A stretch of DNA of 64,000 bases. It comes from a virus. The notes beneath the pieces were generated by a model. The model ran no database searches, was not told the origin of the DNA, and saw only the letters and a list, made by a program, of their open reading frames with translations. Below are positions 1 to 64,000 of this stretch, piece by piece. The position numbers were made by a program, and so were the translations under genes. Within the stretch, counting starts at the first letter, position 1; each line of letters begins with the position of its first letter. The DNA lies in the IMG/VR virus record IMGVR_UViG_3300045988_157190, positions 32,001-96,000 of that record; one strand, written 5' to 3'.

Positions 1-2
1 GA

Positions 3-143
3 GAAGCCACAATCAAAGGCGTAAGTGTGGCAAGGGATTTTAGAAACATTGAGCTGGATGTTATTCGAAATGGAAAACTGAAATCCCTAAGGATAGGAAT
101 AACAGGATTTTTGAAATCGGCAATCATAAAAGAAAGTATATGA
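3..143 (+). CDS. 3' end of an ORF starting upstream of the window (partial)
   Basis: Frame 3 is open from the window edge to TGA at 141-143. The stop overlaps the next start (ATGA). Confidence 0.35.
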   Translation, partial: EATIKGVSVARDFRNIELDVIRNGKLKSLRIGITGFLKSAIIKESI

Positions 144-625
144 TGAAAAGAAATTCGGTAATTGCTTTTTGTTTGTTATTTTGTTGTTTTATTGGTTTGG
201 GTGGGTGCAAATCCCGCCCTTCCCAAAAGACAAATTATAACTTCACATTAAAAGATTCCCTATTCTGGGAAAGAGAACTGACAGATACGCTTGTAAAGAT
301 TCCCTATTCAATTGTAAACCTCACTATCAATCCTCAAAAAATGGAAGATGGGGAAAAGAGGGAAACAAGCAAGGGACAAGCAAATGTGATTGTTCAGAAA
401 GTAGGTGACACCATTATTGTAACAGCTTCTTGCGATAGTTTGGAATTAGTTGTAAAAAGCCTCAAAGAAAGACTGTCCAAGATGAGCGAAGAAAACGGAA
501 ACTTGAAAGAAGAAGTAAAAGCAGCTCCCAACAGATTGCTTTCTTTTTTAGGAGGGATGGGAATAGGTGCTTTTACGATTCTGATTGCATTATTCATTTT
601 ACTAAAAGTAACGAAAAGAATTTGA
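140..625 (+). CDS. lipoprotein with C-terminal TM anchor (unimolecular-spanin-like architecture)
   Basis: N-terminal signal peptide with lipobox LGGC, a coiled-coil-like KE-rich segment, and a C-terminal TM helix GMGIGAFTILIALFILL. Confidence 0.6.
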   Translation: MMKRNSVIAFCLLFCCFIGLGGCKSRPSQKTNYNFTLKDSLFWERELTDTLVKIPYSIVNLTINPQKMEDGEKRETSKGQANVIVQKVGDTIIVTASCDSLELVVKSLKERLSKMSEENGNLKEEVKAAPNRLLSFLGGMGIGAFTILIALFILLKVTKRI

Positions 626-629
626 GATT

Positions 630-1181
630 ATGGCTAAACTATTAGTAGCGGACAAAGAAATGATTAGAAATCAATTTGTCCAAAAAGTAGAAAAGAAATT
701 AAGTGATTATTTGGCGAAAATTGGAACACAATTGCAAGATAGAGTGAATGCTATTCTGTCGCCAGAAATAGAATCTATTGTAGATAGATATCCGTCCATG
801 CAGCCACTTTTGTTTTACAGAAGTATTTCCATAAACGATCTTCTAAAAATAAAGGGTGTCTGTATCTATGAAACCATTCCTTTTGATGGAATAGGAATGC
901 CCAAAATGTTTTATAATGAATATTTGAGCGATTTTAAACGCTATTTCGAAAAAGATATTTTGGAATGGAGCAAGAAAGCGTGTGAGTTTAAAAAGCTGGG
1001 GAACGAAACTAGAAACAGAGTTGCTTGTGCTCTCGACCATATCAACACAGAAAAGCAATTACAAGACAACTTCCCGGAAGCCTATGAGATTTTGATAGAA
1101 ATCAAGGACAAACAAAAAGAAGAAAGCAAGTGTGATTCTATAGAAAATACCAGAGCATTCCTTTCATCCTTAAACAAATAA
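630..1181 (+). CDS. hypothetical protein
   Basis: Tightly packed ORF in the operon. No motif recognised. Confidence 0.6.
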   Translation: MAKLLVADKEMIRNQFVQKVEKKLSDYLAKIGTQLQDRVNAILSPEIESIVDRYPSMQPLLFYRSISINDLLKIKGVCIYETIPFDGIGMPKMFYNEYLSDFKRYFEKDILEWSKKACEFKKLGNETRNRVACALDHINTEKQLQDNFPEAYEILIEIKDKQKEESKCDSIENTRAFLSSLNK

Positions 1182-1185
1182 AATC

Positions 1186-3114
1186 ATGACACAGAAACAA
1201 AAAGAACTGGAAGGCAAAATCATAGAAGCCAACCAAAAATACAGAGAAGGTGCTCCTATTATGAGTGATAAGGAGTATGATCTTTTGATTGATCAGTTAA
1301 AAAAGGAATATCCTGATAGTGAAATCCTGACAAAACCTATCATTGAAGAAAACAAAAAGGGTGACCGGATGGAAAAGCTACCTTATCCTATGTTTTCTTT
1401 GGAAAAGGTAAAAACAATCAGTGAAATCAGAAGATGGGTTAAAGATGTATGGGGACTTCACCCTACTAACAAAATCGTTATTACACCCAAATATGACGGT
1501 ATTTCTCTTTTGGTGGATGAAACAATAAATGAATGTTGGACAAGAGGTGACGGGATAGAAGGACAAAGAAGCGACCGACATTACGAATACGTCAATCATG
1601 GCAACCCTATGGGCAAGAAGTCTTGCTTTACTTTCGGTGAAGCCATTATTCCTGTTGGTATGTTTCTGAAAAACGTAAAACCGCTTGGTTACAAAAGTGC
1701 AAGAAATTCTGTGGCAGGAGCTTTCAATGCGGATGAAATGAATCCGCAGGTTTTAGGGAACACCGCTTATATCCGGTACGGTATTATGGATTCAGATAGG
1801 GATAAATCTTTGCAGCTTGCAGAGCTTTACAATGTTTACGAACCGTATGCAACACAATACTGGGTGACTTCTGCTTCTATTTTTGATGATGAAAAATCCG
1901 CTCTCAATTATTTGAACGAACTGTTTGATCTTACCAAAAATTTCAAATGTGACGGTCTTGTGATTGAAGTGGATGACAAGAATATTCGTAATGCTTTGGG
2001 TAGACTTCCTAATGGAAATCCGCGTTACGCGATTGCTTACAAAAACCCGGATTGGCAGGAAAGATACACAACCAAAGTTACTTCTATCGAGTGGGGTATT
2101 TCAAAAGATGGCAAAAGCAAACCTGTAATCGTTTTTGAACCGGTTGAATTTGATGGTGCTACGGTTACACGCTGTACCGGTTACAATGCAAAATACATTA
2201 CTGATAACCATATTTGCCCTAATGCTTATATAGTGGTCACAAGAAGTGGAGATGTTATCCCCAAACACTTGGAAACGTTAAAATACAGTATTGAGTGCTT
2301 TGAGGGGATGTGTGACAGCATGATGTTCTGTCCTTCTTGTGGAGAACCTTTGAAATGGGATGCAACCCTAACCGACCTTGTTTGTTTAAATCCTAATTGT
2401 GATGAAAAAGCGATAAAGCAACTTGTCTATTTCTTTGCTACATTGGGTACGGAAGAAATGCAGGAAGCAACTGTAAGAAAACTCTATAAAGGTGGACTTT
2501 TCTCTATCGAGGACATCATAAACGTAACAAAAGAGGAACTTGAAAAGATCGAAGGAATAGGTAAAAGCCTTTCCAAAAAACTGCGAAAGCAATTTGATTC
2601 CTATGTAGACGATGGAGTTCCTTTTGCAAGAGTTCTGACTGCTTACAATGTGTTCGGTGGTGTAATAGGAGAAAAGACTTGCCAGATGATTTTCAACAGC
2701 CTCACCAAAGACCAGATAGACTATATGTTCGAAAACGAGGAAGTTCCTATGAAAGACTTGCTTTCTATTGATGGTATTGCCGAGACTACTGCAAAATCTT
2801 TCAATGACGGACTAAAGGCATTCTTTGATCTTTGCAGTGGTACACCTGTTTCTATTTCTTTTATTCAAGAAGAAACGGTGAAAAATGACAATCCCGAATC
2901 AGTTTGCTTTACAGGATTCAGAAATAAACAGTGGGAAGAACGTCTTGCAAAAGAAGGACACAAAGTTGTTTCCAGCGTATCCAAAAACACAACAATCCTC
3001 GTAACGAAAGACAAGGAAAGTTCTTCATCCAAAGTAAAGAAAGCAAAGGATTTGAACATTCCTATTTTGACACCGGAAGAATTTGAAATCAAAATAGGAT
3101 GGAAAGAGATATAG
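1186..3114 (+). CDS. ligA: NAD-dependent DNA ligase
   Basis: Ia-domain pattern SDKEYDLLIDQLKKEYP, adenylation motif PKYDG, Cys4 zinc finger CPSCG...CLNPNC, HhH region and C-terminal BRCT-like VCFTGF. Confidence 0.95.
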   Translation: MTQKQKELEGKIIEANQKYREGAPIMSDKEYDLLIDQLKKEYPDSEILTKPIIEENKKGDRMEKLPYPMFSLEKVKTISEIRRWVKDVWGLHPTNKIVITPKYDGISLLVDETINECWTRGDGIEGQRSDRHYEYVNHGNPMGKKSCFTFGEAIIPVGMFLKNVKPLGYKSARNSVAGAFNADEMNPQVLGNTAYIRYGIMDSDRDKSLQLAELYNVYEPYATQYWVTSASIFDDEKSALNYLNELFDLTKNFKCDGLVIEVDDKNIRNALGRLPNGNPRYAIAYKNPDWQERYTTKVTSIEWGISKDGKSKPVIVFEPVEFDGATVTRCTGYNAKYITDNHICPNAYIVVTRSGDVIPKHLETLKYSIECFEGMCDSMMFCPSCGEPLKWDATLTDLVCLNPNCDEKAIKQLVYFFATLGTEEMQEATVRKLYKGGLFSIEDIINVTKEELEKIEGIGKSLSKKLRKQFDSYVDDGVPFARVLTAYNVFGGVIGEKTCQMIFNSLTKDQIDYMFENEEVPMKDLLSIDGIAETTAKSFNDGLKAFFDLCSGTPVSISFIQEETVKNDNPESVCFTGFRNKQWEERLAKEGHKVVSSVSKNTTILVTKDKESSSSKVKKAKDLNIPILTPEEFEIKIGWKEI

Positions 3115-3203
3115 AAGACTGGATCAATGACTTCGAGGATGAAGAAACTTATGATCCTAATGAAGACGATCAATTCGAGTAGTTTAATTTGACATAAAAA
3201 CGA

Positions 3204-3455
3204 ATGAATAAGATTTACAGGGAGGTAACTTTCAACTTCATGAAAGCATTGAATAAAGCCGGGTTTAGAACAAATGCCAGAAGTTTTATTTCCATGCGGT
3301 CTGTGGACAAAATTATCTCCCTACTCTTTGAAGTCATATTCGACAAACTGGAAAGAGACGGAAAAGTCAATATCAAGAATTTCTGTATCATTAAGAAGAT
3401 TAAGTGTAAGAATGACAAATATTATTTTGAATTTATAGACAATAGAAAGAAATGA
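3204..3455 (+). CDS. small basic protein (weak HU/IHF-like pattern)
   Basis: 83 aa. The N-terminal helix pattern and KLERDGKVNIKNF resemble HU, but the DNA-binding arm is not evident. Confidence 0.45.
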   Translation: MNKIYREVTFNFMKALNKAGFRTNARSFISMRSVDKIISLLFEVIFDKLERDGKVNIKNFCIIKKIKCKNDKYYFEFIDNRKK

Positions 3456-3949
3456 ACACGAATTTTGAAACCAAATTTGGATGTGGTAAAGCTGCAACAG
3501 TAGAATGGTACACACCACCTTACATTTTAGAAGCGTTAGGAAATGATTTTGATCTTGATCCTTGTGCTCCTAAAAAAGATTGGTACACTGCAAAGAAATG
3601 CTTTACCAAAGAAGATGATGGGCTTGTGCAGGATTGGAAAGGGTTTGTATTTCTTAATCCACCTTACTCTCAACCAGAACTTAAACTATTTGTAAAGAAA
3701 ATTTCTGAACATGGAAACGGTATAGCTCTTATTTATTCAAAGGTGGGAAATACAATGTTTCATGAATTTGTGTGGGATAAAGCCACTTCTATTTATTTTC
3801 TAAGGAAAAGAATTAGGTTTATCGATATAAATGGGGAAGAAGGAAGAAGTCCTAATGCAAATAATTGCTTCGTTGCTTATGGTGGCAAAGCTGATGGTAT
3901 TCTTAAAAATTTATCGTTACCGGGTAAATACATAAAGTTAAATCAATGA
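3452..3949 (+). CDS. DNA N6-adenine methyltransferase (phage Dam family)
   Basis: WYTPPYILEAL...FDLDPCA and the catalytic NPPYS motif. ATGA overlap with the upstream gene. Confidence 0.85.
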   Translation: MNTNFETKFGCGKAATVEWYTPPYILEALGNDFDLDPCAPKKDWYTAKKCFTKEDDGLVQDWKGFVFLNPPYSQPELKLFVKKISEHGNGIALIYSKVGNTMFHEFVWDKATSIYFLRKRIRFIDINGEEGRSPNANNCFVAYGGKADGILKNLSLPGKYIKLNQ

Positions 3950-5652
3950 TGTACTATTACAAGGAAAAGGATTATTGGTATTTTGCCGGATTGGACAAGG
4001 AAGCTCTGATTAGGCTTAAATTTATTTCTTCTTACAAAAGAAATTCTACCAACAAGGAGTTATATATTAAATCTGATCCCGCAAAAGAGATTCTGCTCAA
4101 AGAATTTGTATCGGATTGTGGAATAGAAGAAGTCGATCCTCTTTCTATTGTTCGTACAGGTTGCAAAGCTGAAATAAAGCCTTTTGAGGAACTTTTGTCA
4201 AGAAAGGATATAAAACTATTGATAGAAGGACTTTCTCTCTTAAAAAAGCCGAGAAACTATCAAATGGACTATCTTTACTATGCTATCAATCACGGAAATC
4301 ATGTAAATGGCTCTTCGGTGGGGACAGGCAAAAGTCTATGTTCTGTTCTCTATGCTGAAATGCTTGATCTTTTTCCTTGTATGGTAGTCTGTCCGGCTTC
4401 TGTAAAATCCGGTTGGTTGAGAGAGTGGAAAGAAGCAAATCCAAATAGACAGGTATCTGTTATTTCCACCACTTCGCCAGCCGAAGATTTTGATGCTGAT
4501 GTCCTTGTGATCAATTACGATATTCTGGGGAAAAGAACGGAGAAGAACGGTAAGACCTCTATCGAAGTAAGGCTGGACGGGATGAAGAAAAAGAAATTTT
4601 CACTTGTCGTAGCTGATGAAATTCATTTTCTGAAAAACAGGAAATCCATACGGAGCAAGACGTTTAAGAAGTTAGCAGGGAAATCTTCTGCTATCATAGG
4701 ATTAACCGGTACGCTTATCATGAACCGTCCGGCAGAACTATTGAACATACTTGCACTTATAGGAAGATTGAAAGAGATTGCGCCGAATGATCCCTATCAT
4801 CACTATTTCTTTGAAAGGTATTGCAACATGAAAGAAACTTTTTTTGGAATGGATTTAACAGGAGCTTCCAATATCAAGGAACTGAATGATCTTCTCACCA
4901 AATGTTGCTATTTCCATGTAAGCAAACGGGATGCTTTAAAAGAACTTCCGCCTGTAACCGAAAACATGATAGAATGCGAGATAACCAACAAGAAGGCTTA
5001 CAAGTCCGCGGAAGAAGATTTGTTGGAATTTATCTTTAAGCATTTCAAAGATGAAGAAAGGGTAGAAAAGGCAGCAAGGGCAGAGTTTCTGGTAAAGATG
5101 AATCTTCTAAAACAACTTTCTTTAGAAGGAAAGGTAAAGGCAATTAAAAAGTGGATAGAAGAATGGTTAGAAGCAAACGAAGACGATAAATTGCTCGTAT
5201 TCGGTTCTCATTCCACTATTTTGAAAGATATACAAAAATTTTTCAAGAACAGCCTGCTTGTTATAGGTGAGACAACTGGAAAGAAAAGAGAAAAAACATT
5301 GTCTGACTTTTCTTCTGATCCTTCCAAAAGACTTTTATTTGCCAATATAGGATGCTTAGGTACTGGAGTAGATGGACTTCAAAAGGTTTGCTCGAACATG
5401 GCTATTTTGGAACTGCCACCTCGTCCAAGTGATCTTGTACAGGTAATAGGAAGATTGGAGAGAAGCGGACAACAAAACCCGGTCACAATTCAATACCTGC
5501 TTTCTTCTTCTACCATAGACAAGGATTTATGGGAAATGCTGAAAAACAAGAAGTCGGTTACCGATATGTTGAATAAGGGTTTTGAGGACGATTCAAGTCT
5601 GATGATTTTAAAAAGTTATGGCGAAAAAGCAAAGAAAAGGAAAGGTTCTTGA
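3946..5652 (+). CDS. SNF2-family helicase/ATPase
   Basis: Motif I GTGKS, motif II DEIH, motif III LTGTLIMNRPAEL, motif V GTGVDGLQ, motif VI QVIGRLERSGQ. Confidence 0.9.
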   Translation: MMYYYKEKDYWYFAGLDKEALIRLKFISSYKRNSTNKELYIKSDPAKEILLKEFVSDCGIEEVDPLSIVRTGCKAEIKPFEELLSRKDIKLLIEGLSLLKKPRNYQMDYLYYAINHGNHVNGSSVGTGKSLCSVLYAEMLDLFPCMVVCPASVKSGWLREWKEANPNRQVSVISTTSPAEDFDADVLVINYDILGKRTEKNGKTSIEVRLDGMKKKKFSLVVADEIHFLKNRKSIRSKTFKKLAGKSSAIIGLTGTLIMNRPAELLNILALIGRLKEIAPNDPYHHYFFERYCNMKETFFGMDLTGASNIKELNDLLTKCCYFHVSKRDALKELPPVTENMIECEITNKKAYKSAEEDLLEFIFKHFKDEERVEKAARAEFLVKMNLLKQLSLEGKVKAIKKWIEEWLEANEDDKLLVFGSHSTILKDIQKFFKNSLLVIGETTGKKREKTLSDFSSDPSKRLLFANIGCLGTGVDGLQKVCSNMAILELPPRPSDLVQVIGRLERSGQQNPVTIQYLLSSSTIDKDLWEMLKNKKSVTDMLNKGFEDDSSLMILKSYGEKAKKRKGS

Positions 5653-6112
5653 AGTTTGGACAGACGGCAGTTGCAATGCTAACCATCCCAAAAAACTGGG
5701 TGGGTCTGCCGTTTACATCAAATGGAAAGACAAGGAATATCACATAAGAAAAGGGTTTTCTCATACCACCATAGGCAGAAGGGAAATGGAAGCCGTTCTA
5801 ATGGCTTTAAAGGCTATTAAAAAGGATTTAAGGGCAACCGTTACCTTCTATATAGACAGCCAATACGTAGCTGATCAATTAAAATACAGATTCGTAGATT
5901 GGGTGAAAGAAGACTTGCGTGTAGAGAATCAGGACTTGTGGGACAAAATCTTCATGGAAGTCTTGAAACACGCAAAACTAAGAATAAAGGTCAAATGGAT
6001 TCCGGGACATAAGAAAGATTACAATGATCCTATTGTTTGTGGAAATTTCATTGCCGACTATTTAGCGGATTACAAAAAATTCAGTAAGTATGAAAAAGAT
6101 CGTCGTGTATAA
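5618..6112 (+). CDS. rnhA: ribonuclease HI
   Basis: WTDGSC (Asp), REMEAVLMAL (Glu), IDSQYV (Asp), and IPGH...ADYLA C-terminal His/Asp. Confidence 0.88.
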   Translation: MAKKQRKGKVLEVWTDGSCNANHPKKLGGSAVYIKWKDKEYHIRKGFSHTTIGRREMEAVLMALKAIKKDLRATVTFYIDSQYVADQLKYRFVDWVKEDLRVENQDLWDKIFMEVLKHAKLRIKVKWIPGHKKDYNDPIVCGNFIADYLADYKKFSKYEKDRRV

Positions 6113-6437
6113 TAAGCTGATCCCTTTCAAGGGATATGTAGCAATGGCCGTTTTTCCTTTTATTTTTGCAAGGAAAGAATATAAACCATTGGCAGAAAGA
6201 ACAATAAATCATGAATCAATTCATCTAAAGCAACAAATAGAGCTTCTTGTCCTACCTTTCTTTTTGTGGTATGGGATAGAATGGGTTGTAAGATTAATCC
6301 AATACAAGAGCTTAAAAGAGGCTTACAGAAACATTTCTTTTGAAAGAGAAGCATACGATAATGAATGGGACGAAGAATATTTGGATGGCATAAGAGAGCC
6401 GTTTGAGTTCCTACACTATCTAAGAAAAGAAGACTAA
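6090..6437 (+). CDS. membrane protein with HExxH motif (putative metallopeptidase-like)
   Basis: HESIH motif followed by hydrophobic helices and FEREAY. Confidence 0.5.
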   Translation: MKKIVVYNKLIPFKGYVAMAVFPFIFARKEYKPLAERTINHESIHLKQQIELLVLPFFLWYGIEWVVRLIQYKSLKEAYRNISFEREAYDNEWDEEYLDGIREPFEFLHYLRKED

Positions 6438-6463
6438 TAACAACAAAGCAAACGAAAAGAATT

Positions 6464-7936
6464 ATGGAATGGAGCAAGTATCAATTGGCTATTTTCGATG
6501 CTTACGAGAATACCAACAAAAACATAGTAATAGAAGCGACAGCCGGGAGTTCAAAAACAACATGCTTAAAGGAAATCTGCAATCGAACAAATGAAGATAC
6601 AACTTGTTTGTTTATGGCGTTCAACAAAAGTATTGCAGAAGAACTAAAAACAAAACTACCCTATTTTGTAGACTGTTATACCTATCATGCAATGGGACTT
6701 CGTACTTTAAGAAGAAACTTCCGGTTCAAGCATCAAATAGATGAAAACAAATGTTTCAGTATTTGTAAAAAACTGTTTGATGATAGAGCGATGCCTTACA
6801 AAGAAAGAGCAAAATACTATTTTGCTTTACAAGAATTGTGGGGTAGAGTTAGAACAAGTCTGTGTGAGATAAACAAAGAAAATATCTCTATCCTTTGTGT
6901 GGAATGCGATATAGATTATGAAGATTCCATGATAAAGGATTTGCAAGAGATAGAAAAAGAATGGAGAAAAGGTTGTGCAAATATCCAAAACAATTTTCAA
7001 TTTAAAATGGATTTTATAGACATGCTGTGGATTCCATATAATTATGTGGATGAAATGAATTTCTATAAATATCAAGTTGTGTGCCTGGATGAGCAACAGG
7101 ATATGAATATTATACAGAGGGAGTTGATGAAAAAATATATCAAACCAAGAGGAAGGTTTGTTGCAGTAGGTGATTCAAAACAGGTTCTTTATAATTTCAT
7201 GGGTTCTGACTTGGACGTGTTTAATTCCATAAAAGAAATGCCGAATACAATTTGCCTCCCACTTTCTGTTACTTACCGGTGCGCAAGACAAATTGTTGAA
7301 AGAGCAAACGAAGTGTTTCCCGGTACGGAATGTACTGCCACAGCGAAAGAAGGTATTGTAAGAAGTGGTGACATCTTTGAAGCTGAAAGTGGGGATTTCA
7401 TTCTTTGTAGGAACAACTTTCCATTAGTCGTTGCTTTTATTATGTTACTGGAAAAGGGAAAGAAAGCATCCATCATGGGACGGGACTTCGGGGAAAATCT
7501 TTGTCGGCTGATGGATAATCAAAGCTGTTTGGATGACCTGTACCTCCTATTGGAAGACAAAGCCTCTAAATTGAAAAAAAGAGGTTTATCCGAAATCGCT
7601 ATTATCAACAATGCTTCTTATTTGGCATTGAAAGAAAAAGTTTCCATCATTGAAACCCTGTACAAACGTTTTCCCGGTTCTTTTTTAGCTTTGAAACAAA
7701 AGATCAAGAACATTTTCTCTGATGACAAAACAGGCATCATTCTTTCTACCATACACAAAAGCAAAGGGTTGGAAGCAAAACGGGTTTTCTTTTTAAATCC
7801 TGAATTAATTCCTTCCAAATTTGCAAAGACATCTAAAGCTCTGTATGCAGAGGATTGTTTGAAGTTCGTTGCCATTACAAGAGCAAAGGAAGAACTGGTT
7901 TATTGTCATATAAATACAGAAGAATCTCCTTTATAA
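6464..7936 (+). CDS. UvrD/PcrA-like superfamily 1 helicase
   Basis: Walker A AGSSKTT, motif II DEQQD, motif III GDSKQVLYNFMG, motif V TIHKSKGLE, motif VI VAITRAKEEL. Confidence 0.87.
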   Translation: MEWSKYQLAIFDAYENTNKNIVIEATAGSSKTTCLKEICNRTNEDTTCLFMAFNKSIAEELKTKLPYFVDCYTYHAMGLRTLRRNFRFKHQIDENKCFSICKKLFDDRAMPYKERAKYYFALQELWGRVRTSLCEINKENISILCVECDIDYEDSMIKDLQEIEKEWRKGCANIQNNFQFKMDFIDMLWIPYNYVDEMNFYKYQVVCLDEQQDMNIIQRELMKKYIKPRGRFVAVGDSKQVLYNFMGSDLDVFNSIKEMPNTICLPLSVTYRCARQIVERANEVFPGTECTATAKEGIVRSGDIFEAESGDFILCRNNFPLVVAFIMLLEKGKKASIMGRDFGENLCRLMDNQSCLDDLYLLLEDKASKLKKRGLSEIAIINNASYLALKEKVSIIETLYKRFPGSFLALKQKIKNIFSDDKTGIILSTIHKSKGLEAKRVFFLNPELIPSKFAKTSKALYAEDCLKFVAITRAKEELVYCHINTEESPL

Positions 7937-7998
7937 GTAACAAACAAAAGAAAGAAAAACTGACAATTTTACGTATTTTAACCATAAAAGAGTGATTA

Positions 7999-8022
7999 TG
8001 TAACAGTATAATGTTACATTTG
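7999..8022 (+). promoter_or_regulatory. operator palindrome TGTAACA-N6-TGTTACA fused to -7 box TACATTTG
   Basis: tgtaacagtataatgttacatttg, 21 nt upstream of the ATG at 8043. Confidence 0.6.
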
Positions 8023-8042
8023 CAACATCAAAAACTAAGAAG

Positions 8043-8366
8043 ATGAAAAAGAATAAATTTTATATCATTGTTCCTCATGAAAATGGGAAAATTTCGCTTT
8101 TCAATGCAAGCAAAATAGAAGAGCTGGGATCTTATTTACCTTCTATGGAAGCTGTAAAGACAAACATCGAGCTTCAAATGGCAAAATGGAGAAAGGATCA
8201 TTCCTATAAACCGCAACCGTTAATGTTGGGTGTTCCTTTGGATGTATTCTTGAAAGTGAAAGCCATTACAAAAGGCAAATGGAATGAGATACCTTTGAAC
8301 CAAGGCTGTAATGGCGTACCATCCGTTCTTCTTATCCCTAATAAAAAGGAAGATGGGGAAGAATGA
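8043..8366 (+). CDS. hypothetical protein
   Basis: First ORF after the operator/promoter at 7999-8022. Confidence 0.6.
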   Translation: MKKNKFYIIVPHENGKISLFNASKIEELGSYLPSMEAVKTNIELQMAKWRKDHSYKPQPLMLGVPLDVFLKVKAITKGKWNEIPLNQGCNGVPSVLLIPNKKEDGEE

Positions 8367-8838
8367 CGGAATCACAAAAGATGTCCTTGTTGCTTTAGAC
8401 AGTGACGCAAGAGCCATGAGATGTGATGAGATATATGAAACTGGGCATCTCACTCTTGCAGTCACATTAAAAAATCATTCAGAATTTGGGAGGGAGCTTG
8501 CAGAGTGTATCAAAGACGGTTACAACCATGTAATGAATTTTACTTTAAATACCGGCGACAGCTTCAAGGCAACAGCAGGACTTCTTGTAATGGATATGTG
8601 GGGAAACTGGATGTCTTTGTTGTCGGCAGAAGGGATACCGCTTTTCTCCTATGATTTTTCCGCATGGAGAAAGAAAGCTAAAAAGTTTCTGTACATAGAA
8701 AAAGCATCTTTCCTTCCCGACCCGGAAATAACCTACAATTTTAAGATGGAATCACCGTCTAAGAATTTCGTTATCATTCCAAGAGGTAGCGAAGAATGCG
8801 ATTTTACAAAAGGAATTATTTTACAATCATTAATCTAA
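8353..8838 (+). CDS. hypothetical protein
   Basis: I prefer the ATG at 8353 (MGKNDG...), which overlaps the upstream stop by 14 nt. The track start at 8311 is less likely. Confidence 0.5.
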   Translation: MGKNDGITKDVLVALDSDARAMRCDEIYETGHLTLAVTLKNHSEFGRELAECIKDGYNHVMNFTLNTGDSFKATAGLLVMDMWGNWMSLLSAEGIPLFSYDFSAWRKKAKKFLYIEKASFLPDPEITYNFKMESPSKNFVIIPRGSEECDFTKGIILQSLI

Positions 8839-8845
8839 TGACAGT

Positions 8846-9271
8846 ATGTATTTCGAATCAACTATAAATTACTGGACAGACAATCCAGACGGTTTTAAAC
8901 CGCCAAGAATACCTGTTAAAAGAACTATTCTTGTCAGGGCTTACACCTATACAGAAGTAGAAGCGATCACTACTGATTGGGGAAGCAAAGAAACAAATGA
9001 AGATTTTAGGATTTCTCCTATCAAGGAAACAGACATTATTTCTGTAGTAGGAGAGGGAGAGAAATTTTTCAAAGTCGTTTCCTACTATCCAGAAGCGACC
9101 CCTAAAGGAAAAGTAAAAATGCAGAAAGCTGTTTTGATGGTTAAATCCGATTCCGATACGGAAGCCATAGAAAGAACAAAGCTGTATTTTGATTTTCTGT
9201 CAGATATTAATGATCTGGTTATTAAATCCGTCACTCTTACAGAAATAGAAACATATATAGAGATAGATTGA
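8846..9271 (+). CDS. hypothetical protein
   Basis: ORF track. No motif recognised. Confidence 0.6.
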   Translation: MYFESTINYWTDNPDGFKPPRIPVKRTILVRAYTYTEVEAITTDWGSKETNEDFRISPIKETDIISVVGEGEKFFKVVSYYPEATPKGKVKMQKAVLMVKSDSDTEAIERTKLYFDFLSDINDLVIKSVTLTEIETYIEID

Positions 9272-9320
9272 AATGTATTCTAAAAAGAAGAGAGTAAACT
9301 TGAATTAATCAGCAAGAATC

Positions 9321-10560
9321 TTGAAAATGAAATTAGTGTATAAATTCAATATAGGACAAAATGAAGATATATCATCCTTGTGCAAGATTAGCAATAACTT
9401 GTACAATCAGGCGTTATATATTTTCAGAGAAACGCTCTCTAAAGAAGATAAGTGGTTATCTTATTTTGAACTTGATTCTATTATGAAGAAAACCAAGAAC
9501 TTGGATGGAGATATTAATTATAGACTATTAAAGGCACAATGTTCCCAGCAGATTCTTAGGGTATTGGATAAAAACATTAAAAGCTACTATAAATCAGCCC
9601 AAGATTATAAGAAGTATCCCAGTAAATATAAAGAAAAACCTGGACTTCCAAGTTACAAAAAGAGAGGTTCGGAATTTTCTTTATATTATACGAATCAAAG
9701 TTGTAAGATTGAAGACGGAAAAATTATTTTATCAAAAGAGCTTTCAATAAGTATTCCTCAATATGAGAAGTATTCTGATTTGATAAAAGATTTCCAACAA
9801 GTTAGAATAAAACCATTAAATAAAGGATATAAAGTCGAGGTAATTTACGAAGTTAAAGATGTTGAAACACCTAAAGAGAGAAAAGAAAAAATTGCTTCAA
9901 TTGATTTGGGGATTGACAATTTGGTAACTCTTATCAGTGAGGATTTTGTTATCCTTTTTAGTGGTAAATTCATCAAATCATACAATCGATTTTTCAATAA
10001 GAAACTTGCTAAACTAAATAGTATCAAGGATTTGCAAAAGATAAAAGGAACAACAAGACGAATAAAGAAATTATATTATGATAGAGAACAGTACATAGAA
10101 GATGTCTTTCATAAAATTAGTAGAAAGATAGTTGATTTGCTTGTTGATTTTAAGATAACAAAATTAGTTGTAGGCTATAACAAGGGGTGGAAACAAAATG
10201 TAAATATAGGCAAAAAAGAATAACCAAAAGTTTGTACAAATCCCTTTTGCGAGATTGGTTAGTTACTTAGAATATAAATGCGAGTTAGCTGGTATTGAAA
10301 TAGTTATTCATGAAGAATCATATACTTCAAAATGTGATTCATTAGCATTTGAGAAGATAGGAAGACATAAGAGCTATTTAGGAAGAAGAAAGAAACGAGG
10401 ATTGTTTCAATCATCAGTAGGAAAACTTATTAATGCTGATGTAAATGGTGCATTGAACATTATGAGAAAAGTAGTCGGTGATTCCTGTGAATCTATTCAA
10501 AGGATAATCGATAGAGGGTTATTGTTTAACCCAGTAAGGATTACGAATGTATTTTGTTAA
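9321..10560 (+). pseudogene. tnpB: TnpB-like RuvC nuclease, copy A, split by a +1 frameshift in an A6 run
   Basis: ORFs 9321-10223 and 10255-10560 align end to end with the intact copies. Removing one A from 10212-10217 restores ...NIGKKNNQKFVQIPFARLVSYLEYKCE.... The D (SIDLGIDNL), E (EESYTSK) and D (NADVNG) residues are retained. Confidence 0.8.
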
Positions 10561-10660
10561 GAAAGTATATTCTGAAACTTATAAAGAAATGTAATAGATT
10601 TAATATTTTCATAACATGTTTTCCTACTTTTTCACAAGTACAATTTAAAAACAACAAGAC

Positions 10661-10909
10661 ATGAGCAGAAAGAAAGAAACAGAGCTTCAAAAGCTCATTA
10701 GACATATTAATTCCATAGACCGTCCATTTGAGTTTTACGATGTGTCGAGATGTAATTTATTCTTTAACGGTACACTTAGAAAAACTATTACCTATCTTTA
10801 CAGAGCGGGATTTATAGAACGGATTGAAAGAGGACGTTATAAACGCCTTAAAACAATCCCGGAGAATATAACTACTGTGGAGTTAGAAAAAATGGCTTAC
10901 AAACGATAA
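10661..10909 (+). CDS. small winged-helix-like protein
   Basis: YLYRAGFIERIERGRYKRL resembles a wHTH wing. Weak. Confidence 0.5.
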   Translation: MSRKKETELQKLIRHINSIDRPFEFYDVSRCNLFFNGTLRKTITYLYRAGFIERIERGRYKRLKTIPENITTVELEKMAYKR

Positions 10910-10914
10910 AAGAT

Positions 10915-11202
10915 ATGGAATTTTCGACAATTTGCATTGTATTACTGGGAATAATAACGGTTTTCCTATTGGGGACTGTATTTGTTCTTTGGTTGAGAGT
11001 TAAGAACTTGAGACACTACTGCATGGCAATAGATTCAAGAATTGATTCTGTAAGACTTAACTATCTCATAGGTTTTAGAAACCTCTTGATTCAGCAGGAA
11101 AAGTTTGAAGATGTAGAATACATAGACGAACTGATCAAAGACGAATATCCCGACATAAACCTAAAGGAAGTGACAGTAGAAGACATGCTTGATTTATTAT
11201 AA
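10915..11202 (+). CDS. single-pass membrane protein
   Basis: N-terminal TM ICIVLLGIITVFLLGTVFVLWL with an acidic C-terminus. Confidence 0.6.
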   Translation: MEFSTICIVLLGIITVFLLGTVFVLWLRVKNLRHYCMAIDSRIDSVRLNYLIGFRNLLIQQEKFEDVEYIDELIKDEYPDINLKEVTVEDMLDLL

Positions 11203-11223
11203 ACTTTTAAAAATCAATTGATT

Positions 11224-11655
11224 ATGGAGATTAAAGTAAAAAGAATAACACCTATTGATTATCCCTATACAATAGGAAAGATGTACATTGATGAGACTTA
11301 TTTTTGTGACACCTTGGAAGATCGTGTAAGAGACAAGGACAAGTCCGGTAAATTTGACAACGGGGAAACAAAAGTATATGGCGAATCCGCTATTCCTTAC
11401 GGACGATACAAAGTTGTTGTAAATATGTCTCCCCGGTTTAAAAGAGAACTACCCTTATTGCTGGACGTCCCTCATTTTGAGGGTATTAGAATCCACAGAG
11501 GGAATACAGACAAGGATAGCTCCGGCTGTATTCTTGTGGGGGAAAACAAGGTGAAAGGGAAAGTTATCAATTCCACACCTTATGAACAAAAAATTGTTGC
11601 TATTCTAAAAGAAGCACAGGACAAAGGGGAAGATATTTGGATCACAATTGAGTAA
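11224..11655 (+). CDS. YkuD/L,D-transpeptidase-fold-like protein (possible cell-wall enzyme)
   Basis: IRIHRGNTDKDSSGCILVG matches the His...Ser-x-Gly-Cys active-site pattern of the L,D-transpeptidase fold. ATG at 11224 is preferred over TTG at 11218. Confidence 0.5.
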   Translation: MEIKVKRITPIDYPYTIGKMYIDETYFCDTLEDRVRDKDKSGKFDNGETKVYGESAIPYGRYKVVVNMSPRFKRELPLLLDVPHFEGIRIHRGNTDKDSSGCILVGENKVKGKVINSTPYEQKIVAILKEAQDKGEDIWITIE

Positions 11656-11855
11656 GAAATATATACCTGTATAATTGTTTATAGTTAATCGAGTTGCAAA
11701 CCCATTAAAAGAAAGGAGGTGAGAGCATGAAATAGCAAAAATCTATTCTAAATTCCTCTATGAACAAATCTAAGTTTTAATAAAGGAGGATGCCGAAAAT
11801 CCTTAACAGAGTAGGTACATTAACAATCTCGTTGTTAGTAAATTACGTTAATCAA

Positions 11856-11910
11856 GAAAGGGCTTTGAACACAATCTGTAAAAATCGGTTCTTAGCCCTT
11901 TCGTCTTTAA
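11856..11910 (+). terminator. hairpin at the end of the + replication block
   Basis: gaaagggct (11856-11864) pairs with agccctttc (11894-11902). The loop is long and the T-tract weak. Confidence 0.35.
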
Positions 11911-11921
11911 AAACTAATAGT

Positions 11922-12077
11922 ATGCCTTACGAAAAGAAGAATATTGAAACTCCCAAAAAGAAACCTATGATCATTCCGGTAAAGAATGCTGCTCCTGCTT
12001 GGACAAAGACAAAGGTACGGAACATTATGCGTGATTCCAAATATCCCGAACTTCATGGAGAGATGTATCTGGGTTAA
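11922..12077 (+). CDS. small basic protein (short version of track ORF 11790-12077)
   Basis: The N-terminal part of the track ORF overlaps a hairpin/terminator. The internal ATG at 11922 gives MPYEKKN.... Confidence 0.3.
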   Translation: MPYEKKNIETPKKKPMIIPVKNAAPAWTKTKVRNIMRDSKYPELHGEMYLG

Positions 12078-12589
12078 GAATAAGCCCGGAAAATAGTTTT
12101 TGTATTGGGTATGATCGACCGGTCATATTTTGCTTTCAATCTGAACAAGATTTCCCTTTGAAGGGCTGATTCTTGGTTTTTCAGTTTCAATACTGTTCCC
12201 CGGTAGTCCGATACAATCCATTTTCCGTCTTTCTTTTCCAAAAGAGACAAACGCGATCTTATATCCCCATTTACAAACACTTTTATAGATGGGGATATTT
12301 TTATTTTCGCGTCCTTTACATTTACCAGATACTTTTTCAGTTCCGGTAGCATTCTTTTCCTTCCATCACTGCCTGCATCACCTTCCAGATACTTTATAAA
12401 CTTTTCTATTCCTTTTATCTTCCGGTCTATACTTTCTTCTTTTTCTCCCGACAGGGCTATTTTCAAATTCCGTCTTGTAATAGGTTTAATGATCGTACTT
12501 CCCCACAGGAAACCGTTGGAGGGACAAAGCTCGTTGAACCTTTCCACTCTTTTTATATAGAGGTTTATCTTTCTTTCCTTGTTCGTCAT
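12074..12589 (-). CDS. hypothetical protein
   Basis: ORF track. Converges on the + block with a 4-nt overlap. Confidence 0.6.
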   Translation of the reverse strand: MTNKERKINLYIKRVERFNELCPSNGFLWGSTIIKPITRRNLKIALSGEKEESIDRKIKGIEKFIKYLEGDAGSDGRKRMLPELKKYLVNVKDAKIKISPSIKVFVNGDIRSRLSLLEKKDGKWIVSDYRGTVLKLKNQESALQREILFRLKAKYDRSIIPNTKTIFRAYS

Positions 12590-12601
12590 AGCTCCCTTTC
12601 C

Positions 12602-13741
12602 CTATTTAAGTCGTAAAGCCTTTAATCTGTCCTTTACAGAGGCTTTTCTTTCATCATCTATATAAGTAGCCTCCTGCACTTCATAAGGCGTCATTTCGTC
12701 TAAGAACTTCTTGTTTTGCTTTTCCAGTTCTTCCCAATTGGCTGCACGGATCAGATCGCCCGGAAGCATAATCTTTTCCCTACCCAGAATAGTTTTATTG
12801 AAACCATTGAAGTCCTTGTAGTAGCTTGTTGCAAGCTGATGTACCAATACAGTAGGGTCAAGACCTGATTTTGCGGCGACAAGGCCTATTATGATAGAAT
12901 TGATAGGAAGTGTTCGAAATACACGAGAAACGTTTTCTTGTCCATGCAAGGTAGCGACAATATCTATTTTCCCGTCTACGGTCAACTTTAGTTCATTGCC
13001 TTTTACTTCTTTCCGGGCTTGCTCCAGCATGTTTCTTATTTCCCGCTCGAATATCAATGCCTTTTCTTCCTTTTCTCCTGCAAGGTATTTTTGATACCGG
13101 TGCTGTAGGTCTATTATGATAGTGTTTATGATCTGTAGCCGTCCGGCTTCCGTTGCTACCTTATATTGATTGGATGAAGCAAGAAATACGGCACGTTTGC
13201 TTTCGATTTCCGCTTTCTTTTTGGCGAAGATGGCTTGCAGTTCCTTTTGGGTAAGTTTTATCTTCTTTTCTTCCTTTAGGATTTTCTGGACATCATCAAC
13301 GCCGTTCATCTCCCCAAACAGTTTCACGATATAGGACATGATCTCCGGCGTGACGGAAGAAAGCATTTCTTTTCGATAAATGTCGTTGAATACCTCTTTG
13401 CACCTCTTTATTTCTTCTATGAGAGGCATAACATACATTTCTTTGTGCCGTTGTGCTTTCTTTACGTCCGATTCCTTTCCACCGTGACGAAGGATAAAAC
13501 CCTTTGCAGAATAGCTTTTTAAGTCGGCCGTGATCTCCTCCCCGTCCTTACCTTCAAAGACAAAGAAACGGTAAGACGATTCAGATAGTGCCCTTTCTGC
13601 CGTTTCCAAAGCGACAAAAGCGTTTTTTAGCTCACTGGAAGCGGTCTGGATCACTTCTGGAGCTTGTTCTATTATTTCCACAAAGTCCTTTTGGGAAATA
13701 GCCGGTAAATCTTTATTAGTAAGTTGTTTCCCCTTCTGCAT
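12602..13741 (-). CDS. hypothetical protein (coiled-coil rich)
   Basis: 379-aa ORF. No motif recognised. Confidence 0.65.
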   Translation of the reverse strand: MQKGKQLTNKDLPAISQKDFVEIIEQAPEVIQTASSELKNAFVALETAERALSESSYRFFVFEGKDGEEITADLKSYSAKGFILRHGGKESDVKKAQRHKEMYVMPLIEEIKRCKEVFNDIYRKEMLSSVTPEIMSYIVKLFGEMNGVDDVQKILKEEKKIKLTQKELQAIFAKKKAEIESKRAVFLASSNQYKVATEAGRLQIINTIIIDLQHRYQKYLAGEKEEKALIFEREIRNMLEQARKEVKGNELKLTVDGKIDIVATLHGQENVSRVFRTLPINSIIIGLVAAKSGLDPTVLVHQLATSYYKDFNGFNKTILGREKIMLPGDLIRAANWEELEKQNKKFLDEMTPYEVQEATYIDDERKASVKDRLKALRLK

Positions 13742-13886
13742 TGTTCAATTCTTCGATTTGAGATTTGGAAAGCTGTGCACTATTATATTCAAAACATTCT
13801 GATTTGTCCACATAAGGACATTCGATTTTGTATCTACAGTTATCGCAAACTATAGAAGGTTTGTCTACAGACTTTTGTAACTTCAT
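13716..13886 (-). CDS. small Cys-rich (zinc-ribbon-like) protein, not in ORF track
   Basis: Hand-translated as MKLQKSVDKPSIVCDNCRYKIECPYVDKSECFEYNSAQLSKSQIEELNNAEGETTY. Overlaps the downstream start by 26 nt. Confidence 0.35.
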   Translation of the reverse strand: MKLQKSVDKPSIVCDNCRYKIECPYVDKSECFEYNSAQLSKSQIEELNNAEGETTY

Positions 13887-13943
13887 TTTGACAAAAATTT
13901 AATGGTTGTTTTTATTATGTGACAAAACTACACTAAAGAAAGG

Positions 13944-13988
13944 ACAAAAACAAAAGTCCTTACCTATACATCGCGTACCGGTAAGGAC
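13944..13988 (-). terminator. Rho-independent terminator
   Basis: On the - strand, gtccttacc...ggtaaggac is followed by ttttgttttt. Confidence 0.6.
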
Positions 13989-14109
13989 AAAATAATAACA
14001 TAAACTAATTAAACTACTAAATACCAATTGAATAACTAAACTAATAATATAACAAACATAAAATTTTCTACACATAGCAAAGATATACAAATCTTTTTCT
14101 TTGGAAAGG

Positions 14110-14496
14110 CTAAACACTTTCAAAATATGCAACCTCTTTAAGCTGATACATTTTCAGTCTTTCTCCGTTTTCTATTTTGTAGCCGACATATACCAATTTA
14201 TAAAGGAACTGATAAAAGTTGCCCGGCAAAAATTTCTTTTTGTTTTTCTTTAGGATATTCTTTACAAAATATCCTTTACAGAAAAAACCTTGTAACTTTT
14301 TTGAATCATTCAATAGAAGTACATTCACAATATCTACAGATTTGTTCAAATAGAAGCACGGCACGCCGGCATTGTATTTCCATGTTACAAACTTAACATT
14401 GTCTTTTGTGTAATACTTCATTCTATTCTTTCCTTTTCCTTTCCTTATCTGCCTTTTAGAGACAAACAAGGAAAGGAATTTGTTTAACCGGATCAT
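14110..14496 (-). CDS. hypothetical basic protein
   Basis: ORF track. A terminator follows it on the - strand. Confidence 0.55.
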   Translation of the reverse strand: MIRLNKFLSLFVSKRQIRKGKGKNRMKYYTKDNVKFVTWKYNAGVPCFYLNKSVDIVNVLLLNDSKKLQGFFCKGYFVKNILKKNKKKFLPGNFYQFLYKLVYVGYKIENGERLKMYQLKEVAYFESV

Positions 14497-14500
14497 AGCG

Positions 14501-16267
14501 TTACATGCTTTCGTTTATCTTTTGTAATACACTTTGCAACACACTGTCGCCGTTGAAAGTTGTTTCTATTATAGTATTTGTATTTCCATCACCATAAGTA
14601 AACACTATTTTCCCGGTTTTATCATATAGCTTTATATCCTGTATAACTTTTAACTCTTTTGGGCTATCCTGTTTTACTTTAGATATGATACTTTCCAGGT
14701 TAAGTCCGGTTACCTCTAACATATCGTCCGTATAGTCCGAGACATTAAAATCAAAATAGCTTTCATTCTCTTTATTCTGGACAAAGTTATACGCTTCAAA
14801 CTCGTTTTTAAATACTTTTTCTTTTCCGTTCTTGAATAGGTGGAATGTTTGCGCGTTCGGTTGCTCCCAATGATAACCGTCTTTCTCCATAAAGAAAAAT
14901 ACTTTGTTTGTAGCACTTTCTTTGCTCTCCTGTAGGTTTGTATCATTTTTATTTTCCGACGTTCCTACAGGCTTAATATCTGTGTCCGGTTCTTTTGTTT
15001 CTTTTCCACAATAAACAGACGTTAACTTATCCGGGAAATAATCGTTCTTATCTCTAATTGAATTAAAATAATTAATTTTGTTATCAATCATAAAACAGTT
15101 GTCACAGTTGTCAGAGACAAAAGAAAGTTTACAATAACTATATTCTTTTGTAAAATATATTTCGCCGTTCCAACCGTCCAGACAAGAAAGTACTTTACTT
15201 AATCTATTATCTGATCTATAACTAAAATTAGACGGTTCAGACAATTGTACAAACAATTCTCCGTATTTATTCTCTGTATCACTTATTCCTAATTCTGTAA
15301 TATAATTTACTCTTAATCGGTCTGATCCTTTTTCTATCTCAAAAGAAACAAATTCGGAGACTTTAGATATAGTTTTTAAATCCTTTGTAAACTGTTTATC
15401 GTCCTTAACCGTTAATTTTAATTCTTTATATAAAATAGGATAAACAGATTCTATATTTACGTTTTTATCAGAATCATAGTAGCTACATTCAAACATTTCA
15501 CCTTTATCTGTTACGATCGTTACGACTGTTTGCTCTTCTTTATCGTCGCTATTGACAATAATATGGCATTCTTTCCCTACCAACTTTTTAAAGGTGTCAA
15601 AAGATATACATATATGCTTATCCCAATCGCCAAAAAGATTAGATATTTTCACGTTTCTACTTTTACAAATAAACGCATTAGTAGCATATATTTTGCTTAA
15701 ATTTATATCTATCAAAATATTGTTATCAATATATCGACTTGAATTTTTGGTTTTTACAGTTAGAAACGTTTTGTCTTTCTTATTAAATATAATATCAAAA
15801 GAACAAATACAATTATCCTCGCTTTCTTGTACCTGATTTCCTTCTTTGACAAATTCTAATTTTTCTTTGGCGCCGGACAACTGTTTGAACCTTTCCAAAT
15901 ATTCAAACACTTTGACTATATCAAAACTGCATTTAAAATTGTCTTTTTCAATAGAGACAATATTATTAGACACCTTACATACATAAGACACGCTATTTAT
16001 AAAAAAAGAATCAATATTTGAATAATAAGGACTTTTGTGTAGTATTTTTGTCACTTGTTCTTTTTCTTTCTCTGTTAGTCTTTCTGCTTTCCCTTGCTTT
16101 GTTTCAAGGCTTTCGCAGTTTGCGATATAGGCGTAAACGTCTTTCAATGTATATACGCCCGGTTTTTCGTTTTTAAAAAGTTCTTGGAAGTATGCTCTTG
16201 CGATTTCCAACAATTCAACAAAAATTTCCATGAATAAAGTATTTGTACTGTTATTAGTTGCTTTCAT
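14501..16267 (-). CDS. hypothetical 588-aa protein (faint sliding-clamp-like pattern in the C-terminal half)
   Basis: Long uninterrupted ORF. VYPILYKEL...RLSKVLSCLDG loosely recalls the DnaN domain pattern. Not reliable. Confidence 0.6.
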   Translation of the reverse strand: MKATNNSTNTLFMEIFVELLEIARAYFQELFKNEKPGVYTLKDVYAYIANCESLETKQGKAERLTEKEKEQVTKILHKSPYYSNIDSFFINSVSYVCKVSNNIVSIEKDNFKCSFDIVKVFEYLERFKQLSGAKEKLEFVKEGNQVQESEDNCICSFDIIFNKKDKTFLTVKTKNSSRYIDNNILIDINLSKIYATNAFICKSRNVKISNLFGDWDKHICISFDTFKKLVGKECHIIVNSDDKEEQTVVTIVTDKGEMFECSYYDSDKNVNIESVYPILYKELKLTVKDDKQFTKDLKTISKVSEFVSFEIEKGSDRLRVNYITELGISDTENKYGELFVQLSEPSNFSYRSDNRLSKVLSCLDGWNGEIYFTKEYSYCKLSFVSDNCDNCFMIDNKINYFNSIRDKNDYFPDKLTSVYCGKETKEPDTDIKPVGTSENKNDTNLQESKESATNKVFFFMEKDGYHWEQPNAQTFHLFKNGKEKVFKNEFEAYNFVQNKENESYFDFNVSDYTDDMLEVTGLNLESIISKVKQDSPKELKVIQDIKLYDKTGKIVFTYGDGNTNTIIETTFNGDSVLQSVLQKINESM

Positions 16268-16387
16268 TTTATTATCTCCTATTAGTTTAGTTATTGTTAT
16301 TAATTGTTTATATAGCTCCCTATTGTTGTACCCTTCAAAAGAAGCATAAAAGTTTTGAAGCCTTTTCGCTTACTAATCTTATTTGTA

Positions 16388-16699
16388 TTATTTTAAATTT
16401 ATTCGTATAACTGTATTTCTGTTTTTACAAATATCGCCGTATTTCCCTATATGGTCACAAAAATATTTAGCTGTCGTTAAACTTGTGTAATTGTCACCTG
16501 GGTACAACTGATTCAAATTATTTATTATGTTTAAATCGTTTTCACTCTTTACTGTTTTGTTCATACTATTACGAAAGATATCACTTACTTTTGTGTTAAA
16601 AACAAGCATTTCCGAAGGCGTAGCAAATACATTCAGGCGACAATTATATACTGTTCCACTTGCAAAAAGTCTTTTATGATATGATACTTTTATTTTCAT
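16388..16699 (-). CDS. hypothetical protein
   Basis: ORF track. Confidence 0.55.
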   Translation of the reverse strand: MKIKVSYHKRLFASGTVYNCRLNVFATPSEMLVFNTKVSDIFRNSMNKTVKSENDLNIINNLNQLYPGDNYTSLTTAKYFCDHIGKYGDICKNRNTVIRINLK

Positions 16700-16758
16700 C
16701 TCTATATATTTTTAAATTGATAAATTGAATAAAATAAGTGAGTAAACAGGTAGGGCGA

Positions 16759-17721
16759 TTATTCCCTACCTTTGTCTAAATTTGTTACCTCTATTCCTTC
16801 TGGTAGGGTATTACTGCACACAAGTTCGTTGATTAAATCAGAAGGAATCTTTTTGCAGCAATCTAACCAATTAAAGCAAAGCTCGTTTTTATGATCGTAA
16901 AGGGTAACGTTATCCCAACTTATGCCAAAAGAAACAACTGCCTTTTTTACTTCATAAATTCTTTTTGCTTTTTCTACACTTTTGGCAAACTCTTTTTCAA
17001 TCTCTGCAAGTTCTTCTAACCGTTTCTTTGTTCTTGTAATTTCTTCACGCGCTTGTTTCATTTCTTTTGTCGCGTAACCATGTTTAAACAAATAGGCCAT
17101 GTCGTTACACTTTTCCGCGTCAAACTGTTTATAAACTCTATCTTTATTTTCAATTTTCAAGGTTAAGCCCGTTTTTGCTTCCATCTCCCGAATGGCTTCA
17201 TCTGCTTGCTTTTTCCAAATACCAGCAACGCCCAAGTAAAAAACAAGGTAGTGAAATAAATCTTTGTTGTCTGAAGCGTTACGTAATATTTCAATAGCTT
17301 CCAAATTAGAAATATTATACATTTCCGCTATTTGTTCATTTGTTTCGCCTTCATTGATATGAAAGCGAATGTCATCTATAAACATTGGCTGCCCTAAATG
17401 ATTGCAAGTATGCAGCTTTTCAAACATAGAAAGCTCAGGTTTTAAGTAGGCGATAATGTCACCTATTGCGCCGGAAATCAAAGTATAATAACGTCCGTTG
17501 TTCTTCTTTACCTTAATTTCGCCGGTAAAACTAAAGGTTAAATGTCCGTTTTTGCAATCATCATTTAACCCAATATAGTAGGCAAAAGAATAACATTTAC
17601 CGCCTTCAAAAAGAGTGTTATCTACTTGTGTGTCCTCTTTAAAGAACTTAGAAAATGATCCAAAGAAACCAATACGATTTACAGTTACCTTGTTTTCGTT
17701 GTTATTTACTGTAGTTGTCAT
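16759..17721 (-). CDS. hypothetical protein
   Basis: 320-aa ORF. No motif recognised. Confidence 0.6.
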   Translation of the reverse strand: MTTTVNNNENKVTVNRIGFFGSFSKFFKEDTQVDNTLFEGGKCYSFAYYIGLNDDCKNGHLTFSFTGEIKVKKNNGRYYTLISGAIGDIIAYLKPELSMFEKLHTCNHLGQPMFIDDIRFHINEGETNEQIAEMYNISNLEAIEILRNASDNKDLFHYLVFYLGVAGIWKKQADEAIREMEAKTGLTLKIENKDRVYKQFDAEKCNDMAYLFKHGYATKEMKQAREEITRTKKRLEELAEIEKEFAKSVEKAKRIYEVKKAVVSFGISWDNVTLYDHKNELCFNWLDCCKKIPSDLINELVCSNTLPEGIEVTNLDKGRE

Positions 17722-17783
17722 AACTTAATCGCGTTTTGTCAAGGTTTGCGCACCTTGCTTAATTAGTTTAGTTAGTTGCTTTA

Positions 17784-18056
17784 TTAATAAGTTAAAATTT
17801 GTACTTTATACCCGTCTTTCCCGGAAAATTGATATATTTCGCTTGTTGCTTCTGCATATTCGCTTTCGATTATATCTAAACAGCCTTTCACTTTTCCGTC
17901 AAAAGAGTAAGTTTTAAGTTCCTTAATAAATTCTACGCAATCACCCTGTAATAGGGTTAAACCATTACCGCCACACCCTAAAGTTGCTACAATAACAGTA
18001 TTACTATTTTTCAATTCTGTAGCAATAAATTCAAAAATTTGTTCTTTCGCCTTCAT
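17784..18056 (-). CDS. hypothetical acidic protein
   Basis: First gene after repeat copy 1 and its operator/promoter. Confidence 0.6.
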   Translation of the reverse strand: MKAKEQIFEFIATELKNSNTVIVATLGCGGNGLTLLQGDCVEFIKELKTYSFDGKVKGCLDIIESEYAEATSEIYQFSGKDGYKVQILTY

Positions 18057-18072
18057 GATCTCTATTTGTTTA

Positions 18073-18190
18073 TGTTATTGTTAGTTCTTTATCACATTAC
18101 AAATGTAACACTTTAATGTTACATACCAAAGGTTTTATAGTTAAGAAAGGTTAATTTGATGATTTTTCTTTGTTTTGTTTGTTACTTATA
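18073..18190. repeat. 118-bp perfect direct repeat, copy 1
   Basis: Identical to 18892-19009. Contains the operator/promoter and the last 40 nt of gene 18151-18357. Confidence 0.9.
18100..18123 (-). promoter_or_regulatory. operator palindrome + -7 box (inside repeat copy 1)
   Basis: The - strand reads tgtaacattaaagtgttacatttg, 44 nt upstream of the ATG at 18056. Confidence 0.6.
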
Positions 18191-18357
18191 AATGATTTTT
18201 CAACCAAAATATAAAGTAAAACTAAAACAATAGGAACAGATAAGATAACATGCAAAAAATTCTTTTCGTCTATAAATAGAATAATAAGAGTGATAACGAA
18301 AGAAATAAATACTACTTTCAAACCTTCTAATATTATTTGTATTGCTTTCAGTTTCAT
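18151..18357 (-). CDS. small two-TM membrane protein
   Basis: Two hydrophobic helices. Its last 40 nt lie inside the 118-bp direct repeat. Confidence 0.55.
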   Translation of the reverse strand: MKLKAIQIILEGLKVVFISFVITLIILFIDEKNFLHVILSVPIVLVLLYILVEKSFISNKQNKEKSSN

Positions 18358-18379
18358 AACTTTATTGTTTAACTGTTTA

Positions 18380-18592
18380 TTAAAGTGTATTATTTACATT
18401 TATTTTATAGGACTTTCCAAAAGAGACACCGCGCTTTGTATTTTCAATAGGTGTAAAAGTTACATTATTTCCGTTCCTATCGGCTCCATAAATACCCGTT
18501 GCACCTGTTTTGTTTTCCCTACAAAATTGCTTTGCTTTTTGAAGGCTGGAGAACTCCAGCCCATCAATTACCCATTTATATACGCGTTTCAT
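18380..18592 (-). CDS. hypothetical protein
   Basis: ORF track. Confidence 0.55.
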   Translation of the reverse strand: MKRVYKWVIDGLEFSSLQKAKQFCRENKTGATGIYGADRNGNNVTFTPIENTKRGVSFGKSYKINVNNTL

Positions 18593-18628
18593 TGTATTTG
18601 CAAATTTGACAATAGTTCTATTGCTCTT

Positions 18629-18871
18629 TTATTTCCTTTGTTTGCTTCTTGTTGCAATGTAGTGATTATGATTTTCCGGGTATTTTTTATCCCATTTGCA
18701 AGCCTTCGTATTTGAAAGCAAACATTTAATTTTGATTGTTTTACCTTCGTAGGAAATAGAAGTTTCTTTGCTATCACCGTTATTAATTATTGCCGGCTGA
18801 TCGTTAAATCTTTCTTCTTCGTTGTTAATTAACCCTTGTGCTTGCTTTGCATTAATTCTTGTTGCTTTCAT
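18629..18871 (-). CDS. hypothetical protein (3' end ambiguous, possible A6-run frameshift)
   Basis: First gene after repeat copy 2. The +1 frame (track ORF 18589-18777) continues past the T6/A6 run at 18683-18688 to an ATGA overlap with the next gene. Confidence 0.5.
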   Translation of the reverse strand: MKATRINAKQAQGLINNEEERFNDQPAIINNGDSKETSISYEGKTIKIKCLLSNTKACKWDKKYPENHNHYIATRSKQRK

Positions 18872-18891
18872 AACTTTGTTGTTTAATTAGT

Positions 18892-19009
18892 TGTTATTGT
18901 TAGTTCTTTATCACATTACAAATGTAACACTTTAATGTTACATACCAAAGGTTTTATAGTTAAGAAAGGTTAATTTGATGATTTTTCTTTGTTTTGTTTG
19001 TTACTTATA
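18892..19009. repeat. 118-bp perfect direct repeat, copy 2
   Basis: Identical to 18073-18190. Carries an orphan 3' gene fragment (...ISNKQNKEKSSN*). Confidence 0.9.
18919..18942 (-). promoter_or_regulatory. operator palindrome + -7 box (inside repeat copy 2)
   Basis: Identical to 18100-18123, upstream of the ATG at 18871. Confidence 0.6.
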
Positions 19010-21198
19010 TCAAATTAAAGGCGGAGCGAAAGCGCACTTAGCGCGTGCGGAACCTTTAATTTAAAACAAATAGTTATAACCCAATACCAAAAAATAAAAC
19101 CTTATTTAGAATGAATCTAAATAACCAACTACACAAATAAGTAATTATCAACAAATTGAACAAAATTCTATGAAAATAGAAGGAAAGAATGAGAAAAAGC
19201 ATGTCGAAAAACTATAACTAAAAAGTTATAACGAATAGGAAAAAGAGAAAAGAAGGAAATCAAAGGAATGTAAATATGAAAATGTTAGATAAGTAGGTAG
19301 GTGTAAAAATGTGATTTGTGACTTTTTAGATTTATGTATTTCTGGATATGCTTCAAAATTTAGATTATATGATTTTATTAGACACAGATATTTCTTTTTG
19401 TATGGTTTGTAAACTTTGGTATATCTCTATTAGGTGCATATTTAAAAATTTAGCTTTGAAACTTAGAATTTATAATTTTAGAGATGTTTGTGTATGTATT
19501 TGTCCGCCTCACCTGCCATCACCCTCCCCCCAATCCTTTCCCTCCTATCCTTCTATTATCCTATCTTTTCCACTATTCATGTATCTTTCAGAGTGTTTGC
19601 GATTGTGTTTGCTGTCTACTTTTCGCTTCTATTCTTATAGTTGTTGATCACCTTCTATATCTATTTTTATACTCTATACATTGCCTTTCTTTTTTACGGG
19701 AGTTATATTAATACCAAAATGTACCTATTTTCACCTGTAAAACTTCAATACTTTTCATTTTTGACACTAAAATAGAGTAAATCACTTATTGTATAATTTT
19801 TAATCACTCTAAAAAATCGAGTTTTTGAAGTAAAAATAGATAACTTGCTAAAAATCAATATTTTAAATGAATTAATTTTTCGATTACGCCCTATAGGCAA
19901 AAAGAGTTTAACTTATTGTACTTTTTACAATGAAAATAGGGATATTTTAAGCTGAAACCTTTCAAATTTGACACAAATAACCCTATTTTGATATAATAGG
20001 GCATTACCTGTATATACGAGTATCATATATAGCTTCGTATGCATTTATATCTTCTTTTGCTCTGGATATATCCTTATATTTGATTTTTCCTATATATATT
20101 ATATATAATATATATAGGAACTTTTGTTTTTGGTGTATACACTCTTGTACCCTTTCTTTTATCCTTGTACATGGAGTATGTAGGTAGGTGGCACTCCCTC
20201 TATATCCTTTTTGCTTCTCCTTTTTCCCGTTCCTGTGATCCAATTCCATAATATCAAATAATCGTTTTTAAGGCTTTATTTCCTTTTGGGTGGTATTGGT
20301 GTATCATTTTGAAAAGAAAGTGCCAGAAATAAGCGGAAAAGCAGGTAATCCGGGGTATTTTGTTTTAGTAGGGTATCTTTAGGGACTGTTTGAGGACTCT
20401 CCATATAAAGCCTACGTCTCTAATACGTCACAAGACAAAATCCTAAAATAGCACCTATTTGACAAAATTCCCATAGATGTTTATTTGGCTTTCTCCTTTA
20501 CAGGACAAAACTTCCAAATAGGTTCTATGTAGCGAATTTTCAAGATTTATTCTTTTTTTTTGTTTCCACACAAGATAAAACTCTTAAATGTACTCTTATT
20601 GGCAAATTTTCATAGAAAGTTCTTTTATTTATCTCTTTGGTTTTCAATAAATTTTCAATATAATCAAATAGGAGAAGGTGGGTATTTGTTTCCTACACAA
20701 ATAATAATGCTGTGACATTTCTCTACCCTTCTATATACAGGATTTTTAGATTTGCTTTTTTATAGGGCTTTTTTTGAGGGGTAGGGTATTTCTTTTCTGT
20801 TCTATATAGCTGGCTTTTCTGTTTTTCTTTCTTGGTATGTATAGAAATATGGATTTGGGTTCTTATTGGCGATTTTTGGTGGGTTGGTCTATCCGTTTTT
20901 CTTTCGGAAGGGGAATCCTCACGGATTCTTTCTCCCTTCCGAGGGACAATCGCTTCGCTCAACACATAAAATCTCCCTATTTTGACAAAATGATTTAGAA
21001 ACAATCTATATCCCTATCAAAATGATAGAAAGAAAATCGGGTTTTCAAAACTTTTTTCGCTATAAGGGGGTGGACAAAAATTGAAAAATTTAAATTATTG
21101 ATTTTCAGGCTTATGTGATTTTTGATGAATTTCATTCAGCCTATTTTCGACTATTTTTGAATTTTGACTATTTGTAAAGTAAATATATATTTGTTGTT
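19010..21198. other. 2.2-kb ORF-free, repeat-rich region
   Basis: Only short low-complexity ORFs. Contains hairpins, the AT palindrome, a purine/pyrimidine-skewed tract and dispersed GACAAAAyTyCC.ATAG-like words. Confidence 0.7.
20089..20118. repeat. perfect 30-bp AT palindrome
   Basis: cctatatatattatatataatatatatagg is self-complementary at all 15 pairs. Confidence 0.9.
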
Positions 21199-21672
21199 TC
21201 AAAATGATTTTGATTTATCCTTATTTTCCAAAAACTCAAAAATAAAATTATTAAATGCAATTACCTTATTTTTATTATAATATCCCCATTTTTTCAATAA
21301 CTGTACACTATCTTCTGTTAAATATGCACTCTTTTCTATATTTTCTTTTGCTGGTATAATTCTAAGGTTTTCTATAGATGATATTAAGGATACTGGAATA
21401 TGATTTTTATATCCATAGAAAATAGGAACAATGTGGTCTAAATGATATTCTTGTCCTCTTTTACTATTCATACCAAAAGACCTTGCGTTCTTTTCAGAAG
21501 CGTTTTTAACATCATTAAAATAAGTTCTTTTGTTATATTTGTTTTTGACTTTACTTTTTAAATACAAAGGTATTACCAGATTTCTATTTTCTATAGACAG
21601 AGAGTGAAACGCTTTCTTTTCATCTCCATTATAATATTCTATTTGTATTTTATATAATTCTAAAGCGTTCAT
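21199..21672 (-). CDS. HNH endonuclease (free-standing)
   Basis: EYHLDHIVPIFYG...IENLRIIPAKENIEKS (H-N-H pattern). ATG at 21672 is preferred over the TTG at 21711, which lies inside the inverted repeat. Confidence 0.8.
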   Translation of the reverse strand: MNALELYKIQIEYYNGDEKKAFHSLSIENRNLVIPLYLKSKVKNKYNKRTYFNDVKNASEKNARSFGMNSKRGQEYHLDHIVPIFYGYKNHIPVSLISSIENLRIIPAKENIEKSAYLTEDSVQLLKKWGYYNKNKVIAFNNFIFEFLENKDKSKSF

Positions 21673-21699
21673 ACATTTATAAGTAACAAACTTTTTATG

Positions 21700-21768
21700 G
21701 ATTTGTCGCAATATAATATGTTATACGAAGTTTTTGAGCTAAAATGTAACATTATATTGCGACAAATC
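21700..21768. promoter_or_regulatory. 18-bp perfect inverted repeat containing two degenerate operator copies, upstream of the HNH gene
   Basis: gatttgtcgcaatataat (21700-21717) pairs with attatattgcgacaaatc (21751-21768). The - strand reads TGTCGCA-atataa-TGTTACATTTT. Confidence 0.5.
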
Positions 21769-21783
21769 GGATGATTTTTGATT

Positions 21784-22584
21784 TCATTTTGAGACATATT
21801 CTTTTAGGAACTTGTTCACGAGATAAACTTGTCCTTTCCCGGTTACAAGAGGTGTACTTACCGTAATCAGATCTCCGTTAGGTTTTGTGATCGTTCTTTT
21901 CTTGATCTCGAACATTCCTGCTTCTACCCATCTTTGCATTGGTTGGTTGTAGTATTCGCCTTTCACTCCAAGATACCCTCTTTTGCGAAGCCACTTGAAT
22001 AACCGGTTCTGCCCTACCTCCATTCCATTTTGGCAAATGATCTTGGTAAGCTCGGCAACAAGGCAGGAACGTTTGGATTCGGTTACAGCCATTGCAAAAA
22101 TCACTTTAGGCAAATCTTCTTCTATTTGGTTCTCCAAGTTTTTGTTTTCTTCTGTGAGTTGCCTTGTCTGTTCTTTTAGAGCCTGTCTTTCTTTTTCTTC
22201 TTGAATCCATGTTTCGGCACGCTTGATTGGATTCTCTATTTGATAAGACGGTAAATTGTAGCTTCCGGTTTTTCTAATAGCAGGCAACACTTCGGAAGTT
22301 ACCCATCTTTTAAAACTCTTTGCAGATTCTAATTTACTACCGAAAATCAAAGAGTAAAGCCCACTTTCGTTTATCAAAGTTGTTTGTTGAGTAAAACCTT
22401 GACTGTCAGGGACGCCCTGTTTTAAGTCGTCCTCACTATCAACATGTTGCAAAATTGCGTTTCTGGTGTTAGAATAACCCAAAACAGATGCAACATCTTT
22501 TCCCACAAAGTAAGGTTCGCCATTTACTAACATTGTTCTTACTTCTCCAAATTCTTCATTTTTGAAAATCTTTAATTCACTCAT
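21784..22584 (-). CDS. antirepressor-type protein (Bro-N domain + KilAC/ANT-like C-terminus)
   Basis: N-terminal FKNEEFGEVRTMLVNGEPYFVGKDVASVLGY is the Bro-N pattern. A central coiled coil is followed by a KilAC-like C-terminal domain. Confidence 0.8.
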   Translation of the reverse strand: MSELKIFKNEEFGEVRTMLVNGEPYFVGKDVASVLGYSNTRNAILQHVDSEDDLKQGVPDSQGFTQQTTLINESGLYSLIFGSKLESAKSFKRWVTSEVLPAIRKTGSYNLPSYQIENPIKRAETWIQEEKERQALKEQTRQLTEENKNLENQIEEDLPKVIFAMAVTESKRSCLVAELTKIICQNGMEVGQNRLFKWLRKRGYLGVKGEYYNQPMQRWVEAGMFEIKKRTITKPNGDLITVSTPLVTGKGQVYLVNKFLKEYVSK

Positions 22585-22611
22585 AACTTTGTATTTTAAT
22601 TGTATTTGTAG

Positions 22612-22777
22612 GCAAAAAGAAAACGGCTTTGCCTTTCCCGGTTGCGAATCACATTAAGAAGCATGGTAAGATTTTCCTTAACGTTGGGAAGGCAAAAGCC
22701 GTTTAAATATGAATAGAACGGTTGTTGGTTTCTTGCATTATAAAAGCTTTACCATGTTTGTATTAATGTAATTCGCA
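22612..22777 (-). promoter_or_regulatory. structured leader: long terminator hairpin plus a competing 5' complementary segment (attenuator candidate)
   Basis: Arms 22686-22704 and 22621-22639 form an 18-bp stem with 2 bulges, followed by a U-tract (tcttttt). Segment 22746-22777 is complementary to 22643-22675 inside the hairpin loop. Confidence 0.55.
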
Positions 22778-22780
22778 CCA

Positions 22781-22788
22781 CAAATATA
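22781..22788 (-). promoter_or_regulatory. -7 box TATATTTG (Bacteroides TAnnTTTG type)
   Basis: The - strand reads tatatttg, directly before the leader that feeds into the antirepressor gene. Confidence 0.5.
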
Positions 22789-22837
22789 GCAAAGTTTTGC
22801 TTGATTTTTAGGCTTTCACCAAAAATATCGGAAACCG

Positions 22838-23560
22838 TTAATCCAATTTTCCTTCGGTGAGTTTGCATTCTTTGATGATTTTCTCGATCTCATCTCCTTC
22901 ATAATCGTCTGTTTCACCTACAAGATGCGCTGTTTCTTCGTTGTAAGGAATGCAGTACCTTCTATTTAAACCACCTTCTATAGTGTAAATACACTCTTGA
23001 TTGCGAGGATTGATATGAGAAAAGAATGCTACAGACCAAGCACTTTCTTTATTATTTCTTACAAGTACCTTGTCGAAAGGTTGGAAATAATAAACATATT
23101 TCTTTCTCGGAAGAGAATAATGCCGGTGCTTTTTGTGGTTTTCTTGATTCCAGATATCTATCTCTACTTCTGTAGCAAGACGATCAATAGGAGAGATTCT
23201 GCTACCATCTACATTTGTCATGAAAGAGCCATCATCAGATATTATTCCAAATTCATTCAGATGTTCATTGTAGCCTACCATTCCAGCTTCAAAGGGAGAT
23301 TCTATTGTAGTCGCATAAGGATCAAAACCTTCCCATGTATTCCATATAGTAGGGAACAGTACACATGATCCTTTTTCATATAATCTCCCACATTCGTCCA
23401 GTTTTAATGTTAGATTTTTGTCTAAAGGCAAAACTTTCAAAAAGATATTGCCTTCTTTGTCTATTCTGTCCAAAAGGACATCTCCATGCGTGACAGAGTA
23501 AAGTTTAGTGTATTGTTTACACTCTTCGAGCAAACCCGCTATGTTTATTAATTTTTCCAT
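22838..23560 (-). CDS. hypothetical protein; C-terminal domain paralogous to 27151-27720
   Basis: ATG at 23560 (MEKLINIAG) is preferred over GTG at 23587. Shares FQPFxKVL...FSHI...CIP(Y/F)...HLVG..DD. Confidence 0.6.
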   Translation of the reverse strand: MEKLINIAGLLEECKQYTKLYSVTHGDVLLDRIDKEGNIFLKVLPLDKNLTLKLDECGRLYEKGSCVLFPTIWNTWEGFDPYATTIESPFEAGMVGYNEHLNEFGIISDDGSFMTNVDGSRISPIDRLATEVEIDIWNQENHKKHRHYSLPRKKYVYYFQPFDKVLVRNNKESAWSVAFFSHINPRNQECIYTIEGGLNRRYCIPYNEETAHLVGETDDYEGDEIEKIIKECKLTEGKLD

Positions 23561-23565
23561 GACCT

Positions 23566-23982
23566 TTATTGTTTGTTGTTGTTCCACTTCGCATTATCCG
23601 GTATTATATCTCTAAAACATTCTGGCACATCACCCTGATGCCACCAATCGTTAGATATCACCTTTTCTCCAGAGTTTTTAATGGCTTCCATCATCCTACC
23701 GCCAAAACCCATGAATCGTCTTGTCATGTTATTTGTATTAGGAACGAATGGGTTGGCAATGTATGAAACTCCATCTATAATTAGCCAATTGGGATCGTTT
23801 TTGTGTTGCTCATACATTCTTATCCAAAATGCACAATGGTAGCAAACACCGTCTCTTTCCATGATTGTACGGATATCACATTTTACAAAATGCTCTGGGT
23901 TCATGTCATGGATTTTATTTTGTCCCGACCCATCTTCTTGTCCACACTTAGGGCATATCTTTTTCTTCGTTTCCATATTCAT
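23566..23982 (-). CDS. Cys/His-rich hypothetical protein
   Basis: CPKCG...CYHC suggests zinc binding. Confidence 0.55.
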   Translation of the reverse strand: MNMETKKKICPKCGQEDGSGQNKIHDMNPEHFVKCDIRTIMERDGVCYHCAFWIRMYEQHKNDPNWLIIDGVSYIANPFVPNTNNMTRRFMGFGGRMMEAIKNSGEKVISNDWWHQGDVPECFRDIIPDNAKWNNNKQ

Positions 23983-24000
23983 TCTTTTTTTGTTTTTACC

Positions 24001-24381
24001 TTATTCTTCCCATTCTATTTTTACTGTTTTGTAATATAAACGATTTGACTTTTCACCTGATTCCATTCTATCCTTTGCTTCTTTTTCAGATTCAAAAAGA
24101 TTAAGTCCTGGGAATAGTCGTTCATCTTTATCTTTGTACAAATTTATCCATGCTTCTCGTTTTACAGCTTTCATGAAAAGGTCACACATACATCCCCTTC
24201 CATCGTTACTGAATCTTCCTTTCTTGTTATAAGAAAAGATAGTTTCATCACCAGCCTCTTTTACTAAGGCCACAATAGGATAATGTCCTATTCTATCAAA
24301 ACACAAGATTCTCGCTTCCTTACCATCTCTTGTGCACACCGGATGTCCGACTTTCGCTTTTTCTAAATCAAATTCCTTCAT
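24001..24381 (-). CDS. hypothetical protein; N-terminus paralogous to 30512-30823
   Basis: MKEFDLEKAKVGHPVCTRDG versus MKPFNLEEAKVGKPVCTRNG. Confidence 0.6.
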   Translation of the reverse strand: MKEFDLEKAKVGHPVCTRDGKEARILCFDRIGHYPIVALVKEAGDETIFSYNKKGRFSNDGRGCMCDLFMKAVKREAWINLYKDKDERLFPGLNLFESEKEAKDRMESGEKSNRLYYKTVKIEWEE

Positions 24382-24382
24382 T

Positions 24383-24628
24383 TCAAAATTTCATTTTTTC
24401 GAGTTTGACAATCTGCTTTTTCAAAGACTCGATTTTCCTAAGTCTCATATCTTCCACCTTTTTCAAGACTTCTTCTTTTGTGTGAACATAATCTCTGTTT
24501 GTCCACATAATATTCATCTGATTTTTTGACTTAGCATACTCTCCATAAGTACTTTATTTTATTTCAGTATCTACCTCTATGATACCTTTTGTTAAAGCAT
24601 ACTTGAATACAAAAATTTTCTTTTCCAT
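24383..24628 (-). pseudogene. small ORF interrupted by an in-frame TAA (not in ORF track)
   Basis: Hand translation gives MEKKIFVFKYALTKGIIEVDTEIK*STYGEYAKSKNQMNIMWTNRDYVHTKEEVLKKVEDMRLRKIESLKKQIVKLEKMKF*. The TAA is at 24554-24556. Confidence 0.4.
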
Positions 24629-24639
24629 TTTGATTCTGT

Positions 24640-24849
24640 TTATTTTAAATGTTTTAATCTTTTAATGGCATCTTTTCTGGAATATGCCATTACTTTTATT
24701 CCTTTTATACAAAACTCTTTTTCCTGTTTCTTTTTCTCTGGCCTCCGGTAATTGGGGTTCATTCCGCTACCCGTTTTAAATGGATATGTACTTCCATTTA
24801 CACCCAATGTGGACATCATTAACATAGCTGTCAGCATTCCTCTTTTCAT
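24640..24849 (-). CDS. small secreted/basic protein
   Basis: N-terminal hydrophobic signal-like segment. Confidence 0.5.
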   Translation of the reverse strand: MKRGMLTAMLMMSTLGVNGSTYPFKTGSGMNPNYRRPEKKKQEKEFCIKGIKVMAYSRKDAIKRLKHLK

Positions 24850-24861
24850 GACTTGTTTTTA

Positions 24862-25269
24862 TTATTTGTTTTTTACACATCCATTCTTAACACACCACAC
24901 CAACATTTCATAGGCAGCCTCAATAATATCTTCTTTTTCGAAGATACTAAGAATAGACCGGGTATAGGTATCTTCATAAGAAATACTTACACCATTGACA
25001 TGTTTCCTAATAGTCAGCACATTATTGTCTATAGAGCCAGGGAGAATGTCTATAATATCTTGCAAAGTGAAAGTGGGAATTACCTCATGAGCAGTAAACC
25101 CTACACCCATAAATTCTTTTTGCAGGCTTAAAAACCAATTACCTTTAGAAGAATCGTTTATCCTACTTCCATGTGATCTTCTTACCCAATATATGTTGGA
25201 TTTGCTTGTATCAACACCCAACTCTTTAAGGCGTTGCATTTGGTCGATTGATAAAACTTGATTTTTCAT
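24862..25269 (-). CDS. hypothetical protein
   Basis: ORF track. Confidence 0.6.
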   Translation of the reverse strand: MKNQVLSIDQMQRLKELGVDTSKSNIYWVRRSHGSRINDSSKGNWFLSLQKEFMGVGFTAHEVIPTFTLQDIIDILPGSIDNNVLTIRKHVNGVSISYEDTYTRSILSIFEKEDIIEAAYEMLVWCVKNGCVKNK

Positions 25270-25272
25270 GAT

Positions 25273-25608
25273 TCAACCCTCCATAAGACCTAACAAGTCG
25301 TTTAAATATGCCCATTGCATTGTTTCACTGAAACGATACAGAATACACCCTGGACGGGACGATATAAAAACTTGATCTTCTTGAAGGATACCCATCAGTT
25401 TCCCTTTCTCATGAATACAAACAATAAACTCACCAATTTTGGGTTTTACTGTTTTATCATACCATACAGAATCTATAAACCAATCAACACCCTCTCTAAA
25501 AGCAACCGCAACACTGCTTAGGCTTATGCCATTATGAAAGTACCCTATTCGTTCTTGCTCTGTCTTTTTAAAGACAGAAGATGCTTTTGTTATATCTTTT
25601 CTTTTCAT
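25273..25608 (-). CDS. hypothetical protein
   Basis: ORF track. Confidence 0.6.
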   Translation of the reverse strand: MKRKDITKASSVFKKTEQERIGYFHNGISLSSVAVAFREGVDWFIDSVWYDKTVKPKIGEFIVCIHEKGKLMGILQEDQVFISSRPGCILYRFSETMQWAYLNDLLGLMEG

Positions 25609-25610
25609 AT

Positions 25611-25955
25611 CTATTCTGCTAATTCAATTATTGCTTGTCTGAATGACATATGTTCTCTTAATTTAGATATTGTTCCATCCTTCTTTGCTTTCATAAGAAT
25701 AGGAACAACTTCATTTGCCACAATTTCATATCCAGTTACATAAGCAAATTTCTTTTCTTCTGGAACTATTCTTATTCTATTAATACCGAGACCTCGGAGT
25801 TCATAAGCGGGAATAGTCAAACAAACTTTACTCCCAATAGGGAATTTTTGATTAGAGACTATGTATTCATTCTCTAATTCTTTCATTTCTTTCTTACAAC
25901 TATCAATCTTAGATTGAATTTCTTCTTTTCGTGTTTTAAAATATAATTTGTCCAT
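25611..25955 (-). CDS. hypothetical protein
   Basis: ORF track. Confidence 0.6.
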   Translation of the reverse strand: MDKLYFKTRKEEIQSKIDSCKKEMKELENEYIVSNQKFPIGSKVCLTIPAYELRGLGINRIRIVPEEKKFAYVTGYEIVANEVVPILMKAKKDGTISKLREHMSFRQAIIELAE

Positions 25956-26120
25956 GATGTTCAGTTACTTTAACAATTTTCATCTACTATAACAGCTACG
26001 ACAATCATTTCAATAGCAAGAACGATCATTCCAACCCAAAATAAAGTTTAAAACCAATTGCAGGTAGCGATATGAATAACAACGCAATCCCGCATCTTCC
26101 CAAAAATTTACTCCAGTCTA

Positions 26121-26630
26121 TCATAACTTTTCTTCATATTGTTTGTGATGAACTTTTTCTCTATCCGTATAGTAATCTCTTTCAATCAAATCCATAAGTT
26201 CCGACATGCTTTCTGAATTATCGTCAGAGGATTTTCCTTTAAAGAAATACCGCATATATTCTGCAAGTCCTTTTGCAGCTTCATGAAATGCTTTTTCTTT
26301 AGCTTTCCATTCATCGGTAGGAACAAATCCTCTTTCCTTGAAATGAAGCAAATACAAGTCCAGGTAATATACAGACAAATCAGCCATATTGAGAGAAAGA
26401 TTGAGTGTCTTTGCTGCCCAAGAAACAAGTGATTTTTCCAAATTTTGTTCTTGGTAATAGAACTTGTCTTTGGATTTTAAGTAATCCAGTTCTTCTTGCA
26501 GGCGTATTCTTTTTTGATTTAGAAAAGAAATTTTTGCCCAATTTCTTGTACTTCTTGCTTTACTGATTTCTCTTTGAACTTCCCTTAATTCAATAGAGAC
26601 TTCTGTTTTTGTTCTATCTTTCGTTTCCAT
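26121..26630 (-). CDS. hypothetical protein
   Basis: ORF track. Confidence 0.6.
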   Translation of the reverse strand: METKDRTKTEVSIELREVQREISKARSTRNWAKISFLNQKRIRLQEELDYLKSKDKFYYQEQNLEKSLVSWAAKTLNLSLNMADLSVYYLDLYLLHFKERGFVPTDEWKAKEKAFHEAAKGLAEYMRYFFKGKSSDDNSESMSELMDLIERDYYTDREKVHHKQYEEKL

Positions 26631-26656
26631 ATTTTGTTGTTTTTGAGATGATTATA

Positions 26657-27040
26657 TTATTCTACATCGAAAAGTTGATCTAATACCAGTAATTCTGCAT
26701 TCATATTTTCGTCTTTTGGGAAACGAACTTTTATATTTCCAAACTTAGATGTCTTGAATAAGATGTAAGGATTTCTATCCTCGGCAGTTACCGGTTTGTA
26801 TTCTCTGATCTCTGACATTTTGAGATACCAGTCACCTATTTTTACGAATTTGGGGAATACAGAACAAAGATACTGTTTTACAGGAGACATGTCTTTGTTC
26901 TCTTTAAAAGGAATGATTTCTTCTTTTCCTCTTATTCTGATTGAAAGAAAAGGACGAATGTTATCTGTTTCATTTTGAAACTTGAAGCCTGTTACAGCTT
27001 GTTTAGGTAGTCTTCTGTTTTGTAAGATAAAATAAGCCAT
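26657..27040 (-). CDS. hypothetical protein
   Basis: ATG at 27040 (MAYFILQN) is preferred. The upstream part of the track ORF overlaps a GC-rich terminator hairpin. Confidence 0.55.
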   Translation of the reverse strand: MAYFILQNRRLPKQAVTGFKFQNETDNIRPFLSIRIRGKEEIIPFKENKDMSPVKQYLCSVFPKFVKIGDWYLKMSEIREYKPVTAEDRNPYILFKTSKFGNIKVRFPKDENMNAELLVLDQLFDVE

Positions 27041-27060
27041 TGCGATACAGTATTTAAAAA

Positions 27061-27119
27061 TGAGATAAAACCCGGCGGAAGCCAATCTTTGCGGGAAGAT
27101 GATGAACTGTCCCGCCGGG
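27061..27119 (-). terminator. GC-rich hairpin terminator
   Basis: cccggcgg (27071-27078) pairs with ccgccggg (27112-27119). The - strand continues with ttttatctca. Confidence 0.5.
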
Positions 27120-27150
27120 GAACTTAAAAATATATGGAAACGTTGGGTTA

Positions 27151-27720
27151 TTATTGTTTAGGATCGTCTTTTGTTCCCACCAAATGTTCGTTTCCTTCAA
27201 AAGGGATACATTCATCCCACATACCGGAAATGGTAAAATACTTGCCTTCTTTTGAAATGTGGGAAAATAAATCACAACGCCAAACGTTAAACATTCCTTC
27301 TTCGCAATCCTTTGTAAGCACTTTCTGAAAAGGCTGGAATTTTGGTGTTTCTTGAATCTTTACCGCAATATATAAAGGTATTGAAATTACACCACAAACA
27401 GAAATAGGCTTCTTTGCAGCATTGAAAATAAAAGGATTGTTGGTTGCAACAGAATTTTTGGTTATATCCAAAGATTTTAATTCGTATTTTCCCGGTTCAA
27501 GCATCCATTCGTAAAATATATAAGGAATATCATTTAAATAGATACCTTTGACTCCTGCTTCATCAATAACAAAGCATTTCCCACAATATTCACTTAATAC
27601 TTTTGTGAACGAACAAGGGTAGCCGGTTACACTTACGTTCCCTTTTTCGTCTTTGTTATTGTTGTACCAATCAAGACTTTTGATCCGTACAATGTCACCT
27701 TTTTTAAATTTTGTTTCCAT
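27151..27720 (-). CDS. hypothetical protein; C-terminal domain paralogous to 22838-23560
   Basis: ATG at 27720 (METKFKKGD) is preferred. See the shared C-terminal motif. Confidence 0.6.
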   Translation of the reverse strand: METKFKKGDIVRIKSLDWYNNNKDEKGNVSVTGYPCSFTKVLSEYCGKCFVIDEAGVKGIYLNDIPYIFYEWMLEPGKYELKSLDITKNSVATNNPFIFNAAKKPISVCGVISIPLYIAVKIQETPKFQPFQKVLTKDCEEGMFNVWRCDLFSHISKEGKYFTISGMWDECIPFEGNEHLVGTKDDPKQ

Positions 27721-27757
27721 ATTTTTCTTTTTAATATTGTTTGTTACTATCAATAAA

Positions 27758-27961
27758 TCAATCCTTCTTCTCATCGTTGAACAAGTCTTTTGGAGAAACA
27801 TCAAGAATATCAGCTATTTCCTTTAACCGGTTCATGGTAGGATTTCCGTTCAGACACCTATAAAGAGATTGTCTTGTTACTCCCAATTTTTCTGACATCT
27901 GGGTTACAGAAATACCTTTTTCTTGCATGATCTCTTTGATTTTTAATCCATTTTTCTGCAT
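27758..27961 (-). CDS. XRE/Cro-CI-type helix-turn-helix transcriptional regulator
   Basis: IKEIMQEKGISVTQMSEKLGVTRQSLYRCLNG is a classic HTH_3 pattern. 67 aa. Sits 38 nt from an operator palindrome. Confidence 0.85.
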   Translation of the reverse strand: MQKNGLKIKEIMQEKGISVTQMSEKLGVTRQSLYRCLNGNPTMNRLKEIADILDVSPKDLFNDEKKD

Positions 27962-27998
27962 TAAATTTTTAATCCATTTTCTTTATTCTGCCGCAGAA

Positions 27999-28044
27999 TG
28001 TAACGCTTTAATGTTACATGACAAAACAAAATGTTACATTTTTG
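27999..28044. promoter_or_regulatory. operator palindrome (TGTAACG variant) plus an extra TGTTACA half-site
   Basis: tgtaacgctttaatgttaca at 27999-28018 and atgttacatttttg at 28031-28044, 38 nt from the HTH gene start. Confidence 0.55.
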
Positions 28045-28051
28045 TCGAAAT

Positions 28052-28216
28052 TCAGTCAAAAACTTTTAGTGTCAAAATAACACCAATAAGAACAACTGCG
28101 ATAGGAACAATGATTATTTCATTGTCGGAAGCGCATACTTTTGCCAAACTATCTATTGTAAGATATACCATTACTGATTTGACTAATCTGCTTTCTGTTT
28201 TCCTATCTTTTCTCAT
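28052..28216 (-). CDS. 54-aa ORF with C-terminal TM helix (not in ORF track)
   Basis: Hand-translated as MRKDRKTESRLVKSVMVYLTIDSLAKVCASDNEIIIVPIAVVLIGVILTLKVFD. Lies between two operator palindromes, upstream of the HTH gene. Confidence 0.3.
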   Translation of the reverse strand: MRKDRKTESRLVKSVMVYLTIDSLAKVCASDNEIIIVPIAVVLIGVILTLKVFD

Positions 28217-28229
28217 GCCGGCACAAAGA

Positions 28230-28253
28230 TAAATGTAACAGTATAATGTTACA
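28230..28253. promoter_or_regulatory. operator palindrome, the same 20-mer as at 7999
   Basis: tgtaacagtataatgttaca at 28234-28253. The - strand gives TACATTTA, 13 nt before the ATG at 28216. Confidence 0.55.
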
Positions 28254-28301
28254 ACATTATTAACATTTGTTAAAGTATTTGTTTTTGAATAGGAGAGGGA
28301 T

Positions 28302-28309
28302 TACTTTTG
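28302..28309 (+). promoter_or_regulatory. -7 box TACTTTTG
   Basis: Matches TAnnTTTG, 20 nt before the ATG at 28330. Confidence 0.5.
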
Positions 28310-28329
28310 AAAACAAAAAGAATATAGGT

Positions 28330-28554
28330 ATGGCAACTTATCAAGAAAGACTGGAAGCAGCTAAAGTAAAACTGCAAAAAATTTACCCAGATGCAACAAT
28401 AGAGCAGACTATTGATGATAACGGAAACGCTATCTGGAGAACAAATGTACCGGGAGTGAAAATCATCGAAAGTATGAATATAAATGCTTTGGAAATCGTA
28501 GTAGAAAATCTTCGACAGGCTTATAGAGCTAAGTTGGGAGTGAAAAGAAATTAA
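28330..28554 (+). CDS. hypothetical protein
   Basis: ATG at 28330 (MATYQERLEAAK) lies 20 nt after the TACTTTTG box. The track TTG start at 28267 is unlikely. Confidence 0.55.
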   Translation: MATYQERLEAAKVKLQKIYPDATIEQTIDDNGNAIWRTNVPGVKIIESMNINALEIVVENLRQAYRAKLGVKRN

Positions 28555-28603
28555 CAATTGAATGATTTGATACTTTATCATTGGCGATAAACAGTAAATG
28601 ATT

Positions 28604-28637
28604 GAAAGGTGTGCTTGCGAAAGTGCACCTTTTTCTT
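28604..28637 (+). terminator. Rho-independent terminator
   Basis: gaaaggtg...cacctttt stem followed by tttttcttc. Confidence 0.6.
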
Positions 28638-28678
28638 CTATCTTTGACACGGTTAATTAACTCAAAATAAATATCATC

Positions 28679-29065
28679 ATGAACAGAATTTTATTGACAT
28701 TGACTTTTTTGTTCTCCTGCATTGCTTGCATTTTTGCACAAGGAGAGTTGCCGGAAGAAACAGTTGACTATGCAGCGAACTTTGCAACTTTCGCCGGCGT
28801 AGTAGGTGTTACAACAGTTGTAACGGAGTTCATCAAGAAACTATTCAAAACAGAACCGTCAGAATGGGTTCAAAGAATTATCTCTTGGGTAACCGGCATC
28901 GGACTTGGTATGTTCGCTTGGGGTTTCCATTTGGGTATGTTTGAAGGATTGGATTGGTGGCAAGCATTATTGTGGGGATTTGGAGCAGGATTAGCATCGA
29001 ACGGCGTTTTTGATTCCGGACTTATCGAATGGCTGTTTGGATTGTTTACCAAGAAAAAAGGATAA
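28679..29065 (+). CDS. multi-pass membrane protein (holin-like topology)
   Basis: Signal-like N-terminus plus three hydrophobic segments. Confidence 0.55.
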   Translation: MNRILLTLTFLFSCIACIFAQGELPEETVDYAANFATFAGVVGVTTVVTEFIKKLFKTEPSEWVQRIISWVTGIGLGMFAWGFHLGMFEGLDWWQALLWGFGAGLASNGVFDSGLIEWLFGLFTKKKG

Positions 29066-29145
29066 TCTTCTTCATCACACTTTTTTTGTTTTTATTGGTT
29101 CAGGCGGGGCGAAAGTTCCGCCTTTACTATAATAGGTTTTATAAC

Positions 29146-30324
29146 ATGACAATAGACGAAAAATATACGAAGCTGAAAAGCATTTTCTTTAAAGATTTTG
29201 TAGTAGTGACAGAGAACTACAATTGCCGAGGAACTAATATCCCAGCAAGTAAAGTGACAAAGAGTAACACAACAGGGCTGAAAATCTTATATTGGGGAGA
29301 CGGGACGATCAATATGGCGGAATACCTACATTATTTATATGTAGAAGCTGTGCTGGGGGATAAATCTTGTGTAGATAAAATTTACTGGTGTCTGAAATCA
29401 ATAGAAAGACTTTCTTTGAGTGCCTATGAGGATGAAAAGATGAAGAATCCAAAAGTATATTTTAAATACGAGCCTGGATTCTTCCTTAGAGACGACATAT
29501 CGGTAAATTCAAAAGACCTTTTTAATGCTTACAAAATAGAAAGCGGTTACTCGAACGGTATCGAACTTGAAAATGAAGACCCCTGCTTTTCTCCTTTTGT
29601 ATCACAAGACCAAATTTGGAACTTACTTCCATCTCTTACATTAATAGCGGAGGGGATGGAAGATCACAAAACAGGCATTTTAGCAAAAGAAATACTGAAA
29701 AACATCCTTTCCTATGTTTCTGATCACGGACATACCATTTACAATCCCTATTTCAGTGCATTGAAACATTTTTGGACGTACCTTCCTTCTATGAACACAG
29801 AAAAAGTAAAACCATGGGATAGGGTGTATGATAGGAACATTCATTTGAAATACACAATCAAAGTAAAAAGAGGTGCTAACAACTGGTATTTTGCTTATGG
29901 ATTCAGAAAAACGCTCAAAAAATTCATTCCAGAAGCAAAATTGAACGGTTTTCTGACTTTTTTGTACGGTTTATGGTATATTCCATTCATTTTTCTTGCT
30001 GATAGGGTATATTTCCCTATTGTTACCCGGTTCGGAGCAAAAAGAAAAGACAACTCCTATTACTGCATGTCGTCTGCCGGTGATGTTTGGTATTCCGGGA
30101 GAAAAAGTTATCTCAAAAGGGTATGCAAGAAGTTCAACAAGGATAAGGAATATACCTTTCCCGCGCTTGCAGAGTGCATGAAACAAGAAAAATGGCAATA
30201 TCTGAACCTGGAAGAAATAGAAAAATGGCTGAATGAGTATGAATTTGACGAAAATTCGTTGGAATCACCCGTCAAATTCCTAACTTTGTCATGTTACTTG
30301 AAGTTGATCCAATCGCTTGCTTAG
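29146..30324 (+). CDS. hypothetical 392-aa protein
   Basis: ATG at 29146 follows the hairpin at 29102-29123. The track start at 29029 overlaps the previous gene. Confidence 0.55.
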   Translation: MTIDEKYTKLKSIFFKDFVVVTENYNCRGTNIPASKVTKSNTTGLKILYWGDGTINMAEYLHYLYVEAVLGDKSCVDKIYWCLKSIERLSLSAYEDEKMKNPKVYFKYEPGFFLRDDISVNSKDLFNAYKIESGYSNGIELENEDPCFSPFVSQDQIWNLLPSLTLIAEGMEDHKTGILAKEILKNILSYVSDHGHTIYNPYFSALKHFWTYLPSMNTEKVKPWDRVYDRNIHLKYTIKVKRGANNWYFAYGFRKTLKKFIPEAKLNGFLTFLYGLWYIPFIFLADRVYFPIVTRFGAKRKDNSYYCMSSAGDVWYSGRKSYLKRVCKKFNKDKEYTFPALAECMKQEKWQYLNLEEIEKWLNEYEFDENSLESPVKFLTLSCYLKLIQSLA

Positions 30325-30346
30325 ACAATCAATTCTTTCATGTTTT

Positions 30347-30382
30347 CTCCCGTTCTTCTTTATTGAGGGACGGGAGTTTTTG
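30347..30382 (+). terminator. Rho-independent terminator
   Basis: ctcccgt...acgggag followed by ttttt. Confidence 0.65.
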
Positions 30383-30398
30383 TTTCCATTAACGAGAG

Positions 30399-30422
30399 TG
30401 TAACACTAAAATGTTACATTTT
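30399..30422 (+). promoter_or_regulatory. operator palindrome
   Basis: tgtaacactaaaatgttacatttt, just after the terminator at 30347-30382. Confidence 0.55.
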
Positions 30423-30467
30423 AAAGTAATTTAACTCCATAGACTGCATTTTGTACAAAAACGATAT

Positions 30468-30475
30468 TACTTTTG
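30468..30475 (+). promoter_or_regulatory. -7 box TACTTTTG
   Basis: 36 nt before the ATG at 30512. Confidence 0.5.
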
Positions 30476-30511
30476 CAGCACAATCAAGTAACAACAATAA
30501 AAATAACAATC

Positions 30512-30823
30512 ATGAAACCTTTCAATTTAGAAGAAGCAAAAGTAGGCAAACCCGTCTGCACAAGAAATGGTAGGAGAGTGGAAATCATTTCTTTTGAAAA
30601 TCCGAGCAACAACAACTATCCTATTTTGGCAAAAGTATTTTTCGGTAAAGATGATTATGAAGAATTTACCTTTACAGAAAGTGGAACGTTTTTCGTTGCT
30701 GGTAAAGAATCTGAAGCAGATTTAATGATGACAGAAGATGAAACGGAAATAGAAATCCCTTCACTCTGGACACAATCTTGTACAGAAGAAAACACAAAGA
30801 TCAATTATACAATCAAAAACTAA
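30512..30823 (+). CDS. hypothetical protein; N-terminus paralogous to 24001-24381
   Basis: ATG at 30512 (MKPFNLEEAKVG) lies downstream of the TACTTTTG box at 30468-30475. Confidence 0.6.
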   Translation: MKPFNLEEAKVGKPVCTRNGRRVEIISFENPSNNNYPILAKVFFGKDDYEEFTFTESGTFFVAGKESEADLMMTEDETEIEIPSLWTQSCTEENTKINYTIKN

Positions 30824-30831
30824 TAGAAGAT

Positions 30832-31158
30832 ATGGAAGTAAAGATGACGGAAAGACAAGCGTTGCTTTATGAAGCGAGAAAGAAAAAGCTGTTTAGGGCT
30901 TTTATTATGACCTGTATGTGGGGAGGGTTTGGGCTTTATTACACCGGTAAACCCATTATCGCATCCATCCTGACCATCTGTACCCTGTACAATCTTTTAG
31001 GAGCTGCAATCACCTTATTTAAGGTCGATCTGGTAAACTGTGTCGAATACCTACTTTGGTTTACAGGATTTTGGATTTTCTCAATCCTGATAGCAGTTCC
31101 TTTGGCAGAGGATACAAACAACAATATCAAACGTGAAATCATCAAAAACAACAAATAA
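30832..31158 (+). CDS. membrane protein (TM2-like)
   Basis: FIMTCMWGGFGLYYTGKPIIASILTI followed by two further TM segments. ATG at 30832 is preferred. Confidence 0.5.
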   Translation: MEVKMTERQALLYEARKKKLFRAFIMTCMWGGFGLYYTGKPIIASILTICTLYNLLGAAITLFKVDLVNCVEYLLWFTGFWIFSILIAVPLAEDTNNNIKREIIKNNK

Positions 31159-31159
31159 C

Positions 31160-31753
31160 ATGAAAAGAGTAATTTTTATCAGTGCATTATTTACACTTAT
31201 TTCGATGTGTGGATGCAAGCAGGAAGCCTCTAAAGAATCAGAAATTACCAAAGAGCAAGAAACCTCCAAAGAATTGAACATCTATCAAATTATGGATATT
31301 CAATTTAAAATATTGGATGCTTCTTCTAAAGATTTTTTGGTTGAAGAAGCAGATAAACTCATTCCAAAAGAAGCCTACAGCGAAAGGGTTGCTATAGAGA
31401 CTGGAGGAAAAGCTATAAAATATAGCCTCAATACAGGTTATAAATTAAGTGTAAACGAGGTTTTTGATGAAAAATCAGGGATAGTTCCTTATACAAGTCT
31501 CGAAGCAAAGTTCGATATTTATGATATGGAAGATACAAAAACCTTTATAGATGGGATTCTGGATTATCTGAAAGAAAAGAAAAGGTTAAAGAAAGAAGGG
31601 ATATCCGAGGTTGTAGATAAACCAGATTACAAACTTATTGCCCTTATTTGGGACGGTGGATTCAGTTCAATTGAAATGAAACAAAACGGAGCAATTGGAT
31701 TTGACATTATCTTTATCAACTATTACGACATGAACAAACAGAAAAAGAAATAG
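31160..31753 (+). CDS. putative lipoprotein
   Basis: MKRVIFISALFTLISMCGCKQE is a signal peptide with Cys. ATG at 31160 is preferred. Confidence 0.55.
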   Translation: MKRVIFISALFTLISMCGCKQEASKESEITKEQETSKELNIYQIMDIQFKILDASSKDFLVEEADKLIPKEAYSERVAIETGGKAIKYSLNTGYKLSVNEVFDEKSGIVPYTSLEAKFDIYDMEDTKTFIDGILDYLKEKKRLKKEGISEVVDKPDYKLIALIWDGGFSSIEMKQNGAIGFDIIFINYYDMNKQKKK

Positions 31754-31757
31754 GAAT

Positions 31758-32201
31758 ATGGAAAGGAAAATAAAATACTTTATAAGCAAAAGAAGAAGGC
31801 TTTTGTATTTATATTACGAATGGGATGGAGATGTGATGAAAGCGTTCTTGTCGAACTTCTTTCTGCGAGGTATGGATGTGGAAGTCATTCCCAAAGAACA
31901 AAACAGATCAAATGAAGATTTATTGATGGTAGGGTTTGCTCCAGGAAAGAGATTCCTATTAAGAATAGGTGATGGTATTCTACGTGATCCTAATTGGAGA
32001 GCTGCTAGACGAATGAGAAGAGAATATGGCAGGGATCAAAATCCTTTTCCCGGTCTTGTGGAAGTAACAGACGAAGAAAAGATACGATACATAGAAGAAC
32101 AAAAAGAAAAAGGAATTATCAAATTCGACGAATCATTTGTAGAATCTTTACTACCTTTGGGCAAAAGAGTAGAAAACGAAACAAAAGACCAAGAATTTTA
32201 A
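31758..32201 (+). CDS. hypothetical protein
   Basis: ORF track. Followed by two hairpins. Confidence 0.6.
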   Translation: MERKIKYFISKRRRLLYLYYEWDGDVMKAFLSNFFLRGMDVEVIPKEQNRSNEDLLMVGFAPGKRFLLRIGDGILRDPNWRAARRMRREYGRDQNPFPGLVEVTDEEKIRYIEEQKEKGIIKFDESFVESLLPLGKRVENETKDQEF

Positions 32202-32241
32202 TCATGGTATATGTATAAGATTAAGTTCTGATCATCAAAAA

Positions 32242-32274
32242 GGGTAGGAACTATTGAGAAATACCTTCCTACCC
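32242..32274. terminator. hairpin after 31758-32201 (the T-tract is on the - strand only)
   Basis: gggtaggaa pairs with ttcctaccc, flanked by an A-run on the + strand. Confidence 0.35.
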
Positions 32275-32366
32275 AAAATTCAAAAACTGACATAGTGTAT
32301 TAAATCATAATTTTCACCAAAGCCTCAACGGTTTCTTCAAAATTCTTATTTTACTATTCGATGGGT

Positions 32367-32400
32367 GGGTAGCAGTCATTTGATTTGCTACCCATTTTTC
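32367..32400 (+). terminator. Rho-independent terminator
   Basis: gggtagca...tgctaccc followed by atttttc. Confidence 0.6.
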
Positions 32401-32598
32401 TTTATCTCCACTACCTCTTTTTGACAAGCTTCACACCCCATTTCAAGAACCCCACACCCCCTACGGGGGTTCTTTGTCGATTTAGAAAATCTCTTCATTT
32501 TCACTCGTTTACACTACGTTCAATGCCGGATTTTCCCGACATAATTAACATGATTATATATATACATACTTTTAAAAAAGTAGTATATAATAATCCTT

Positions 32599-32656
32599 GG
32601 AAAATCGAAAATTCGGGAATAGGAGTATTCCCTCATTATTTCGAATTTTCCGATTT
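32599..32656. repeat. inverted repeat GGAAAATCGAAAATTCG / CGAATTTTCCGATTT enclosing AATAGGAGTATTCC
   Basis: Read directly. There is one indel between the arms. Confidence 0.7.
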
Positions 32657-32680
32657 GCTGAACAAATTTCTCTTTTAGTA

Positions 32681-32746
32681 GGAATACTCCTATTAAGAAA
32701 GAAAAAGAAGTGAAAAGAAAAGAACAAAAACAGGATTACTCCTATT
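32681..32746. repeat. direct iteron-like repeats GGA(A/T)TACTCCTATTA(A)AGAAA
   Basis: Copies at 32681-32694 and 32733-32746, 52 bp apart. An inverted copy lies at 32618-32631. Confidence 0.7.
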
Positions 32747-32974
32747 AAAGAAAAGAGGGAAAGGAAAACACGCGCATACGCGCTTGAATGGGAAAATCGG
32801 AAAACAAGACTTAGGGATGGAGGGTGGGAAGGAAACCCTACGGGCGCGCGCGAGACGGGTGCTGTGGCGATGCGCCCTGTGGTGCTTTTTCGCGCCGTTC
32901 TTTGTTTTTGTCGGTTTTTTGTTGTACCTTTGTGGCAAAAGTGATATATTTTTATATTCTATAAATGAAACGGG

Positions 32975-33005
32975 AAACTACGTTGCGAAACGTAGTTTTT
33001 TTTAT
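32975..33005 (+). terminator. Rho-independent terminator inside the ORF-free region
   Basis: Perfect 10-bp stem aaactacgtt/aacgtagttt with a GCGA tetraloop, followed by a T-run. Confidence 0.7.
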
Positions 33006-33091
33006 GTTAGTTTGCTTGTTATTGTTTTTTTTGCTTTCTTTGTACTGTGAGAATTAAAACGATTTGATAACAACCATTAAAAATTCCATTT

Positions 33092-34195
33092 ATGGACTGT
33101 AAAAATATAGCAGCCTTTTTGATTCGTTCTGATTTAGAACGGCAGTTACTACTAAATGAGAGTGAAGGTAAATTTTCGGGCAGAAGAAGGTTTACCAAAA
33201 AAGGAAAAGAGGTCACTCCTAAGAGAAAAACCAAAGGTATTACTTCAAAGATTTTTTATTCAAAAAAATCTCTTTTGTCTTTTCTAAAAGATGCAATAGG
33301 ATGTGAATCTGAAAATCAAGCATTGACGATATTTAATAAGTATGCCGGTGGCATGAAGATTGAACATAAGGTGGAAAAAATTTTTGATCCTTCTTGTGGA
33401 AGGATGAAGGTTATTACTTCCTATCGTTTCGTGATAAAAGATAAATCCTTCTATTCTAAAGATATGAATTTAATTCCTGCTTGCCTTTTGCGTCCCTTTA
33501 AGGCATTTAAAGATACTCAAAGATTTAATAATCGAGAATTAAGACTTGGTTTTAATGAACGTGTTCTTTCGGTCTATCTTGAACTAAAAAGAAGAATTAT
33601 TTATCATGTGTGGTTGTCTGAAAAGAAAAACGATCCTTCTCTCAAATGGGAACCTTCTTTGTTTTTTAGTCAAAAGACTATTGCACGAGAACTTGGTTGG
33701 ACGATAGATCAAGTCAGATATAGCATGAAAAAGCTGAAATTCTATTTTGGAAGGGATTTTTTTAGAGAGCCTACAAAAAAAGAATCAGATTCCCGTAAAA
33801 TAAAAGGTTGCTGGAATTTTCAGATCAATCTTCCTCCTATGCGTAAATGGAACGCTATTGTTGCTAAGAAAATTATTATGTACACAAAAAACGTAGGGGA
33901 TTCTGCTCTAAAAAAGCGTTTCCCTCTTGAAACCTATCGTTATCTTGTTTATGCACAACGTAGGACAAAACGGTATGATTGTTATGCAGAAAATTTTATG
34001 AATAACAGCAATAAAGAATATGAGCGATTATGTAGTCTTGCGAGCACAATAAGGTCTTATTTACAGGAAAAGAAGGAAGTTACTGCCGACTTTTTAAAAT
34101 CTCTTATATTTGACAAACGTCCGCTTACTTATAGAAAGCGTGTACCTCAACCTATTGTCAGAAATTATTATCGAAAACTTTATAAAGCAGCTTGA
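33092..34195 (+). CDS. basic DNA-binding-like protein, candidate replication initiator
   Basis: 367 aa and K/R-rich. Internal HTH-like segment QKTIARELGWTIDQVRYSMKKL. Directly downstream of the repeat-rich ORF-free region. Confidence 0.4.
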   Translation: MDCKNIAAFLIRSDLERQLLLNESEGKFSGRRRFTKKGKEVTPKRKTKGITSKIFYSKKSLLSFLKDAIGCESENQALTIFNKYAGGMKIEHKVEKIFDPSCGRMKVITSYRFVIKDKSFYSKDMNLIPACLLRPFKAFKDTQRFNNRELRLGFNERVLSVYLELKRRIIYHVWLSEKKNDPSLKWEPSLFFSQKTIARELGWTIDQVRYSMKKLKFYFGRDFFREPTKKESDSRKIKGCWNFQINLPPMRKWNAIVAKKIIMYTKNVGDSALKKRFPLETYRYLVYAQRRTKRYDCYAENFMNNSNKEYERLCSLASTIRSYLQEKKEVTADFLKSLIFDKRPLTYRKRVPQPIVRNYYRKLYKAA

Positions 34196-34280
34196 CTATG
34201 AATAAGATTATGATTATATCTGCTGGAAGTATTCATACTTTTGATAAAATAAAAGAGGCTGCCGAATACAAATTTAAGTT

Positions 34281-34604
34281 TTGTGTCATTATAAGTCAGA
34301 TAGAGAGGTAAAGGATGAGTATTTTGGCATTAGGATTAGTTTTGAGAGAAATCCAGTGTTGTGGTATAGACAAAGGAGGGGTAATCTTAGCCCTGTTGTT
34401 ATAGAGGAAATACTAATGAATTTAACTATAGCTGGAATAAACATTTCCGATTATTTTTCGTCAGCACAACAGGATAAATATAAAGCAGGCTTTTGTGGTG
34501 AAAGATGTTACAAAGCTATTTTTAAAAGATTAAGAAAGGATATGGCAATAAAGAGTAAGAAAATTGAAATGGCGAAAACGCCATCTTTTTTAAGGAGGGT
34601 GTAA
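34281..34604 (+). CDS. hypothetical protein (start uncertain: TTG 34281 or ATG 34416)
   Basis: ORF track. Confidence 0.4.
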   Translation: MCHYKSDREVKDEYFGIRISFERNPVLWYRQRRGNLSPVVIEEILMNLTIAGINISDYFSSAQQDKYKAGFCGERCYKAIFKRLRKDMAIKSKKIEMAKTPSFLRRV

Positions 34605-34605
34605 A

Positions 34606-34836
34606 ATGGCAAATAAATCACTTAACATCGAAAACAAACTTTCTATGACGGAAGAAGAAAAGAAAAGCGTATTGGCTTTCTACAACGTTTCAGAAGAACA
34701 AAAGAAAGCGATCATAGAGAGTTATAACGGTAACCCGGAAGGATATAAGGCTTCTATCCAGAAGATGCCGGAAAAGGAACGTGAAGTGTCCCTACTGATA
34801 GCTTCTGCATGTGGGATAGACATTAAGGATATTTAA
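34606..34836 (+). CDS. small acidic protein
   Basis: ORF track. Abuts the previous stop. Confidence 0.55.
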   Translation: MANKSLNIENKLSMTEEEKKSVLAFYNVSEEQKKAIIESYNGNPEGYKASIQKMPEKEREVSLLIASACGIDIKDI

Positions 34837-34860
34837 CATCAAAAATTTCAATTATTGCAT

Positions 34861-34868
34861 ACAATAGT
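34861..34868 (+). promoter_or_regulatory. -7 box TATATTTG driving a non-coding unit
   Basis: No ORF lies between this box and the T-run at 35075-35087. Confidence 0.5.
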
Positions 34869-35088
34869 TGTATATTTGCAGTCGAGATGAGATAGCTAAA
34901 AAGTTGAAGATTGGGAGTGATTCGCGGTAACTTCCCTTCTTTTCTTGAAGGCTATGTGAGGTTGATGGGAAATGACTTTAGGGTGTTTCCCAAAATTAAG
35001 GAGTTAAATTTCCCCTATAAGAATCGTTCCTAAAAAATAAGTCCCGAAGTAGGGCAAATGGCGGCTTATAGGATGGTTTACTCCTTTT
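34869..35088 (+). ncRNA. candidate ~220-nt structured non-coding transcript upstream of tnpB copy B
   Basis: Bounded by the TATATTTG box and the T-run ctcctttttttgttttt. No ORF. Local hairpins are present, e.g. gggaaa...tttccc at 34958-34982. Confidence 0.35.
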
Positions 35089-35123
35089 TTTGTTTTTAAA
35101 TAGGAAATTTCAAATATTCTATT

Positions 35124-35131
35124 TAAATTTG
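35124..35131 (+). promoter_or_regulatory. -7 box TAAATTTG directly before tnpB copy B
   Basis: Only 4 nt (cacc) separate the box from the ATG at 35136, implying a leaderless or near-leaderless mRNA if the box is used. Confidence 0.4.
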
Positions 35132-35135
35132 CACC

Positions 35136-36347
35136 ATGTATTTAGTAGAACAACATATTATTTCTGTAAATGATAAGAGGTATAAAGATTTAGATCGAAT
35201 TTGCTTCTTATCCAAAAATTTGTACAATGCAGCTTTATATGAAATAAAGCAAGAGTTCCTTCGTACGGGTAAATGGATAAGATACACTTCTCTTGATAGA
35301 AAATTAAAAGATGAAGATAATTTTGATTATAGAGCTATAAGTGCGGCTTCATCTCAACAAATTCTTATGTCTTTAGACAAAAGTCTAAAATCTTATTTTT
35401 TTGCTATCAAAGCATGGAAAAGAGATAACAAGAAATTTACCGGTTGTCCTAAGTTTCCAAAATACAAACATAAGACTAAAGGTAGAAATGTGTTCCCTTA
35501 CTCTTATGCACAGTTTAAGCACAGAGATAATTATATTTTCTTTCCTAAGAAAGAAGGTCTGTCGCCTTTGAAAACAAATTGTAAAGAAGGTTCTGTTAAA
35601 CAAGTTCGATTTGTTCCTAAACCAGATTGTTATATTATAGAGGTTGTATATGAATCAAAAGTAAAAGAACAGCTTCCTGATAACAATAGGGTTATGTCTA
35701 TTGATTTGGGCGTAAATAATCTTGCTTCTATTGTTACTAATGTAAGTAAGAAAGCTATTTTGATTGATGGAAGAAAATTGAAATCCATAAATCAGTATTA
35801 CAACAAAAAGAAGTCAAAAATCCAACAACAGCTAAAAAAGACAAATGGAAAAGAAAATTCGAGGCGGTTAATGTCTCTAACAAGAAAAAGAAACAATAAA
35901 GTGAAAGATTATCTTCATAAAGCAAGTAAAGAAATTATCAATATTTGCTTGGAAGATAATATAACAACGTTGATAGTAGGACATAATGATGGATGGAAGC
36001 AAAATACCAATCTTGGTAAAAGAAACAATCAGAATTTTGTAAGTATTCCATTTGAAACGTTTATATCAATGTTGAGATATAAATCAGAAAGACAAGGACT
36101 AAGGTTTGTTGAAGTAAACGAATCTCATACGTCAAAATGCAGTTCTTTTGATTTAGAACCAGTGGAACATCATGATCCTTACGTTGGTAAAAGAGTAAAA
36201 AGAGGACTTTTTAAAACAAAAGATGGAATTTTGCTCAATGCAGATATCAACGGAAGTTACAATATCATGAGAAAAGTAAAAGGGGATGCAGCAATGCCAC
36301 CCTATACAGGGTTTGGGTATAACCCAGTTAAGAAATTTATTAACTAA
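35136..36347 (+). CDS. tnpB: TnpB-like RuvC nuclease, copy B (intact)
   Basis: SIDLGVNNL (D), NESHTSK (E) and NADINGSYNI (D). Collinear with copies A and C. TAAATTTG box 4 nt before the ATG. Confidence 0.85.
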   Translation: MYLVEQHIISVNDKRYKDLDRICFLSKNLYNAALYEIKQEFLRTGKWIRYTSLDRKLKDEDNFDYRAISAASSQQILMSLDKSLKSYFFAIKAWKRDNKKFTGCPKFPKYKHKTKGRNVFPYSYAQFKHRDNYIFFPKKEGLSPLKTNCKEGSVKQVRFVPKPDCYIIEVVYESKVKEQLPDNNRVMSIDLGVNNLASIVTNVSKKAILIDGRKLKSINQYYNKKKSKIQQQLKKTNGKENSRRLMSLTRKRNNKVKDYLHKASKEIINICLEDNITTLIVGHNDGWKQNTNLGKRNNQNFVSIPFETFISMLRYKSERQGLRFVEVNESHTSKCSSFDLEPVEHHDPYVGKRVKRGLFKTKDGILLNADINGSYNIMRKVKGDAAMPPYTGFGYNPVKKFIN

Positions 36348-36567
36348 TAAATACTTAGGATGTCGTGAGATGAATGGTTTTTCGTGAGAAAGGCTTCTTT
36401 TGAAGTAACACTGTTCACCGCGTCTTTGAACGTAGCTGTAAGCTCCTTCTTTTAAAGGCTCTGCCGTTACCTTTGATCCCTGTGCGGAGGGAGATCGGCA
36501 CTTGTAAGCGATATGAGTACGGTTGCCGCACCAACATAGAAAGTATCGCTTACAAGTTTTTCTTTTT
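36348..36567 (+). ncRNA. candidate guide (omega) RNA region 3' of tnpB copy B
   Basis: 220 nt with no ORF, starting at the tnpB stop and ending in a 13-bp-stem terminator. Higher GC than its surroundings. Confidence 0.3.
36501..36567 (+). terminator. long-stem terminator downstream of tnpB copy B
   Basis: cttgtaagcgata (36501-36513) pairs with tatcgcttacaag (36544-36556), followed by tttttcttttt. Confidence 0.65.
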
Positions 36568-36634
36568 AGATTGTTCTTTTATAGGAAAAAAGTTATACTT
36601 TTGTATGTGTTGAATTATAAATAGGTGATTAGTA

Positions 36635-36642
36635 TAACTTTG
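36635..36642 (+). promoter_or_regulatory. -7 box TAACTTTG
   Basis: taactttgcacc repeats the context of the 35124 box (taaatttgcacc). Another TACTTTTG lies at 36596-36603. Confidence 0.4.
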
Positions 36643-36776
36643 CACCAGTTTATGTTAATCATCAATTTTATTAACGATACCGGTGGTGCACTGGGAATTT
36701 AAGCATGTGGAGAGACCTCTTTAGAAATTATTACGGGTTGATGGTTTCAACAATGTCCCTATGAAGCGTGAAAATA

Positions 36777-36784
36777 TACTTTTG
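36777..36784 (+). promoter_or_regulatory. -7 box TACTTTTG
   Basis: 35 nt before the ATG at 36819. Confidence 0.45.
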
Positions 36785-36818
36785 GTGCAAAGAAGTGTAT
36801 AAGCACCCAATTACGTCC

Positions 36819-37238
36819 ATGAGTGTACAAGAATTTCCTATAAATGAATTTTTAATCCTTGCAGAAAAGAACAACTGGGAGGTTTATTCGTTGGAACAGG
36901 TGAAAAACTTTGCTTCTGACGTTGTAAAAAGCATTGATCCAATTGAGCAGGAGCATGGAGCTATTGACTTTGTGTCCCTGAATCGTGTTGTTGTGGTTGA
37001 CGAAAACTTCAACAAATCTGTTGTATATTATAGAGAATCTCAGATTGAGTGGAAGGATGCTGACCAAGAAACAATCGAAAAAGCCGGAGCAACCGGACTT
37101 CCTGTAAAAAACAAATTGGGTTTCTATAAAGACACCCCCGAAAACCGCCGAAAGGGAATTGTGGGTATGCCTTACAAGAAAGATACCGAGTATAAAAAGA
37201 AAAAATCAGAATCCGATAAAACTGACAAGAAAGAGTAA
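36819..37238 (+). CDS. hypothetical protein
   Basis: ATG at 36819 (MSVQEFPINEF) lies 35 nt after the TACTTTTG box. The track GTG start at 36768 is less likely. Confidence 0.55.
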   Translation: MSVQEFPINEFLILAEKNNWEVYSLEQVKNFASDVVKSIDPIEQEHGAIDFVSLNRVVVVDENFNKSVVYYRESQIEWKDADQETIEKAGATGLPVKNKLGFYKDTPENRRKGIVGMPYKKDTEYKKKKSESDKTDKKE

Positions 37239-37251
37239 GCCTTATTGAGCG

Positions 37252-37755
37252 ATGGAAAGAAAACAGAGAGTACATTATTTAAAGGCTTATTTGGGTAGCT
37301 TCGGTTATCCATTGCTTGTCGCTATTCCTCTTTCTCCTATTGTGGATTTAATAGAAAAATACATATTCAAAGATTGGGAGTTCTTAAAATTCCTTGTAGT
37401 TTTAATTGTAATAGATACACTTGTTAGTTGGGTGTTCCATTTACGACAGAAAGATTTTTCTTCTAAAGGTATTGGAATGATCTTTACTAAACTTTTTGTA
37501 TATGCTTGCTTGTTGGTTGTAGCGCATGTATTGGGAGGTTATACGATTAACGGAGAATCTACAGAAACATTTACTTGGTTCCGGTCTTTGATATGCACGG
37601 CTCTTATCGTCAGGGAATCTGTTTCCATTGTTGAGAATGCAGGAAAGATCAGTCCTAACCTTGTCCCTTCATGGATCAGGAAATATTTAAGGGACTTTGA
37701 CGAAAATGGATTTTTAAAAATGAAGGACAAGAGCGACAACCGTCCTTCTATTTAG
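37252..37755 (+). CDS. holin (family-4/TcdE-like pattern)
   Basis: Four hydrophobic helices, with RESVSIVENAGKISPNLVP resembling the conserved E..SI.EN...P holin motif. Confidence 0.55.
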   Translation: MERKQRVHYLKAYLGSFGYPLLVAIPLSPIVDLIEKYIFKDWEFLKFLVVLIVIDTLVSWVFHLRQKDFSSKGIGMIFTKLFVYACLLVVAHVLGGYTINGESTETFTWFRSLICTALIVRESVSIVENAGKISPNLVPSWIRKYLRDFDENGFLKMKDKSDNRPSI

Positions 37756-37780
37756 ATAGGTAATTTTAAATTTTTGAGAT

Positions 37781-38368
37781 ATGCGTTTATATAGATTTAT
37801 CGATACAGACAAGAAAATTGACGTAGTTGTCGTTACAGATGGTTCTTGTGAACAAAAAAGAGTGTTTATTACAGAATCTCCGAGAGGCGTAGTCCCTGCC
37901 GGTTCTGCCAATCCTTCTGCTGATGAAAAAGCAGGAAGTGATGCTTTCCTTGCTTTGGGTTGGAAATGGAATGTGGGGGAAAGTGTTCAACATGAAGAGT
38001 TGGTTGCGTTTGCAGAAAACAACGCGCTTACTCTTACAATCGAACCGCAAGGACTGAATGAGGTTGTCGCTGTGAATGCAGAATGGAACGATGAGAATGC
38101 TTGTGTGCTGTCTGTTTACACTACTGTTCCGGCAGAAAAGGAAATTGAAATTTATTTCCCCAATTCAGTAAAACTCAATAACTCTATAGGAAGATATGGT
38201 GTTATTAGAGGTGATAGAAAAGTGCTTACATCAAAAGTAAATGGTCGCACTCCTATGGAATTTACTTTGGCAGACTTGGGATTGGATGCTAAGGAAGATT
38301 TAAACCTTGTCGTAATGGCAGATGCCGGAGTGCAGAAATTTGAAGTTGTGGCTAAAAACAGTAAGTAA
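37781..38368 (+). CDS. virion-associated protein; N-terminal domain shared with the next gene
   Basis: VVVVTDGSCEQKRVFITE versus MTVITDGVDSQMNVFVTE in 38371-39573. Confidence 0.55.
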   Translation: MRLYRFIDTDKKIDVVVVTDGSCEQKRVFITESPRGVVPAGSANPSADEKAGSDAFLALGWKWNVGESVQHEELVAFAENNALTLTIEPQGLNEVVAVNAEWNDENACVLSVYTTVPAEKEIEIYFPNSVKLNNSIGRYGVIRGDRKVLTSKVNGRTPMEFTLADLGLDAKEDLNLVVMADAGVQKFEVVAKNSK

Positions 38369-38370
38369 CT

Positions 38371-39573
38371 ATGCTTAGGCTTTTATTTACAACAAAAGAT
38401 TTAAGCAAGCAAATGACTGTCATAACAGATGGTGTAGACAGTCAGATGAATGTTTTTGTAACTGAAAATACGGTAGGTGATGTAGACTATTACAAATCTT
38501 TAGGGATTGTAATAAAAGCTGGTATTACCTATAATATCGGTAAGTTTATAGAATGGTGTCTTGCTAATGAATTGGGTCTTATCGGCTATCCCGAAGGACT
38601 GGAAGAAGAAAAGATCAATTATGTAAACGTTCTTGATAGAACGGAATATACGTTTACATTGCAGACAAAATCTCTTTCTTTCGTTAATACGGGTGAAAGC
38701 AAGAATTTTGTTGTTACTTCCAGCAAGCAGGAATATCGGGACGGTGCGCCTTACGGGGAACCCATAGCCGTTGCTATTCAGATTAAAATTTCCGGTACAG
38801 GTTTTTCGGGTAATGCGGGAATAAGTCAAATTTCTGCTACAGAGAATCCTACTGACAAGCAAAGAACTGGTACAGCTACAATCATTCAGAATGAGAGTGG
38901 AAAAACAGCAACCATTTCTTTAAGTCAAGCTGCATCTGTTATTACTTATGAAAATACGATCACAGCCAATAAGACAACTCTTACTTTTGCTGCAACGGCA
39001 GGTGATCAAGTGGTCACAATCACTTCTACCAGACAAAAGAAGCTGAACGGTAAGAACAGTGGTTCTCCAACTACCGTAAATACTACAGGAAAAGTAACCG
39101 GTACGGGTTTTTCTTTGAAAACTCAATCGGGAGCAAACTATACCGTTTCTGTTACTGAAAATACAAATGAGACTACCGGAAGAACAGGAACTCTTGTTGT
39201 GACACAGGAAGGGTCGGGAGCAAAATCAATTACGATTAATTTAAGCCAGCCAAAGGCAACTGTTGCTTATGTTTATAATTTGTCTTCAAACCCTTCAAGA
39301 GTGGAATTTGTTGCTACGGGTGAAACAAAAACTCTTTCTATTTCTTCTACAAAACAAAAGACGGTAAATGGAAAGAATAGTGGTAGTCCTGTGGCTGTGA
39401 ATTATACTACGACAGTTTCCGGTACAGGTTTTTCGAAAGGAACAACCGAATATTCCGTTGTAGCAGCGGTCAATACTGGTACAGCAAGAGAAGGGTCAGC
39501 AGTTGTAAAACAATCGGAAGGAACAAAGCAAATAACAATTACGCTATCACAGGCAGCAGGCACTTCCGCTTAA
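38371..39573 (+). CDS. protein with three tandem BACON/Ig-like repeats
   Basis: Three repeats of about 100 aa, each with L.F...G(E/D)...(V/L).(I/V).S(S/T).Q...G...G.P......(V/I)(S/T)GTGFS....R(T/E)G.(A/L)(T/V)(I/V).Q.....(A/I)(T/I)I.LSQ. Confidence 0.6.
   Translation: MLRLLFTTKDLSKQMTVITDGVDSQMNVFVTENTVGDVDYYKSLGIVIKAGITYNIGKFIEWCLANELGLIGYPEGLEEEKINYVNVLDRTEYTFTLQTKSLSFVNTGESKNFVVTSSKQEYRDGAPYGEPIAVAIQIKISGTGFSGNAGISQISATENPTDKQRTGTATIIQNESGKTATISLSQAASVITYENTITANKTTLTFAATAGDQVVTITSTRQKKLNGKNSGSPTTVNTTGKVTGTGFSLKTQSGANYTVSVTENTNETTGRTGTLVVTQEGSGAKSITINLSQPKATVAYVYNLSSNPSRVEFVATGETKTLSISSTKQKTVNGKNSGSPVAVNYTTTVSGTGFSKGTTEYSVVAAVNTGTAREGSAVVKQSEGTKQITITLSQAAGTSA
38647..39558 (+). repeat. three tandem ~300-bp coding repeats (BACON/Ig-like)
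   Basis: Protein-level repeats at aa 93-188, 189-296 and 297-396 of ORF 38371-39573. Confidence 0.75.
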
Positions 39574-39585
39574 TTTTTTATTGAC

Positions 39586-41289
39586 GTGAGTAGGAAAAGA
39601 GACAAAAATAAAAATCAAGGAAAGTCAGACCTGTTAAAGGGTCTGACCAGCCTTTCTTTGGAAGATATTGTAGGATTGCAGAAAACTCTTCCTACTTTGC
39701 TTCAATCCAAATTACAACAGATGTCCCGGTCTGACAACTTGGGGGATTTGGTGAAAGCTAATCTTTACATGGGGAACATCAACCAAAGACAGGACGATGT
39801 AAAGGCTGTGTTCTTCAACCCGGACGAAGCAAGCGATACGGGAAGGGGTTACAAAGATCCTAACTTTTACGGTTCTATGCCGTTCGAAGTGCTTCGGAGA
39901 ATGGGGGACATCTTTGTTGTTCGGGCTGTTGTCAATACCCGTGTCGAACAGGTTCAGAACTTTCTCCATTTCAGTACGGATGAACAGAAAGAAGGATACA
40001 CTATTAGAAGGAAAAGGAATCCTTTTGAGAAGGTAAGTGCAGAACGCTCAAGAGAAGATCAGATTAAAATTAGCTATATCAGAAAGTTTTTGGAAGAAGG
40101 CGGTTTTCACGACAAATGGGAATCATTTGATACATTCCAAGACTTTGGGAGAAAAGTTGTGTTTGATAGCCTTACTCTTGATCAGCTTGCATTTGAAATA
40201 GTAAGGGATAGATCGTGGAATCTGGCACGTTATCGTGCTGTAGACGCTTCTTTGATACGTTTTCTTGATAGTATCGATCCGAAGTTCCGGGAAGAATTTG
40301 AGCAGTATCGGTTCAAAGGCTATTTACCAAAATATTGTATGTGCTGGCAAGGTCAGATCATGCAGCATCCTGTTACGCATGAAAGTGTTATCTTTTACCC
40401 TTGGGAGCTGGGTATTGGTATCCGTAACAAATCCACCAACATATATAAAAACGGGTACGGAACATCTGAACTGGAAACACTGTCAAGCGTTATGACATGG
40501 ATTTTGTGGGGGTTTGAATACAACGGCCTGTATTTTTCTAAAGGGTCTAATCCTAAAGGAATTATTAATGTTAAGAATCCGAACATATCGCAGGCTTCTT
40601 TAAGTGAGTTCAGACAGGCATGGCAGCAGACGATGGTGGGGGTTCAAAATTCTCATAGAACGCCTATTATCAATGGGTTAGACCTTCAATGGGTTGATTT
40701 ATCCAAAAACACTAACCGTGATATGGAGTTTAGTGAGTGGGTAAAATTCCTACTTGTTATGACTTGTGCTGTTTATCGTATTGATCCGTCAGAGCTTGGA
40801 TTCCAATTCAAAGATCAGACAAATATCTTTGGACAAGCTGGACAAAAGGAACGTTTACAACATTCAAAAGACAAAGGACTAAAACCTATTCTTGTGTTCT
40901 TACAAGAGGTGATCAATTATTATCTTGTATCAGAACTGGATGAAGATTTTGAGTTTGTCTTTACAGGTGTAGATGCGGAAGATGAAGGAAGACAGGTTGA
41001 GATTGATGCTAAGAAAATTCAAAACGGTATGGTTTGTCTGGAAGATATTTTTGAAAAATACTCTGGACGTAAATTCAACCCAGAAACTGATACCATTTTG
41101 AATCAATCCTACCAGCTTCAAAAACAATATCAGATGCAGCAAGCTATGTACGGAGGTGATGCGATGAACGAAGAAGTGGATCGACAGATCGCGTCAGAAG
41201 ACAAAGAAGATACACAGAAATCGTTTGATTCCAACCCTATCATGAGTGCTGCAATGTCTTACATTGAAAAGAATTGGGGAGAAAAGTAA
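39586..41289 (+). CDS. portal protein (by size and position)
   Basis: 567 aa with a GTG start. First large ORF of the head module, followed 200 nt downstream, after one small ORF, by a MuF-like gene. Confidence 0.6.
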   Translation: MSRKRDKNKNQGKSDLLKGLTSLSLEDIVGLQKTLPTLLQSKLQQMSRSDNLGDLVKANLYMGNINQRQDDVKAVFFNPDEASDTGRGYKDPNFYGSMPFEVLRRMGDIFVVRAVVNTRVEQVQNFLHFSTDEQKEGYTIRRKRNPFEKVSAERSREDQIKISYIRKFLEEGGFHDKWESFDTFQDFGRKVVFDSLTLDQLAFEIVRDRSWNLARYRAVDASLIRFLDSIDPKFREEFEQYRFKGYLPKYCMCWQGQIMQHPVTHESVIFYPWELGIGIRNKSTNIYKNGYGTSELETLSSVMTWILWGFEYNGLYFSKGSNPKGIINVKNPNISQASLSEFRQAWQQTMVGVQNSHRTPIINGLDLQWVDLSKNTNRDMEFSEWVKFLLVMTCAVYRIDPSELGFQFKDQTNIFGQAGQKERLQHSKDKGLKPILVFLQEVINYYLVSELDEDFEFVFTGVDAEDEGRQVEIDAKKIQNGMVCLEDIFEKYSGRKFNPETDTILNQSYQLQKQYQMQQAMYGGDAMNEEVDRQIASEDKEDTQKSFDSNPIMSAAMSYIEKNWGEK

Positions 41290-41329
41290 CGTGAATGTAA
41301 GATATGTCAAAAATATCAAGGTCGAAAAG

Positions 41330-41488
41330 ATGCCTTTAGTGTCAAATGTACATCATCATGTTGATCCTATGCGTTACCCAAAAGTACAGGAAGGATATGA
41401 AGGTATGGCGCAAGTTATCTTTTCGACACAGATAAATAATATGTTGATGGATTTGACGAAGAAAATAGTAGAACAAAAATCTAAGTAA
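41330..41488 (+). CDS. small hypothetical protein
   Basis: Internal ATG of track ORF 41246-41488, which otherwise overlaps the portal 3' end. Confidence 0.35.
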   Translation: MPLVSNVHHHVDPMRYPKVQEGYEGMAQVIFSTQINNMLMDLTKKIVEQKSK

Positions 41489-41490
41489 GT

Positions 41491-42444
41491 ATGCTATTCA
41501 CACCGGAAGAGATACAGCAGTTGTTTTTCATTGTCGATTATCGTATTGCTCGTGTAATTGCCGATGTGCTGGGTAAGGAATATCTTTCCCAAGAAGACAT
41601 AGATATGCTGAAAAGATTTGGCTTTGATTTAAAGACAGAAGTTCTGAAAATACCACCTTATTGGCAAGCATTCATATTTGGACGGTTAGCAGCCATACTT
41701 TCTCCTGCGCAGCTTTCTTCGCTTGATTTTAACGACTTAAAACAATATGTTGAAAAGGAACAATACCCGGCATTGACAACAAGGGAAAAGGCAGAATACA
41801 ATGCGTCGGCTATGCGTTCTTATTCCTATATAAAGGGAATGGGAAATAAAATAAAGGATTCTCTTTCTTCTACTATATCGGAAGAAGAAATGAAAATAGC
41901 TGTTGCGGAACGAGAAATGGAAGTTGAAACAGCTATTAAAGAAGAACTTTCAGAAGGGGTTATAAAAAGGAAATCTGTTCAGTCTATAGTAAGTGCACTT
42001 GGACATAGATTGGATGAATGGAATCGTGACTGGGGACGTATAGTCGCCACCGAAATGGAGAACATTTTTCAGATAGGTACGGCTCAAATGATAATGAAAG
42101 AACATGGCATCCATGCTAAGGTGTATAAGCAAACAATGCCACAAGCCTGCCGGTATTGCTTAAATGCCTACACTACAAATGGCTATGGCTCTAAGCCCGT
42201 TATTTTTGATTTGTCCGAATTGATTGCCAACGGTACTAACATAGGTAAAAAGTCAAAAGACTGGAAGCCTGTTTTAACAAATATTCACCCTTTTTGCAGG
42301 TGTATGTTAAGACATGTTCCAGATGGATATGAATGGGATGACAAAACACAGTCATTTGAACCTAAAAAAGTAGATGAAAGTAAGCGGGTTCAGAGAAAAT
42401 CAAAGGTAAAAATAACTGTAGGTACAAAATATTTCGAAGTGTAA
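41491..42444 (+). CDS. head morphogenesis protein (Mu F / SPP1 gp7 family)
   Basis: C-terminal CRYC...NIHPFCRCML matches the HPxCRC signature of the MuF family. Confidence 0.7.
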   Translation: MLFTPEEIQQLFFIVDYRIARVIADVLGKEYLSQEDIDMLKRFGFDLKTEVLKIPPYWQAFIFGRLAAILSPAQLSSLDFNDLKQYVEKEQYPALTTREKAEYNASAMRSYSYIKGMGNKIKDSLSSTISEEEMKIAVAEREMEVETAIKEELSEGVIKRKSVQSIVSALGHRLDEWNRDWGRIVATEMENIFQIGTAQMIMKEHGIHAKVYKQTMPQACRYCLNAYTTNGYGSKPVIFDLSELIANGTNIGKKSKDWKPVLTNIHPFCRCMLRHVPDGYEWDDKTQSFEPKKVDESKRVQRKSKVKITVGTKYFEV

Positions 42445-42917
42445 TGAAACAAAGAACGATTTTTAATTCCGGTTTTATCAGTATTCTTACTATAGATGGT
42501 TCAAAATGGATAAAGGACATCCAAGTAGGAAATGTGATAAAAACCGTTTCCGGTTACAGAAGGGTGACAAAGGTTATCCAGTCTGAACTGTCTTCTGTTC
42601 CTCGTATTTTTGATATATGCTACGTTACGGAAGATGAAACTCTTGAAAAGGGATACCGTGAAGATGCTTTACATAGAGTGGTAGATGGCTCTTATGTTTT
42701 GTGCCATAATAAAACAAAAAGAGTAGATAAGATAAAACCGGGTGATGTTCTTATACTTAAAAATGGATGTAAAGGTAAAGTAACCAACATTATACAGATA
42801 CCTATTGCAAATGTTTCGCAATATTTCTATACCTTTGAACTTGATAAACCGGACTTTTATTTTGCAGACAATGTCTGTGTGCCGGATGCGACAATTTGTA
42901 AAGACAAAACAAAATAA
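42444..42917 (+). CDS. stand-alone Hint (intein-like) domain protein, catalytic residues degenerate
   Basis: ILTIDGSKWIKDIQVGNVIKT..G...V is block-A-like. The C-terminal YTFELDKPDFYFADNVCV is block F/G-like but lacks the terminal HN. Confidence 0.4.
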   Translation: MKQRTIFNSGFISILTIDGSKWIKDIQVGNVIKTVSGYRRVTKVIQSELSSVPRIFDICYVTEDETLEKGYREDALHRVVDGSYVLCHNKTKRVDKIKPGDVLILKNGCKGKVTNIIQIPIANVSQYFYTFELDKPDFYFADNVCVPDATICKDKTK

Positions 42918-42925
42918 TTTCTGAT

Positions 42926-44899
42926 ATGGGTTTAAACTTGAAAGCGTTGCTCGGATTGCAGACGCAAAATGAAAAAATAGCTGAATATAAAAGACTTCTT
43001 AAAAAAGGAAAAGAGGTAAGCCAAGAGATAAGCTCCCTTGGTGAAATCTATTCCATTCAGAAGTCGCAGTACGATGAACTGAAAGGAAGTGAAGATGCTG
43101 ATGCAGTTGCAAAGGCAGAAAGTTGTTTTAATGAGTTTTTAAAGCAACAGTCTAAGGATTTGATGGATGTGTACAAGAGAAGAAATTCTATCCATAAATC
43201 CATTGCAAAGTTGGAAAATGATGAAGAATTTGCTGAAATGGCAAAAGACATTCGTCAACTTGAAAGCTGTCGTGAGTTATGGAGACAGGGCTTGATCAAG
43301 AAATCTGTTTACTTTGATTTGTTTAAGGCGAAGCAAGGGAAAGTTCAGTTTGCGGACGTGCTTGTTTTTAGAGGAGACAAACTTCTTATTTTGAATCGTG
43401 TGGGAGAAAAGGGCGCGGTTTCAAATGATTGGTGTATTCCGGGTGGACATGTTGACCCGGGAGAAACTTTCTTGCAAGCTGCAAAAAGAGAACTGTTTGA
43501 GGAAACAGGTATTGATATGTCGGAAGAACTTTTGATGCCGGTCGGTAAATACATTCCAAAGAGAAAAGGTATTGAAATTCACTATTTCATGTGCTTTGTT
43601 GATCCTGATGCTCCTGTCAACATTCTTGTGGACGGAGAAGAAGAAACAGGTAGTGAATGGATCAATCCTCACACTGAACTTGACCAATATAATTTTATCT
43701 TTGATATGAAAGATAATATCAAACGTATTCTTGGTATTGAGGTACAGGATGAGTTTCAGTTGGTAATGAAATCTTTCAAAGAGGGCAAAATTTCAAAGGA
43801 TGTATTCACCTCCTATTGTGAAAAGAATCCTGAAAAACTTGAAAAGTCGGCAAACAAAACTTCTTTTACGCATGAAGAAAGAAAGGATTTGGCAAAGAAA
43901 GGTGAAGCAATGCCCAATGGCAAATATCCTATTCGCAATCGGCAGGATTTGAAAGATGCTATTCGTTTGTCCGGTAGTTCTTCTATGTCGAAAGAAGAAG
44001 TAAAGAAATGGATCAAGAAACGGGCAAAGGAGCTTAATCTGGAAGACGAATTGCCGGAAGACTGGAAAGTAGAAAAAACTATGGATACAGCAGACGTACA
44101 TGTATTGCAGCGTGAATCTTTGGATGGTGAAACCAAAAATATTGTTCGTACAGAGGATGGTGTAGGCGAAGGTATTGAAAAGGCTATTACTTTCAAGAGA
44201 ACTATCTATGAAGAAAAAGAAGTCGAAGTGGTAGAAGAGCCGAACAAATACACTTACGGTGAGTTTCATATGAATTTCTCTGATAATGATGGTGGAAAAG
44301 GAGATAAGTTTGCTGATTTTTTAGGCATACTTCAAAAGGTAACTTGTCTTGGTAAACCTTTTTCTATTGTTATTAAGACAGAAGAAAATGGGGAACAAGA
44401 ATGGAAATGGAATGGTAAGTTTCGCATTGAAGGCACTACCAAAACAGAAAACATCCGAAAATCGACAGAAGATGAATTGTCTGTTGAAAATGGAAATACC
44501 GAAGAAATCGAAAAGTCCAAAAAGACCGATAAGAGTATTTTCAACACTTATCTCAATTTTCTGGAAGGAACTAAAACACGTCTTAAAAATATTCATTGGG
44601 GTGAGGAAGATAATTCCAAGCATGTCTATCTCGATGAACTTTCAGAAGAAGTTTCAGAATTTGAGGATAAGATTGCGGAAGCCGGGCAATCGGGATTCGG
44701 ACGATTCAAAGACGGGGAAATCCAAGGGGATGAAGTGAAAGAGGATGATCCGGTTGCTATTTGCCAAATGATATTCGACAAAACGATTGAGTTCAGAAAA
44801 GAACTTGCTGAAAAGGATGAATACATTGGCGAGGTAAGCTGGATTGATGATTTTCTTGCAACACTCAAACAGTCTAAATATAGATTGCAATTGCATTAA
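42926..44899 (+). CDS. large multidomain protein with a central Nudix hydrolase domain
   Basis: Perfect Nudix box GHVDPGETFLQAAKRELFEETGI (nt 43445-43513). The C-terminal KNIHWGEEDNSKHVYLDEL...DKIAEAG is faintly Dps/ferritin-like. Confidence 0.75.
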   Translation: MGLNLKALLGLQTQNEKIAEYKRLLKKGKEVSQEISSLGEIYSIQKSQYDELKGSEDADAVAKAESCFNEFLKQQSKDLMDVYKRRNSIHKSIAKLENDEEFAEMAKDIRQLESCRELWRQGLIKKSVYFDLFKAKQGKVQFADVLVFRGDKLLILNRVGEKGAVSNDWCIPGGHVDPGETFLQAAKRELFEETGIDMSEELLMPVGKYIPKRKGIEIHYFMCFVDPDAPVNILVDGEEETGSEWINPHTELDQYNFIFDMKDNIKRILGIEVQDEFQLVMKSFKEGKISKDVFTSYCEKNPEKLEKSANKTSFTHEERKDLAKKGEAMPNGKYPIRNRQDLKDAIRLSGSSSMSKEEVKKWIKKRAKELNLEDELPEDWKVEKTMDTADVHVLQRESLDGETKNIVRTEDGVGEGIEKAITFKRTIYEEKEVEVVEEPNKYTYGEFHMNFSDNDGGKGDKFADFLGILQKVTCLGKPFSIVIKTEENGEQEWKWNGKFRIEGTTKTENIRKSTEDELSVENGNTEEIEKSKKTDKSIFNTYLNFLEGTKTRLKNIHWGEEDNSKHVYLDELSEEVSEFEDKIAEAGQSGFGRFKDGEIQGDEVKEDDPVAICQMIFDKTIEFRKELAEKDEYIGEVSWIDDFLATLKQSKYRLQLH

Positions 44900-44967
44900 G
44901 GAGTTTAGAGGTAGATTATGATAATTATTAATAAAAGTTAAAATATTGGGTTATTGTGATTTATCTC

Positions 44968-44975
44968 TAATTTTG
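44968..44975 (+). promoter_or_regulatory. -7 box TAATTTTG before the protease-scaffold-capsid operon
   Basis: 52 nt before the ATG at 45027. Confidence 0.45.
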
Positions 44976-45026
44976 CAGTATTTTTGAGTGTTATAAATAC
45001 GTTTATTTCAATTTCAACCAATCAAA

Positions 45027-45767
45027 ATGTTTGATAGTTTTAAATTATATGTAGATTTGGATTTGGAGAAAGCCAAAAGCGCGGTATCAGAGCAACAATC
45101 TCCATACGCAAACATGGTATTTTCCGGTGTCGCTTCCGATTCTTCAAAAGATGATGAAGAAGAAGTCTTAGAGCCGTCCGGGTTTATATATGATAGATTT
45201 TTGAAATCCGGTTTGTTTAACCTCGATCATTTGCCCACACGTTCACCTATTAACAAAAGTCGTTTTTGGATTGGTGAACCTATTGAAGCCTATGTGAAAG
45301 ACAATAAGTTTTTTGTAAAAGGTAAATTGTGGGAAAAGTCGCCGGAAGCCCGTGCTTTTTGGGATAAGGCAATTGAAATGCAAGAATCGGGTTCGACAAG
45401 AAAACCGGGTATGAGCGTAGAAGGTAAGGCGTTGGAACGGGATAAGAAAAACCCTAAAAGAGTGACAAAAGCTCTTATTACAAACATTGCTCTTACAATG
45501 ACACCGGTCAACACTAAGACCTATTTGGATATCGAAAAAAGTAAGGGTGGTAATGTGAATGATTTGTTGGAAATACAAAAATCAACTATTCTTTTTGAAT
45601 ATTGTACAGAGAATGGACTTGTCCAGATTGACAATAATTTCAAGGTGAATTTTCAAAAATCACATTCTTTTGATGTTGATGCTTTTTGGGAAATTTATCG
45701 TGCAGTTCAAGAAGGTAGGGTTGAAAAAAGTGTTTTAGATACATTCGTAGAAAAAGTTCGACAATAA
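45027..45767 (+). CDS. prohead protease (HK97/S78-like pattern)
   Basis: Position before the scaffold and capsid genes. FNLDHL...IGEPIEAYVKDNKFFVKGKL...PGMSVEG...LTMTPVN resembles S78 blocks. Confidence 0.5.
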   Translation: MFDSFKLYVDLDLEKAKSAVSEQQSPYANMVFSGVASDSSKDDEEEVLEPSGFIYDRFLKSGLFNLDHLPTRSPINKSRFWIGEPIEAYVKDNKFFVKGKLWEKSPEARAFWDKAIEMQESGSTRKPGMSVEGKALERDKKNPKRVTKALITNIALTMTPVNTKTYLDIEKSKGGNVNDLLEIQKSTILFEYCTENGLVQIDNNFKVNFQKSHSFDVDAFWEIYRAVQEGRVEKSVLDTFVEKVRQ

Positions 45768-45784
45768 TTTTTATACATAATGTT

Positions 45785-46471
45785 ATGGTAGACGTAAAAG
45801 AATTTAAAGACGATCCGTTATACAAGGCACTTGAAAATTCTGGTTTCAGTGCAGAAGATATCGCTACTATGGTGGAGAACGGAGATGTAACTTTTGAAAA
45901 ATCGAAAAGTGTTGCCGATATGAAAGAATCCGAAAAGAAGGAGGACAAGAATATCGGCAATGACAAAAAGCACATTGACGATTTGAAGAAGGACGAAAAA
46001 GAGGATAAAAAAGACAAGAAGGACTTGAAAGAGGACATCAAAGAGAAAGAAGACAAAGTTGAGAAATCTTTCTCTATGGATGATATGAAGGCTTTCGGTG
46101 CTTCTTTGGCTGCTAACATCGTTAAGGGCATGACAGAAGTCATGAACGAACGTTTTGGCAATATTGAAAAGTCTTTGGAATCTTTCGGTGCGCAGACACC
46201 TTCTTTTAAGGGAGTGCAGACTTCTGCTGTTTTGGAAAAATCCATGAAGCCGGAAGTGGACGAAGATGGTAAGACACTTCTTTCTGTCACAAAACAACGT
46301 CCTTTGGTGATGGCAGCTATCAACAAGGCTGTTGAAAACGCCGGTGAAGAACTTGAAAAGTCGATTGGTGATGATGCTCTGATTTTCTTGGCAGACAGTC
46401 AGGCTGAAACCATTGGACAGGATTTGGCAAAATTCATGTACGAAAAGTACAACATCAAGTTCCAGAAGTAA
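45785..46471 (+). CDS. scaffolding protein
   Basis: Acidic K/E/D-rich low-complexity coiled coil between the protease and capsid genes. Confidence 0.55.
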   Translation: MVDVKEFKDDPLYKALENSGFSAEDIATMVENGDVTFEKSKSVADMKESEKKEDKNIGNDKKHIDDLKKDEKEDKKDKKDLKEDIKEKEDKVEKSFSMDDMKAFGASLAANIVKGMTEVMNERFGNIEKSLESFGAQTPSFKGVQTSAVLEKSMKPEVDEDGKTLLSVTKQRPLVMAAINKAVENAGEELEKSIGDDALIFLADSQAETIGQDLAKFMYEKYNIKFQK

Positions 46472-46510
46472 GAAGTAATTCGATCGAATAAATATAAAGA
46501 TTATAGAAAG

Positions 46511-48019
46511 ATGGACTTGTATAACTATAATGATTTAGCTGCTTTTGGCGGTGCTGGTAATGTTGCCGATGTGTTGAAAGCAATGGAAGCCGGTTTACAA
46601 ACCGGTATGCAGTACGACAATCAGATCAACAATGGTGGTGGTCTGAAAGTTGAATCTTTGGATGCTTACATCAAGGTTTTGGCTAACCGCTTGAACCAGT
46701 TGGTTGTTTACAACGAAATGCCGAAACAGAGAATTGAGAATACGGTTCACCAGTACAACCAGTTGTACAAATATGGTGAAGAAATTGGTATTTTCAATCT
46801 TGAAGGTGAAACACCGGAAGAAACAGATACTCAATACATCCGTAAGTCAATCATCTCTAAGTTTATGGGCGTTACAGGACAGGTAACTGATCCGGCTATG
46901 CTTGCTAAACTTGCCGGTGGTATGAACATGTACACTCGTGAGGTACAGAATAAGACCACTTTGCTTTTGACTTTGATTGACACTCGTTTGACGGATGCTG
47001 ATTCTACTTGTATCGCAGAACAGTTTGATGGCATCTTCCGTCAGCACATGATGGGTGTAGCTGCTACTGACCGTGGTTCTACGGAAGGTATGAGCACAGA
47101 ACAGATTTTGGATGCTTACTATGGCTCACAGGCTGTGATTGATGCACAGAATGGTATCTTGACTGATGCTTTGGTTGAAGATGCTGCTGATCGCGTTGTA
47201 AACGTTTACAACGGTTATATCGACCGTATCGTTTCTGCACCGGTTGTGTTCAACAACTATGTGAAGAAATTCCATGAATCAAAACGCGTTGTTGTTGGCA
47301 TGTCTAACAGCGTTGTAGGCGCAACAATGGGACAGTCTGTAAACGACATCATGACGCAGTTCGGTAAGGTTGCTGTTAAAACAGACAAGTTCTTTGACGT
47401 TCGCCGTCCGATCAAGGCTTCTGCTACAGCTTCTTCTCCGAAGGCTCCGGGTATTCCTGTTGCTGGTGGAACTAAGTCTGTTGTTGTTGCCGATACAAAA
47501 ACCAACTTCGTATTACATGCCGGCTCTTATGGCTACTTGGTAACAGCTAAGAACCGTTATGGTGAATCTGCTCCTTTGAAATTGACGGATACTGCTCTGG
47601 CAGTTGCAGCTAATCAGTCTGTAGATTTGCAGTGGACAGCTCCAGTTGGAGGTGCTTATGCTCCTACTTGCTACGTTGTTTATCGTACTAAGAAAGTAAC
47701 TGCTTTGACAGATACGACAGAATACTATCCTATCTTCACTATTCCGGCTTCTATGCTGGCTGCTGGATATGATGGTGCTGCTGCAACAAAAGTACGTGAC
47801 CGTAACCGTATCATTGCAGGTACGAAGTCTGCTCTGATTTACTATAACGACAGCCAGATCAACGAATACTTGCAGTTTGGTGACACTCGCAAACTTGACT
47901 TTGCAATCACCGCTCCGTCTCGCAGATTCGCTATCTTGAACTACGGTACTCCAGTTCTGTATCAGTCGGCTAAGATTTGCCGTATTATCAATATCGGTGA
48001 TGAAGGTTTGGGTGCATAA
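46511..48019 (+). CDS. major capsid protein
   Basis: 502 aa in the expected position, with noticeably higher GC and biased codon usage. A strong terminator follows. Confidence 0.7.
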   Translation: MDLYNYNDLAAFGGAGNVADVLKAMEAGLQTGMQYDNQINNGGGLKVESLDAYIKVLANRLNQLVVYNEMPKQRIENTVHQYNQLYKYGEEIGIFNLEGETPEETDTQYIRKSIISKFMGVTGQVTDPAMLAKLAGGMNMYTREVQNKTTLLLTLIDTRLTDADSTCIAEQFDGIFRQHMMGVAATDRGSTEGMSTEQILDAYYGSQAVIDAQNGILTDALVEDAADRVVNVYNGYIDRIVSAPVVFNNYVKKFHESKRVVVGMSNSVVGATMGQSVNDIMTQFGKVAVKTDKFFDVRRPIKASATASSPKAPGIPVAGGTKSVVVADTKTNFVLHAGSYGYLVTAKNRYGESAPLKLTDTALAVAANQSVDLQWTAPVGGAYAPTCYVVYRTKKVTALTDTTEYYPIFTIPASMLAAGYDGAAATKVRDRNRIIAGTKSALIYYNDSQINEYLQFGDTRKLDFAITAPSRRFAILNYGTPVLYQSAKICRIINIGDEGLGA

Positions 48020-48051
48020 CTAAGACGTATTTAGTCTCGGAATTTTATAAA

Positions 48052-48095
48052 GGGAGGGAAAGGTTTTTGAAACACCTTCCTCTCCCTATTTTATT
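48052..48095 (+). terminator. terminator after the major capsid gene
   Basis: gggagggaaagg pairs with ccttcctctccc (wobble/mismatch tolerated), followed by tattttattt. Confidence 0.6.
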
Positions 48096-48116
48096 TATCA
48101 ATAAATCATATTTCGT

Positions 48117-48683
48117 ATGAAAAAGATTGTATCAACAGTATATAAAAACACTACCATTCAGTTTTTGAATGAGCTTGTGGAGTTTGAAAACGGGAAAGCC
48201 GAAGTAAAGGACGAAACTTGGGAATACATCAAAAATGGCGGTTTCTCCGGTATTGCTTTGGAAGAAGAAGCTAATACGCTTGAAAAGGAAAAATCTGAAT
48301 CTGAAAAAGATACTGATGAAGCTCTGAAAGTTCTGAAAGAAGAATACGAGTTTGAAATTGCTCGTTTGAACGGTATTATCAAAGATAAGAACAAGAAAAT
48401 CGAACAATTGGAGCAGTCTATTGACGTTTGGAAAAAAGAGGTTGAAAGACTGTCTAACGGTGGTCAGCCGAAAGAAACTGTGGAAGAACCGGTTAAAGAA
48501 GAAGCCGGCGCAACAGAAGAAGAAATTGCTTCTTTAAAGGAAGATATGTCTAAAATGACTTTTGAGGATTTGAAGGCACTTGCTATTGAAAACGGAATGA
48601 GCAAACAGAAAGCCGGAAGATTCAAAGAAGAAAGTCAGAAAGATGAACTGATTGATGCTATAATTGCGTTACCCAAAAAGTAA
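48117..48683 (+). CDS. acidic coiled-coil protein with C-terminal HeH/Rho-N-like motif
   Basis: MTFEDLKALAIENGMSKQKAGRFKEESQKDELIDAIIAL. Confidence 0.5.
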   Translation: MKKIVSTVYKNTTIQFLNELVEFENGKAEVKDETWEYIKNGGFSGIALEEEANTLEKEKSESEKDTDEALKVLKEEYEFEIARLNGIIKDKNKKIEQLEQSIDVWKKEVERLSNGGQPKETVEEPVKEEAGATEEEIASLKEDMSKMTFEDLKALAIENGMSKQKAGRFKEESQKDELIDAIIALPKK

Positions 48684-48698
48684 AAAAGACATTAAGTT

Positions 48699-49505
48699 AT
48701 GCCGGGACAACTGATTTTTACAGTAAAGTACAAGAAAAATACGGGTTCTGTCATTTCCGTTGCGGAGATGTGGAACAATTACCTGTACGGTATCGCTATA
48801 CAAGCCGGTACGGGGACTTCTTTTTCTGATGAATCACTTAGAACTTATTTGAGTGCTGCACAGAGAGAGATCGAGAATTATTTTAATCTCAAATTTGTAA
48901 AGCAATTAGTTGAATCGGAAACACATTCTTATTACAGAACAGATTATTTCCAACAATTTCCTATCATTCAAACTAACTGCCCGGTAAGAGTTCCACTTGC
49001 ACTTACAGGTATGCTTAATAAGATGGAGCAGATTATTTACCCGCAAGGTTGGCTTAGTTGTGAGAAAGATATGGACGGGATAGGAAAACGAAGAATGAGT
49101 GTTGTTCCTACCGGTGCAAATTCGGTCAATGCGAACGCAGATGTTATCCTTACCGGAATGACAACTCAGATAGGCTTCCAGCGGTTTACAAACATACCAG
49201 ATTATTGGGATATTCAATATATAACCGGTTTTGATTTGGATAAAATGCCTGCCGATTTGATTAATCTTGTTGGTAAACTTGCTTCGTTCGGCCCGCTTAA
49301 TATTGCCGGAGATATGATATTCAGTTTACCCGGTATAGCTTCTATGCACTTGGAAATAGATGGATTAAGACAATCTATCAACTCTACCGCTTCTGCTGAA
49401 AATGCAGGTTACGGGGCACGCTTGAAACAGTATCAAAAAGAAATAGAGGAAACTGTAGGGCGGATAAAACTCGTGTACGATGAATTTAGGTTTTTAGTAT
49501 TATAA
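48699..49505 (+). CDS. head-tail connector/neck protein (by position)
   Basis: ORF in the virion module. No motif recognised. Confidence 0.45.
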   Translation: MPGQLIFTVKYKKNTGSVISVAEMWNNYLYGIAIQAGTGTSFSDESLRTYLSAAQREIENYFNLKFVKQLVESETHSYYRTDYFQQFPIIQTNCPVRVPLALTGMLNKMEQIIYPQGWLSCEKDMDGIGKRRMSVVPTGANSVNANADVILTGMTTQIGFQRFTNIPDYWDIQYITGFDLDKMPADLINLVGKLASFGPLNIAGDMIFSLPGIASMHLEIDGLRQSINSTASAENAGYGARLKQYQKEIEETVGRIKLVYDEFRFLVL

Positions 49506-50788
49506 GGAGGGTAATTTGTTTATTTTGTTTTTATTGAAATTTCAAATAGTAAAATTGATTGATGAGATTGGTTGAAAAACATATTGTTAAAGATAACCGA
49601 TTTGAAGATATTTGCCTCAAATCAGGATTGCTATATAATTATGTCCTGTATAATGTGCGTCAAGGTATCTTCAATAAAGAATATCTGAAAGAATATGATC
49701 TTTCTACTAAACTTTGCAAAGAAAATCAATTTGATTTTAGAAATTTGCCATCATCTATTTCTCAGCAAGTAGTTGGACAAGTATTCAAGTCTATCAATTC
49801 TTGGATAAAGTTGAAAAAGGATTTTGGAAAGAATCCAGCTAAACACAACAATCGTAAGCCTCACCTTCCTTCTTACAAGAAAGGAAAGAAACAGAATATG
49901 GTAGTCTTTACAACTTCTGCTTGTAGAATCAAAGATGGATATATTTACTTCGTTAAAAATATCATTCAACCAATTAAAACTAAAATAGGAAACAATAAAC
50001 TATGTCAAGTTAGAATTATACCACAAGCTACTTGTTATGTAGTTGAAGTGATTTACGAAAAGAAAGAACAGGATTTGAATTTAAACAAAGATAATGTTCT
50101 TTCGATTGATTTGGGATTGAATAATTTATGTTCATGTATTAACAATGCAGGAAAACAACCTTTCATTGTAAACGGACATATTATCAAATCTTTTAATCAG
50201 TGGTACAATAAGAGAAAAGCTAAATTAATGTCTTTTGCAGGAGACAAAGGGACTTCAAAAAGACTTAGACAACTTAACAATTATAGGAATTTTTGGATAG
50301 AAGATCATATCCATAAGGTTAGTAGATTTATTATAAACTATTGTATTGACAATAATATCGGTAGTCTTGTAGTAGGACTGAATAAAGGATGGAAACAGAA
50401 AATTAATCTTGGAAAGAAAACAAACCAGAAATTTGTTGAGATTCCTTTTTCAAGGCTTATAGATAAAATTTCCTATAAATGCAAATTAGTTGGAATTAGT
50501 TTTTATCTTAGTGAAGAATCATACACATCAAAGGTTGATCATTTAGCTTTTGAAGAATTAGGAAAACATGACGCTTACTTAGGCAAAAGAAAGAAACGTG
50601 GGTTGTTCCAAAGTTCTGTAAATAAATTGATTAACGCAGATATCAATGGAGCTATTGGAATAGGTAGAAAAGTATTCAGTGATTCTTATGTAAGTAGGAT
50701 AATTGATAGTGGGTTAGCGTTTACCCCGGTCAAAGTAAACATTGCATAGTGTGGAAATTTGATAAATGAAATTTAAAATTTTAGTAAC
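49506..50788 (+). mobile_element. tnpB-only IS200/IS605-like insertion between two virion genes (boundaries approximate)
   Basis: The whole intergenic gap is filled by tnpB copy C, with 56 bp of 5' and 39 bp of 3' flank. GAAATTTCAAATA (5') and GAAATTTGATAAAT (3') are similar end words. Confidence 0.5.
49562..50749 (+). CDS. tnpB: TnpB-like RuvC nuclease, copy C (intact)
   Basis: SIDLGLNNL (D), SEESYTSK (E) and NADINGAIGI (D). The closest paralog is copy A. Confidence 0.85.
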   Translation: MRLVEKHIVKDNRFEDICLKSGLLYNYVLYNVRQGIFNKEYLKEYDLSTKLCKENQFDFRNLPSSISQQVVGQVFKSINSWIKLKKDFGKNPAKHNNRKPHLPSYKKGKKQNMVVFTTSACRIKDGYIYFVKNIIQPIKTKIGNNKLCQVRIIPQATCYVVEVIYEKKEQDLNLNKDNVLSIDLGLNNLCSCINNAGKQPFIVNGHIIKSFNQWYNKRKAKLMSFAGDKGTSKRLRQLNNYRNFWIEDHIHKVSRFIINYCIDNNIGSLVVGLNKGWKQKINLGKKTNQKFVEIPFSRLIDKISYKCKLVGISFYLSEESYTSKVDHLAFEELGKHDAYLGKRKKRGLFQSSVNKLINADINGAIGIGRKVFSDSYVSRIIDSGLAFTPVKVNIA

Positions 50789-51580
50789 GTGGCAAAGAGT
50801 ATTTTACAAACACCGGTTCCGCCTTTGAGTAATGCAAGTCCTGAATTTATACGTTCAGAGTTTGATTCTGCCGTTTATTTGAAAGGGTATGAGGTGATAT
50901 TGGAAAAGGCGTTAAGATGTCCTTGTAATGCACCGGATGCGCCTTTAGTGGATTGCCAGAATTGTTTTGGTACAGGTTATTTTTATATCAATCCTACAAA
51001 CACTCATGCTCTTATAACCGGCATAAACGGGGATAATAGTTACAAACGTTGGTCAGAAGAACTGATAGGAACAATTAACGTAACGGTAACAGACGTTGAT
51101 AAACCCAATTTAGGATATTTTGACCGGATCACAATTTTAAAAGAGTTCTCTTACTTTAGTGAAAATTTGTCTGTAAGAACGGATGGGGAGAACTTTTTTG
51201 TGTTTACGACTTACAAACCATTGAGCATTTATAGCATACATGTGTTTGAATCGTCTACAGAGCCTTTGAGACAGCTTTCTCCGGCAGATTATAAGATAAG
51301 TGATACAAACCCTTATTGCGTAATTTTGACGGCTGATATGTCTTTAAATCCGGTTGTAAGCATTTATTACCAGCATCAATTGGAATTTCATGTATTGGAC
51401 TTTCCTCATGAAGTTCGGGCTTCTTGGAAGAAAAACAAGGAAACGGGACAGTTGGAAAGAACAAGACTTCCTATTCAAGCAGTGGCAAGAAGGACACATT
51501 TGATTGTGTCTGAAAAACCTAATTTTGATGGATCGGGAGTTATTTTGAATGATAATATTCAAATGAAAATTAGTGAGTAA
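50789..51580 (+). CDS. virion/neck protein (by position)
   Basis: GTG start. CPC...CQNCFGTG Cys cluster. Confidence 0.5.
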   Translation: MAKSILQTPVPPLSNASPEFIRSEFDSAVYLKGYEVILEKALRCPCNAPDAPLVDCQNCFGTGYFYINPTNTHALITGINGDNSYKRWSEELIGTINVTVTDVDKPNLGYFDRITILKEFSYFSENLSVRTDGENFFVFTTYKPLSIYSIHVFESSTEPLRQLSPADYKISDTNPYCVILTADMSLNPVVSIYYQHQLEFHVLDFPHEVRASWKKNKETGQLERTRLPIQAVARRTHLIVSEKPNFDGSGVILNDNIQMKISE

Positions 51581-52347
51581 TGGTAGTACCTATCAACATA
51601 GATTTAAGTGATCTGGTGGAAGAATTTGATCTTTCACAGGATCAATCTACGTTTTTAGGTGCTTCTATTATAGATGCTGTTATAACTGAATATCAGCTTA
51701 GGTGGGAAAATCTAATAAACCGGGAACTTCGTATTACAAGAAATGAGTATAAAAGGGGAGTTTTCATTGAAAGAGAATCCCCTTTGTCAGTTACGTTCGG
51801 GTTGACAAACAGGGCTTCTTCTATTCCTTTGATGATAGAAGAAGGACAGCCGCCTTTTGACGAAAAGGAAGGTTTTAGAAATTCCCCAAAAAGAAAGATT
51901 GCACAGGATGGAGGTTGGTATATAGATATTCCCTTTAGACATGCAACGCCGGAAGCTGTAGCGGATTCGGGATTGTTTGCTTCTATAATGCCGCAACAAA
52001 TTTACAACGCAGTTCAGAAGACAGGAAGATTAGGAAGTGGTAATTTACCAGAAAGTTTTTCTGAAAAAGGGCAGAGACAAGCAATAAATAGGCTGGGTGT
52101 AAACAAACCGGCTTATATGCATAAAGCATCTATTTATGAAGGGCTGACTAAAGTAAATATTGCTTCTACTGAAAAAGAAAAGAGAAGCGGTTACTTTACA
52201 TGGAGAAGGGTGAGTGAAAACTCTGATCCTAATAGTTGGTGGAATGGCGGTATTGTTCCATATAAACTTATGGACAAAGCTCTTGAACAAGCGAAGATAG
52301 ATGTTGTTGCAGACAAAGTGATTGATCAATTTTTAAATGCAATGTAA
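51580..52347 (+). CDS. virion/neck protein (by position)
   Basis: The start overlaps the upstream stop. Confidence 0.5.
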   Translation: MVVPINIDLSDLVEEFDLSQDQSTFLGASIIDAVITEYQLRWENLINRELRITRNEYKRGVFIERESPLSVTFGLTNRASSIPLMIEEGQPPFDEKEGFRNSPKRKIAQDGGWYIDIPFRHATPEAVADSGLFASIMPQQIYNAVQKTGRLGSGNLPESFSEKGQRQAINRLGVNKPAYMHKASIYEGLTKVNIASTEKEKRSGYFTWRRVSENSDPNSWWNGGIVPYKLMDKALEQAKIDVVADKVIDQFLNAM

Positions 52348-52349
52348 CG

Positions 52350-53048
52350 ATGCTACAGATAGTCAAAATAAAAAAGATAGTGGAAGCCTGTTTGGAATAT
52401 GTACAAACGGACTTCGAAAGTAAAACGAATGAAAAGGATTCTTTCTTGTACAAAGTGTTGGGAGATACACAGGACGGCTCTTTCAACTACTATGAACAGG
52501 CAAAAAATATCTTTCTAAGAAAGGAAACAAATCCGAACAACATAAAGGTAGCTTTGGAATATCCGAAAGATAAAACAGGGCTGCCGGCATACATTATTCG
52601 TGAACCCGGGAAAACAGGTGGCATTGCCAATTCCATAGGTAAAATAGAATCTTTTATGGGTGGCGTTCCTATGTACAGGGACACAAGACAGTACGGATTG
52701 GAAATCATGTGCTTTTCTGTAAACATGAATGAATCAATCCTGATGTCAGAGATTCTGTACGCATTACTACTTGGCTCTTGGGATACTTTGGCTTCACAGT
52801 TCCTTAAAATAGAATTTACCATGAAGGAGCTTATGATGCAAAACAATCTGATGCCGACACCTATTTTCATTCGTTCTATCGGACTTGATTTATCGTCAGA
52901 AGAAATAGTACCGGGATTGGTGGATACGTCTTTACTCGGAAAGATCATCTTTGGGAAAGTGAATCAAGTGGATAGCATTGCTCTTGGTGACCCGACTTCT
53001 ATTGACGGACTTCCAGGTGTAGAATCAGAAATTGTGGGGTTCAGATAG
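52350..53048 (+). CDS. virion/neck protein (by position)
   Basis: ORF track. Confidence 0.5.
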   Translation: MLQIVKIKKIVEACLEYVQTDFESKTNEKDSFLYKVLGDTQDGSFNYYEQAKNIFLRKETNPNNIKVALEYPKDKTGLPAYIIREPGKTGGIANSIGKIESFMGGVPMYRDTRQYGLEIMCFSVNMNESILMSEILYALLLGSWDTLASQFLKIEFTMKELMMQNNLMPTPIFIRSIGLDLSSEEIVPGLVDTSLLGKIIFGKVNQVDSIALGDPTSIDGLPGVESEIVGFR

Positions 53049-53251
53049 TTCGTTGATTGAAAAATGATTACCTTTGAGGTAGTTTGATTTATGTGTAAGA
53101 ATTAATTAATACATTTAATTATTAGATTTTTGTCGTAATTACTTAAAATAATTGTTTTGAAGTTTTTTGCAAATTAATTGATTTAATTTTTGAATGTGTT
53201 TTTAAATAAAATCAAATAATAATTCGATAACAAATTGAAAATCAATAAATT

Positions 53252-54895
53252 ATGGCTACATCGTATATTTTTGGTAATAAACAAATAACCTTACCGGGTG
53301 CGTATAGTCGGATCGTATCTGGAGAAACAAGCCCAGCCAGAACATTAGATTATTCAAAGGTTTTGGTCATAGATAGTGGCGTTTATGGTGCAAATTGGGG
53401 TGGTGGTTCTGGTATAGATGGAGAAAACTTTCAAGGATTGGATTCTGTCTATACGTTTGACACCCTTGCAGAGTTCCGTTCTTTTGTAAAGGGAGGCATG
53501 TTCTGGAAGATTGCAGAAGGCCTTTTTACACCGGATTATACAAACCCGGCTTCTACAGGTATCTCTCAACTTTTGTATGTAAGGGCAGCTAAGACTACTT
53601 CTGCAACTATTACTTTTGCTACTACAGCAGGTGGCACGTTTGAAGTAAAGACACTGGATGAAGGTTTGGGAGCAAATGGCAAACTTTCCGAAGCTGGTAA
53701 TTTGATTACCGGTTATGGTGTATCCATTGTGAAAGGCGTAGACGATCCGGCAAAATGGATCATGAAATTCTATGTCGGTTCTTTTACAGGATACGCAGAA
53801 GATGATTACCCTATTGGAGAAACGCCGGAAGATCAAGCAGCACCTACATTGGTATTGCAGTCACCGGAATTTGACAATATTGGAACTTTGCTTGAATGGG
53901 CTAAATCCGATTCCAATTTTGCTAACCTGTTTGTATTGACAGAAAACGCGGAAGTACAAGGAGAAGGAACGGTATCTGAGAGTGACGTTACTACTGCACT
54001 GGCTGGGAAATCCTATTTCTTGGCAAAGGGCGGTACTGAAACTTACAATACTGACAACATGGCGAAAGTTATGGAAGCAATTACAGGTTTGGACTATAGC
54101 TTTGCTCTTATGGATCAGTTCGGTACAAATGCTGATTCCGCATTGCAGAAACAGTACATTGCTCATATGAATAGTCAAGCTAAGTACACCCACTTCTTGT
54201 TTGTGGGAGGTTATGACGATGCCGCCAATTTCTCTAAATCACTTGATTTGGCGAAAGGGTTCAACAGTGAGTTGGTTCAGTTGGTACATGGTGGTGCAGG
54301 TATGACTTCCGGTATTACAGGTATCAAAACACGCTGGTGGGGAGTAATGTATAACTTGTGTTGTATTTTGGGTAGAACGGCAGGAAAACCGCCTTATATT
54401 CCGGTTACAAACAAGACAATCGGTATTGACAAACTGAAGCACACTTTGAACGATACGGAAAAGACAAAGGCTTTGAATGCCGGTATGCTTGTGACGGTTT
54501 ACAATGACTATACGAACAACTTTGTTGTATTACAAGGCGTAAATACTTTACAGGACAACAAAGTGCTCTTCAATTCCAACGGTCAGAGCCACAGTATTCA
54601 GTTTATGCGTATCGTTGCCCAAATCAACAAGGAATTGGTTGTAAACGCTTCTATTGACTTGTTGGGACAGGAAAACGGTGTAAACGTCAATACATTGTCT
54701 GCCGGTGCGGTGAAAGACTGGACGGTTGCTTATTTGCAATCGAGAGTGGCAAATGAGGCACAGGATAACCTATTACTTTCATTCAAAGACGTTCTTGTTA
54801 CAAGACAGGAAGATGCTTGGTTTGTAACCTACAAGATCGTTGTTAACAATGAAATCAACAAGTTGTTCTTCACAGGCTTCTTAATTCGTGGATAA
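53252..54895 (+). CDS. tail sheath protein
   Basis: 547 aa, immediately upstream of a 160-aa tube-sized ORF. Higher GC. Typical size and order for contractile tails. Confidence 0.6.
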   Translation: MATSYIFGNKQITLPGAYSRIVSGETSPARTLDYSKVLVIDSGVYGANWGGGSGIDGENFQGLDSVYTFDTLAEFRSFVKGGMFWKIAEGLFTPDYTNPASTGISQLLYVRAAKTTSATITFATTAGGTFEVKTLDEGLGANGKLSEAGNLITGYGVSIVKGVDDPAKWIMKFYVGSFTGYAEDDYPIGETPEDQAAPTLVLQSPEFDNIGTLLEWAKSDSNFANLFVLTENAEVQGEGTVSESDVTTALAGKSYFLAKGGTETYNTDNMAKVMEAITGLDYSFALMDQFGTNADSALQKQYIAHMNSQAKYTHFLFVGGYDDAANFSKSLDLAKGFNSELVQLVHGGAGMTSGITGIKTRWWGVMYNLCCILGRTAGKPPYIPVTNKTIGIDKLKHTLNDTEKTKALNAGMLVTVYNDYTNNFVVLQGVNTLQDNKVLFNSNGQSHSIQFMRIVAQINKELVVNASIDLLGQENGVNVNTLSAGAVKDWTVAYLQSRVANEAQDNLLLSFKDVLVTRQEDAWFVTYKIVVNNEINKLFFTGFLIRG

Positions 54896-54916
54896 TAATT
54901 CTAAAACATAGATATT

Positions 54917-55399
54917 ATGCAGACATTCAGTGCACCTATGGCATATATCAAGATCGGCAACGAAACAGCCGGTTTTGTTAGAAATATAACTGTACAGGAA
55001 CAAATTAACCGTGTGGATGTACAGGGATTGGGTAGTTTGCCTATTCAGGAAATCCCGCCGGTTTCTTACAGATGTTCGGCAACGGTAGATCAGTTCTTCT
55101 TGTCTTTCAAAGCTCCGGTGGTGGAAGCGATGATTCACCGTCTGGGGACTTTGCAGGAAGTTTTGGATACCCTTACATTTGCAGAGCAAGGATTCTCTAT
55201 CATGATCTATAAGAAATTGGTACAGAACTTTGATGATGCCCGTAAGATGGTGACGCAGGTTGATCCGACAGGGCAGACGGTTGCTCTTTTAACTCCGTGT
55301 TTCATTGAAAATCAGAATTGGCAGTTGCAAGAGCAATCAGTTGCTTCCTATAATGTCAATATTAGGTATCTTAACCCCGTCGTAACTGCCGAATATTGA
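54917..55399 (+). CDS. tail tube protein
   Basis: 160 aa, following the sheath gene. Confidence 0.55.
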   Translation: MQTFSAPMAYIKIGNETAGFVRNITVQEQINRVDVQGLGSLPIQEIPPVSYRCSATVDQFFLSFKAPVVEAMIHRLGTLQEVLDTLTFAEQGFSIMIYKKLVQNFDDARKMVTQVDPTGQTVALLTPCFIENQNWQLQEQSVASYNVNIRYLNPVVTAEY

Positions 55400-55428
55400 G
55401 GCAATTAGATTTTATTAACGTCATTTTT

Positions 55429-55478
55429 AAAGGTAAGAATTGAAGATGTTATATCTAAAGTTCTTACCTTTGTTGTGT
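55429..55478 (+). terminator. hairpin after the tail tube gene
   Basis: aaaggtaagaa pairs with ttcttaccttt, followed by gttgtg (weak T-tract). Confidence 0.45.
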
Positions 55479-55558
55479 ATAACAATAAATGCCCATACAA
55501 AGATTGCAGTCAATGTATGGGCAGATTTCGATAAATTGAACTTAAATTGGTTTTGGTT

Positions 55559-56626
55559 ATGAAAGCTAATTTTGACAAAGGTACAAAAATTTGCTCTAAG
55601 TGCAAGAGAGAACTCCCTATTGAGAATTTTCAAAAGAACAGCTATTCTTCTGATGGATTTACTTGTAGATGTAAAGAATGTCTTTCTCATAAAAATATGA
55701 CAGATGAGGAAAAGGAAAGAAGAAAGCAAATCCATAAAAAATATCGTTTGTCTGAAAAAGGAGAAGAAAGTAGGAAAAGACAGAATGAGCGAAAGAGAAA
55801 TGATCCTGAATATAAAGAGAAAAATAGGCAAAAATCACACGAGTATTATCATAAAAACTTGGCACATCCAAAGAAATTAAAAGAAATTGAAATAGACGAA
55901 AATGGAAATGAAGTTTTTGAATGTACTACTTGTAGAAGAAAACTTCCTATAGAGATGTTCCCAAAAGACAATACCAATAGACTTGGTATTCATTTTTCAT
56001 GTAAAGATTGCTATAACGCTTATCGTAGAGAAAAATCGCATACAGAAGAATATAGAGAGAAAAACAGAAAAAAGATGGCAAAATTTAGAAATTCAGAAAA
56101 AGGGAAAGAATATTTTTCTGAATACAGAAAATCGGAATCATTTAAACAATCTTCAAAAAAATATAGAGAATCTGAACATGGAAAGGAAACAAAAAGACAA
56201 TATAGAAAGAGGCTTTGGAATGAAAGTCCTGAATATAAATTAGAGACTGCTTTAAGAAATAGAGTTAGATTAGCGATAAAAAATGGCTCTAAAGCTGCTT
56301 CTACTATAGAACTTGTTGGATGCTCTGTCCAAGATTTAAAAAAACACATTGAATCACAATTTTGTGAAGGTATGAGCTGGGATAATTATAATCATAAAAC
56401 TTGGCACATTGATCATATAGTTCCTTGTTCTGCTTTTGATTTAACGAACCCAATCCACCAAAGAGTTTGCTTTAATTGGATGAATTTACAGCCTTTGTGG
56501 AGTAAGTTAAATATAAAGAAAAAAGATAGATTAACAGAAGGGTCGCAGGAATTAGTAGATTTTATAAGAGACGAATTAGGGATTAAAGAAGAAATCGTTT
56601 TAAAGGATGTTGAAAAGAATAGATAA
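55559..56626 (+). CDS. HNH homing-type endonuclease with N-terminal zinc-ribbon repeats
   Basis: CSKCKRELPIENF...C.C and CTTCRRKLPIEMF...CKDC repeats. C-terminal WHIDHIVPCSAF...NLQPLWSKLNIKK HNH motif. ATG at 55559 is preferred. Confidence 0.85.
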   Translation: MKANFDKGTKICSKCKRELPIENFQKNSYSSDGFTCRCKECLSHKNMTDEEKERRKQIHKKYRLSEKGEESRKRQNERKRNDPEYKEKNRQKSHEYYHKNLAHPKKLKEIEIDENGNEVFECTTCRRKLPIEMFPKDNTNRLGIHFSCKDCYNAYRREKSHTEEYREKNRKKMAKFRNSEKGKEYFSEYRKSESFKQSSKKYRESEHGKETKRQYRKRLWNESPEYKLETALRNRVRLAIKNGSKAASTIELVGCSVQDLKKHIESQFCEGMSWDNYNHKTWHIDHIVPCSAFDLTNPIHQRVCFNWMNLQPLWSKLNIKKKDRLTEGSQELVDFIRDELGIKEEIVLKDVEKNR

Positions 56627-56633
56627 TCTTTTC

Positions 56634-56670
56634 AGAAAGCAGGACAAAAGTTCTGCTTTCTCTGCTTTAT
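56634..56670 (+). terminator. hairpin after the HNH gene
   Basis: agaaagcag pairs with ctgctttct, followed by ctgctttatt. Confidence 0.5.
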
Positions 56671-56673
56671 TAC

Positions 56674-56681
56674 TATCTTTG
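56674..56681 (+). promoter_or_regulatory. -7 box TATCTTTG restarting tail-gene transcription after the HNH cassette
   Basis: Lies between the HNH terminator and the ATG at 56714. Confidence 0.45.
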
Positions 56682-56713
56682 CATATATCAACAAATTAAT
56701 CATAAAACAAAGT

Positions 56714-57052
56714 ATGAGTACGAAAGAAATTACAGTAAAAGGAAGAAAGTACGAAATTCAATTTCCTAATGTAGGGCAGTATTACCAGATCGAAGTAAAC
56801 AAGCAGAGATTGGGAAAAGGAAGTTATAACTCGTTGATTGGCAATCCTACCATTACGGCACAGCGTGCTTTGGACATGATTGATGTTGAAGCAACATTAT
56901 CCGTTCTTTGCCCGCAGTTGGTGGCGGATTTGAAGGTAAAAAGTTTCTCGGAACTTGGACTGAAAGATTTTAAGGAAATCAGCGATATTTATATGAACGA
57001 GGTGTTTCCTTTCTTGAAAGAGGCTGAAAAAATACTTTCTTCTGTGGACTGA
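56714..57052 (+). CDS. tail assembly chaperone (by position)
   Basis: Small ORF between the tube and tape measure genes. Confidence 0.5.
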   Translation: MSTKEITVKGRKYEIQFPNVGQYYQIEVNKQRLGKGSYNSLIGNPTITAQRALDMIDVEATLSVLCPQLVADLKVKSFSELGLKDFKEISDIYMNEVFPFLKEAEKILSSVD

Positions 57053-57402
57053 TGAACCGGGAAGAATATAGGAATTTCGTCATAAAATGGGATAACACTT
57101 TTCCTATTGACAGGTGGTTTAGGAACAGGCACAATATCCCTTTCCTTTCGGAAGATCATAAGAAGTGTGATTTTTTTGCTGAACTTATGGAGTTCGAAGA
57201 AGAAAAGGCATTTTATGAACTTAGTCAAGAAAAGAAAGAAAAAGAGGAAAGAGCACAAGAATATATTCCCAATATCGGAGATTGGTTAAAAGCACCGGAA
57301 GGGGAAATTTCGGAACAAGATACCGCCTTCTATGAAGATCAGATGTTTAAAATGATCGAGATGGAACAGAAGGCAAAAGAAAATAAAGAGAAAGATGGCT
57401 GA
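57052..57402 (+). CDS. second tail chaperone ORF / possible -1 frameshift extension
   Basis: Lies in the -1 frame relative to 56714-57052. That frame opens at 57028, inside an A6 run. Confidence 0.45.
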   Translation: MNREEYRNFVIKWDNTFPIDRWFRNRHNIPFLSEDHKKCDFFAELMEFEEEKAFYELSQEKKEKEERAQEYIPNIGDWLKAPEGEISEQDTAFYEDQMFKMIEMEQKAKENKEKDG

Positions 57403-59515
57403 TAACGAAAAAAGACTTAGGGTGTCGGTGGATGTCTCTCAACTTAGGTCGGTCGGGAGAGATGTCGAGAATATGCAGCGAAGAATAGTCGAGAACAACA
57501 ACGACATTATTCGCCAGCAGAACGATGCTCTTAACCAACTTAGGGAACAATTGAACCTTTTGGGACAGCAAAATTCCGAAAAGGGCAGACAGACTACAAC
57601 ACCCACACGTCCAGTTGTCCAGCCTACACCGCAACCAGAAGGAGAAGATCAAGAAACTGCAACACCTACACGAAGGAGAAGAAAAAAGCAACCGGAAGCG
57701 GACATTTCGGGAGAAAGAGGTGAATCCTATCAAGATAGAGGAACAAGAGCTATCGACTTGTCGGCTTTGCTTGGTGTAAATCAAGAAGGCTTTCGTGATA
57801 TTGTGGAAGCCATTTCTTCCGGTAATAGTGATTTGTCTGATATAACAAAGCAAATTCTCCAAAACGTACAAGCAGGAGCACGTGCTTTAGAGGGAATACA
57901 AGAAGGTGTCTTTTCTATTGATGAAACTTTGTACAATCAAAGAGGTACTTCTGCGGGTGGATCGGGAATACAGCCTATTCCAGTGCCCACACTATCACCA
58001 GTGCCCACACTATCACCAGTGCCAGCAAGAGAAGAAACACCTATTACAAGAGAAAGAAGGGAAAATGTACAAAGAGGAAGTGACAGAAGTACAGCTACTA
58101 ACATTGCCACAAGAGTGATTTCCGGTGTTGGAGCTACATTTCAAAGTCCTGCTGCTATGGGCGGAGGCCTTATATCTTCTTTGGGCGGGATTGTGGGTGA
58201 AGGTCTTTCTTTGATTCCTGGTGTGGGGGGGATTTTGGGTGGTGTAACTACTGCGGTCGCTAATGTCATGGCGGGAATTTTCACTACATCTGTTGAAAAG
58301 GCTATGGAAGCGCAAAAGAGAACCATACCTTATGCGCAGACAATGGGCGTTTCCGCAGGACAAGCCATGCGCACAGCCTTTGGAGAAGGTAGTTATGCTG
58401 CTGGTGCTCTTGGAATGAATGTAGGAGAGTATATTCAAAGACGTGCTGCGCTTATCCGTGCCGCCGGAGGAAAAGAGGGAACAGTTGCGCCCGTACCGGA
58501 AACACAAAGTTTGATGGCTGTACAGCGTTTATATGGACTTAGTGATCGTACTGTAATGGGAATGCAAGGGGCGATGCGTTTTGCCCGTACAGAGGAAGGA
58601 CAAACAGCTTCTTCATCTGCTATTATCCGTTCATTTGAGCAGACAATGAAACAGCTTCAAATTCCTCTTAGTGAGATTGCCTCTACAATGGATGAAAGTA
58701 TGACTACCTTTATTCGTTCTGCTGACGATATTCTTTCCCGTACAGGTGAAATAGATGCAGCAAGCATAGCTTCTATCATGCGTGCTGTTCGTTTGCAGAC
58801 TGGAATGGAAGGTAGACAATTGGAGCGCGTACAGCAGGCTTTCATGGGACAAGGGATTTCACAAGATGATGTAACTCAAACTCTTTTGTTCCGTGCTGCT
58901 CAACAGGCTACAGGGGCGATGAATCCTTCCGAGGTTCTTGCTGCTATGGACGATTTATCAAGAGGCGAAGGGGATAAAAATATAATGAAGCGGTTTCTTG
59001 AATCATTAAAGGAGATATCGGGAGGAAGTCTTGAAATGCTTCGTCACTTGATGCGAGGTGCTTTCACAAATCTTTCTTATACGGACATCAACAAGATAAC
59101 AGAGCGCAGGGATATTGATTTTGGAGAGTTCTTTGAGAGAATGGAAGAATCCAGGCAGGCACTTAGGGGACAGAATGATCCGGTAAACAGATATGAGCCT
59201 ACTGCGGCCGAAAGAACTGTTACGTCTGGCGAAAAGATGATGTCTACTTATGAAAACAGAATGATTGGAATTGGTGAAGCAAATATAGACAGATTGGGTA
59301 AGATATTGAATGCCTTGAACGCCATGTACACGGCTACAGCTAATTTCCCTACAGCGTTGGAAAAATTTATATCAGAAAATAAAGAAAAAATTAAGGATGG
59401 TGGCATGGATTTATTATCATCCGCACCATATGGAATTGGCATGATTCCAGCAGCATTATATAAGATAGGGTTAAAAGAATTGGTTAAATCTTTAGCTTCG
59501 GAGGACAACAAATAA
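57395..59515 (+). CDS. tail tape measure protein
   Basis: 706 aa. Gly/Ala-rich hydrophobic stretch GGLISSLGGIVGEGLSLIPGVGGILGGVTTAV. Located after the chaperones. Confidence 0.7.
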   Translation: MADNEKRLRVSVDVSQLRSVGRDVENMQRRIVENNNDIIRQQNDALNQLREQLNLLGQQNSEKGRQTTTPTRPVVQPTPQPEGEDQETATPTRRRRKKQPEADISGERGESYQDRGTRAIDLSALLGVNQEGFRDIVEAISSGNSDLSDITKQILQNVQAGARALEGIQEGVFSIDETLYNQRGTSAGGSGIQPIPVPTLSPVPTLSPVPAREETPITRERRENVQRGSDRSTATNIATRVISGVGATFQSPAAMGGGLISSLGGIVGEGLSLIPGVGGILGGVTTAVANVMAGIFTTSVEKAMEAQKRTIPYAQTMGVSAGQAMRTAFGEGSYAAGALGMNVGEYIQRRAALIRAAGGKEGTVAPVPETQSLMAVQRLYGLSDRTVMGMQGAMRFARTEEGQTASSSAIIRSFEQTMKQLQIPLSEIASTMDESMTTFIRSADDILSRTGEIDAASIASIMRAVRLQTGMEGRQLERVQQAFMGQGISQDDVTQTLLFRAAQQATGAMNPSEVLAAMDDLSRGEGDKNIMKRFLESLKEISGGSLEMLRHLMRGAFTNLSYTDINKITERRDIDFGEFFERMEESRQALRGQNDPVNRYEPTAAERTVTSGEKMMSTYENRMIGIGEANIDRLGKILNALNAMYTATANFPTALEKFISENKEKIKDGGMDLLSSAPYGIGMIPAALYKIGLKELVKSLASEDNK
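57980..58024 (+). repeat. 18-bp tandem repeat x2.5 in the tape measure gene
   Basis: ccagtgcccacactatca twice, plus ccagtgcca. Encodes PVPTLS PVPTLS PVP. Confidence 0.9.
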
Positions 59516-61674
59516 TGGCAGAAAAAGATAACAATAAAACAAGCATACCGCCAATATACCCACTTCCGGCGTATAGGTATTCTACTATACAGGATTTTAT
59601 TGATATATGGCAAAAGGCTATCCCTACTGGGAAGAAAAAATATACCCCGTCTGATTTATTGAAAGTAAAGAACGAAAAAGGGGTTTCCAATCTTGATATT
59701 ATTTGGGGGACTTATGACAAAGAGGAACAAGTCAAATACAAAAGCGATTATGATTCCGGTACATTGCCTTATGTAAAGCAAGGGACAACTTTGTTCTGCC
59801 CAAAAGATGATACGCCATTGTCCCTTACAAAAGCTGCAAAAGAAGGACAATTTGTATCACAAGGAAGTTTCAAGGCTTATTGGGGAGAAAACTATGAAAG
59901 CCTGATAAGTGATGAAGAATATTTGCCCGATACAAGTGTAACTTCCTCACTCAAAGGGACAGGAATAAATGCTAAGATAATCTCTATGAATGTAAGGGTA
60001 TGGGTATATATTAAGGCTTTGGATAAGGTTATGGACTTATCCCCTTACGTTTTGCAGGTAGTAACGACAAAATCAAAACAGACGGGAGAATTTACCGTTT
60101 TGCTATCTCCTTTCTATGCCAATGAAAGTTCTTTTGCTTTTGGAGAATCTATTGTAGAACAGTTTAATCTTGTTTCCAATGAGGGAGCACAAGTCAAGTC
60201 TTTTCAAGAAAAGTTTATCCAGAATAATGATATAGTCTTTATCCGGTTCGAACGTTTGAAAAAGGAAAAATTAACGGGAGATTTAGATTTAGGAAAGCAG
60301 GTTAACTTGGAAATTCCTGTTTCTAAAATAGCCAAAAATAATATTTGGGATATGATAGGATTTGTAGATACCTGTACATCTTCTTTTGAAGCACAAGGAA
60401 ACATAAAATCTATCACGATAGAAGGAAGAGACATAAGCAAACTCTTTATGGAGGACGGGTGCTATTTCATTCCTTTATTGAACGCTACTGATACGTTTTC
60501 CCATTGGTATGAGATGAGCGAGGATAGTATTTGGTTTAAAAGGAATGTTCTTACAGGAGCTTTTTCAAATCTTTTGTGGTCATACGCAGAAAAGCCTATA
60601 CGGGAGTGTCTATGGTTTATTGTAAACGTCATGTCAACAATAGGAATAGCCAAAAATAGTGTATTTGATTCCTGGCAAGACAAAAGAACAGAAGGGTATG
60701 ATATTGGAGCAAAGGAAAAACGTCCTGTTAATGGCGTTTGGCAGATAGTGAAAGTATTTGTAGAGGATATTCTTGAAAAAAGAGTTCTTATCGATTCTTC
60801 TATTGCCAATCCGAACGGCACGTTATTGGAGTATATGACAAGGGTATGTCAGTTTCCTTTGGTGGAATTTTACTTTGACACCTATATTAATACGATAGAT
60901 ATAGTTGTAAGACAGCCTCCATTCAATAAGGATGCTATTTTGGGAGCTTATAAGAACGGGCAGTATGTGACGATTACTTCTGGCAATTTACAAGGATATG
61001 ATTTGTCTTATGATACAAGAAGTTATTCTTGGTATCAGTTAAGAGTGATGGATAATCATGCTGGACAAAGGAACACAACAAGTCTTGCTTTTGTTCCTAT
61101 TGTATATTTGAACGATTACGCAGAAGTGTTTGGTAACAAGAAGATGTCTTTCACCGACCAATATTTGAATTACAATGAGGTAGAAGGGATAAATAAGACA
61201 CGGACGCTTTCTAATTTTCAGGCGGCAGCATTAAACGATCTTATATACATTATAGAATCAACAGCTTATCTTCCTTTCACGAGAACAGGTACTATTACGA
61301 TAAATGGGGATAGAAGAATAAAGGTTGGTACATTTATTTACTTTGAACCGACAAATGAATTTTTTTATGTATCCTCTGTTGTCAATAATGTTTCTTTCTT
61401 GGATGGGAATTTGCAAAGACAGACTATTATGCAAGTGGAAAGAGGTATGTACGTTCCTATTCTTTCCAATTCTTTCTCTTCTGTAAAGAATAGACAGGAT
61501 AACGCAGGGGAAGAAAGTAAGGATGTGAAACCGGATTATTTCAAATTGGTTGATTTGACTGAAATGAAAAATGCAGTCAAAGTAGCTCAAAAAGATCAGA
61601 TCGCTACGCTTGTTTCTCCAAAGGTGGAGAGGGATCAATTTGAATATTTTCTTAATCGTAAGATGTTTAGTTGA
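59515..61674 (+). CDS. baseplate hub / distal tail protein (by position)
   Basis: 719 aa. ATGA overlap with the tape measure gene. Confidence 0.45.
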   Translation: MAEKDNNKTSIPPIYPLPAYRYSTIQDFIDIWQKAIPTGKKKYTPSDLLKVKNEKGVSNLDIIWGTYDKEEQVKYKSDYDSGTLPYVKQGTTLFCPKDDTPLSLTKAAKEGQFVSQGSFKAYWGENYESLISDEEYLPDTSVTSSLKGTGINAKIISMNVRVWVYIKALDKVMDLSPYVLQVVTTKSKQTGEFTVLLSPFYANESSFAFGESIVEQFNLVSNEGAQVKSFQEKFIQNNDIVFIRFERLKKEKLTGDLDLGKQVNLEIPVSKIAKNNIWDMIGFVDTCTSSFEAQGNIKSITIEGRDISKLFMEDGCYFIPLLNATDTFSHWYEMSEDSIWFKRNVLTGAFSNLLWSYAEKPIRECLWFIVNVMSTIGIAKNSVFDSWQDKRTEGYDIGAKEKRPVNGVWQIVKVFVEDILEKRVLIDSSIANPNGTLLEYMTRVCQFPLVEFYFDTYINTIDIVVRQPPFNKDAILGAYKNGQYVTITSGNLQGYDLSYDTRSYSWYQLRVMDNHAGQRNTTSLAFVPIVYLNDYAEVFGNKKMSFTDQYLNYNEVEGINKTRTLSNFQAAALNDLIYIIESTAYLPFTRTGTITINGDRRIKVGTFIYFEPTNEFFYVSSVVNNVSFLDGNLQRQTIMQVERGMYVPILSNSFSSVKNRQDNAGEESKDVKPDYFKLVDLTEMKNAVKVAQKDQIATLVSPKVERDQFEYFLNRKMFS

Positions 61675-64000: not shown

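Follow-up and report, generated by a model that had tools for sequence, protein, structure and literature searches.

Several described systems resemble parts of the locus analysed here, namely a window of ~64 kb (the whole stretch of DNA examined, out of a phage genome of ~105 kb) that carries three tnpB genes, designated copies A, B and C. In the IS607-type element ISFba1 (PDB 8IAZ; PMC11061315), a serine-recombinase tnpA gene precedes a tnpB gene for a protein of ~390 aa; the element is abundant in the human gut, and its tnpA has often decayed (PMC11061315). Its target-adjacent motif (TAM), AGGAG, coincides with a translation-start signal, and its reRNA has a RAGATH-18-derived scaffold of 187 nt that lies entirely outside the ORF. 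ISDra2 of the IS200/IS605 family (PDB 8EXA, 8H1J) is mobilised by a Y1 TnpA with neither terminal inverted repeats (TIRs) nor a target-site duplication (TSD), its TnpB has a C4 zinc finger and the canonical catalytic Glu, and homing relies on a TAM, TTGAT, that directly abuts the left end and on a guide from the right flank. Fanzors and pro-Fanzors (PMC10711439, PMC3627910) have a relocated RuvC-II Glu that precedes the position of the first zinc-finger Cys by six residues, together with DPG at RuvC-I and a CxxC...CxxC finger; Fanzors are of IS607 origin, have been captured by TIR/TSD cut-and-paste transposons, with the TSD in the TAM or scaffold, and occur in viruses. In the TnpB branches DDE-1 to DDE-6, according to the main text of the reports (PMC10691335; PMC13565253), TnpB lies within inverted terminal repeats, and the ends of solo TnpB elements match those of elements that have a transposase, implying that they are moved in trans. 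The families named there are IS630, ISL2 and IS1031; IS1595 goes unnamed in the main text, to which the supplements may add, and a literature search for IS1595 together with TnpB returned nothing relevant. Finally, free-standing phage homing endonucleases such as SegF are encoded by selfish genes that are lodged among phage genes and pass to related phages during co-infection, and IStrons neutralise the harm of their insertion by splicing.

The three phage genes are genuine members of the TnpB family of RuvC nucleases and lack a zinc finger. In profile searches all three matched the curated TnpB profiles Pfam OrfB_IS605 and Cas12f1-like_TNB, and NCBIfam guided_TnpB scores reached 196 bits for B, 148 for C and 114 for the N-terminal part of A (cutoff, 100 bits). 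An AlphaFold2 model, listed for copy B, had a pLDDT of 94.6 and a pTM of 0.90, and Foldseek matched it to AsCas12f, ISDra2 TnpB, ISFba1 TnpB and Fanzor2 with a probability of 1.0 and TM-scores of 0.6–0.7 (0.60–0.70 for ISDra2 and 0.65–0.68 for ISFba1). Considering the pairwise identities (A–C, 43.6%; B–C, 38.9%; A–B, 37.8%), A and C are the closer pair. Values of dN/dS of 0.05–0.19 across the tnpB families, and of ~0.1 family-wide, indicate purifying selection. A preliminary description of this DNA had proposed these three ORFs, their RuvC fold, a frameshift in A and the closer kinship of A and C as distinct paralogues, all of which held up.

Between the ES(Y/H)TSK and NAD(V/I)NG blocks, each copy has zero or one Cys and none of the three has the CxxC that was previously noted as missing; nor does any of 119 diverse cluster representatives. 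Zinc-finger loss is clade-wide and not peculiar to the source phage, and PMC10691335 already reports it for large TnpB branches. The catalytic residues of B are D190, E329 and D370. Among 100 diverse relatives, both Asp residues are invariant and the Glu is conserved in at least 90%; the D-E-D triad stands, but its Glu lies away from the RuvC-II position canonical for IS605, which is taken by an invariant Gly (G282 in B). E329 lies six residues ahead of a vestigial first Cys, in the relocated 'E_alt' arrangement seen in Fanzors. The Glu of the phage copies is 41 residues before the last Asp, whereas that of ISFba1 TnpB is 81 residues before it (D194/E290/D371). The phage proteins also differ from Fanzors and pro-Fanzors in having D-L-G at RuvC-I and no zinc finger, and from Fanzors in that their hosts are bacteriophages. 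In general terms, both the loss of the finger and the Fanzor-like relocation of the Glu are already described.

Table. Features of elements A, B and C and of empty insertion sites in the window (RE, right end).
Feature	Position	Strand	Basis or remark
Serine-recombinase tnpA remnant, assigned to IS607 type; C-terminal ~19–22 codons with frame break	9272..9340	+	tblastn
tnpB copy A, assigned to IS607 type	9327..10560	+	profiles, comparison with L363
RE of element A, terminates ...TTTTCATAAC-ATG	10561..10618	+	conserved in ~45 A-family loci
Candidate guide of element A	10619–10638	+	sequence directly after RE
Empty site, ATG of ORF 10915	10910..10917	+	holds truncated A-type element in L409
Empty site, TAA + AAATAACA	30498..30508	+	full-length B-type element in L020, L027
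Left TAGGATG direct repeat flanking B, remnant of 8-bp TSD	35069..35075	+	MT835500 empty site
Left end of element B, eroded, plus its 5' UTR	35076..35135	+	comparison with full-length elements
tnpB copy B, 403 aa	35136..36347	+	profiles, model, conservation
Eroded right end of B	36348..36362	+	TAAATACT in place of 34-nt hairpin and inverted repeat
Right TAGGATG repeat of B	36356–36362	+	direct repeat flanking element
Empty site, TAA + GTATGCTA, across ATG of ORF 41491	41486..41496	+	holds B' in MT835500
Empty site, ATG of ORF 42926	42918..42928	+	C-type elements in L211, L214, L217, L232
Left end of element C, remodelled, plus its 5' UTR	49511..49561	+	MT835500 empty site; C-family left ends
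tnpB copy C, assigned to IS607 type; 395 aa from ATG, alternative TTG at 49559	49562..50749	+	profiles
RE of element C, ...AAAATTTTAGTAAC-GTG	50750..50791	+	RE conserved in ~70 loci
Candidate guide of element C	50792–50811	+	sequence directly after RE

Judging from the serine-recombinase tnpA of close relatives and the remnant beside A, elements A and C are of IS607 type. Intact HTH+Resolvase TnpA genes occupy the position of the remnant in the A-family relatives L368, L393 and L394, and also lie upstream of tnpB in more distant relatives. The remnant begins right after the stop codon of phage ORF 8846–9271 and overlaps the start of tnpB-A; a tblastn query with the L368 TnpA matched 9284–9340 (58% over residues 183–201). 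This 19-residue C-terminus was the sole trace of a transposase gene that tblastn found in the window. Since the window is only part of the phage genome, the earlier statement that no transposase is present holds for the window only. Copy A is broken at a run of six A residues (10213–10218) and now forms two ORFs, 9321–10223 and 10255–10560; dropping one A restores an ORF of 410 aa, and contig L363, which is 98.7% identical, has five A residues and an intact ORF with 100% aa identity. The dN/dS of copy A against relatives is 0.09–0.11, and that of copy C is 0.06–0.19. Element C has lost both tnpA and its original left end and retains an intact right end.

The insertion point of A/C-type elements is the TG within a gene's ATG, and (T)ATG closes the left flank. 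Because the elements themselves end in ...AAC-(A/G)TG, the interrupted gene gains a new start codon. The terminal RTG starts an ORF of 50 codons or more at 38 of 45 unique sites (other frames, 0/90), and the A-type right ends at ~45 A-family loci adjoin the start codons of diverse downstream genes. In the case of C, phage ORF 50789–51580 starts with the terminal GTG (50789–50791), where the junction reads GTG-GCA-AAG-AGT as against ATG-TCA-AAG-AGT at the empty site of phage MT835500 (29872/29880), and the ribosome-binding site GGAGG (49506–49510), directly before the left end of C, formerly served the gene downstream. As in ISFba1, the proposed TAM coincides with a translation-start signal, in this case ATG; unlike ISFba1, these elements apparently cross over at TG instead of GG, and the start codon comes from the right end. 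The harm of insertion is neutralised as in IStrons, with a new start codon in place of splicing.

Copy B, judging from the ends of its relatives, comes from a non-autonomous shell of the IS1595 (DDE) family and not from an IS200/IS605 element. An intact B-type shell is 1.32 kb long, with ~22-bp TIRs (GGTAAYTATATAYMAGTTTRCA), an 8-bp target duplication (7–8/8 matches at 25 unique sites) and tnpB as its only gene; full-length elements start with GGTAACTATATACCAGTTTACAG and terminate in ...TACCAG-TGCAAA-CTGGTA-TATAGTTACC. The same TIR and TSD bracket DDE_Tnp_IS1595 genes (152 bits) in Bacteroidota genomes, as well as IS1595 transposase genes in phage contigs that carry TnpB shells, and TnpB subfamilies just 43–56% identical to B occupy the same type of shell. 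A single element with both genes was found at none of 120 bacterial loci; among 80 phage loci, a TnpB lay nearby in one and was co-encoded in none. In the window, the left end of B lacks the first ~15 nt of the inverted repeat and has a conserved palindrome, TTTAAATAG-N15-CTATTTAAA. B has lost the inverted repeats at both ends, together with the TAA and the hairpin of the right end, and without its TIRs it is unable to transpose. The corresponding empty site in MT835500 (15596–15602) has one TAGGATG only. The dN/dS of B is 0.05–0.13 (0.05–0.08 for same-site copies), and its exact protein was found on 89 contigs. The original placement of all three copies in IS200/IS605 must give way to these two assignments.

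The mobility of the elements is directly evident from sites that are occupied in some genomes and vacant in others, among MT835500.1, the IMG/VR contigs and the window. A copy 92.8% identical to B, termed B', has intact inverted repeats and occupies a different site in MT835500, and the site of each is empty in the other phage. The site of C is vacant in MT835500, which has a further copy where the window is empty, and the window has four more empty sites for insertions seen in IMG/VR phages. At the insertion in L027, the flanks are 99.9% identical to the window and the 8-bp AAATAACA is cleanly duplicated. A solo footprint of the right end remains in MT835500 at the site matching 42918–42928, and this phage also has a frameshifted copy, indicating that decay is frequent. 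Comparison with relatives shows the genes to be mobile and not fixed core genes, as anticipated, and also established the boundaries of the elements. These genes resemble SegF-type endonucleases in their position between phage genes, except that their targeting would be RNA-guided.

Constraint at synonymous sites, covariation in the right-end hairpin and motifs next to the target suggest a guide RNA, a TAM and cleavage. Synonymous variation in B collapses in codons 316–330 and 376–403. The hairpin is 94.6% paired, with compensatory changes in five of eight pairs, and it has many G-U pairs, which can work on the sense strand alone. With just 42–58 nt past the stop codon in the phage elements, the RNA must overlap the gene, as expected for ISDra2, and would comprise the last ~270 nt of tnpB plus the right end. 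For a full-length element, the last 313 nt at the 3' end gave a folding z of −4.7, compared with −1.45 for the 3' region of B in the window and −0.9, no better than shuffles, for that of C. No known omega/reRNA family in Rfam matched even at E<=1, and RAGATH-18 is absent, in contrast to ISFba1. TAA stands directly 5' of the duplicated 8-mer (positions −11 to −9) at 18/18 B-subfamily sites, versus ~16% for elements that share these ends but lack TnpB (bacterial, 8/48, p=2e-10; phage, 14/89, p=4e-12); it is the stop codon of the upstream gene at just 1 of 16 sites, and the motif of B-type shells varies with the TnpB subfamily. This pattern fits a TAM, with the 8-bp duplication as the start of the guide. 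Unlike the Fanzor arrangement, the TSD would then be the target's first eight guide-matched nt. The rule could also arise if B-type shells had their own transposase variant with such a preference for targets. As for self-cutting, the A-family right end finishes in CATG, near the proposed TAM TATG, and how self-cutting is avoided is a difficulty for the homing model.

The best overall explanation, to which we give roughly three chances in four, is that these zinc-finger-less TnpB genes are decayed cargo of two unrelated transposon systems, IS607-type elements (A and C) and an IS1595 shell (B), that move between human-gut phages and probably also home. The A/C-type elements would encode a serine-recombinase TnpA followed by TnpB and recombine within the ATG of a phage gene, leaving the target's ATG at the left junction and supplying a new start at the right. 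The B-type shell would be moved in trans by the IS1595 transposase of Bacteroidota and related phages. TnpB and its RNA would cut unoccupied sites in co-infecting phages (TAA, the 8-mer and downstream sequence for B-type; (T)ATG and codons 2–7 for A/C-type), and recombinational repair would copy the element in, on the same logic as in ISDra2. Such homing, raised in the preliminary description, is plausible and agrees with which sites are empty and which are filled, its RNA guidance being the conjectural part. On this view TnpA is missing because its gene was deleted and the elements are mobilised in trans, and not because they live independently of a transposase. The window copies are degenerating: A through a 1-nt frameshift and loss of tnpA, B through loss of both ends, and C through loss of tnpA and left end.

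A phage-specific IS200/IS605 lineage that lacks both zinc finger and transposase and spreads by RNA-guided homing alone would explain why the window has no transposase gene and why IS605-named profiles are among the matches, and its homing would suit the empty and filled sites. It is nonetheless extremely unlikely, given the TIRs and 8-bp TSDs of B-type elements, the serine recombinases of A/C-type relatives with their remnant at A, and a zinc-finger-less state common to all 119 representatives; colonisation of new sites with TSDs moreover requires a transposase. There is likewise hardly any chance that TnpB selects the targets of IS1595 shells by recognising TAA (by RNA or otherwise) and steering the DDE transposase 8 bp downstream. 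Such a selector would be a primitive counterpart of CRISPR-associated transposons. The invariant spacing of TAA from the left end, against its scarcity in TnpB-less elements, and the differences in motif between subfamilies agree with it, but survivorship through TAM-dependent homing gives the same pattern with no new mechanism; a guide taken from the flank cannot pre-exist for a new site, and fusion or co-encoding of transposase and TnpB is absent from the 120 bacterial and 80 phage loci.

Compared with the cargo reading, it is unlikely that any of the copies, with B as the foremost candidate, has ceased to serve a transposon and been domesticated by the phage as a weapon or regulator guided by RNA, with uses such as cleaving the DNA of hosts or rival phages or excluding superinfection. 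B is immobile and yet under low same-site dN/dS, with an intact triad and the same protein on many contigs, and immobilised TnpBs are common and some exapted, according to PMC10691335 and PMC10705468. However, the lost hairpin and the no longer unusually structured 3' region of B make a working guide RNA doubtful, synteny is not fixed in the phage group (B is absent from the matching site of MT835500), and the low dN/dS between copies may mostly predate immobilisation. The window copies may be inactive, considering the frameshift in A and the loss of hairpin, TIRs and TAA in B, but that all three are dead relics with no present function is very unlikely. The broken A, the missing tnpA of A and C, the missing ends of B and the decay in MT835500 would all accord with it. 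Against it, the ORFs of B and C are intact with every catalytic residue kept, selection is purifying family-wide, the complete right end of C is now required by the downstream gene, and the defect in A amounts to one homopolymer base, missing from the 98.7%-identical contig.

The window, which comes from a human-gut myovirus of ~105 kb, carries genes for a tail sheath, portal, major head protein, ligase and helicases, and the first three of these rule out a crAss-like phage. Another ~41 kb of this genome falls beyond the window, and the transposase searches of the phage cover the window; the exact protein sequence of copy B recurs on contigs of up to 109 kb. What the window holds is three decaying TnpB transposons from two families, neither of them IS200/IS605. 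The three TnpB-like ORFs of the preliminary description (copies A, B and C) were found where it had placed them, and all match curated TnpB models, scoring 196 (B), 148 (C) and 114 bits (N-terminal part of A) against NF040570 (guided_TnpB; cutoff 100), with further matches to PF01385 (OrfB_IS605) and PF07282 (Cas12f1-like_TNB) in a Pfam profile search. A and C are indeed the closer pair, at 43.6% identity versus 37.8% for A and B and 38.9% for B and C. Strong purifying selection acts on both families (dN/dS 0.05–0.19). Copy A is broken in a run of six adenines, and removal of one A yields a 410-aa protein collinear with C. Since a sister contig in IMG/VR (L363, 98.7% identical) has A5 at this position and an intact gene, the break amounts to one homopolymer base, which may have mutated very recently or may have been misread in sequencing; a programmed frameshift is unlikely, as it would require a +1 shift at a run that is A5 in the sister contig.

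Features of the window and of related records
Feature	Record	Position
Last ~19 codons of IS607 tnpA	window	9284–9340
Copy A	window	9327–10560
A6 run in copy A	window	10213–10218
DUF805b RNA motif (RF02914), intergenic, 3′ of ORF 11218–11655	window	11783–11817 (+)
Vacant site of copy D	window	~28205–28215
Empty site of the L027 element, AAATAACA	window	30501–30508
Copy B, stretch 92.8% identical to the MT835500 element	window	35095–36348
Palindrome 5′ of B's ATG	window	~35095–35127
Copy B, ORF	window	35136–36347
Non-coding stretch 3′ of B	window	36363–36767
Portal-gene GTG and its context	window	39572–39588
Vacant site of the B-like MT835500 element	window	41486–41496
Palindrome core in C's 5′ UTR	window	~49537–49549
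Copy C	window	49562–50749
Copy D	MT835500.1 (L001)	7391–8712 (−)
Solo right-end footprint	MT835500.1 (L001)	23235–23300
B-type right end with nested TIR fragments	L014, L021	~2712–2800
TnpB in a different shell	L311	~1110–2470

The copies belong to a TnpB clade, very widespread in human-gut phages, that has no zinc finger and a relocated RuvC-II Glu. Profile search and structure prediction, proposed in the preliminary description, bear out a RuvC/RNase H fold with WED/REC/TNB architecture: an AlphaFold2 model of copy B, made from an alignment of 100 diverse relatives, reached a pLDDT of 94.6 and a pTM of 0.90, and Foldseek gave matches at probability 1.0 (TM 0.6–0.7) to AsCas12f, ISDra2 TnpB, ISFba1 TnpB and Fanzor2. 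The copies do keep a D-E-D triad, as had been claimed, but its Glu is not at the canonical RuvC-II position. In a profile alignment, the '...M-E-D-L...' of AsCas12f falls on 'viGxNxgWKQ' of the family, where G282 (copy B numbering) is invariant. Across the 100 sequences D190 and D370 are likewise invariant and E329 is at least 90% conserved; this Glu lies within EESYTSK, six residues ahead of the vestigial first Cys. Such a relocated Glu (E_alt or RIIr) is known from Fanzors and some prokaryotic TnpBs (PMC10711439, PMC13565253).

The absence of the C4 zinc finger between RuvC-II and RuvC-III is also real. None of the three copies contains a CxxC, and the segment from E329 to D370 holds 0–1 Cys in each; among 119 representatives of 50%-identity clusters in which the motif could be recognised (all at E≤1e-72), none had CxxC in the zinc-finger segment. 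Moreover, no Cys is conserved in the 100-sequence alignment, so that no zinc site is supplied from another part of the fold, an objection the preliminary description had itself raised. In the AlphaFold2 model a small, confidently modelled beta-sheet stands where the finger would be. Since zinc-finger loss is documented for 'some large TnpB branches' (PMC10691335), its absence does not exclude membership in TnpB. The proposed zinc-finger-less state therefore stands, but it is shared across the clade and is nothing peculiar to this phage.

Several known groups share part of this description. According to PMC10691335, the RIIIr-4 clade is zinc-finger-less and virus-enriched, with the RuvC-III Asp changed to His; the copies are not members, as all keep the Asp of NAD(V/I)NG and D370 is invariant. 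TldRs, the nuclease-dead repressors derived from TnpB, are set aside by the conserved catalytic triad. Fanzors and pro-Fanzors share the relocated Glu, but they retain the zinc finger and a DPG at RuvC-I, where the TnpBs described here have D-L-G and no CxxC. As for IS200/IS605, its traits are a Y1 TnpA, a TAM abutting the left end (LE) and subterminal hairpins, without terminal inverted repeats (TIRs) or target-site duplications (TSDs), and these elements do not conform. The earlier assignment to that family was mistaken: B-type shells have TIRs and 8-bp TSDs, relatives of the A/C type have serine recombinases, and neither the window nor any relative examined yielded a Y1 (HUH) transposase. 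An annotation of 'TnpB without TnpA' should not be read as IS200/IS605.

Full-length relatives of copy B are 1317–1328 bp long, start with GGTAACTATATACCAGTTTACAG and finish with ...TATATA(A/G)TTACC, and are bounded by TIRs of ~22 bp (GGTAACTATATACCAGTTTAC). They are flanked by 8-bp direct repeats, with a 7–8/8 duplication at 25 unique sites, and true empty sites bear out the TSD, in the window for the L027 element and in MT835500 for that of L017. Copy B itself has lost the outer ~15 nt of its left TIR and the entire right TIR and hairpin, and is bracketed by a 7-bp repeat, TAGGATG. When the TIR consensus was searched against 185,579 species genomes, complete elements with the same TIRs and 8-bp duplications were found, mostly in Bacteroidota. 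Their gene encodes a ~305-aa DDE_Tnp_IS1595 transposase (PF12762, 152 bits), sometimes accompanied by KilA-N or RhuM passengers; the transposase was present in 34 of 120 bacterial loci and TnpB in 0 of 120. The same transposase occurs on 216 phage loci with near-identical TIRs, and some of these contigs also carry TnpB shells.

No transposase is encoded inside the TnpB shells, which are thus non-autonomous, and the shared ends suggest that the IS1595-type transposase mobilises them in trans. A single element combining this transposase with tnpB was sought and found nowhere among the bacterial and phage loci examined. The genome scan also picked up MITEs of 150–240 bp with the same TIRs and 8-bp duplications, on rumen and gut MAG contigs (L087, L093, L098, L099, L106, L141 and others), and thus the transposase services several kinds of non-autonomous elements. 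Shells of the same kind are occupied by TnpBs merely 43–56% identical to B, and the association of shell and TnpB is therefore old. TnpBs that accompany DDE transposases and are bounded by inverted repeats are already on record, as are solo TnpBs moved in trans (PMC10691335); IS1595 is not named as a TnpB-associated DDE family in the literature text consulted. At copy B's own site, two other contigs have a B-type right end (RE) with nested TIR fragments and ~60 nt extra before TAGGATG, and dS between same-site copies reaches 0.7, a hint that the element there has been replaced more than once. In L311, a TnpB 61% identical to B is bounded by a different 25-bp inverted repeat (AAATGATTTTCCGCAAGAATACCCC), suggesting a third kind of transposon shell for the clade.

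Copies A and C represent a different transposon type. The preliminary description had reported no TnpA; the window does lack an intact transposase, but A-family relatives encode a serine-recombinase TnpA, of which copy A keeps a remnant. A ~200-aa HTH and Resolvase gene (PF00239, 66–83 bits) ends within the tnpB start in the A-family loci L368, L393 and L394 (82–88% identical), and the same arrangement occurs in the more distant L332 and L349. No tnpA-bearing member was found among the C-family loci fetched. Left ends directly follow a flank ending in (T)ATG, while right ends read ...CATAAC-ATG in the A family and ...TAAC-GTG in the C family. The junctions are ...A[TG]/LE and RE...(A/G)[TG]/flank, with no TIR and no TSD past the shared TG, which fits a serine-recombinase crossover dinucleotide, as a variant of the GG canonical for IS607-type elements (PMC10711439). 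An 'IS1595 TIR remnant' at C's left end, GGTAAT, is more simply the flanking ribosome-binding site (GGAGG-TAA...).

One pair of sites makes the exchange plain: the empty site in the window, AAAATAA-TTTCTGAT-ATG-GGT-TTA-AAC, versus the filled site in L232, AAAATAA-AGA-ATG-AGA-TTA...(tnpB)...AATGAC-GTG-GGT-TTA-AAC. At 38 of 45 unique sites the terminal ATG or GTG begins an ORF of 50 codons or more, versus 0 of 90 in the two other frames. ORF 50789, for example, starts at the GTG from C's right end, and its MT835500 counterpart starts with ATG. In the solo right-end footprint of MT835500, where tnpB has been deleted between two AATTTG microhomologies, the gene that follows, the counterpart of window ORF 42926, still begins at the GTG of the remaining right end. 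IS607-type elements would thus recombine inside the ATG of a phage gene and return a start codon, which could make insertion nearly harmless in packed genomes. A precedent for targeting start signals is ISFba1, a gut IS607 TnpB element whose TAM, AGGAG, is a ribosome-binding sequence (PMC11061315). For annotation, GTG starts after ...TAAC may be transposon footprints. Ahead of the portal gene's GTG stands TTTTTTATTGAC, which agrees with the IS607-type RE tail (ATTTTAATGAC-GTG) at 12/14 positions and is identical in MT835500; this may be an ancient right-end footprint, but it is short enough to be due to chance.

Conservation at the nucleotide level lends indirect support to a putative guide RNA made from the tnpB 3′ end and the RE, which would direct TAM-dependent cleavage. 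Synonymous variation collapses at codons 316–330 and 376–403 in the B family and over the last ~25 codons in the C family. The B-type RE hairpin is 94.6% paired, with compensatory double changes in 5 of 8 pairs and many G-U pairs that hold on the tnpB-sense strand alone; the last 313 nt of a full-length B-type element fold with z=−4.7. The 3′ region of the window's copy B, where the hairpin is lost and TAA absent, gives z=−1.45, and that of copy C is not thermodynamically unusual. Rfam searches, both at the gathering threshold and at E≤1, gave no guide-RNA family, RAGATH-18 included; ISFba1, with its Glu at the usual distance, has a 187-nt RAGATH-18 reRNA outside the ORF (PMC11061315). In these compact, zinc-finger-less nucleases of ~400 aa, the predicted guide RNA would have to lie almost wholly inside coding sequence. 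An IStron or group I intron context is dismissed by the ~60 nt upstream of the ORFs and the lack of an Rfam intron.

A candidate TAM is seen in the B subfamily, where TAA stands at −11 to −9, directly 5′ of the duplicated 8-mer, at every one of 18 unique sites; more diverged TnpBs that occupy this kind of shell have TTA-T instead. That this TAA is simply the stop codon of the upstream gene is rejected, as it is so at only 1 of 16 sites. It could also reflect transposase preference, but as the sole cause this is rejected by the TnpB-less elements with the same TIRs, in which TAA occurs at 16–17% in bacteria and phages alike (8 of 48 bacterial end-views, p=2e-10; 14 of 89 phage flanks, p=4e-12). 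Under the guide-RNA reading, the empty site of TAA, 8-mer and downstream sequence is thus a TAM followed by exactly the sequence after the RE in the filled site. With TnpB as the sole cargo and TAA 8 bp from the LE, the TSD would make up the opening 8 nt of the target that the guide matches, and a filled site would match the guide over those 8 nt only. An RNA-guided nuclease could in this way drive homing of a cut-and-paste transposon despite its variable TSD. For A and C the counterpart is (T)ATG with codons 2–7 behind it, and the A-family RE ends in CATG, close to the proposed TAM. By analogy, the arrangement would carry TnpB homing logic (PMC10690162; bioRxiv 10.1101/2023.03.14.532601) to two other transposon types.

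The components are of known kinds, and what appear new are the IS1595 shell with an offset TAM and the start-codon-replacing IS607 elements. We put at roughly 40% the probability that, in human-gut phages, this zinc-finger-less, relocated-Glu clade of TnpBs has joined an IS1595-type and an IS607-type system in hitherto undescribed ways, with both the offset-TAM homing and the return of a start codon set out above. Cas12 descends from TnpB, itself a compact genome editor, and what is known of TnpB's cooperation with transposases besides those of IS605 and IS607 comes mainly from the Fanzors of eukaryotes. The phage elements would provide an example from bacterial viruses, with a TAM-to-end spacing equal to the exact TSD length and a serine-recombinase element that swaps a start codon. 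Provided that the nuclease is active, each genome in gut-phage populations would bear several RNA-guided gene drives, independent of one another.

Mobility of the elements is evident from MT835500.1 (human faeces), the sole related record in the phage collection searched, which is collinear with window positions 20074–64000 at ~88–93% identity. Copy B is 92.8% identical to an MT835500 element at a different position, and each of the two sites is empty in the other genome; C's site is also vacant in MT835500. A fourth copy in that record, D, is an IS607-type element with ~70% DNA identity to C that is frameshifted and keeps a C-terminal remnant of tnpA. Close relatives were found at 279 (B), 235 (C) and 53 (A) IMG/VR loci, and it is common for a gut-phage contig to hold two or three distinct TnpB elements, as do 3300045988_111939 (L077, L269, L352) and 3300045988_087698 (L031, L233, L279), so that the three copies in the window are typical of the group. 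Fixed core genes, which the preliminary description had named as the reading that would count against it, do not fit: insertions vary in site between phages, and the empty and filled sites and many multi-copy contigs show that A, B and C are not of that kind. With >500 IMG/VR loci, the elements could shape gut-phage recombination and competition, much like homing endonucleases in T4-like phages.

Some smaller features lie around the copies. The 400 nt of non-coding sequence 3′ of B is native to the phage and shares 83% identity with MT835500, where B is missing at this position. The DUF805b motif downstream of copy A reaches 52 bits (gathering score 35.6; E 6e-12). Just 5′ of B's ATG is a conserved palindrome, TTTAAATAG-N15-CTATTTAAA, whose core, GAAATTTCAAATA, also occurs in C's 5′ UTR despite the different transposon families and may be a shared promoter or operator.

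Follow-up and report, generated by a model that had tools for sequence, protein, structure and literature searches.

In the trp and pyr leaders, the T-box leaders and the transcriptional riboswitches, the RNA between promoter and gene holds a hairpin followed by a U-tract, and an upstream segment competes for one of the hairpin strands. The same layout stands in front of an antirepressor-family gene in the stretch of viral DNA analysed here (IMG/VR record IMGVR_UViG_3300045988_157190, positions 32,001 to 96,000; the whole stretch of 64,000 nt is hereafter the window). This leader nevertheless departs from classic attenuators in that competition is for a strand of the terminator's loop and upper part rather than of its lower stem, in that the antiterminator is a helix of 24-38 bp starting from the extreme 5' end of the RNA, and in that no leader-peptide, aptamer, tRNA- or protein-binding module was recognised and the predicted ground state is read-through.

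Control of an antirepressor-type gene by RNA from its own leader is known from P1/P7 c4 icd-ant (immI) and P4 CI, where, too, short complementary blocks vary between phages and stay matched within each. In contrast to the C4 systems, where translation is blocked in trans in combination with Rho, the leader analysed here is predicted to act on an intrinsic terminator in cis, the blocks are clear of the ribosome-binding region of the next gene, and no evidence of processing was found. P22 sar/ant is another case of RNA-level control of a phage antirepressor, but sar is an opposite-strand transcript across the ant start, and nothing equivalent is conserved at this locus.

In the countertranscript attenuation of pT181, pIP501 and pAMbeta1, a leader segment likewise pre-empts the terminator, and blocking that segment yields the terminator; those systems have an antisense promoter within the leader, whereas here no opposite-strand TAnnTTTG is conserved. 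As in IS10 RNA-IN/RNA-OUT, a free 5' end would pair with the loop of a stem-loop and zip into a long duplex, except that here a single molecule carries both partners and the effect expected is control of termination instead of a translation block. Finally, one lineage of the family carries an exact inversion between 19-bp repeats, which recalls hairpin-loop inversions and the invertible promoters of Bacteroides; unlike the latter, the flipped segment holds no promoter, it is RNA complementarity that changes, and no invertase was found among the ORFs tested. Literature searches returned no description of this leader element. Our verdict, based on sequence comparison, is that it represents a variant of the terminator/antiterminator attenuator and a previously undescribed RNA family absent from Rfam.

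Layout and distribution of the leader

The preliminary description of this DNA had drawn on a series of minus-strand strings, from TATATTTG at 22788-22781 through the ATG at 22584, all of which are present where it had placed them; the gap between tctttttgcc and the antirepressor ATG, given as 27 nt, measures 26 nt. The features are collected in Table 1.

Table 1 Features of the leader and of the gene behind it, in window coordinates
Feature	Position	Strand	Remarks
-7 promoter box TATATTTG	22788-22781	-	Bacteroidetes sigma-ABfr type, TAnnTTTG; read directly
5' arm (A)	22777-22746	-	Paired with the terminator loop at 22776-22763 and 22759-22749 (MFE fold)
Central spacer with conserved block GAAACCAACAACCGTTCTATTCATATTT	22745-22705	-	Conserved across class 1
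B, 5' arm of terminator stem (AAACGGCTTTTGCCTTCCC)	22704-22686	-	18 bp with 22639-22621
Inner 5' strand of terminator loop, mimic of the 5' arm	22685-22671	-	22684-22675 pair with 22651-22660
A', loop strand complementary to the 5' arm	22670-22643	-	Middle part, 22651-22660, is the shared switch strand
B', 3' arm of terminator stem (GGGAAAGGCAAAGCCGTTT)	22639-22621	-	Most conserved piece of the family
U-tract (TTTTCTTTTT)	22623-22614	-	Predicted termination point; overlaps the last 3 stem pairs
B'' (TTTTGCCT)	22617-22610	-	In read-through RNA, paired with 22627-22634 of B'
A-rich 5' UTR of the antirepressor gene	22609-22585	-	Without promoter box
Antirepressor-family gene, Bro-N + KilAC/ANT, 266 aa	22584-21784	-	PF02498 5.5e-28, PF03374 4.3e-25

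Matches to TAnnTTTG, a promoter consensus taken from PMC7366714, are enriched in the window (126 versus 84 ± 9 expected), and none of 100 shuffles contained as many. Transcription is predicted to start at ~22776, ~5 nt past the TATATTTG box, and the distance from the -7 box to the start of the helix formed by the 5' arm is constant in almost all homologous leaders; three copies have variant boxes, namely TATACTTG (L017) and TATATCTG (L011, L040). A scan of the window sequence found no minus-strand TAnnTTTG between the U-tract and the ATG, in agreement with the earlier claim that no further promoter box lies between terminator and gene, so that antirepressor expression must pass through the leader.

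The 206-nt leader region folds at -50.2 kcal/mol, compared to -33.2 ± 4.2 for its shuffles (z = -4.1, with 1 of 200 as good), and an inverted-repeat search independently recovered the 19-nt arms with 46 nt between them (I2), as well as repeats of 15 nt (I4, 93% complementarity) and 11 nt (I9, 91%). The hairpin consists of 18 bp with one bulge per arm and a 46-nt interior, followed by tctttttgcc. With the interior kept open, its stem amounts to -23 kcal/mol, and the U-rich TTTTCTTTTT lies directly 3' of it, giving the stem and U-tract of an intrinsic terminator. Our consensus terminator scan did not flag this hairpin because the scan had a loop limit of 8 nt; stem and U-tract are found in all family members, the U-tract varying slightly in length, and we infer that transcripts do end at this predicted terminator. 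Upstream of it, the central spacer may form a small local hairpin. Spacer and B together (22745-22686) are 90% identical to the homologous copy L001, against 79% at the third codon positions of ant, and the B'-B'' block reaches 97% identity to the same copy; the exact B' 19-mer recurs in 38 contigs of gut phages, with one further match due to chance.

The element as a whole occurs in about 60 related gut-phage contigs, in three sequence classes that have in common the promoter box, the 5' arm at the predicted +1, B, B', the U-tract and B'', and it is no chance repeat. Classes 2 and 3 have other B sequences, whose complements lie at different registers of the same B'. The small B':B'' hairpin, which buries the U-tract, belongs to the MFE structure of nearly all leaders and to the RNAalifold consensus, and in class 3 its closing pair shows a compensatory change from A-U to G-C (GGGCAAAG with CTTTTGCCC). 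The arm/loop helix measures 24-38 bp across the family.

The element nearly always precedes antirepressor-family genes, mostly KilAC fusions (Bro-N+KilAC, AntA+KilAC, Rha+KilAC, KilA-N+KilAC, or else Rha), at a distance of 20-26 nt from the start codon, except for 56 nt in one subtype (L008/L021). Genes for antirepressor-type DNA-binding proteins are often toxic. Some close ant homologs are without the leader altogether, such as that of L081 at 95% identity. A retron test found no reverse transcriptase next to the element, whose neighbours are the Bro-N/KilAC gene and ORFs without a Pfam match. Carriers include both ~100-kb myovirus-like phages and phages of 20-45 kb, and a scan of species-representative genomes with the conserved 3' motif gave 20 matches, all of them chance matches in unrelated taxa, and no prophage copy. 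The window phage itself resembles a myovirus of ~100 kb, having an NAD-ligase, helicases of the SNF2 and UvrD types and a portal like that of SPO1 and Bacteroides DAC phages, and no lysogeny genes were found among the ORFs tested; this gene set makes the original framing of the locus in terms of temperate phages such as P22 doubtful.

Two competing folds on one loop strand

Strand 22651-22660 can pair either with 22769-22758 in the 5' arm or with 22684-22675 in the terminator loop. The pairing of the 5' arm with the terminator loop gives 24 bp in two blocks in the MFE fold of the window leader. Across 14 relatives, 96% of the cells of this helix are paired, compared to about 40% when the partners are slid; double changes affect 8 pairs and 30 cells, none of 500 shuffles reached the covariation score, and the outer part of the helix was found independently by RNAalifold. 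For the inner loop helix the corresponding values are 91% versus 41-52%, with 6 double-change cells and, again, 0 of 500 shuffles. Moreover, columns 107 (inner helix) and 9 (5' arm) both covary with column 138, from C/C/G to U/U/A, and we regard such three-way covariation as the hallmark of a genuine RNA switch with two states. The locus has what characterises a terminator/antiterminator pair, that is, exclusive helices which share one strand and are both conserved with compensatory changes. The original proposal of a leader with two mutually exclusive folds is borne out by these comparisons, including the covariation in homologous leaders that had been suggested as a check, and hardly any variation is seen in hairpin, U-tract or promoter box.

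For class 2, pairing was assessed from per-sequence duplexes, as the MAFFT alignment loses the register of the arms. In the family, duplex folds contain 71 G-U against 5 A-C pairs, a wobble bias that points to RNA of the minus strand; in a neutral DNA alignment the bias is 18 to 7 (p = 0.04). The B:B' helix has 97% of its cells paired, yet it is almost invariant within class 1, and this scarcity of covariation of its own speaks against reading the leader as an attenuator.

Pairing of the 5' segment with the loop had also been described as topologically incompatible with the terminator stem. Exclusivity does hold, through the shared strand 22651-22660 together with kinetics, but strict topological incompatibility does not: the lower 10 bp of the terminator have no bases in common with the antiterminator, and our geometric estimate suggests that they could still form alongside it as a pseudoknot, in which case antitermination would have to be kinetic. 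In the terminator fold, the apical part of A' (22661-22670) is paired only at 22663-22664, and the bulge at 22640-22650 is wholly unpaired.

Folding at the termination point gave the antiterminator as MFE structure in every normal leader but the hybrid L015, and in the others it is favoured by 7-19 kcal/mol. When nt 1-30 were blocked in silico, the stem adjoining the U-tract formed in 26 of 26 leaders, with 10-11 of the 11 checked positions paired in 24 of them and 7-8 in the remaining two (L023, L034); the inner helix 22684-22675:22660-22651 likewise forms in the constrained fold once these first 30 nt are blocked. In simulated nascent RNA, the first 20-25 nt stay unpaired until the loop has been transcribed. 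The predicted default state is hence read-through, not termination.

We favour the view that the leader is a cis-acting transcription attenuator of the antirepressor gene, and place somewhat more than half of our confidence in it. The RNA would begin with the 5' arm, ~5 nt past TATATTTG. Downstream lies a composite terminator, made of the lower stem B:B', the inner helix 22684-22675:22660-22651 stacked above it, and the U-tract; the entire 3' half of its loop is complementary to the 5' arm. Pairing of arm and loop would strip 22651-22660 from the inner helix and set a rigid ~24-bp helix of two blocks within the terminator; in this antiterminator state B' would pair with TTTTGCCT, and polymerase would read into the gene. 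Were the 5' arm unavailable, the local terminator hairpin would form and transcription would stop at ~22614, so that the released RNA would be roughly 160 nt long. We infer that the balance between the folds is regulated, most likely by an input that occupies or removes the free 5' arm, be it an RNA, a protein or a nuclease; alternatively, polymerase speed could act as input in the brief period during which the arm competes with the local helix. The structure of the leader is well supported, and from that structure we deduce that it probably gates the antirepressor gene. Counting against this view are the lack of a recognised sensor, a default predicted to be read-through, a lower stem that could coexist with the antiterminator, the miss by the consensus terminator scan and the close ant homologs without the leader.

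Several of these features would also suit an element of RNA processing or stability, an explanation that we consider unlikely. In this case, the arm:loop duplex would protect the 5' end or provide a cleavage site for RNase III, the hairpin would be a constitutive leaky terminator or insulator, and the mRNA would, once processed, be stabilised by the small B':B'' hairpin. Consistently, every class has the helix beginning right at the predicted +1, its 24-38 bp far exceed the usual need of an attenuator, the lower terminator stem, which has no bases in common with it, could by our geometric estimate form alongside, and the conserved B':B'' hairpin sits at the start of the would-be processed UTR. 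Processing nevertheless accounts neither for the competing, covarying helix on the same loop strand nor for the largely single-stranded display of both ends of A' in the terminator fold.

Leader alleles and candidate inputs

No recognisable sensor was found, in that the leader has no conserved leader peptide and no Rfam aptamer. In the window, an ORF of 11 codons that ends where the stem begins was rejected as leader peptide, close relatives being without the mini-ORF; a 10-codon mini-ORF is present in 4 of 6 class 2 subtypes, but such mini-ORFs differ or are missing between subtypes. Rfam searches with the window leader and a class 2 leader (cmscan, E up to 10) gave only sub-threshold chance matches to miRNA, snoRNA and ctRNA families and none to the C4 covariance model, and the sole match on the whole window at gathering thresholds was DUF805b (11783-11817), away from the leader. 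Unlike C4-type blocks, which overlap a start codon, the complementary blocks at 22776-22749 and 22669-22644 are clear of the ATG at 22584. A TAnnTTTG scan revealed no conserved promoter on the opposite strand, the only nearby plus-strand box (TAACTTTG, 22584-22591) being lost in relatives. The stretch 22790-22818 had been considered as a complement of the ant start region (72%, I1) and was dropped, since by eye it is not conserved in L001.

The arms and loops come in matched types. Judging from duplex energies, cognate arm/loop pairs reach -28 to -40 kcal/mol and pairs with other types mostly -5 to -27, close alleles cross-pairing nearly as strongly as cognates; the arm of the hybrid L015 pairs at -35.6 with the L001 loop versus -23.8 with its own. 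At least 7 largely allele-specific 5'-arm/loop pairings can be distinguished. L158 carries the window allele at 94-98% identity in front of an ant as diverged as the genes behind other alleles, and L150 and L151 have a different leader allele with an Ant protein that is 96-97% identical, from which it appears that recombination shuffles leader alleles independently of the adjacent gene. Faster-than-neutral evolution of the arms (63-67% identity between the window and L001 versus 79% at third codon positions) was for this reason dropped as an interpretation, as L158 shows recombination decoupling. In class 2, a covarying terminator hairpin directly follows the 5' arm and forms an earlier, second terminator.

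Such matched and shuffled types would be expected of a trans-acting RNA system of specificity or immunity, in which a loop hairpin RNA, or the short arm RNA of class 2, would pair with nascent leaders of the same allele made from other genome copies and set their termination, giving control specific to each phage. The class 2 arm with its hairpin has the seed-plus-terminator layout of a small RNA, the controlled gene is of antirepressor type, as in P1 immI, and Bacteroides small RNAs are reported to use extended seeds without Hfq (PMC7366714). We still judge this reading rather improbable: the cis 5' arm of each transcript should outcompete a partner in trans, no processing signal or separate promoter was found for a loop-only RNA, there is no match to an Rfam C4 or antisense family, the arms are clear of the ant start, and the element is single in each stretch.

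A search of both strands of the 64-kb window for a second copy or partner of either arm (11-mers and a duplex-energy scan) gave nothing above background, the best non-self duplex being -22.8 kcal/mol compared to -28.1 for the cis partner, and each genome stretch examined holds one copy of the element. This bears on the idea that the terminated RNA of ~160 nt (~65 nt in class 2) is itself the functional product, a small RNA acting alone on targets elsewhere, with leaky read-through into the gene. Although promoter and terminator delimit a discrete transcription unit, with the earlier second terminator in class 2, this is very doubtful given the lack of a target above background in the window, the tight linkage to one gene class at near-constant spacing to the start codon, and the fact that the full-length RNA buries its own 5' arm.

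The inverted loop and the significance of matched pairs

In one phage lineage the interior from B to B' is present as an exact inversion, whose crossover falls within the perfect outer repeat of 10 bp. The flipped loop is present in three assemblies, L020/L079 (mid-contig), L041 and L042; ant is intact in L020 and L042, the two flipped contigs that hold the whole gene, and the RNA of this lineage folds in silico as terminator. As in an inverton, 19-bp inverted repeats flank a segment known in both orientations. Both orientations were not seen within one lineage, and in everything recovered orientation follows lineage: six newly recovered contigs with the window-type leader are all in normal orientation, like the other normal-type copies. 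Phase variation was rejected on the basis of a viral and metagenome scan for inverted junctions and of contigs with identical or near-identical Ant, which show the orientation to be fixed by lineage. Spontaneous flipping of hairpin loops is known in other genomes, and, to our knowledge, known invertases need more than the 46 bp that separate these repeats; the about 28 ORFs tested included no recombinase. A DNA-level element, either an invertible phase switch with B and B' as its inverted repeats or a pair of protein-binding sites formed by arm and loop, could account for the exactly inverted interior of the flipped lineage, whose RNA folds as terminator, but is highly improbable in view of the lineage-fixed orientation, the absence of a recombinase among those ORFs, and a wobble bias, +1 position and U-tract that all point to RNA.

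Beyond attenuation in cis, the matched arm/loop pair might constitute an addressable RNA code by which leader-derived RNAs recognise leaders of their own type in trans, which we consider improbable. If true, antirepressor expression in co-infected Bacteroidales cells would be subject to cross-talk or immunity specific to each phage. Inversion of the loop would then heritably switch the code off, since the loop would now repeat the sequence of the 5' arm instead of complementing it, a DNA inversion acting via RNA complementarity and not via promoter orientation.

The design of the leader is unusual in that the 5' end of the RNA would invade the upper half of the terminator via two exposed single-stranded patches. 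The family provides natural controls in the form of largely allele-specific pairings, one mismatched hybrid, a flipped-loop lineage and leaderless relatives, and arm/loop pairs could serve as sequence-programmable parts in Bacteroides engineering. How phages of gut Bacteroidales, hosts without Hfq and ProQ (PMC7366714), regulate their genes has hardly been explored, and a conserved leader RNA supported by covariation adds a new family; its link to one gene class turns the question of how antirepressor-type genes are kept in check into a testable one.

Architecture and distribution of the leader

All of the elements listed in the preliminary description (promoter box, 5' segment, hairpin arms, interior and TCTTTTTGCC) were present in a 253-nt minus-strand intergenic gap, bounded by a 249-aa ORF and by the Bro-N/KilAC antirepressor-family gene, here called ant. 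The terminator stem consists of 18 pairs with one bulge on each of its arms, which we term B (5') and B' (3'). Folding of the leader region gave −50.2 kcal/mol compared to −33.2 ± 4.2 kcal/mol for shuffled versions (z = −4.1), and the minimum-energy fold was the long helix between the 5' segment (5' arm) and the hairpin interior (loop), not the hairpin.

Features of the window
Feature	Position	Strand	Basis
249-aa ORF	23587-22838	-	Pfam search, no match
Second TAnnTTTG box TATTTTTG	22820-22827	-	
29-nt segment just upstream of promoter box	22790-22818		repeat search
Promoter box TATATTTG	22788-22781	-	sequence
5' segment	22777-22746	-	sequence
Hairpin arms around 46-nt interior	22704-22686 and 22639-22621	-	sequence; repeat search gives same arms
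TCTTTTTGCC after 3' arm, then 26 nt to ATG		-	sequence
Opposite-strand box TAACTTTG	22584-22591	+	
Bro-N/KilAC gene	22584-21784	-	Pfam, 5.5e-28 and 4.3e-25
AT-rich stretch, ~1.6 kb	19600-21200		
DUF805b RNA motif	11783-11817	+	Rfam, 52 bits (gathering score 35.6)
TnpB-type genes (OrfB_IS605 + Cas12f1-like TNB domain)	35136-36347 and 49559-50749	+	

The primary sigma factor of Bacteroidetes has TAnnTTTG as its −7 consensus (PMC7366714), and this motif occurs 126 times in the window against 84 ± 9 expected. Another box, 40 nt upstream of the promoter box, is absent from the GenBank relative MT835500 (TATCTTTT). A box on the opposite strand shares bases with the ant start codon, and RNA initiated there would be antisense to the entire leader; this box is not kept in relatives. 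The 29-nt segment shows 72% complementarity with 22563-22591, around the ant start; by eye this match is not kept in the related locus L001, and the pairing would be relevant only for transcripts entering from upstream.

The sole relative in GenBank, MT835500.1 from a human-gut virome (88% identity over the region), has hairpin arms and a spacer almost identical to those of the window, and its 5' segment and loop differ at about one-third of positions with pairing retained. The exact 19-mer of the 3' arm was found in 38 IMG/VR contigs, plus one chance match, and additional copies, including a third sequence class, came from further scans and from a search with the KilAC protein alignment. The leader is thus a family rather than a chance repeat, and its copies all share, in order, the TAnnTTTG box, the 5' arm (starting 4–5 nt past the box), B, the complementary loop, B', a U-tract and CTTTTGCC(T/C). 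In classes 2 and 3 the sequence of B is different, and it pairs with the same B' in other registers. Class 2 additionally carries, immediately after the 5' arm, a covarying hairpin and T-run (for example L014:6440-6700 and L038:6366-6540), which could possibly yield a ~65-nt RNA; the T-run also serves as the loop of an alternative hairpin, the big loop contains a small hairpin with a TTAATG loop, and four of six subtypes have a mini-ORF of 10 codons that stops at the stem. The element was detected in none of 185,579 species-representative genomes, an Rfam search placed it in no curated RNA family, and a literature search returned no description of it.

Two helices competing for one strand

Covariation in homologous leaders, proposed in the preliminary description as a check, was found. 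In the 5'-arm:loop helix, 96% of cells were paired across a set of 14 distinct leaders from classes 1 and 3, compared to 36–49% with the partners slid; both sides had changed in 8 pairs and 30 cells, a score reached by 0 of 500 shuffles, and RNAalifold independently predicted the outer 13 pairs. On the ant-sense strand, non-Watson–Crick positions were mostly G-U, with 71 G-U and 5 A-C in duplex folds and, when a neutral DNA alignment was used, 18 G-U and 7 A-C (p = 0.04); this bias speaks for an RNA transcribed in the ant sense rather than for a signal in double-stranded DNA.

When nt 1–30 were blocked in silico, the stem adjoining the U-tract formed in every leader, and in class 1 an inner helix (22684-22675 with 22660-22651) stacked on B:B'. 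Across relatives this inner helix was 91% paired, compared to 41–52% when slid, and none of 500 shuffles reached its score. One of its strands is the strand used by the middle of the 5'-arm helix: a G-to-A change in alignment column 138 is accompanied by C-to-U changes in both of its alternative partners, column 9 (5' arm) and column 107 (loop). Such covariation of one shared strand with two partners is expected of a genuine two-state RNA. An RNase III or 5'-end-protection element beside a constitutive terminator would also account for a 5'-arm:loop helix, yet it leaves the competing, covarying helix unexplained, and we consider this processing or stability role rather unlikely.

In the terminator fold, 22661-22670 (only 22663-22664 paired) is largely and 22640-22650 wholly single-stranded, and these parts of the loop may offer two landing sites, or toeholds, for the 5' arm. 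B' can alternatively pair with the downstream TTTTGCCT, a pairing present in almost all minimum-energy folds and marked in class 3 by a compensatory A-U to G-C change. The existence of two partners would account for B' being conserved more strongly than any other part of the leader (97%, compared to 79% at ant third codon positions).

Allele exchange, downstream genes and the phage

Cognate 5'-arm/loop pairing ranged from −28 to −40 kcal/mol in all classes, compared to mostly −5 to −27 kcal/mol between types; at least seven pairings are largely allele-specific, with closely related alleles cross-pairing almost as strongly as cognates. Locus L158 carries the window allele at 94–98% identity with an ant gene as diverged as those behind other alleles, and L150 and L151 have another allele with Ant proteins 96–97% identical. 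Judging from these comparisons, leader alleles are shuffled relative to the downstream gene, and simple fast drift of the arms was dropped as an explanation. This allele pattern, together with the seed-plus-terminator layout of class 2, makes a trans-acting specificity system attractive (like P1 c4, P4 CI or IS10 RNA-IN/OUT), but the cis arm is always present and tests for membership in the known systems were negative, leaving this reading quite improbable. For a stand-alone small RNA, which the preliminary description had offered as its other option, no target was found in the 64-kb window, and we regard it as very unlikely.

In one phage lineage, seen in three assemblies (L020/L079, at 50–54 kb of a 99.7-kb contig; L042, inside a 106-kb contig; and L041, with SNP differences), the segment between the 19-bp inverted repeats (window equivalent 22640-22685) is exactly inverted. 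The flipped loop repeats the 5'-arm sequence where other leaders have its complement and so is no longer complementary to the arm, and the predicted fold is the terminator. In both contigs that span it whole, the ant gene is intact, and gene callers extend its ORF through the leader to 299 aa (P0004). Since every other copy, including six further contigs with the window-type leader, has the normal orientation, we read the flip as a lineage-fixed inversion and not as demonstrated phase variation; a DNA inversion switch or paired protein sites, supported by this lineage only, is hardly credible. A hybrid leader (L015/L080) joins the 5' arm of the L001 allele to the loop of another; in L015 the arm/loop pairing is weak (−24 compared to −36 kcal/mol), and by default this leader is predicted to form the terminator.

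The gene downstream of the leader nearly always belongs to the antirepressor family, with an exchanged N-terminal domain (Bro-N, AntA, Rha or KilA-N) followed by KilAC, or with Rha alone; the exception is the L002/L014 subtype, which has an 82-aa ORF without a Pfam match. The domain swap falls directly past the conserved 3' end of the leader (L004, L065, L022, L003 and the window), and the KilAC part is 93–95% identical in several swapped genes and less similar where KilA-N or Rha substitutes for Bro-N. The leader 3' end may serve as a recombination junction. Three loci (L081, L098, L101) encode close ant homologs (up to 95% identity, in L081) without any leader, the ATG lying immediately behind the upstream ORF (...CCAGAAAAATG). 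Class 3 loci have that upstream end in common with them, and the comparison suggests that the entire leader was precisely lost or gained. In the class 2 locus L038, terminase genes immediately follow the Rha gene.

Genes in the window include those for an NAD-dependent ligase, SNF2 and UvrD helicases, two TnpB proteins and a BACON-domain protein. The portal shares ~36% identity with its counterparts in large Bacteroides phages and ~35% with those in SPO1-like phages, and contigs with class 1 and class 3 copies reach ~100–108 kb; on these features the phage appears to be a large Bacteroidales myovirus. Among the window ORFs tested, none was a lysogeny gene. Just downstream of the ant operon, the AT-rich stretch contains no ORF above ~90 aa, no tRNA and no Rfam match; it may represent a genome end, an origin or a non-coding region of a kind not yet described. 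The DUF805b motif is the sole curated RNA family in the window.

A proposed attenuation mechanism

The structure of the leader is well supported and agrees with that of a terminator/antiterminator attenuator in every structural feature that could be checked, and we infer that the leader works like one. Three features set it apart from textbook attenuators: the strand under competition belongs to the upper hairpin and loop, it is the extreme 5' end of the RNA that makes the antiterminator, and no sensor is visible. We found no conserved leader peptide, no aptamer (Rfam search), no conserved antisense promoter and, in 64 kb, no second complementary site. The two folds had been described as topologically incompatible; the alternative folds stand, but strict incompatibility does not, as by geometric estimate the length of the linkers would allow the lower 10 bp to form beside the long helix. 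Antitermination, if it occurs, would thus have to act by removing the upper helix and slowing the folding of the hairpin.

The RNA would begin with the 5' arm, which is unpaired in predicted folds of the nascent transcript. Once transcribed, the loop strand could take either this distant arm or the adjacent loop strand as its partner. If the arm wins, a rigid helix would split the terminator, B' would later pair downstream and polymerase would enter the gene; an arm that is occupied, removed or too slow would let the hairpin form locally, and transcription would end in the U-tract. In normal leaders, the hybrid L015 excepted, the antiterminator is predicted to be more stable than the terminator by 7–19 kcal/mol, and read-through is therefore the predicted default. 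Control of the antirepressor-family gene should then come from whatever limits the 5' arm.
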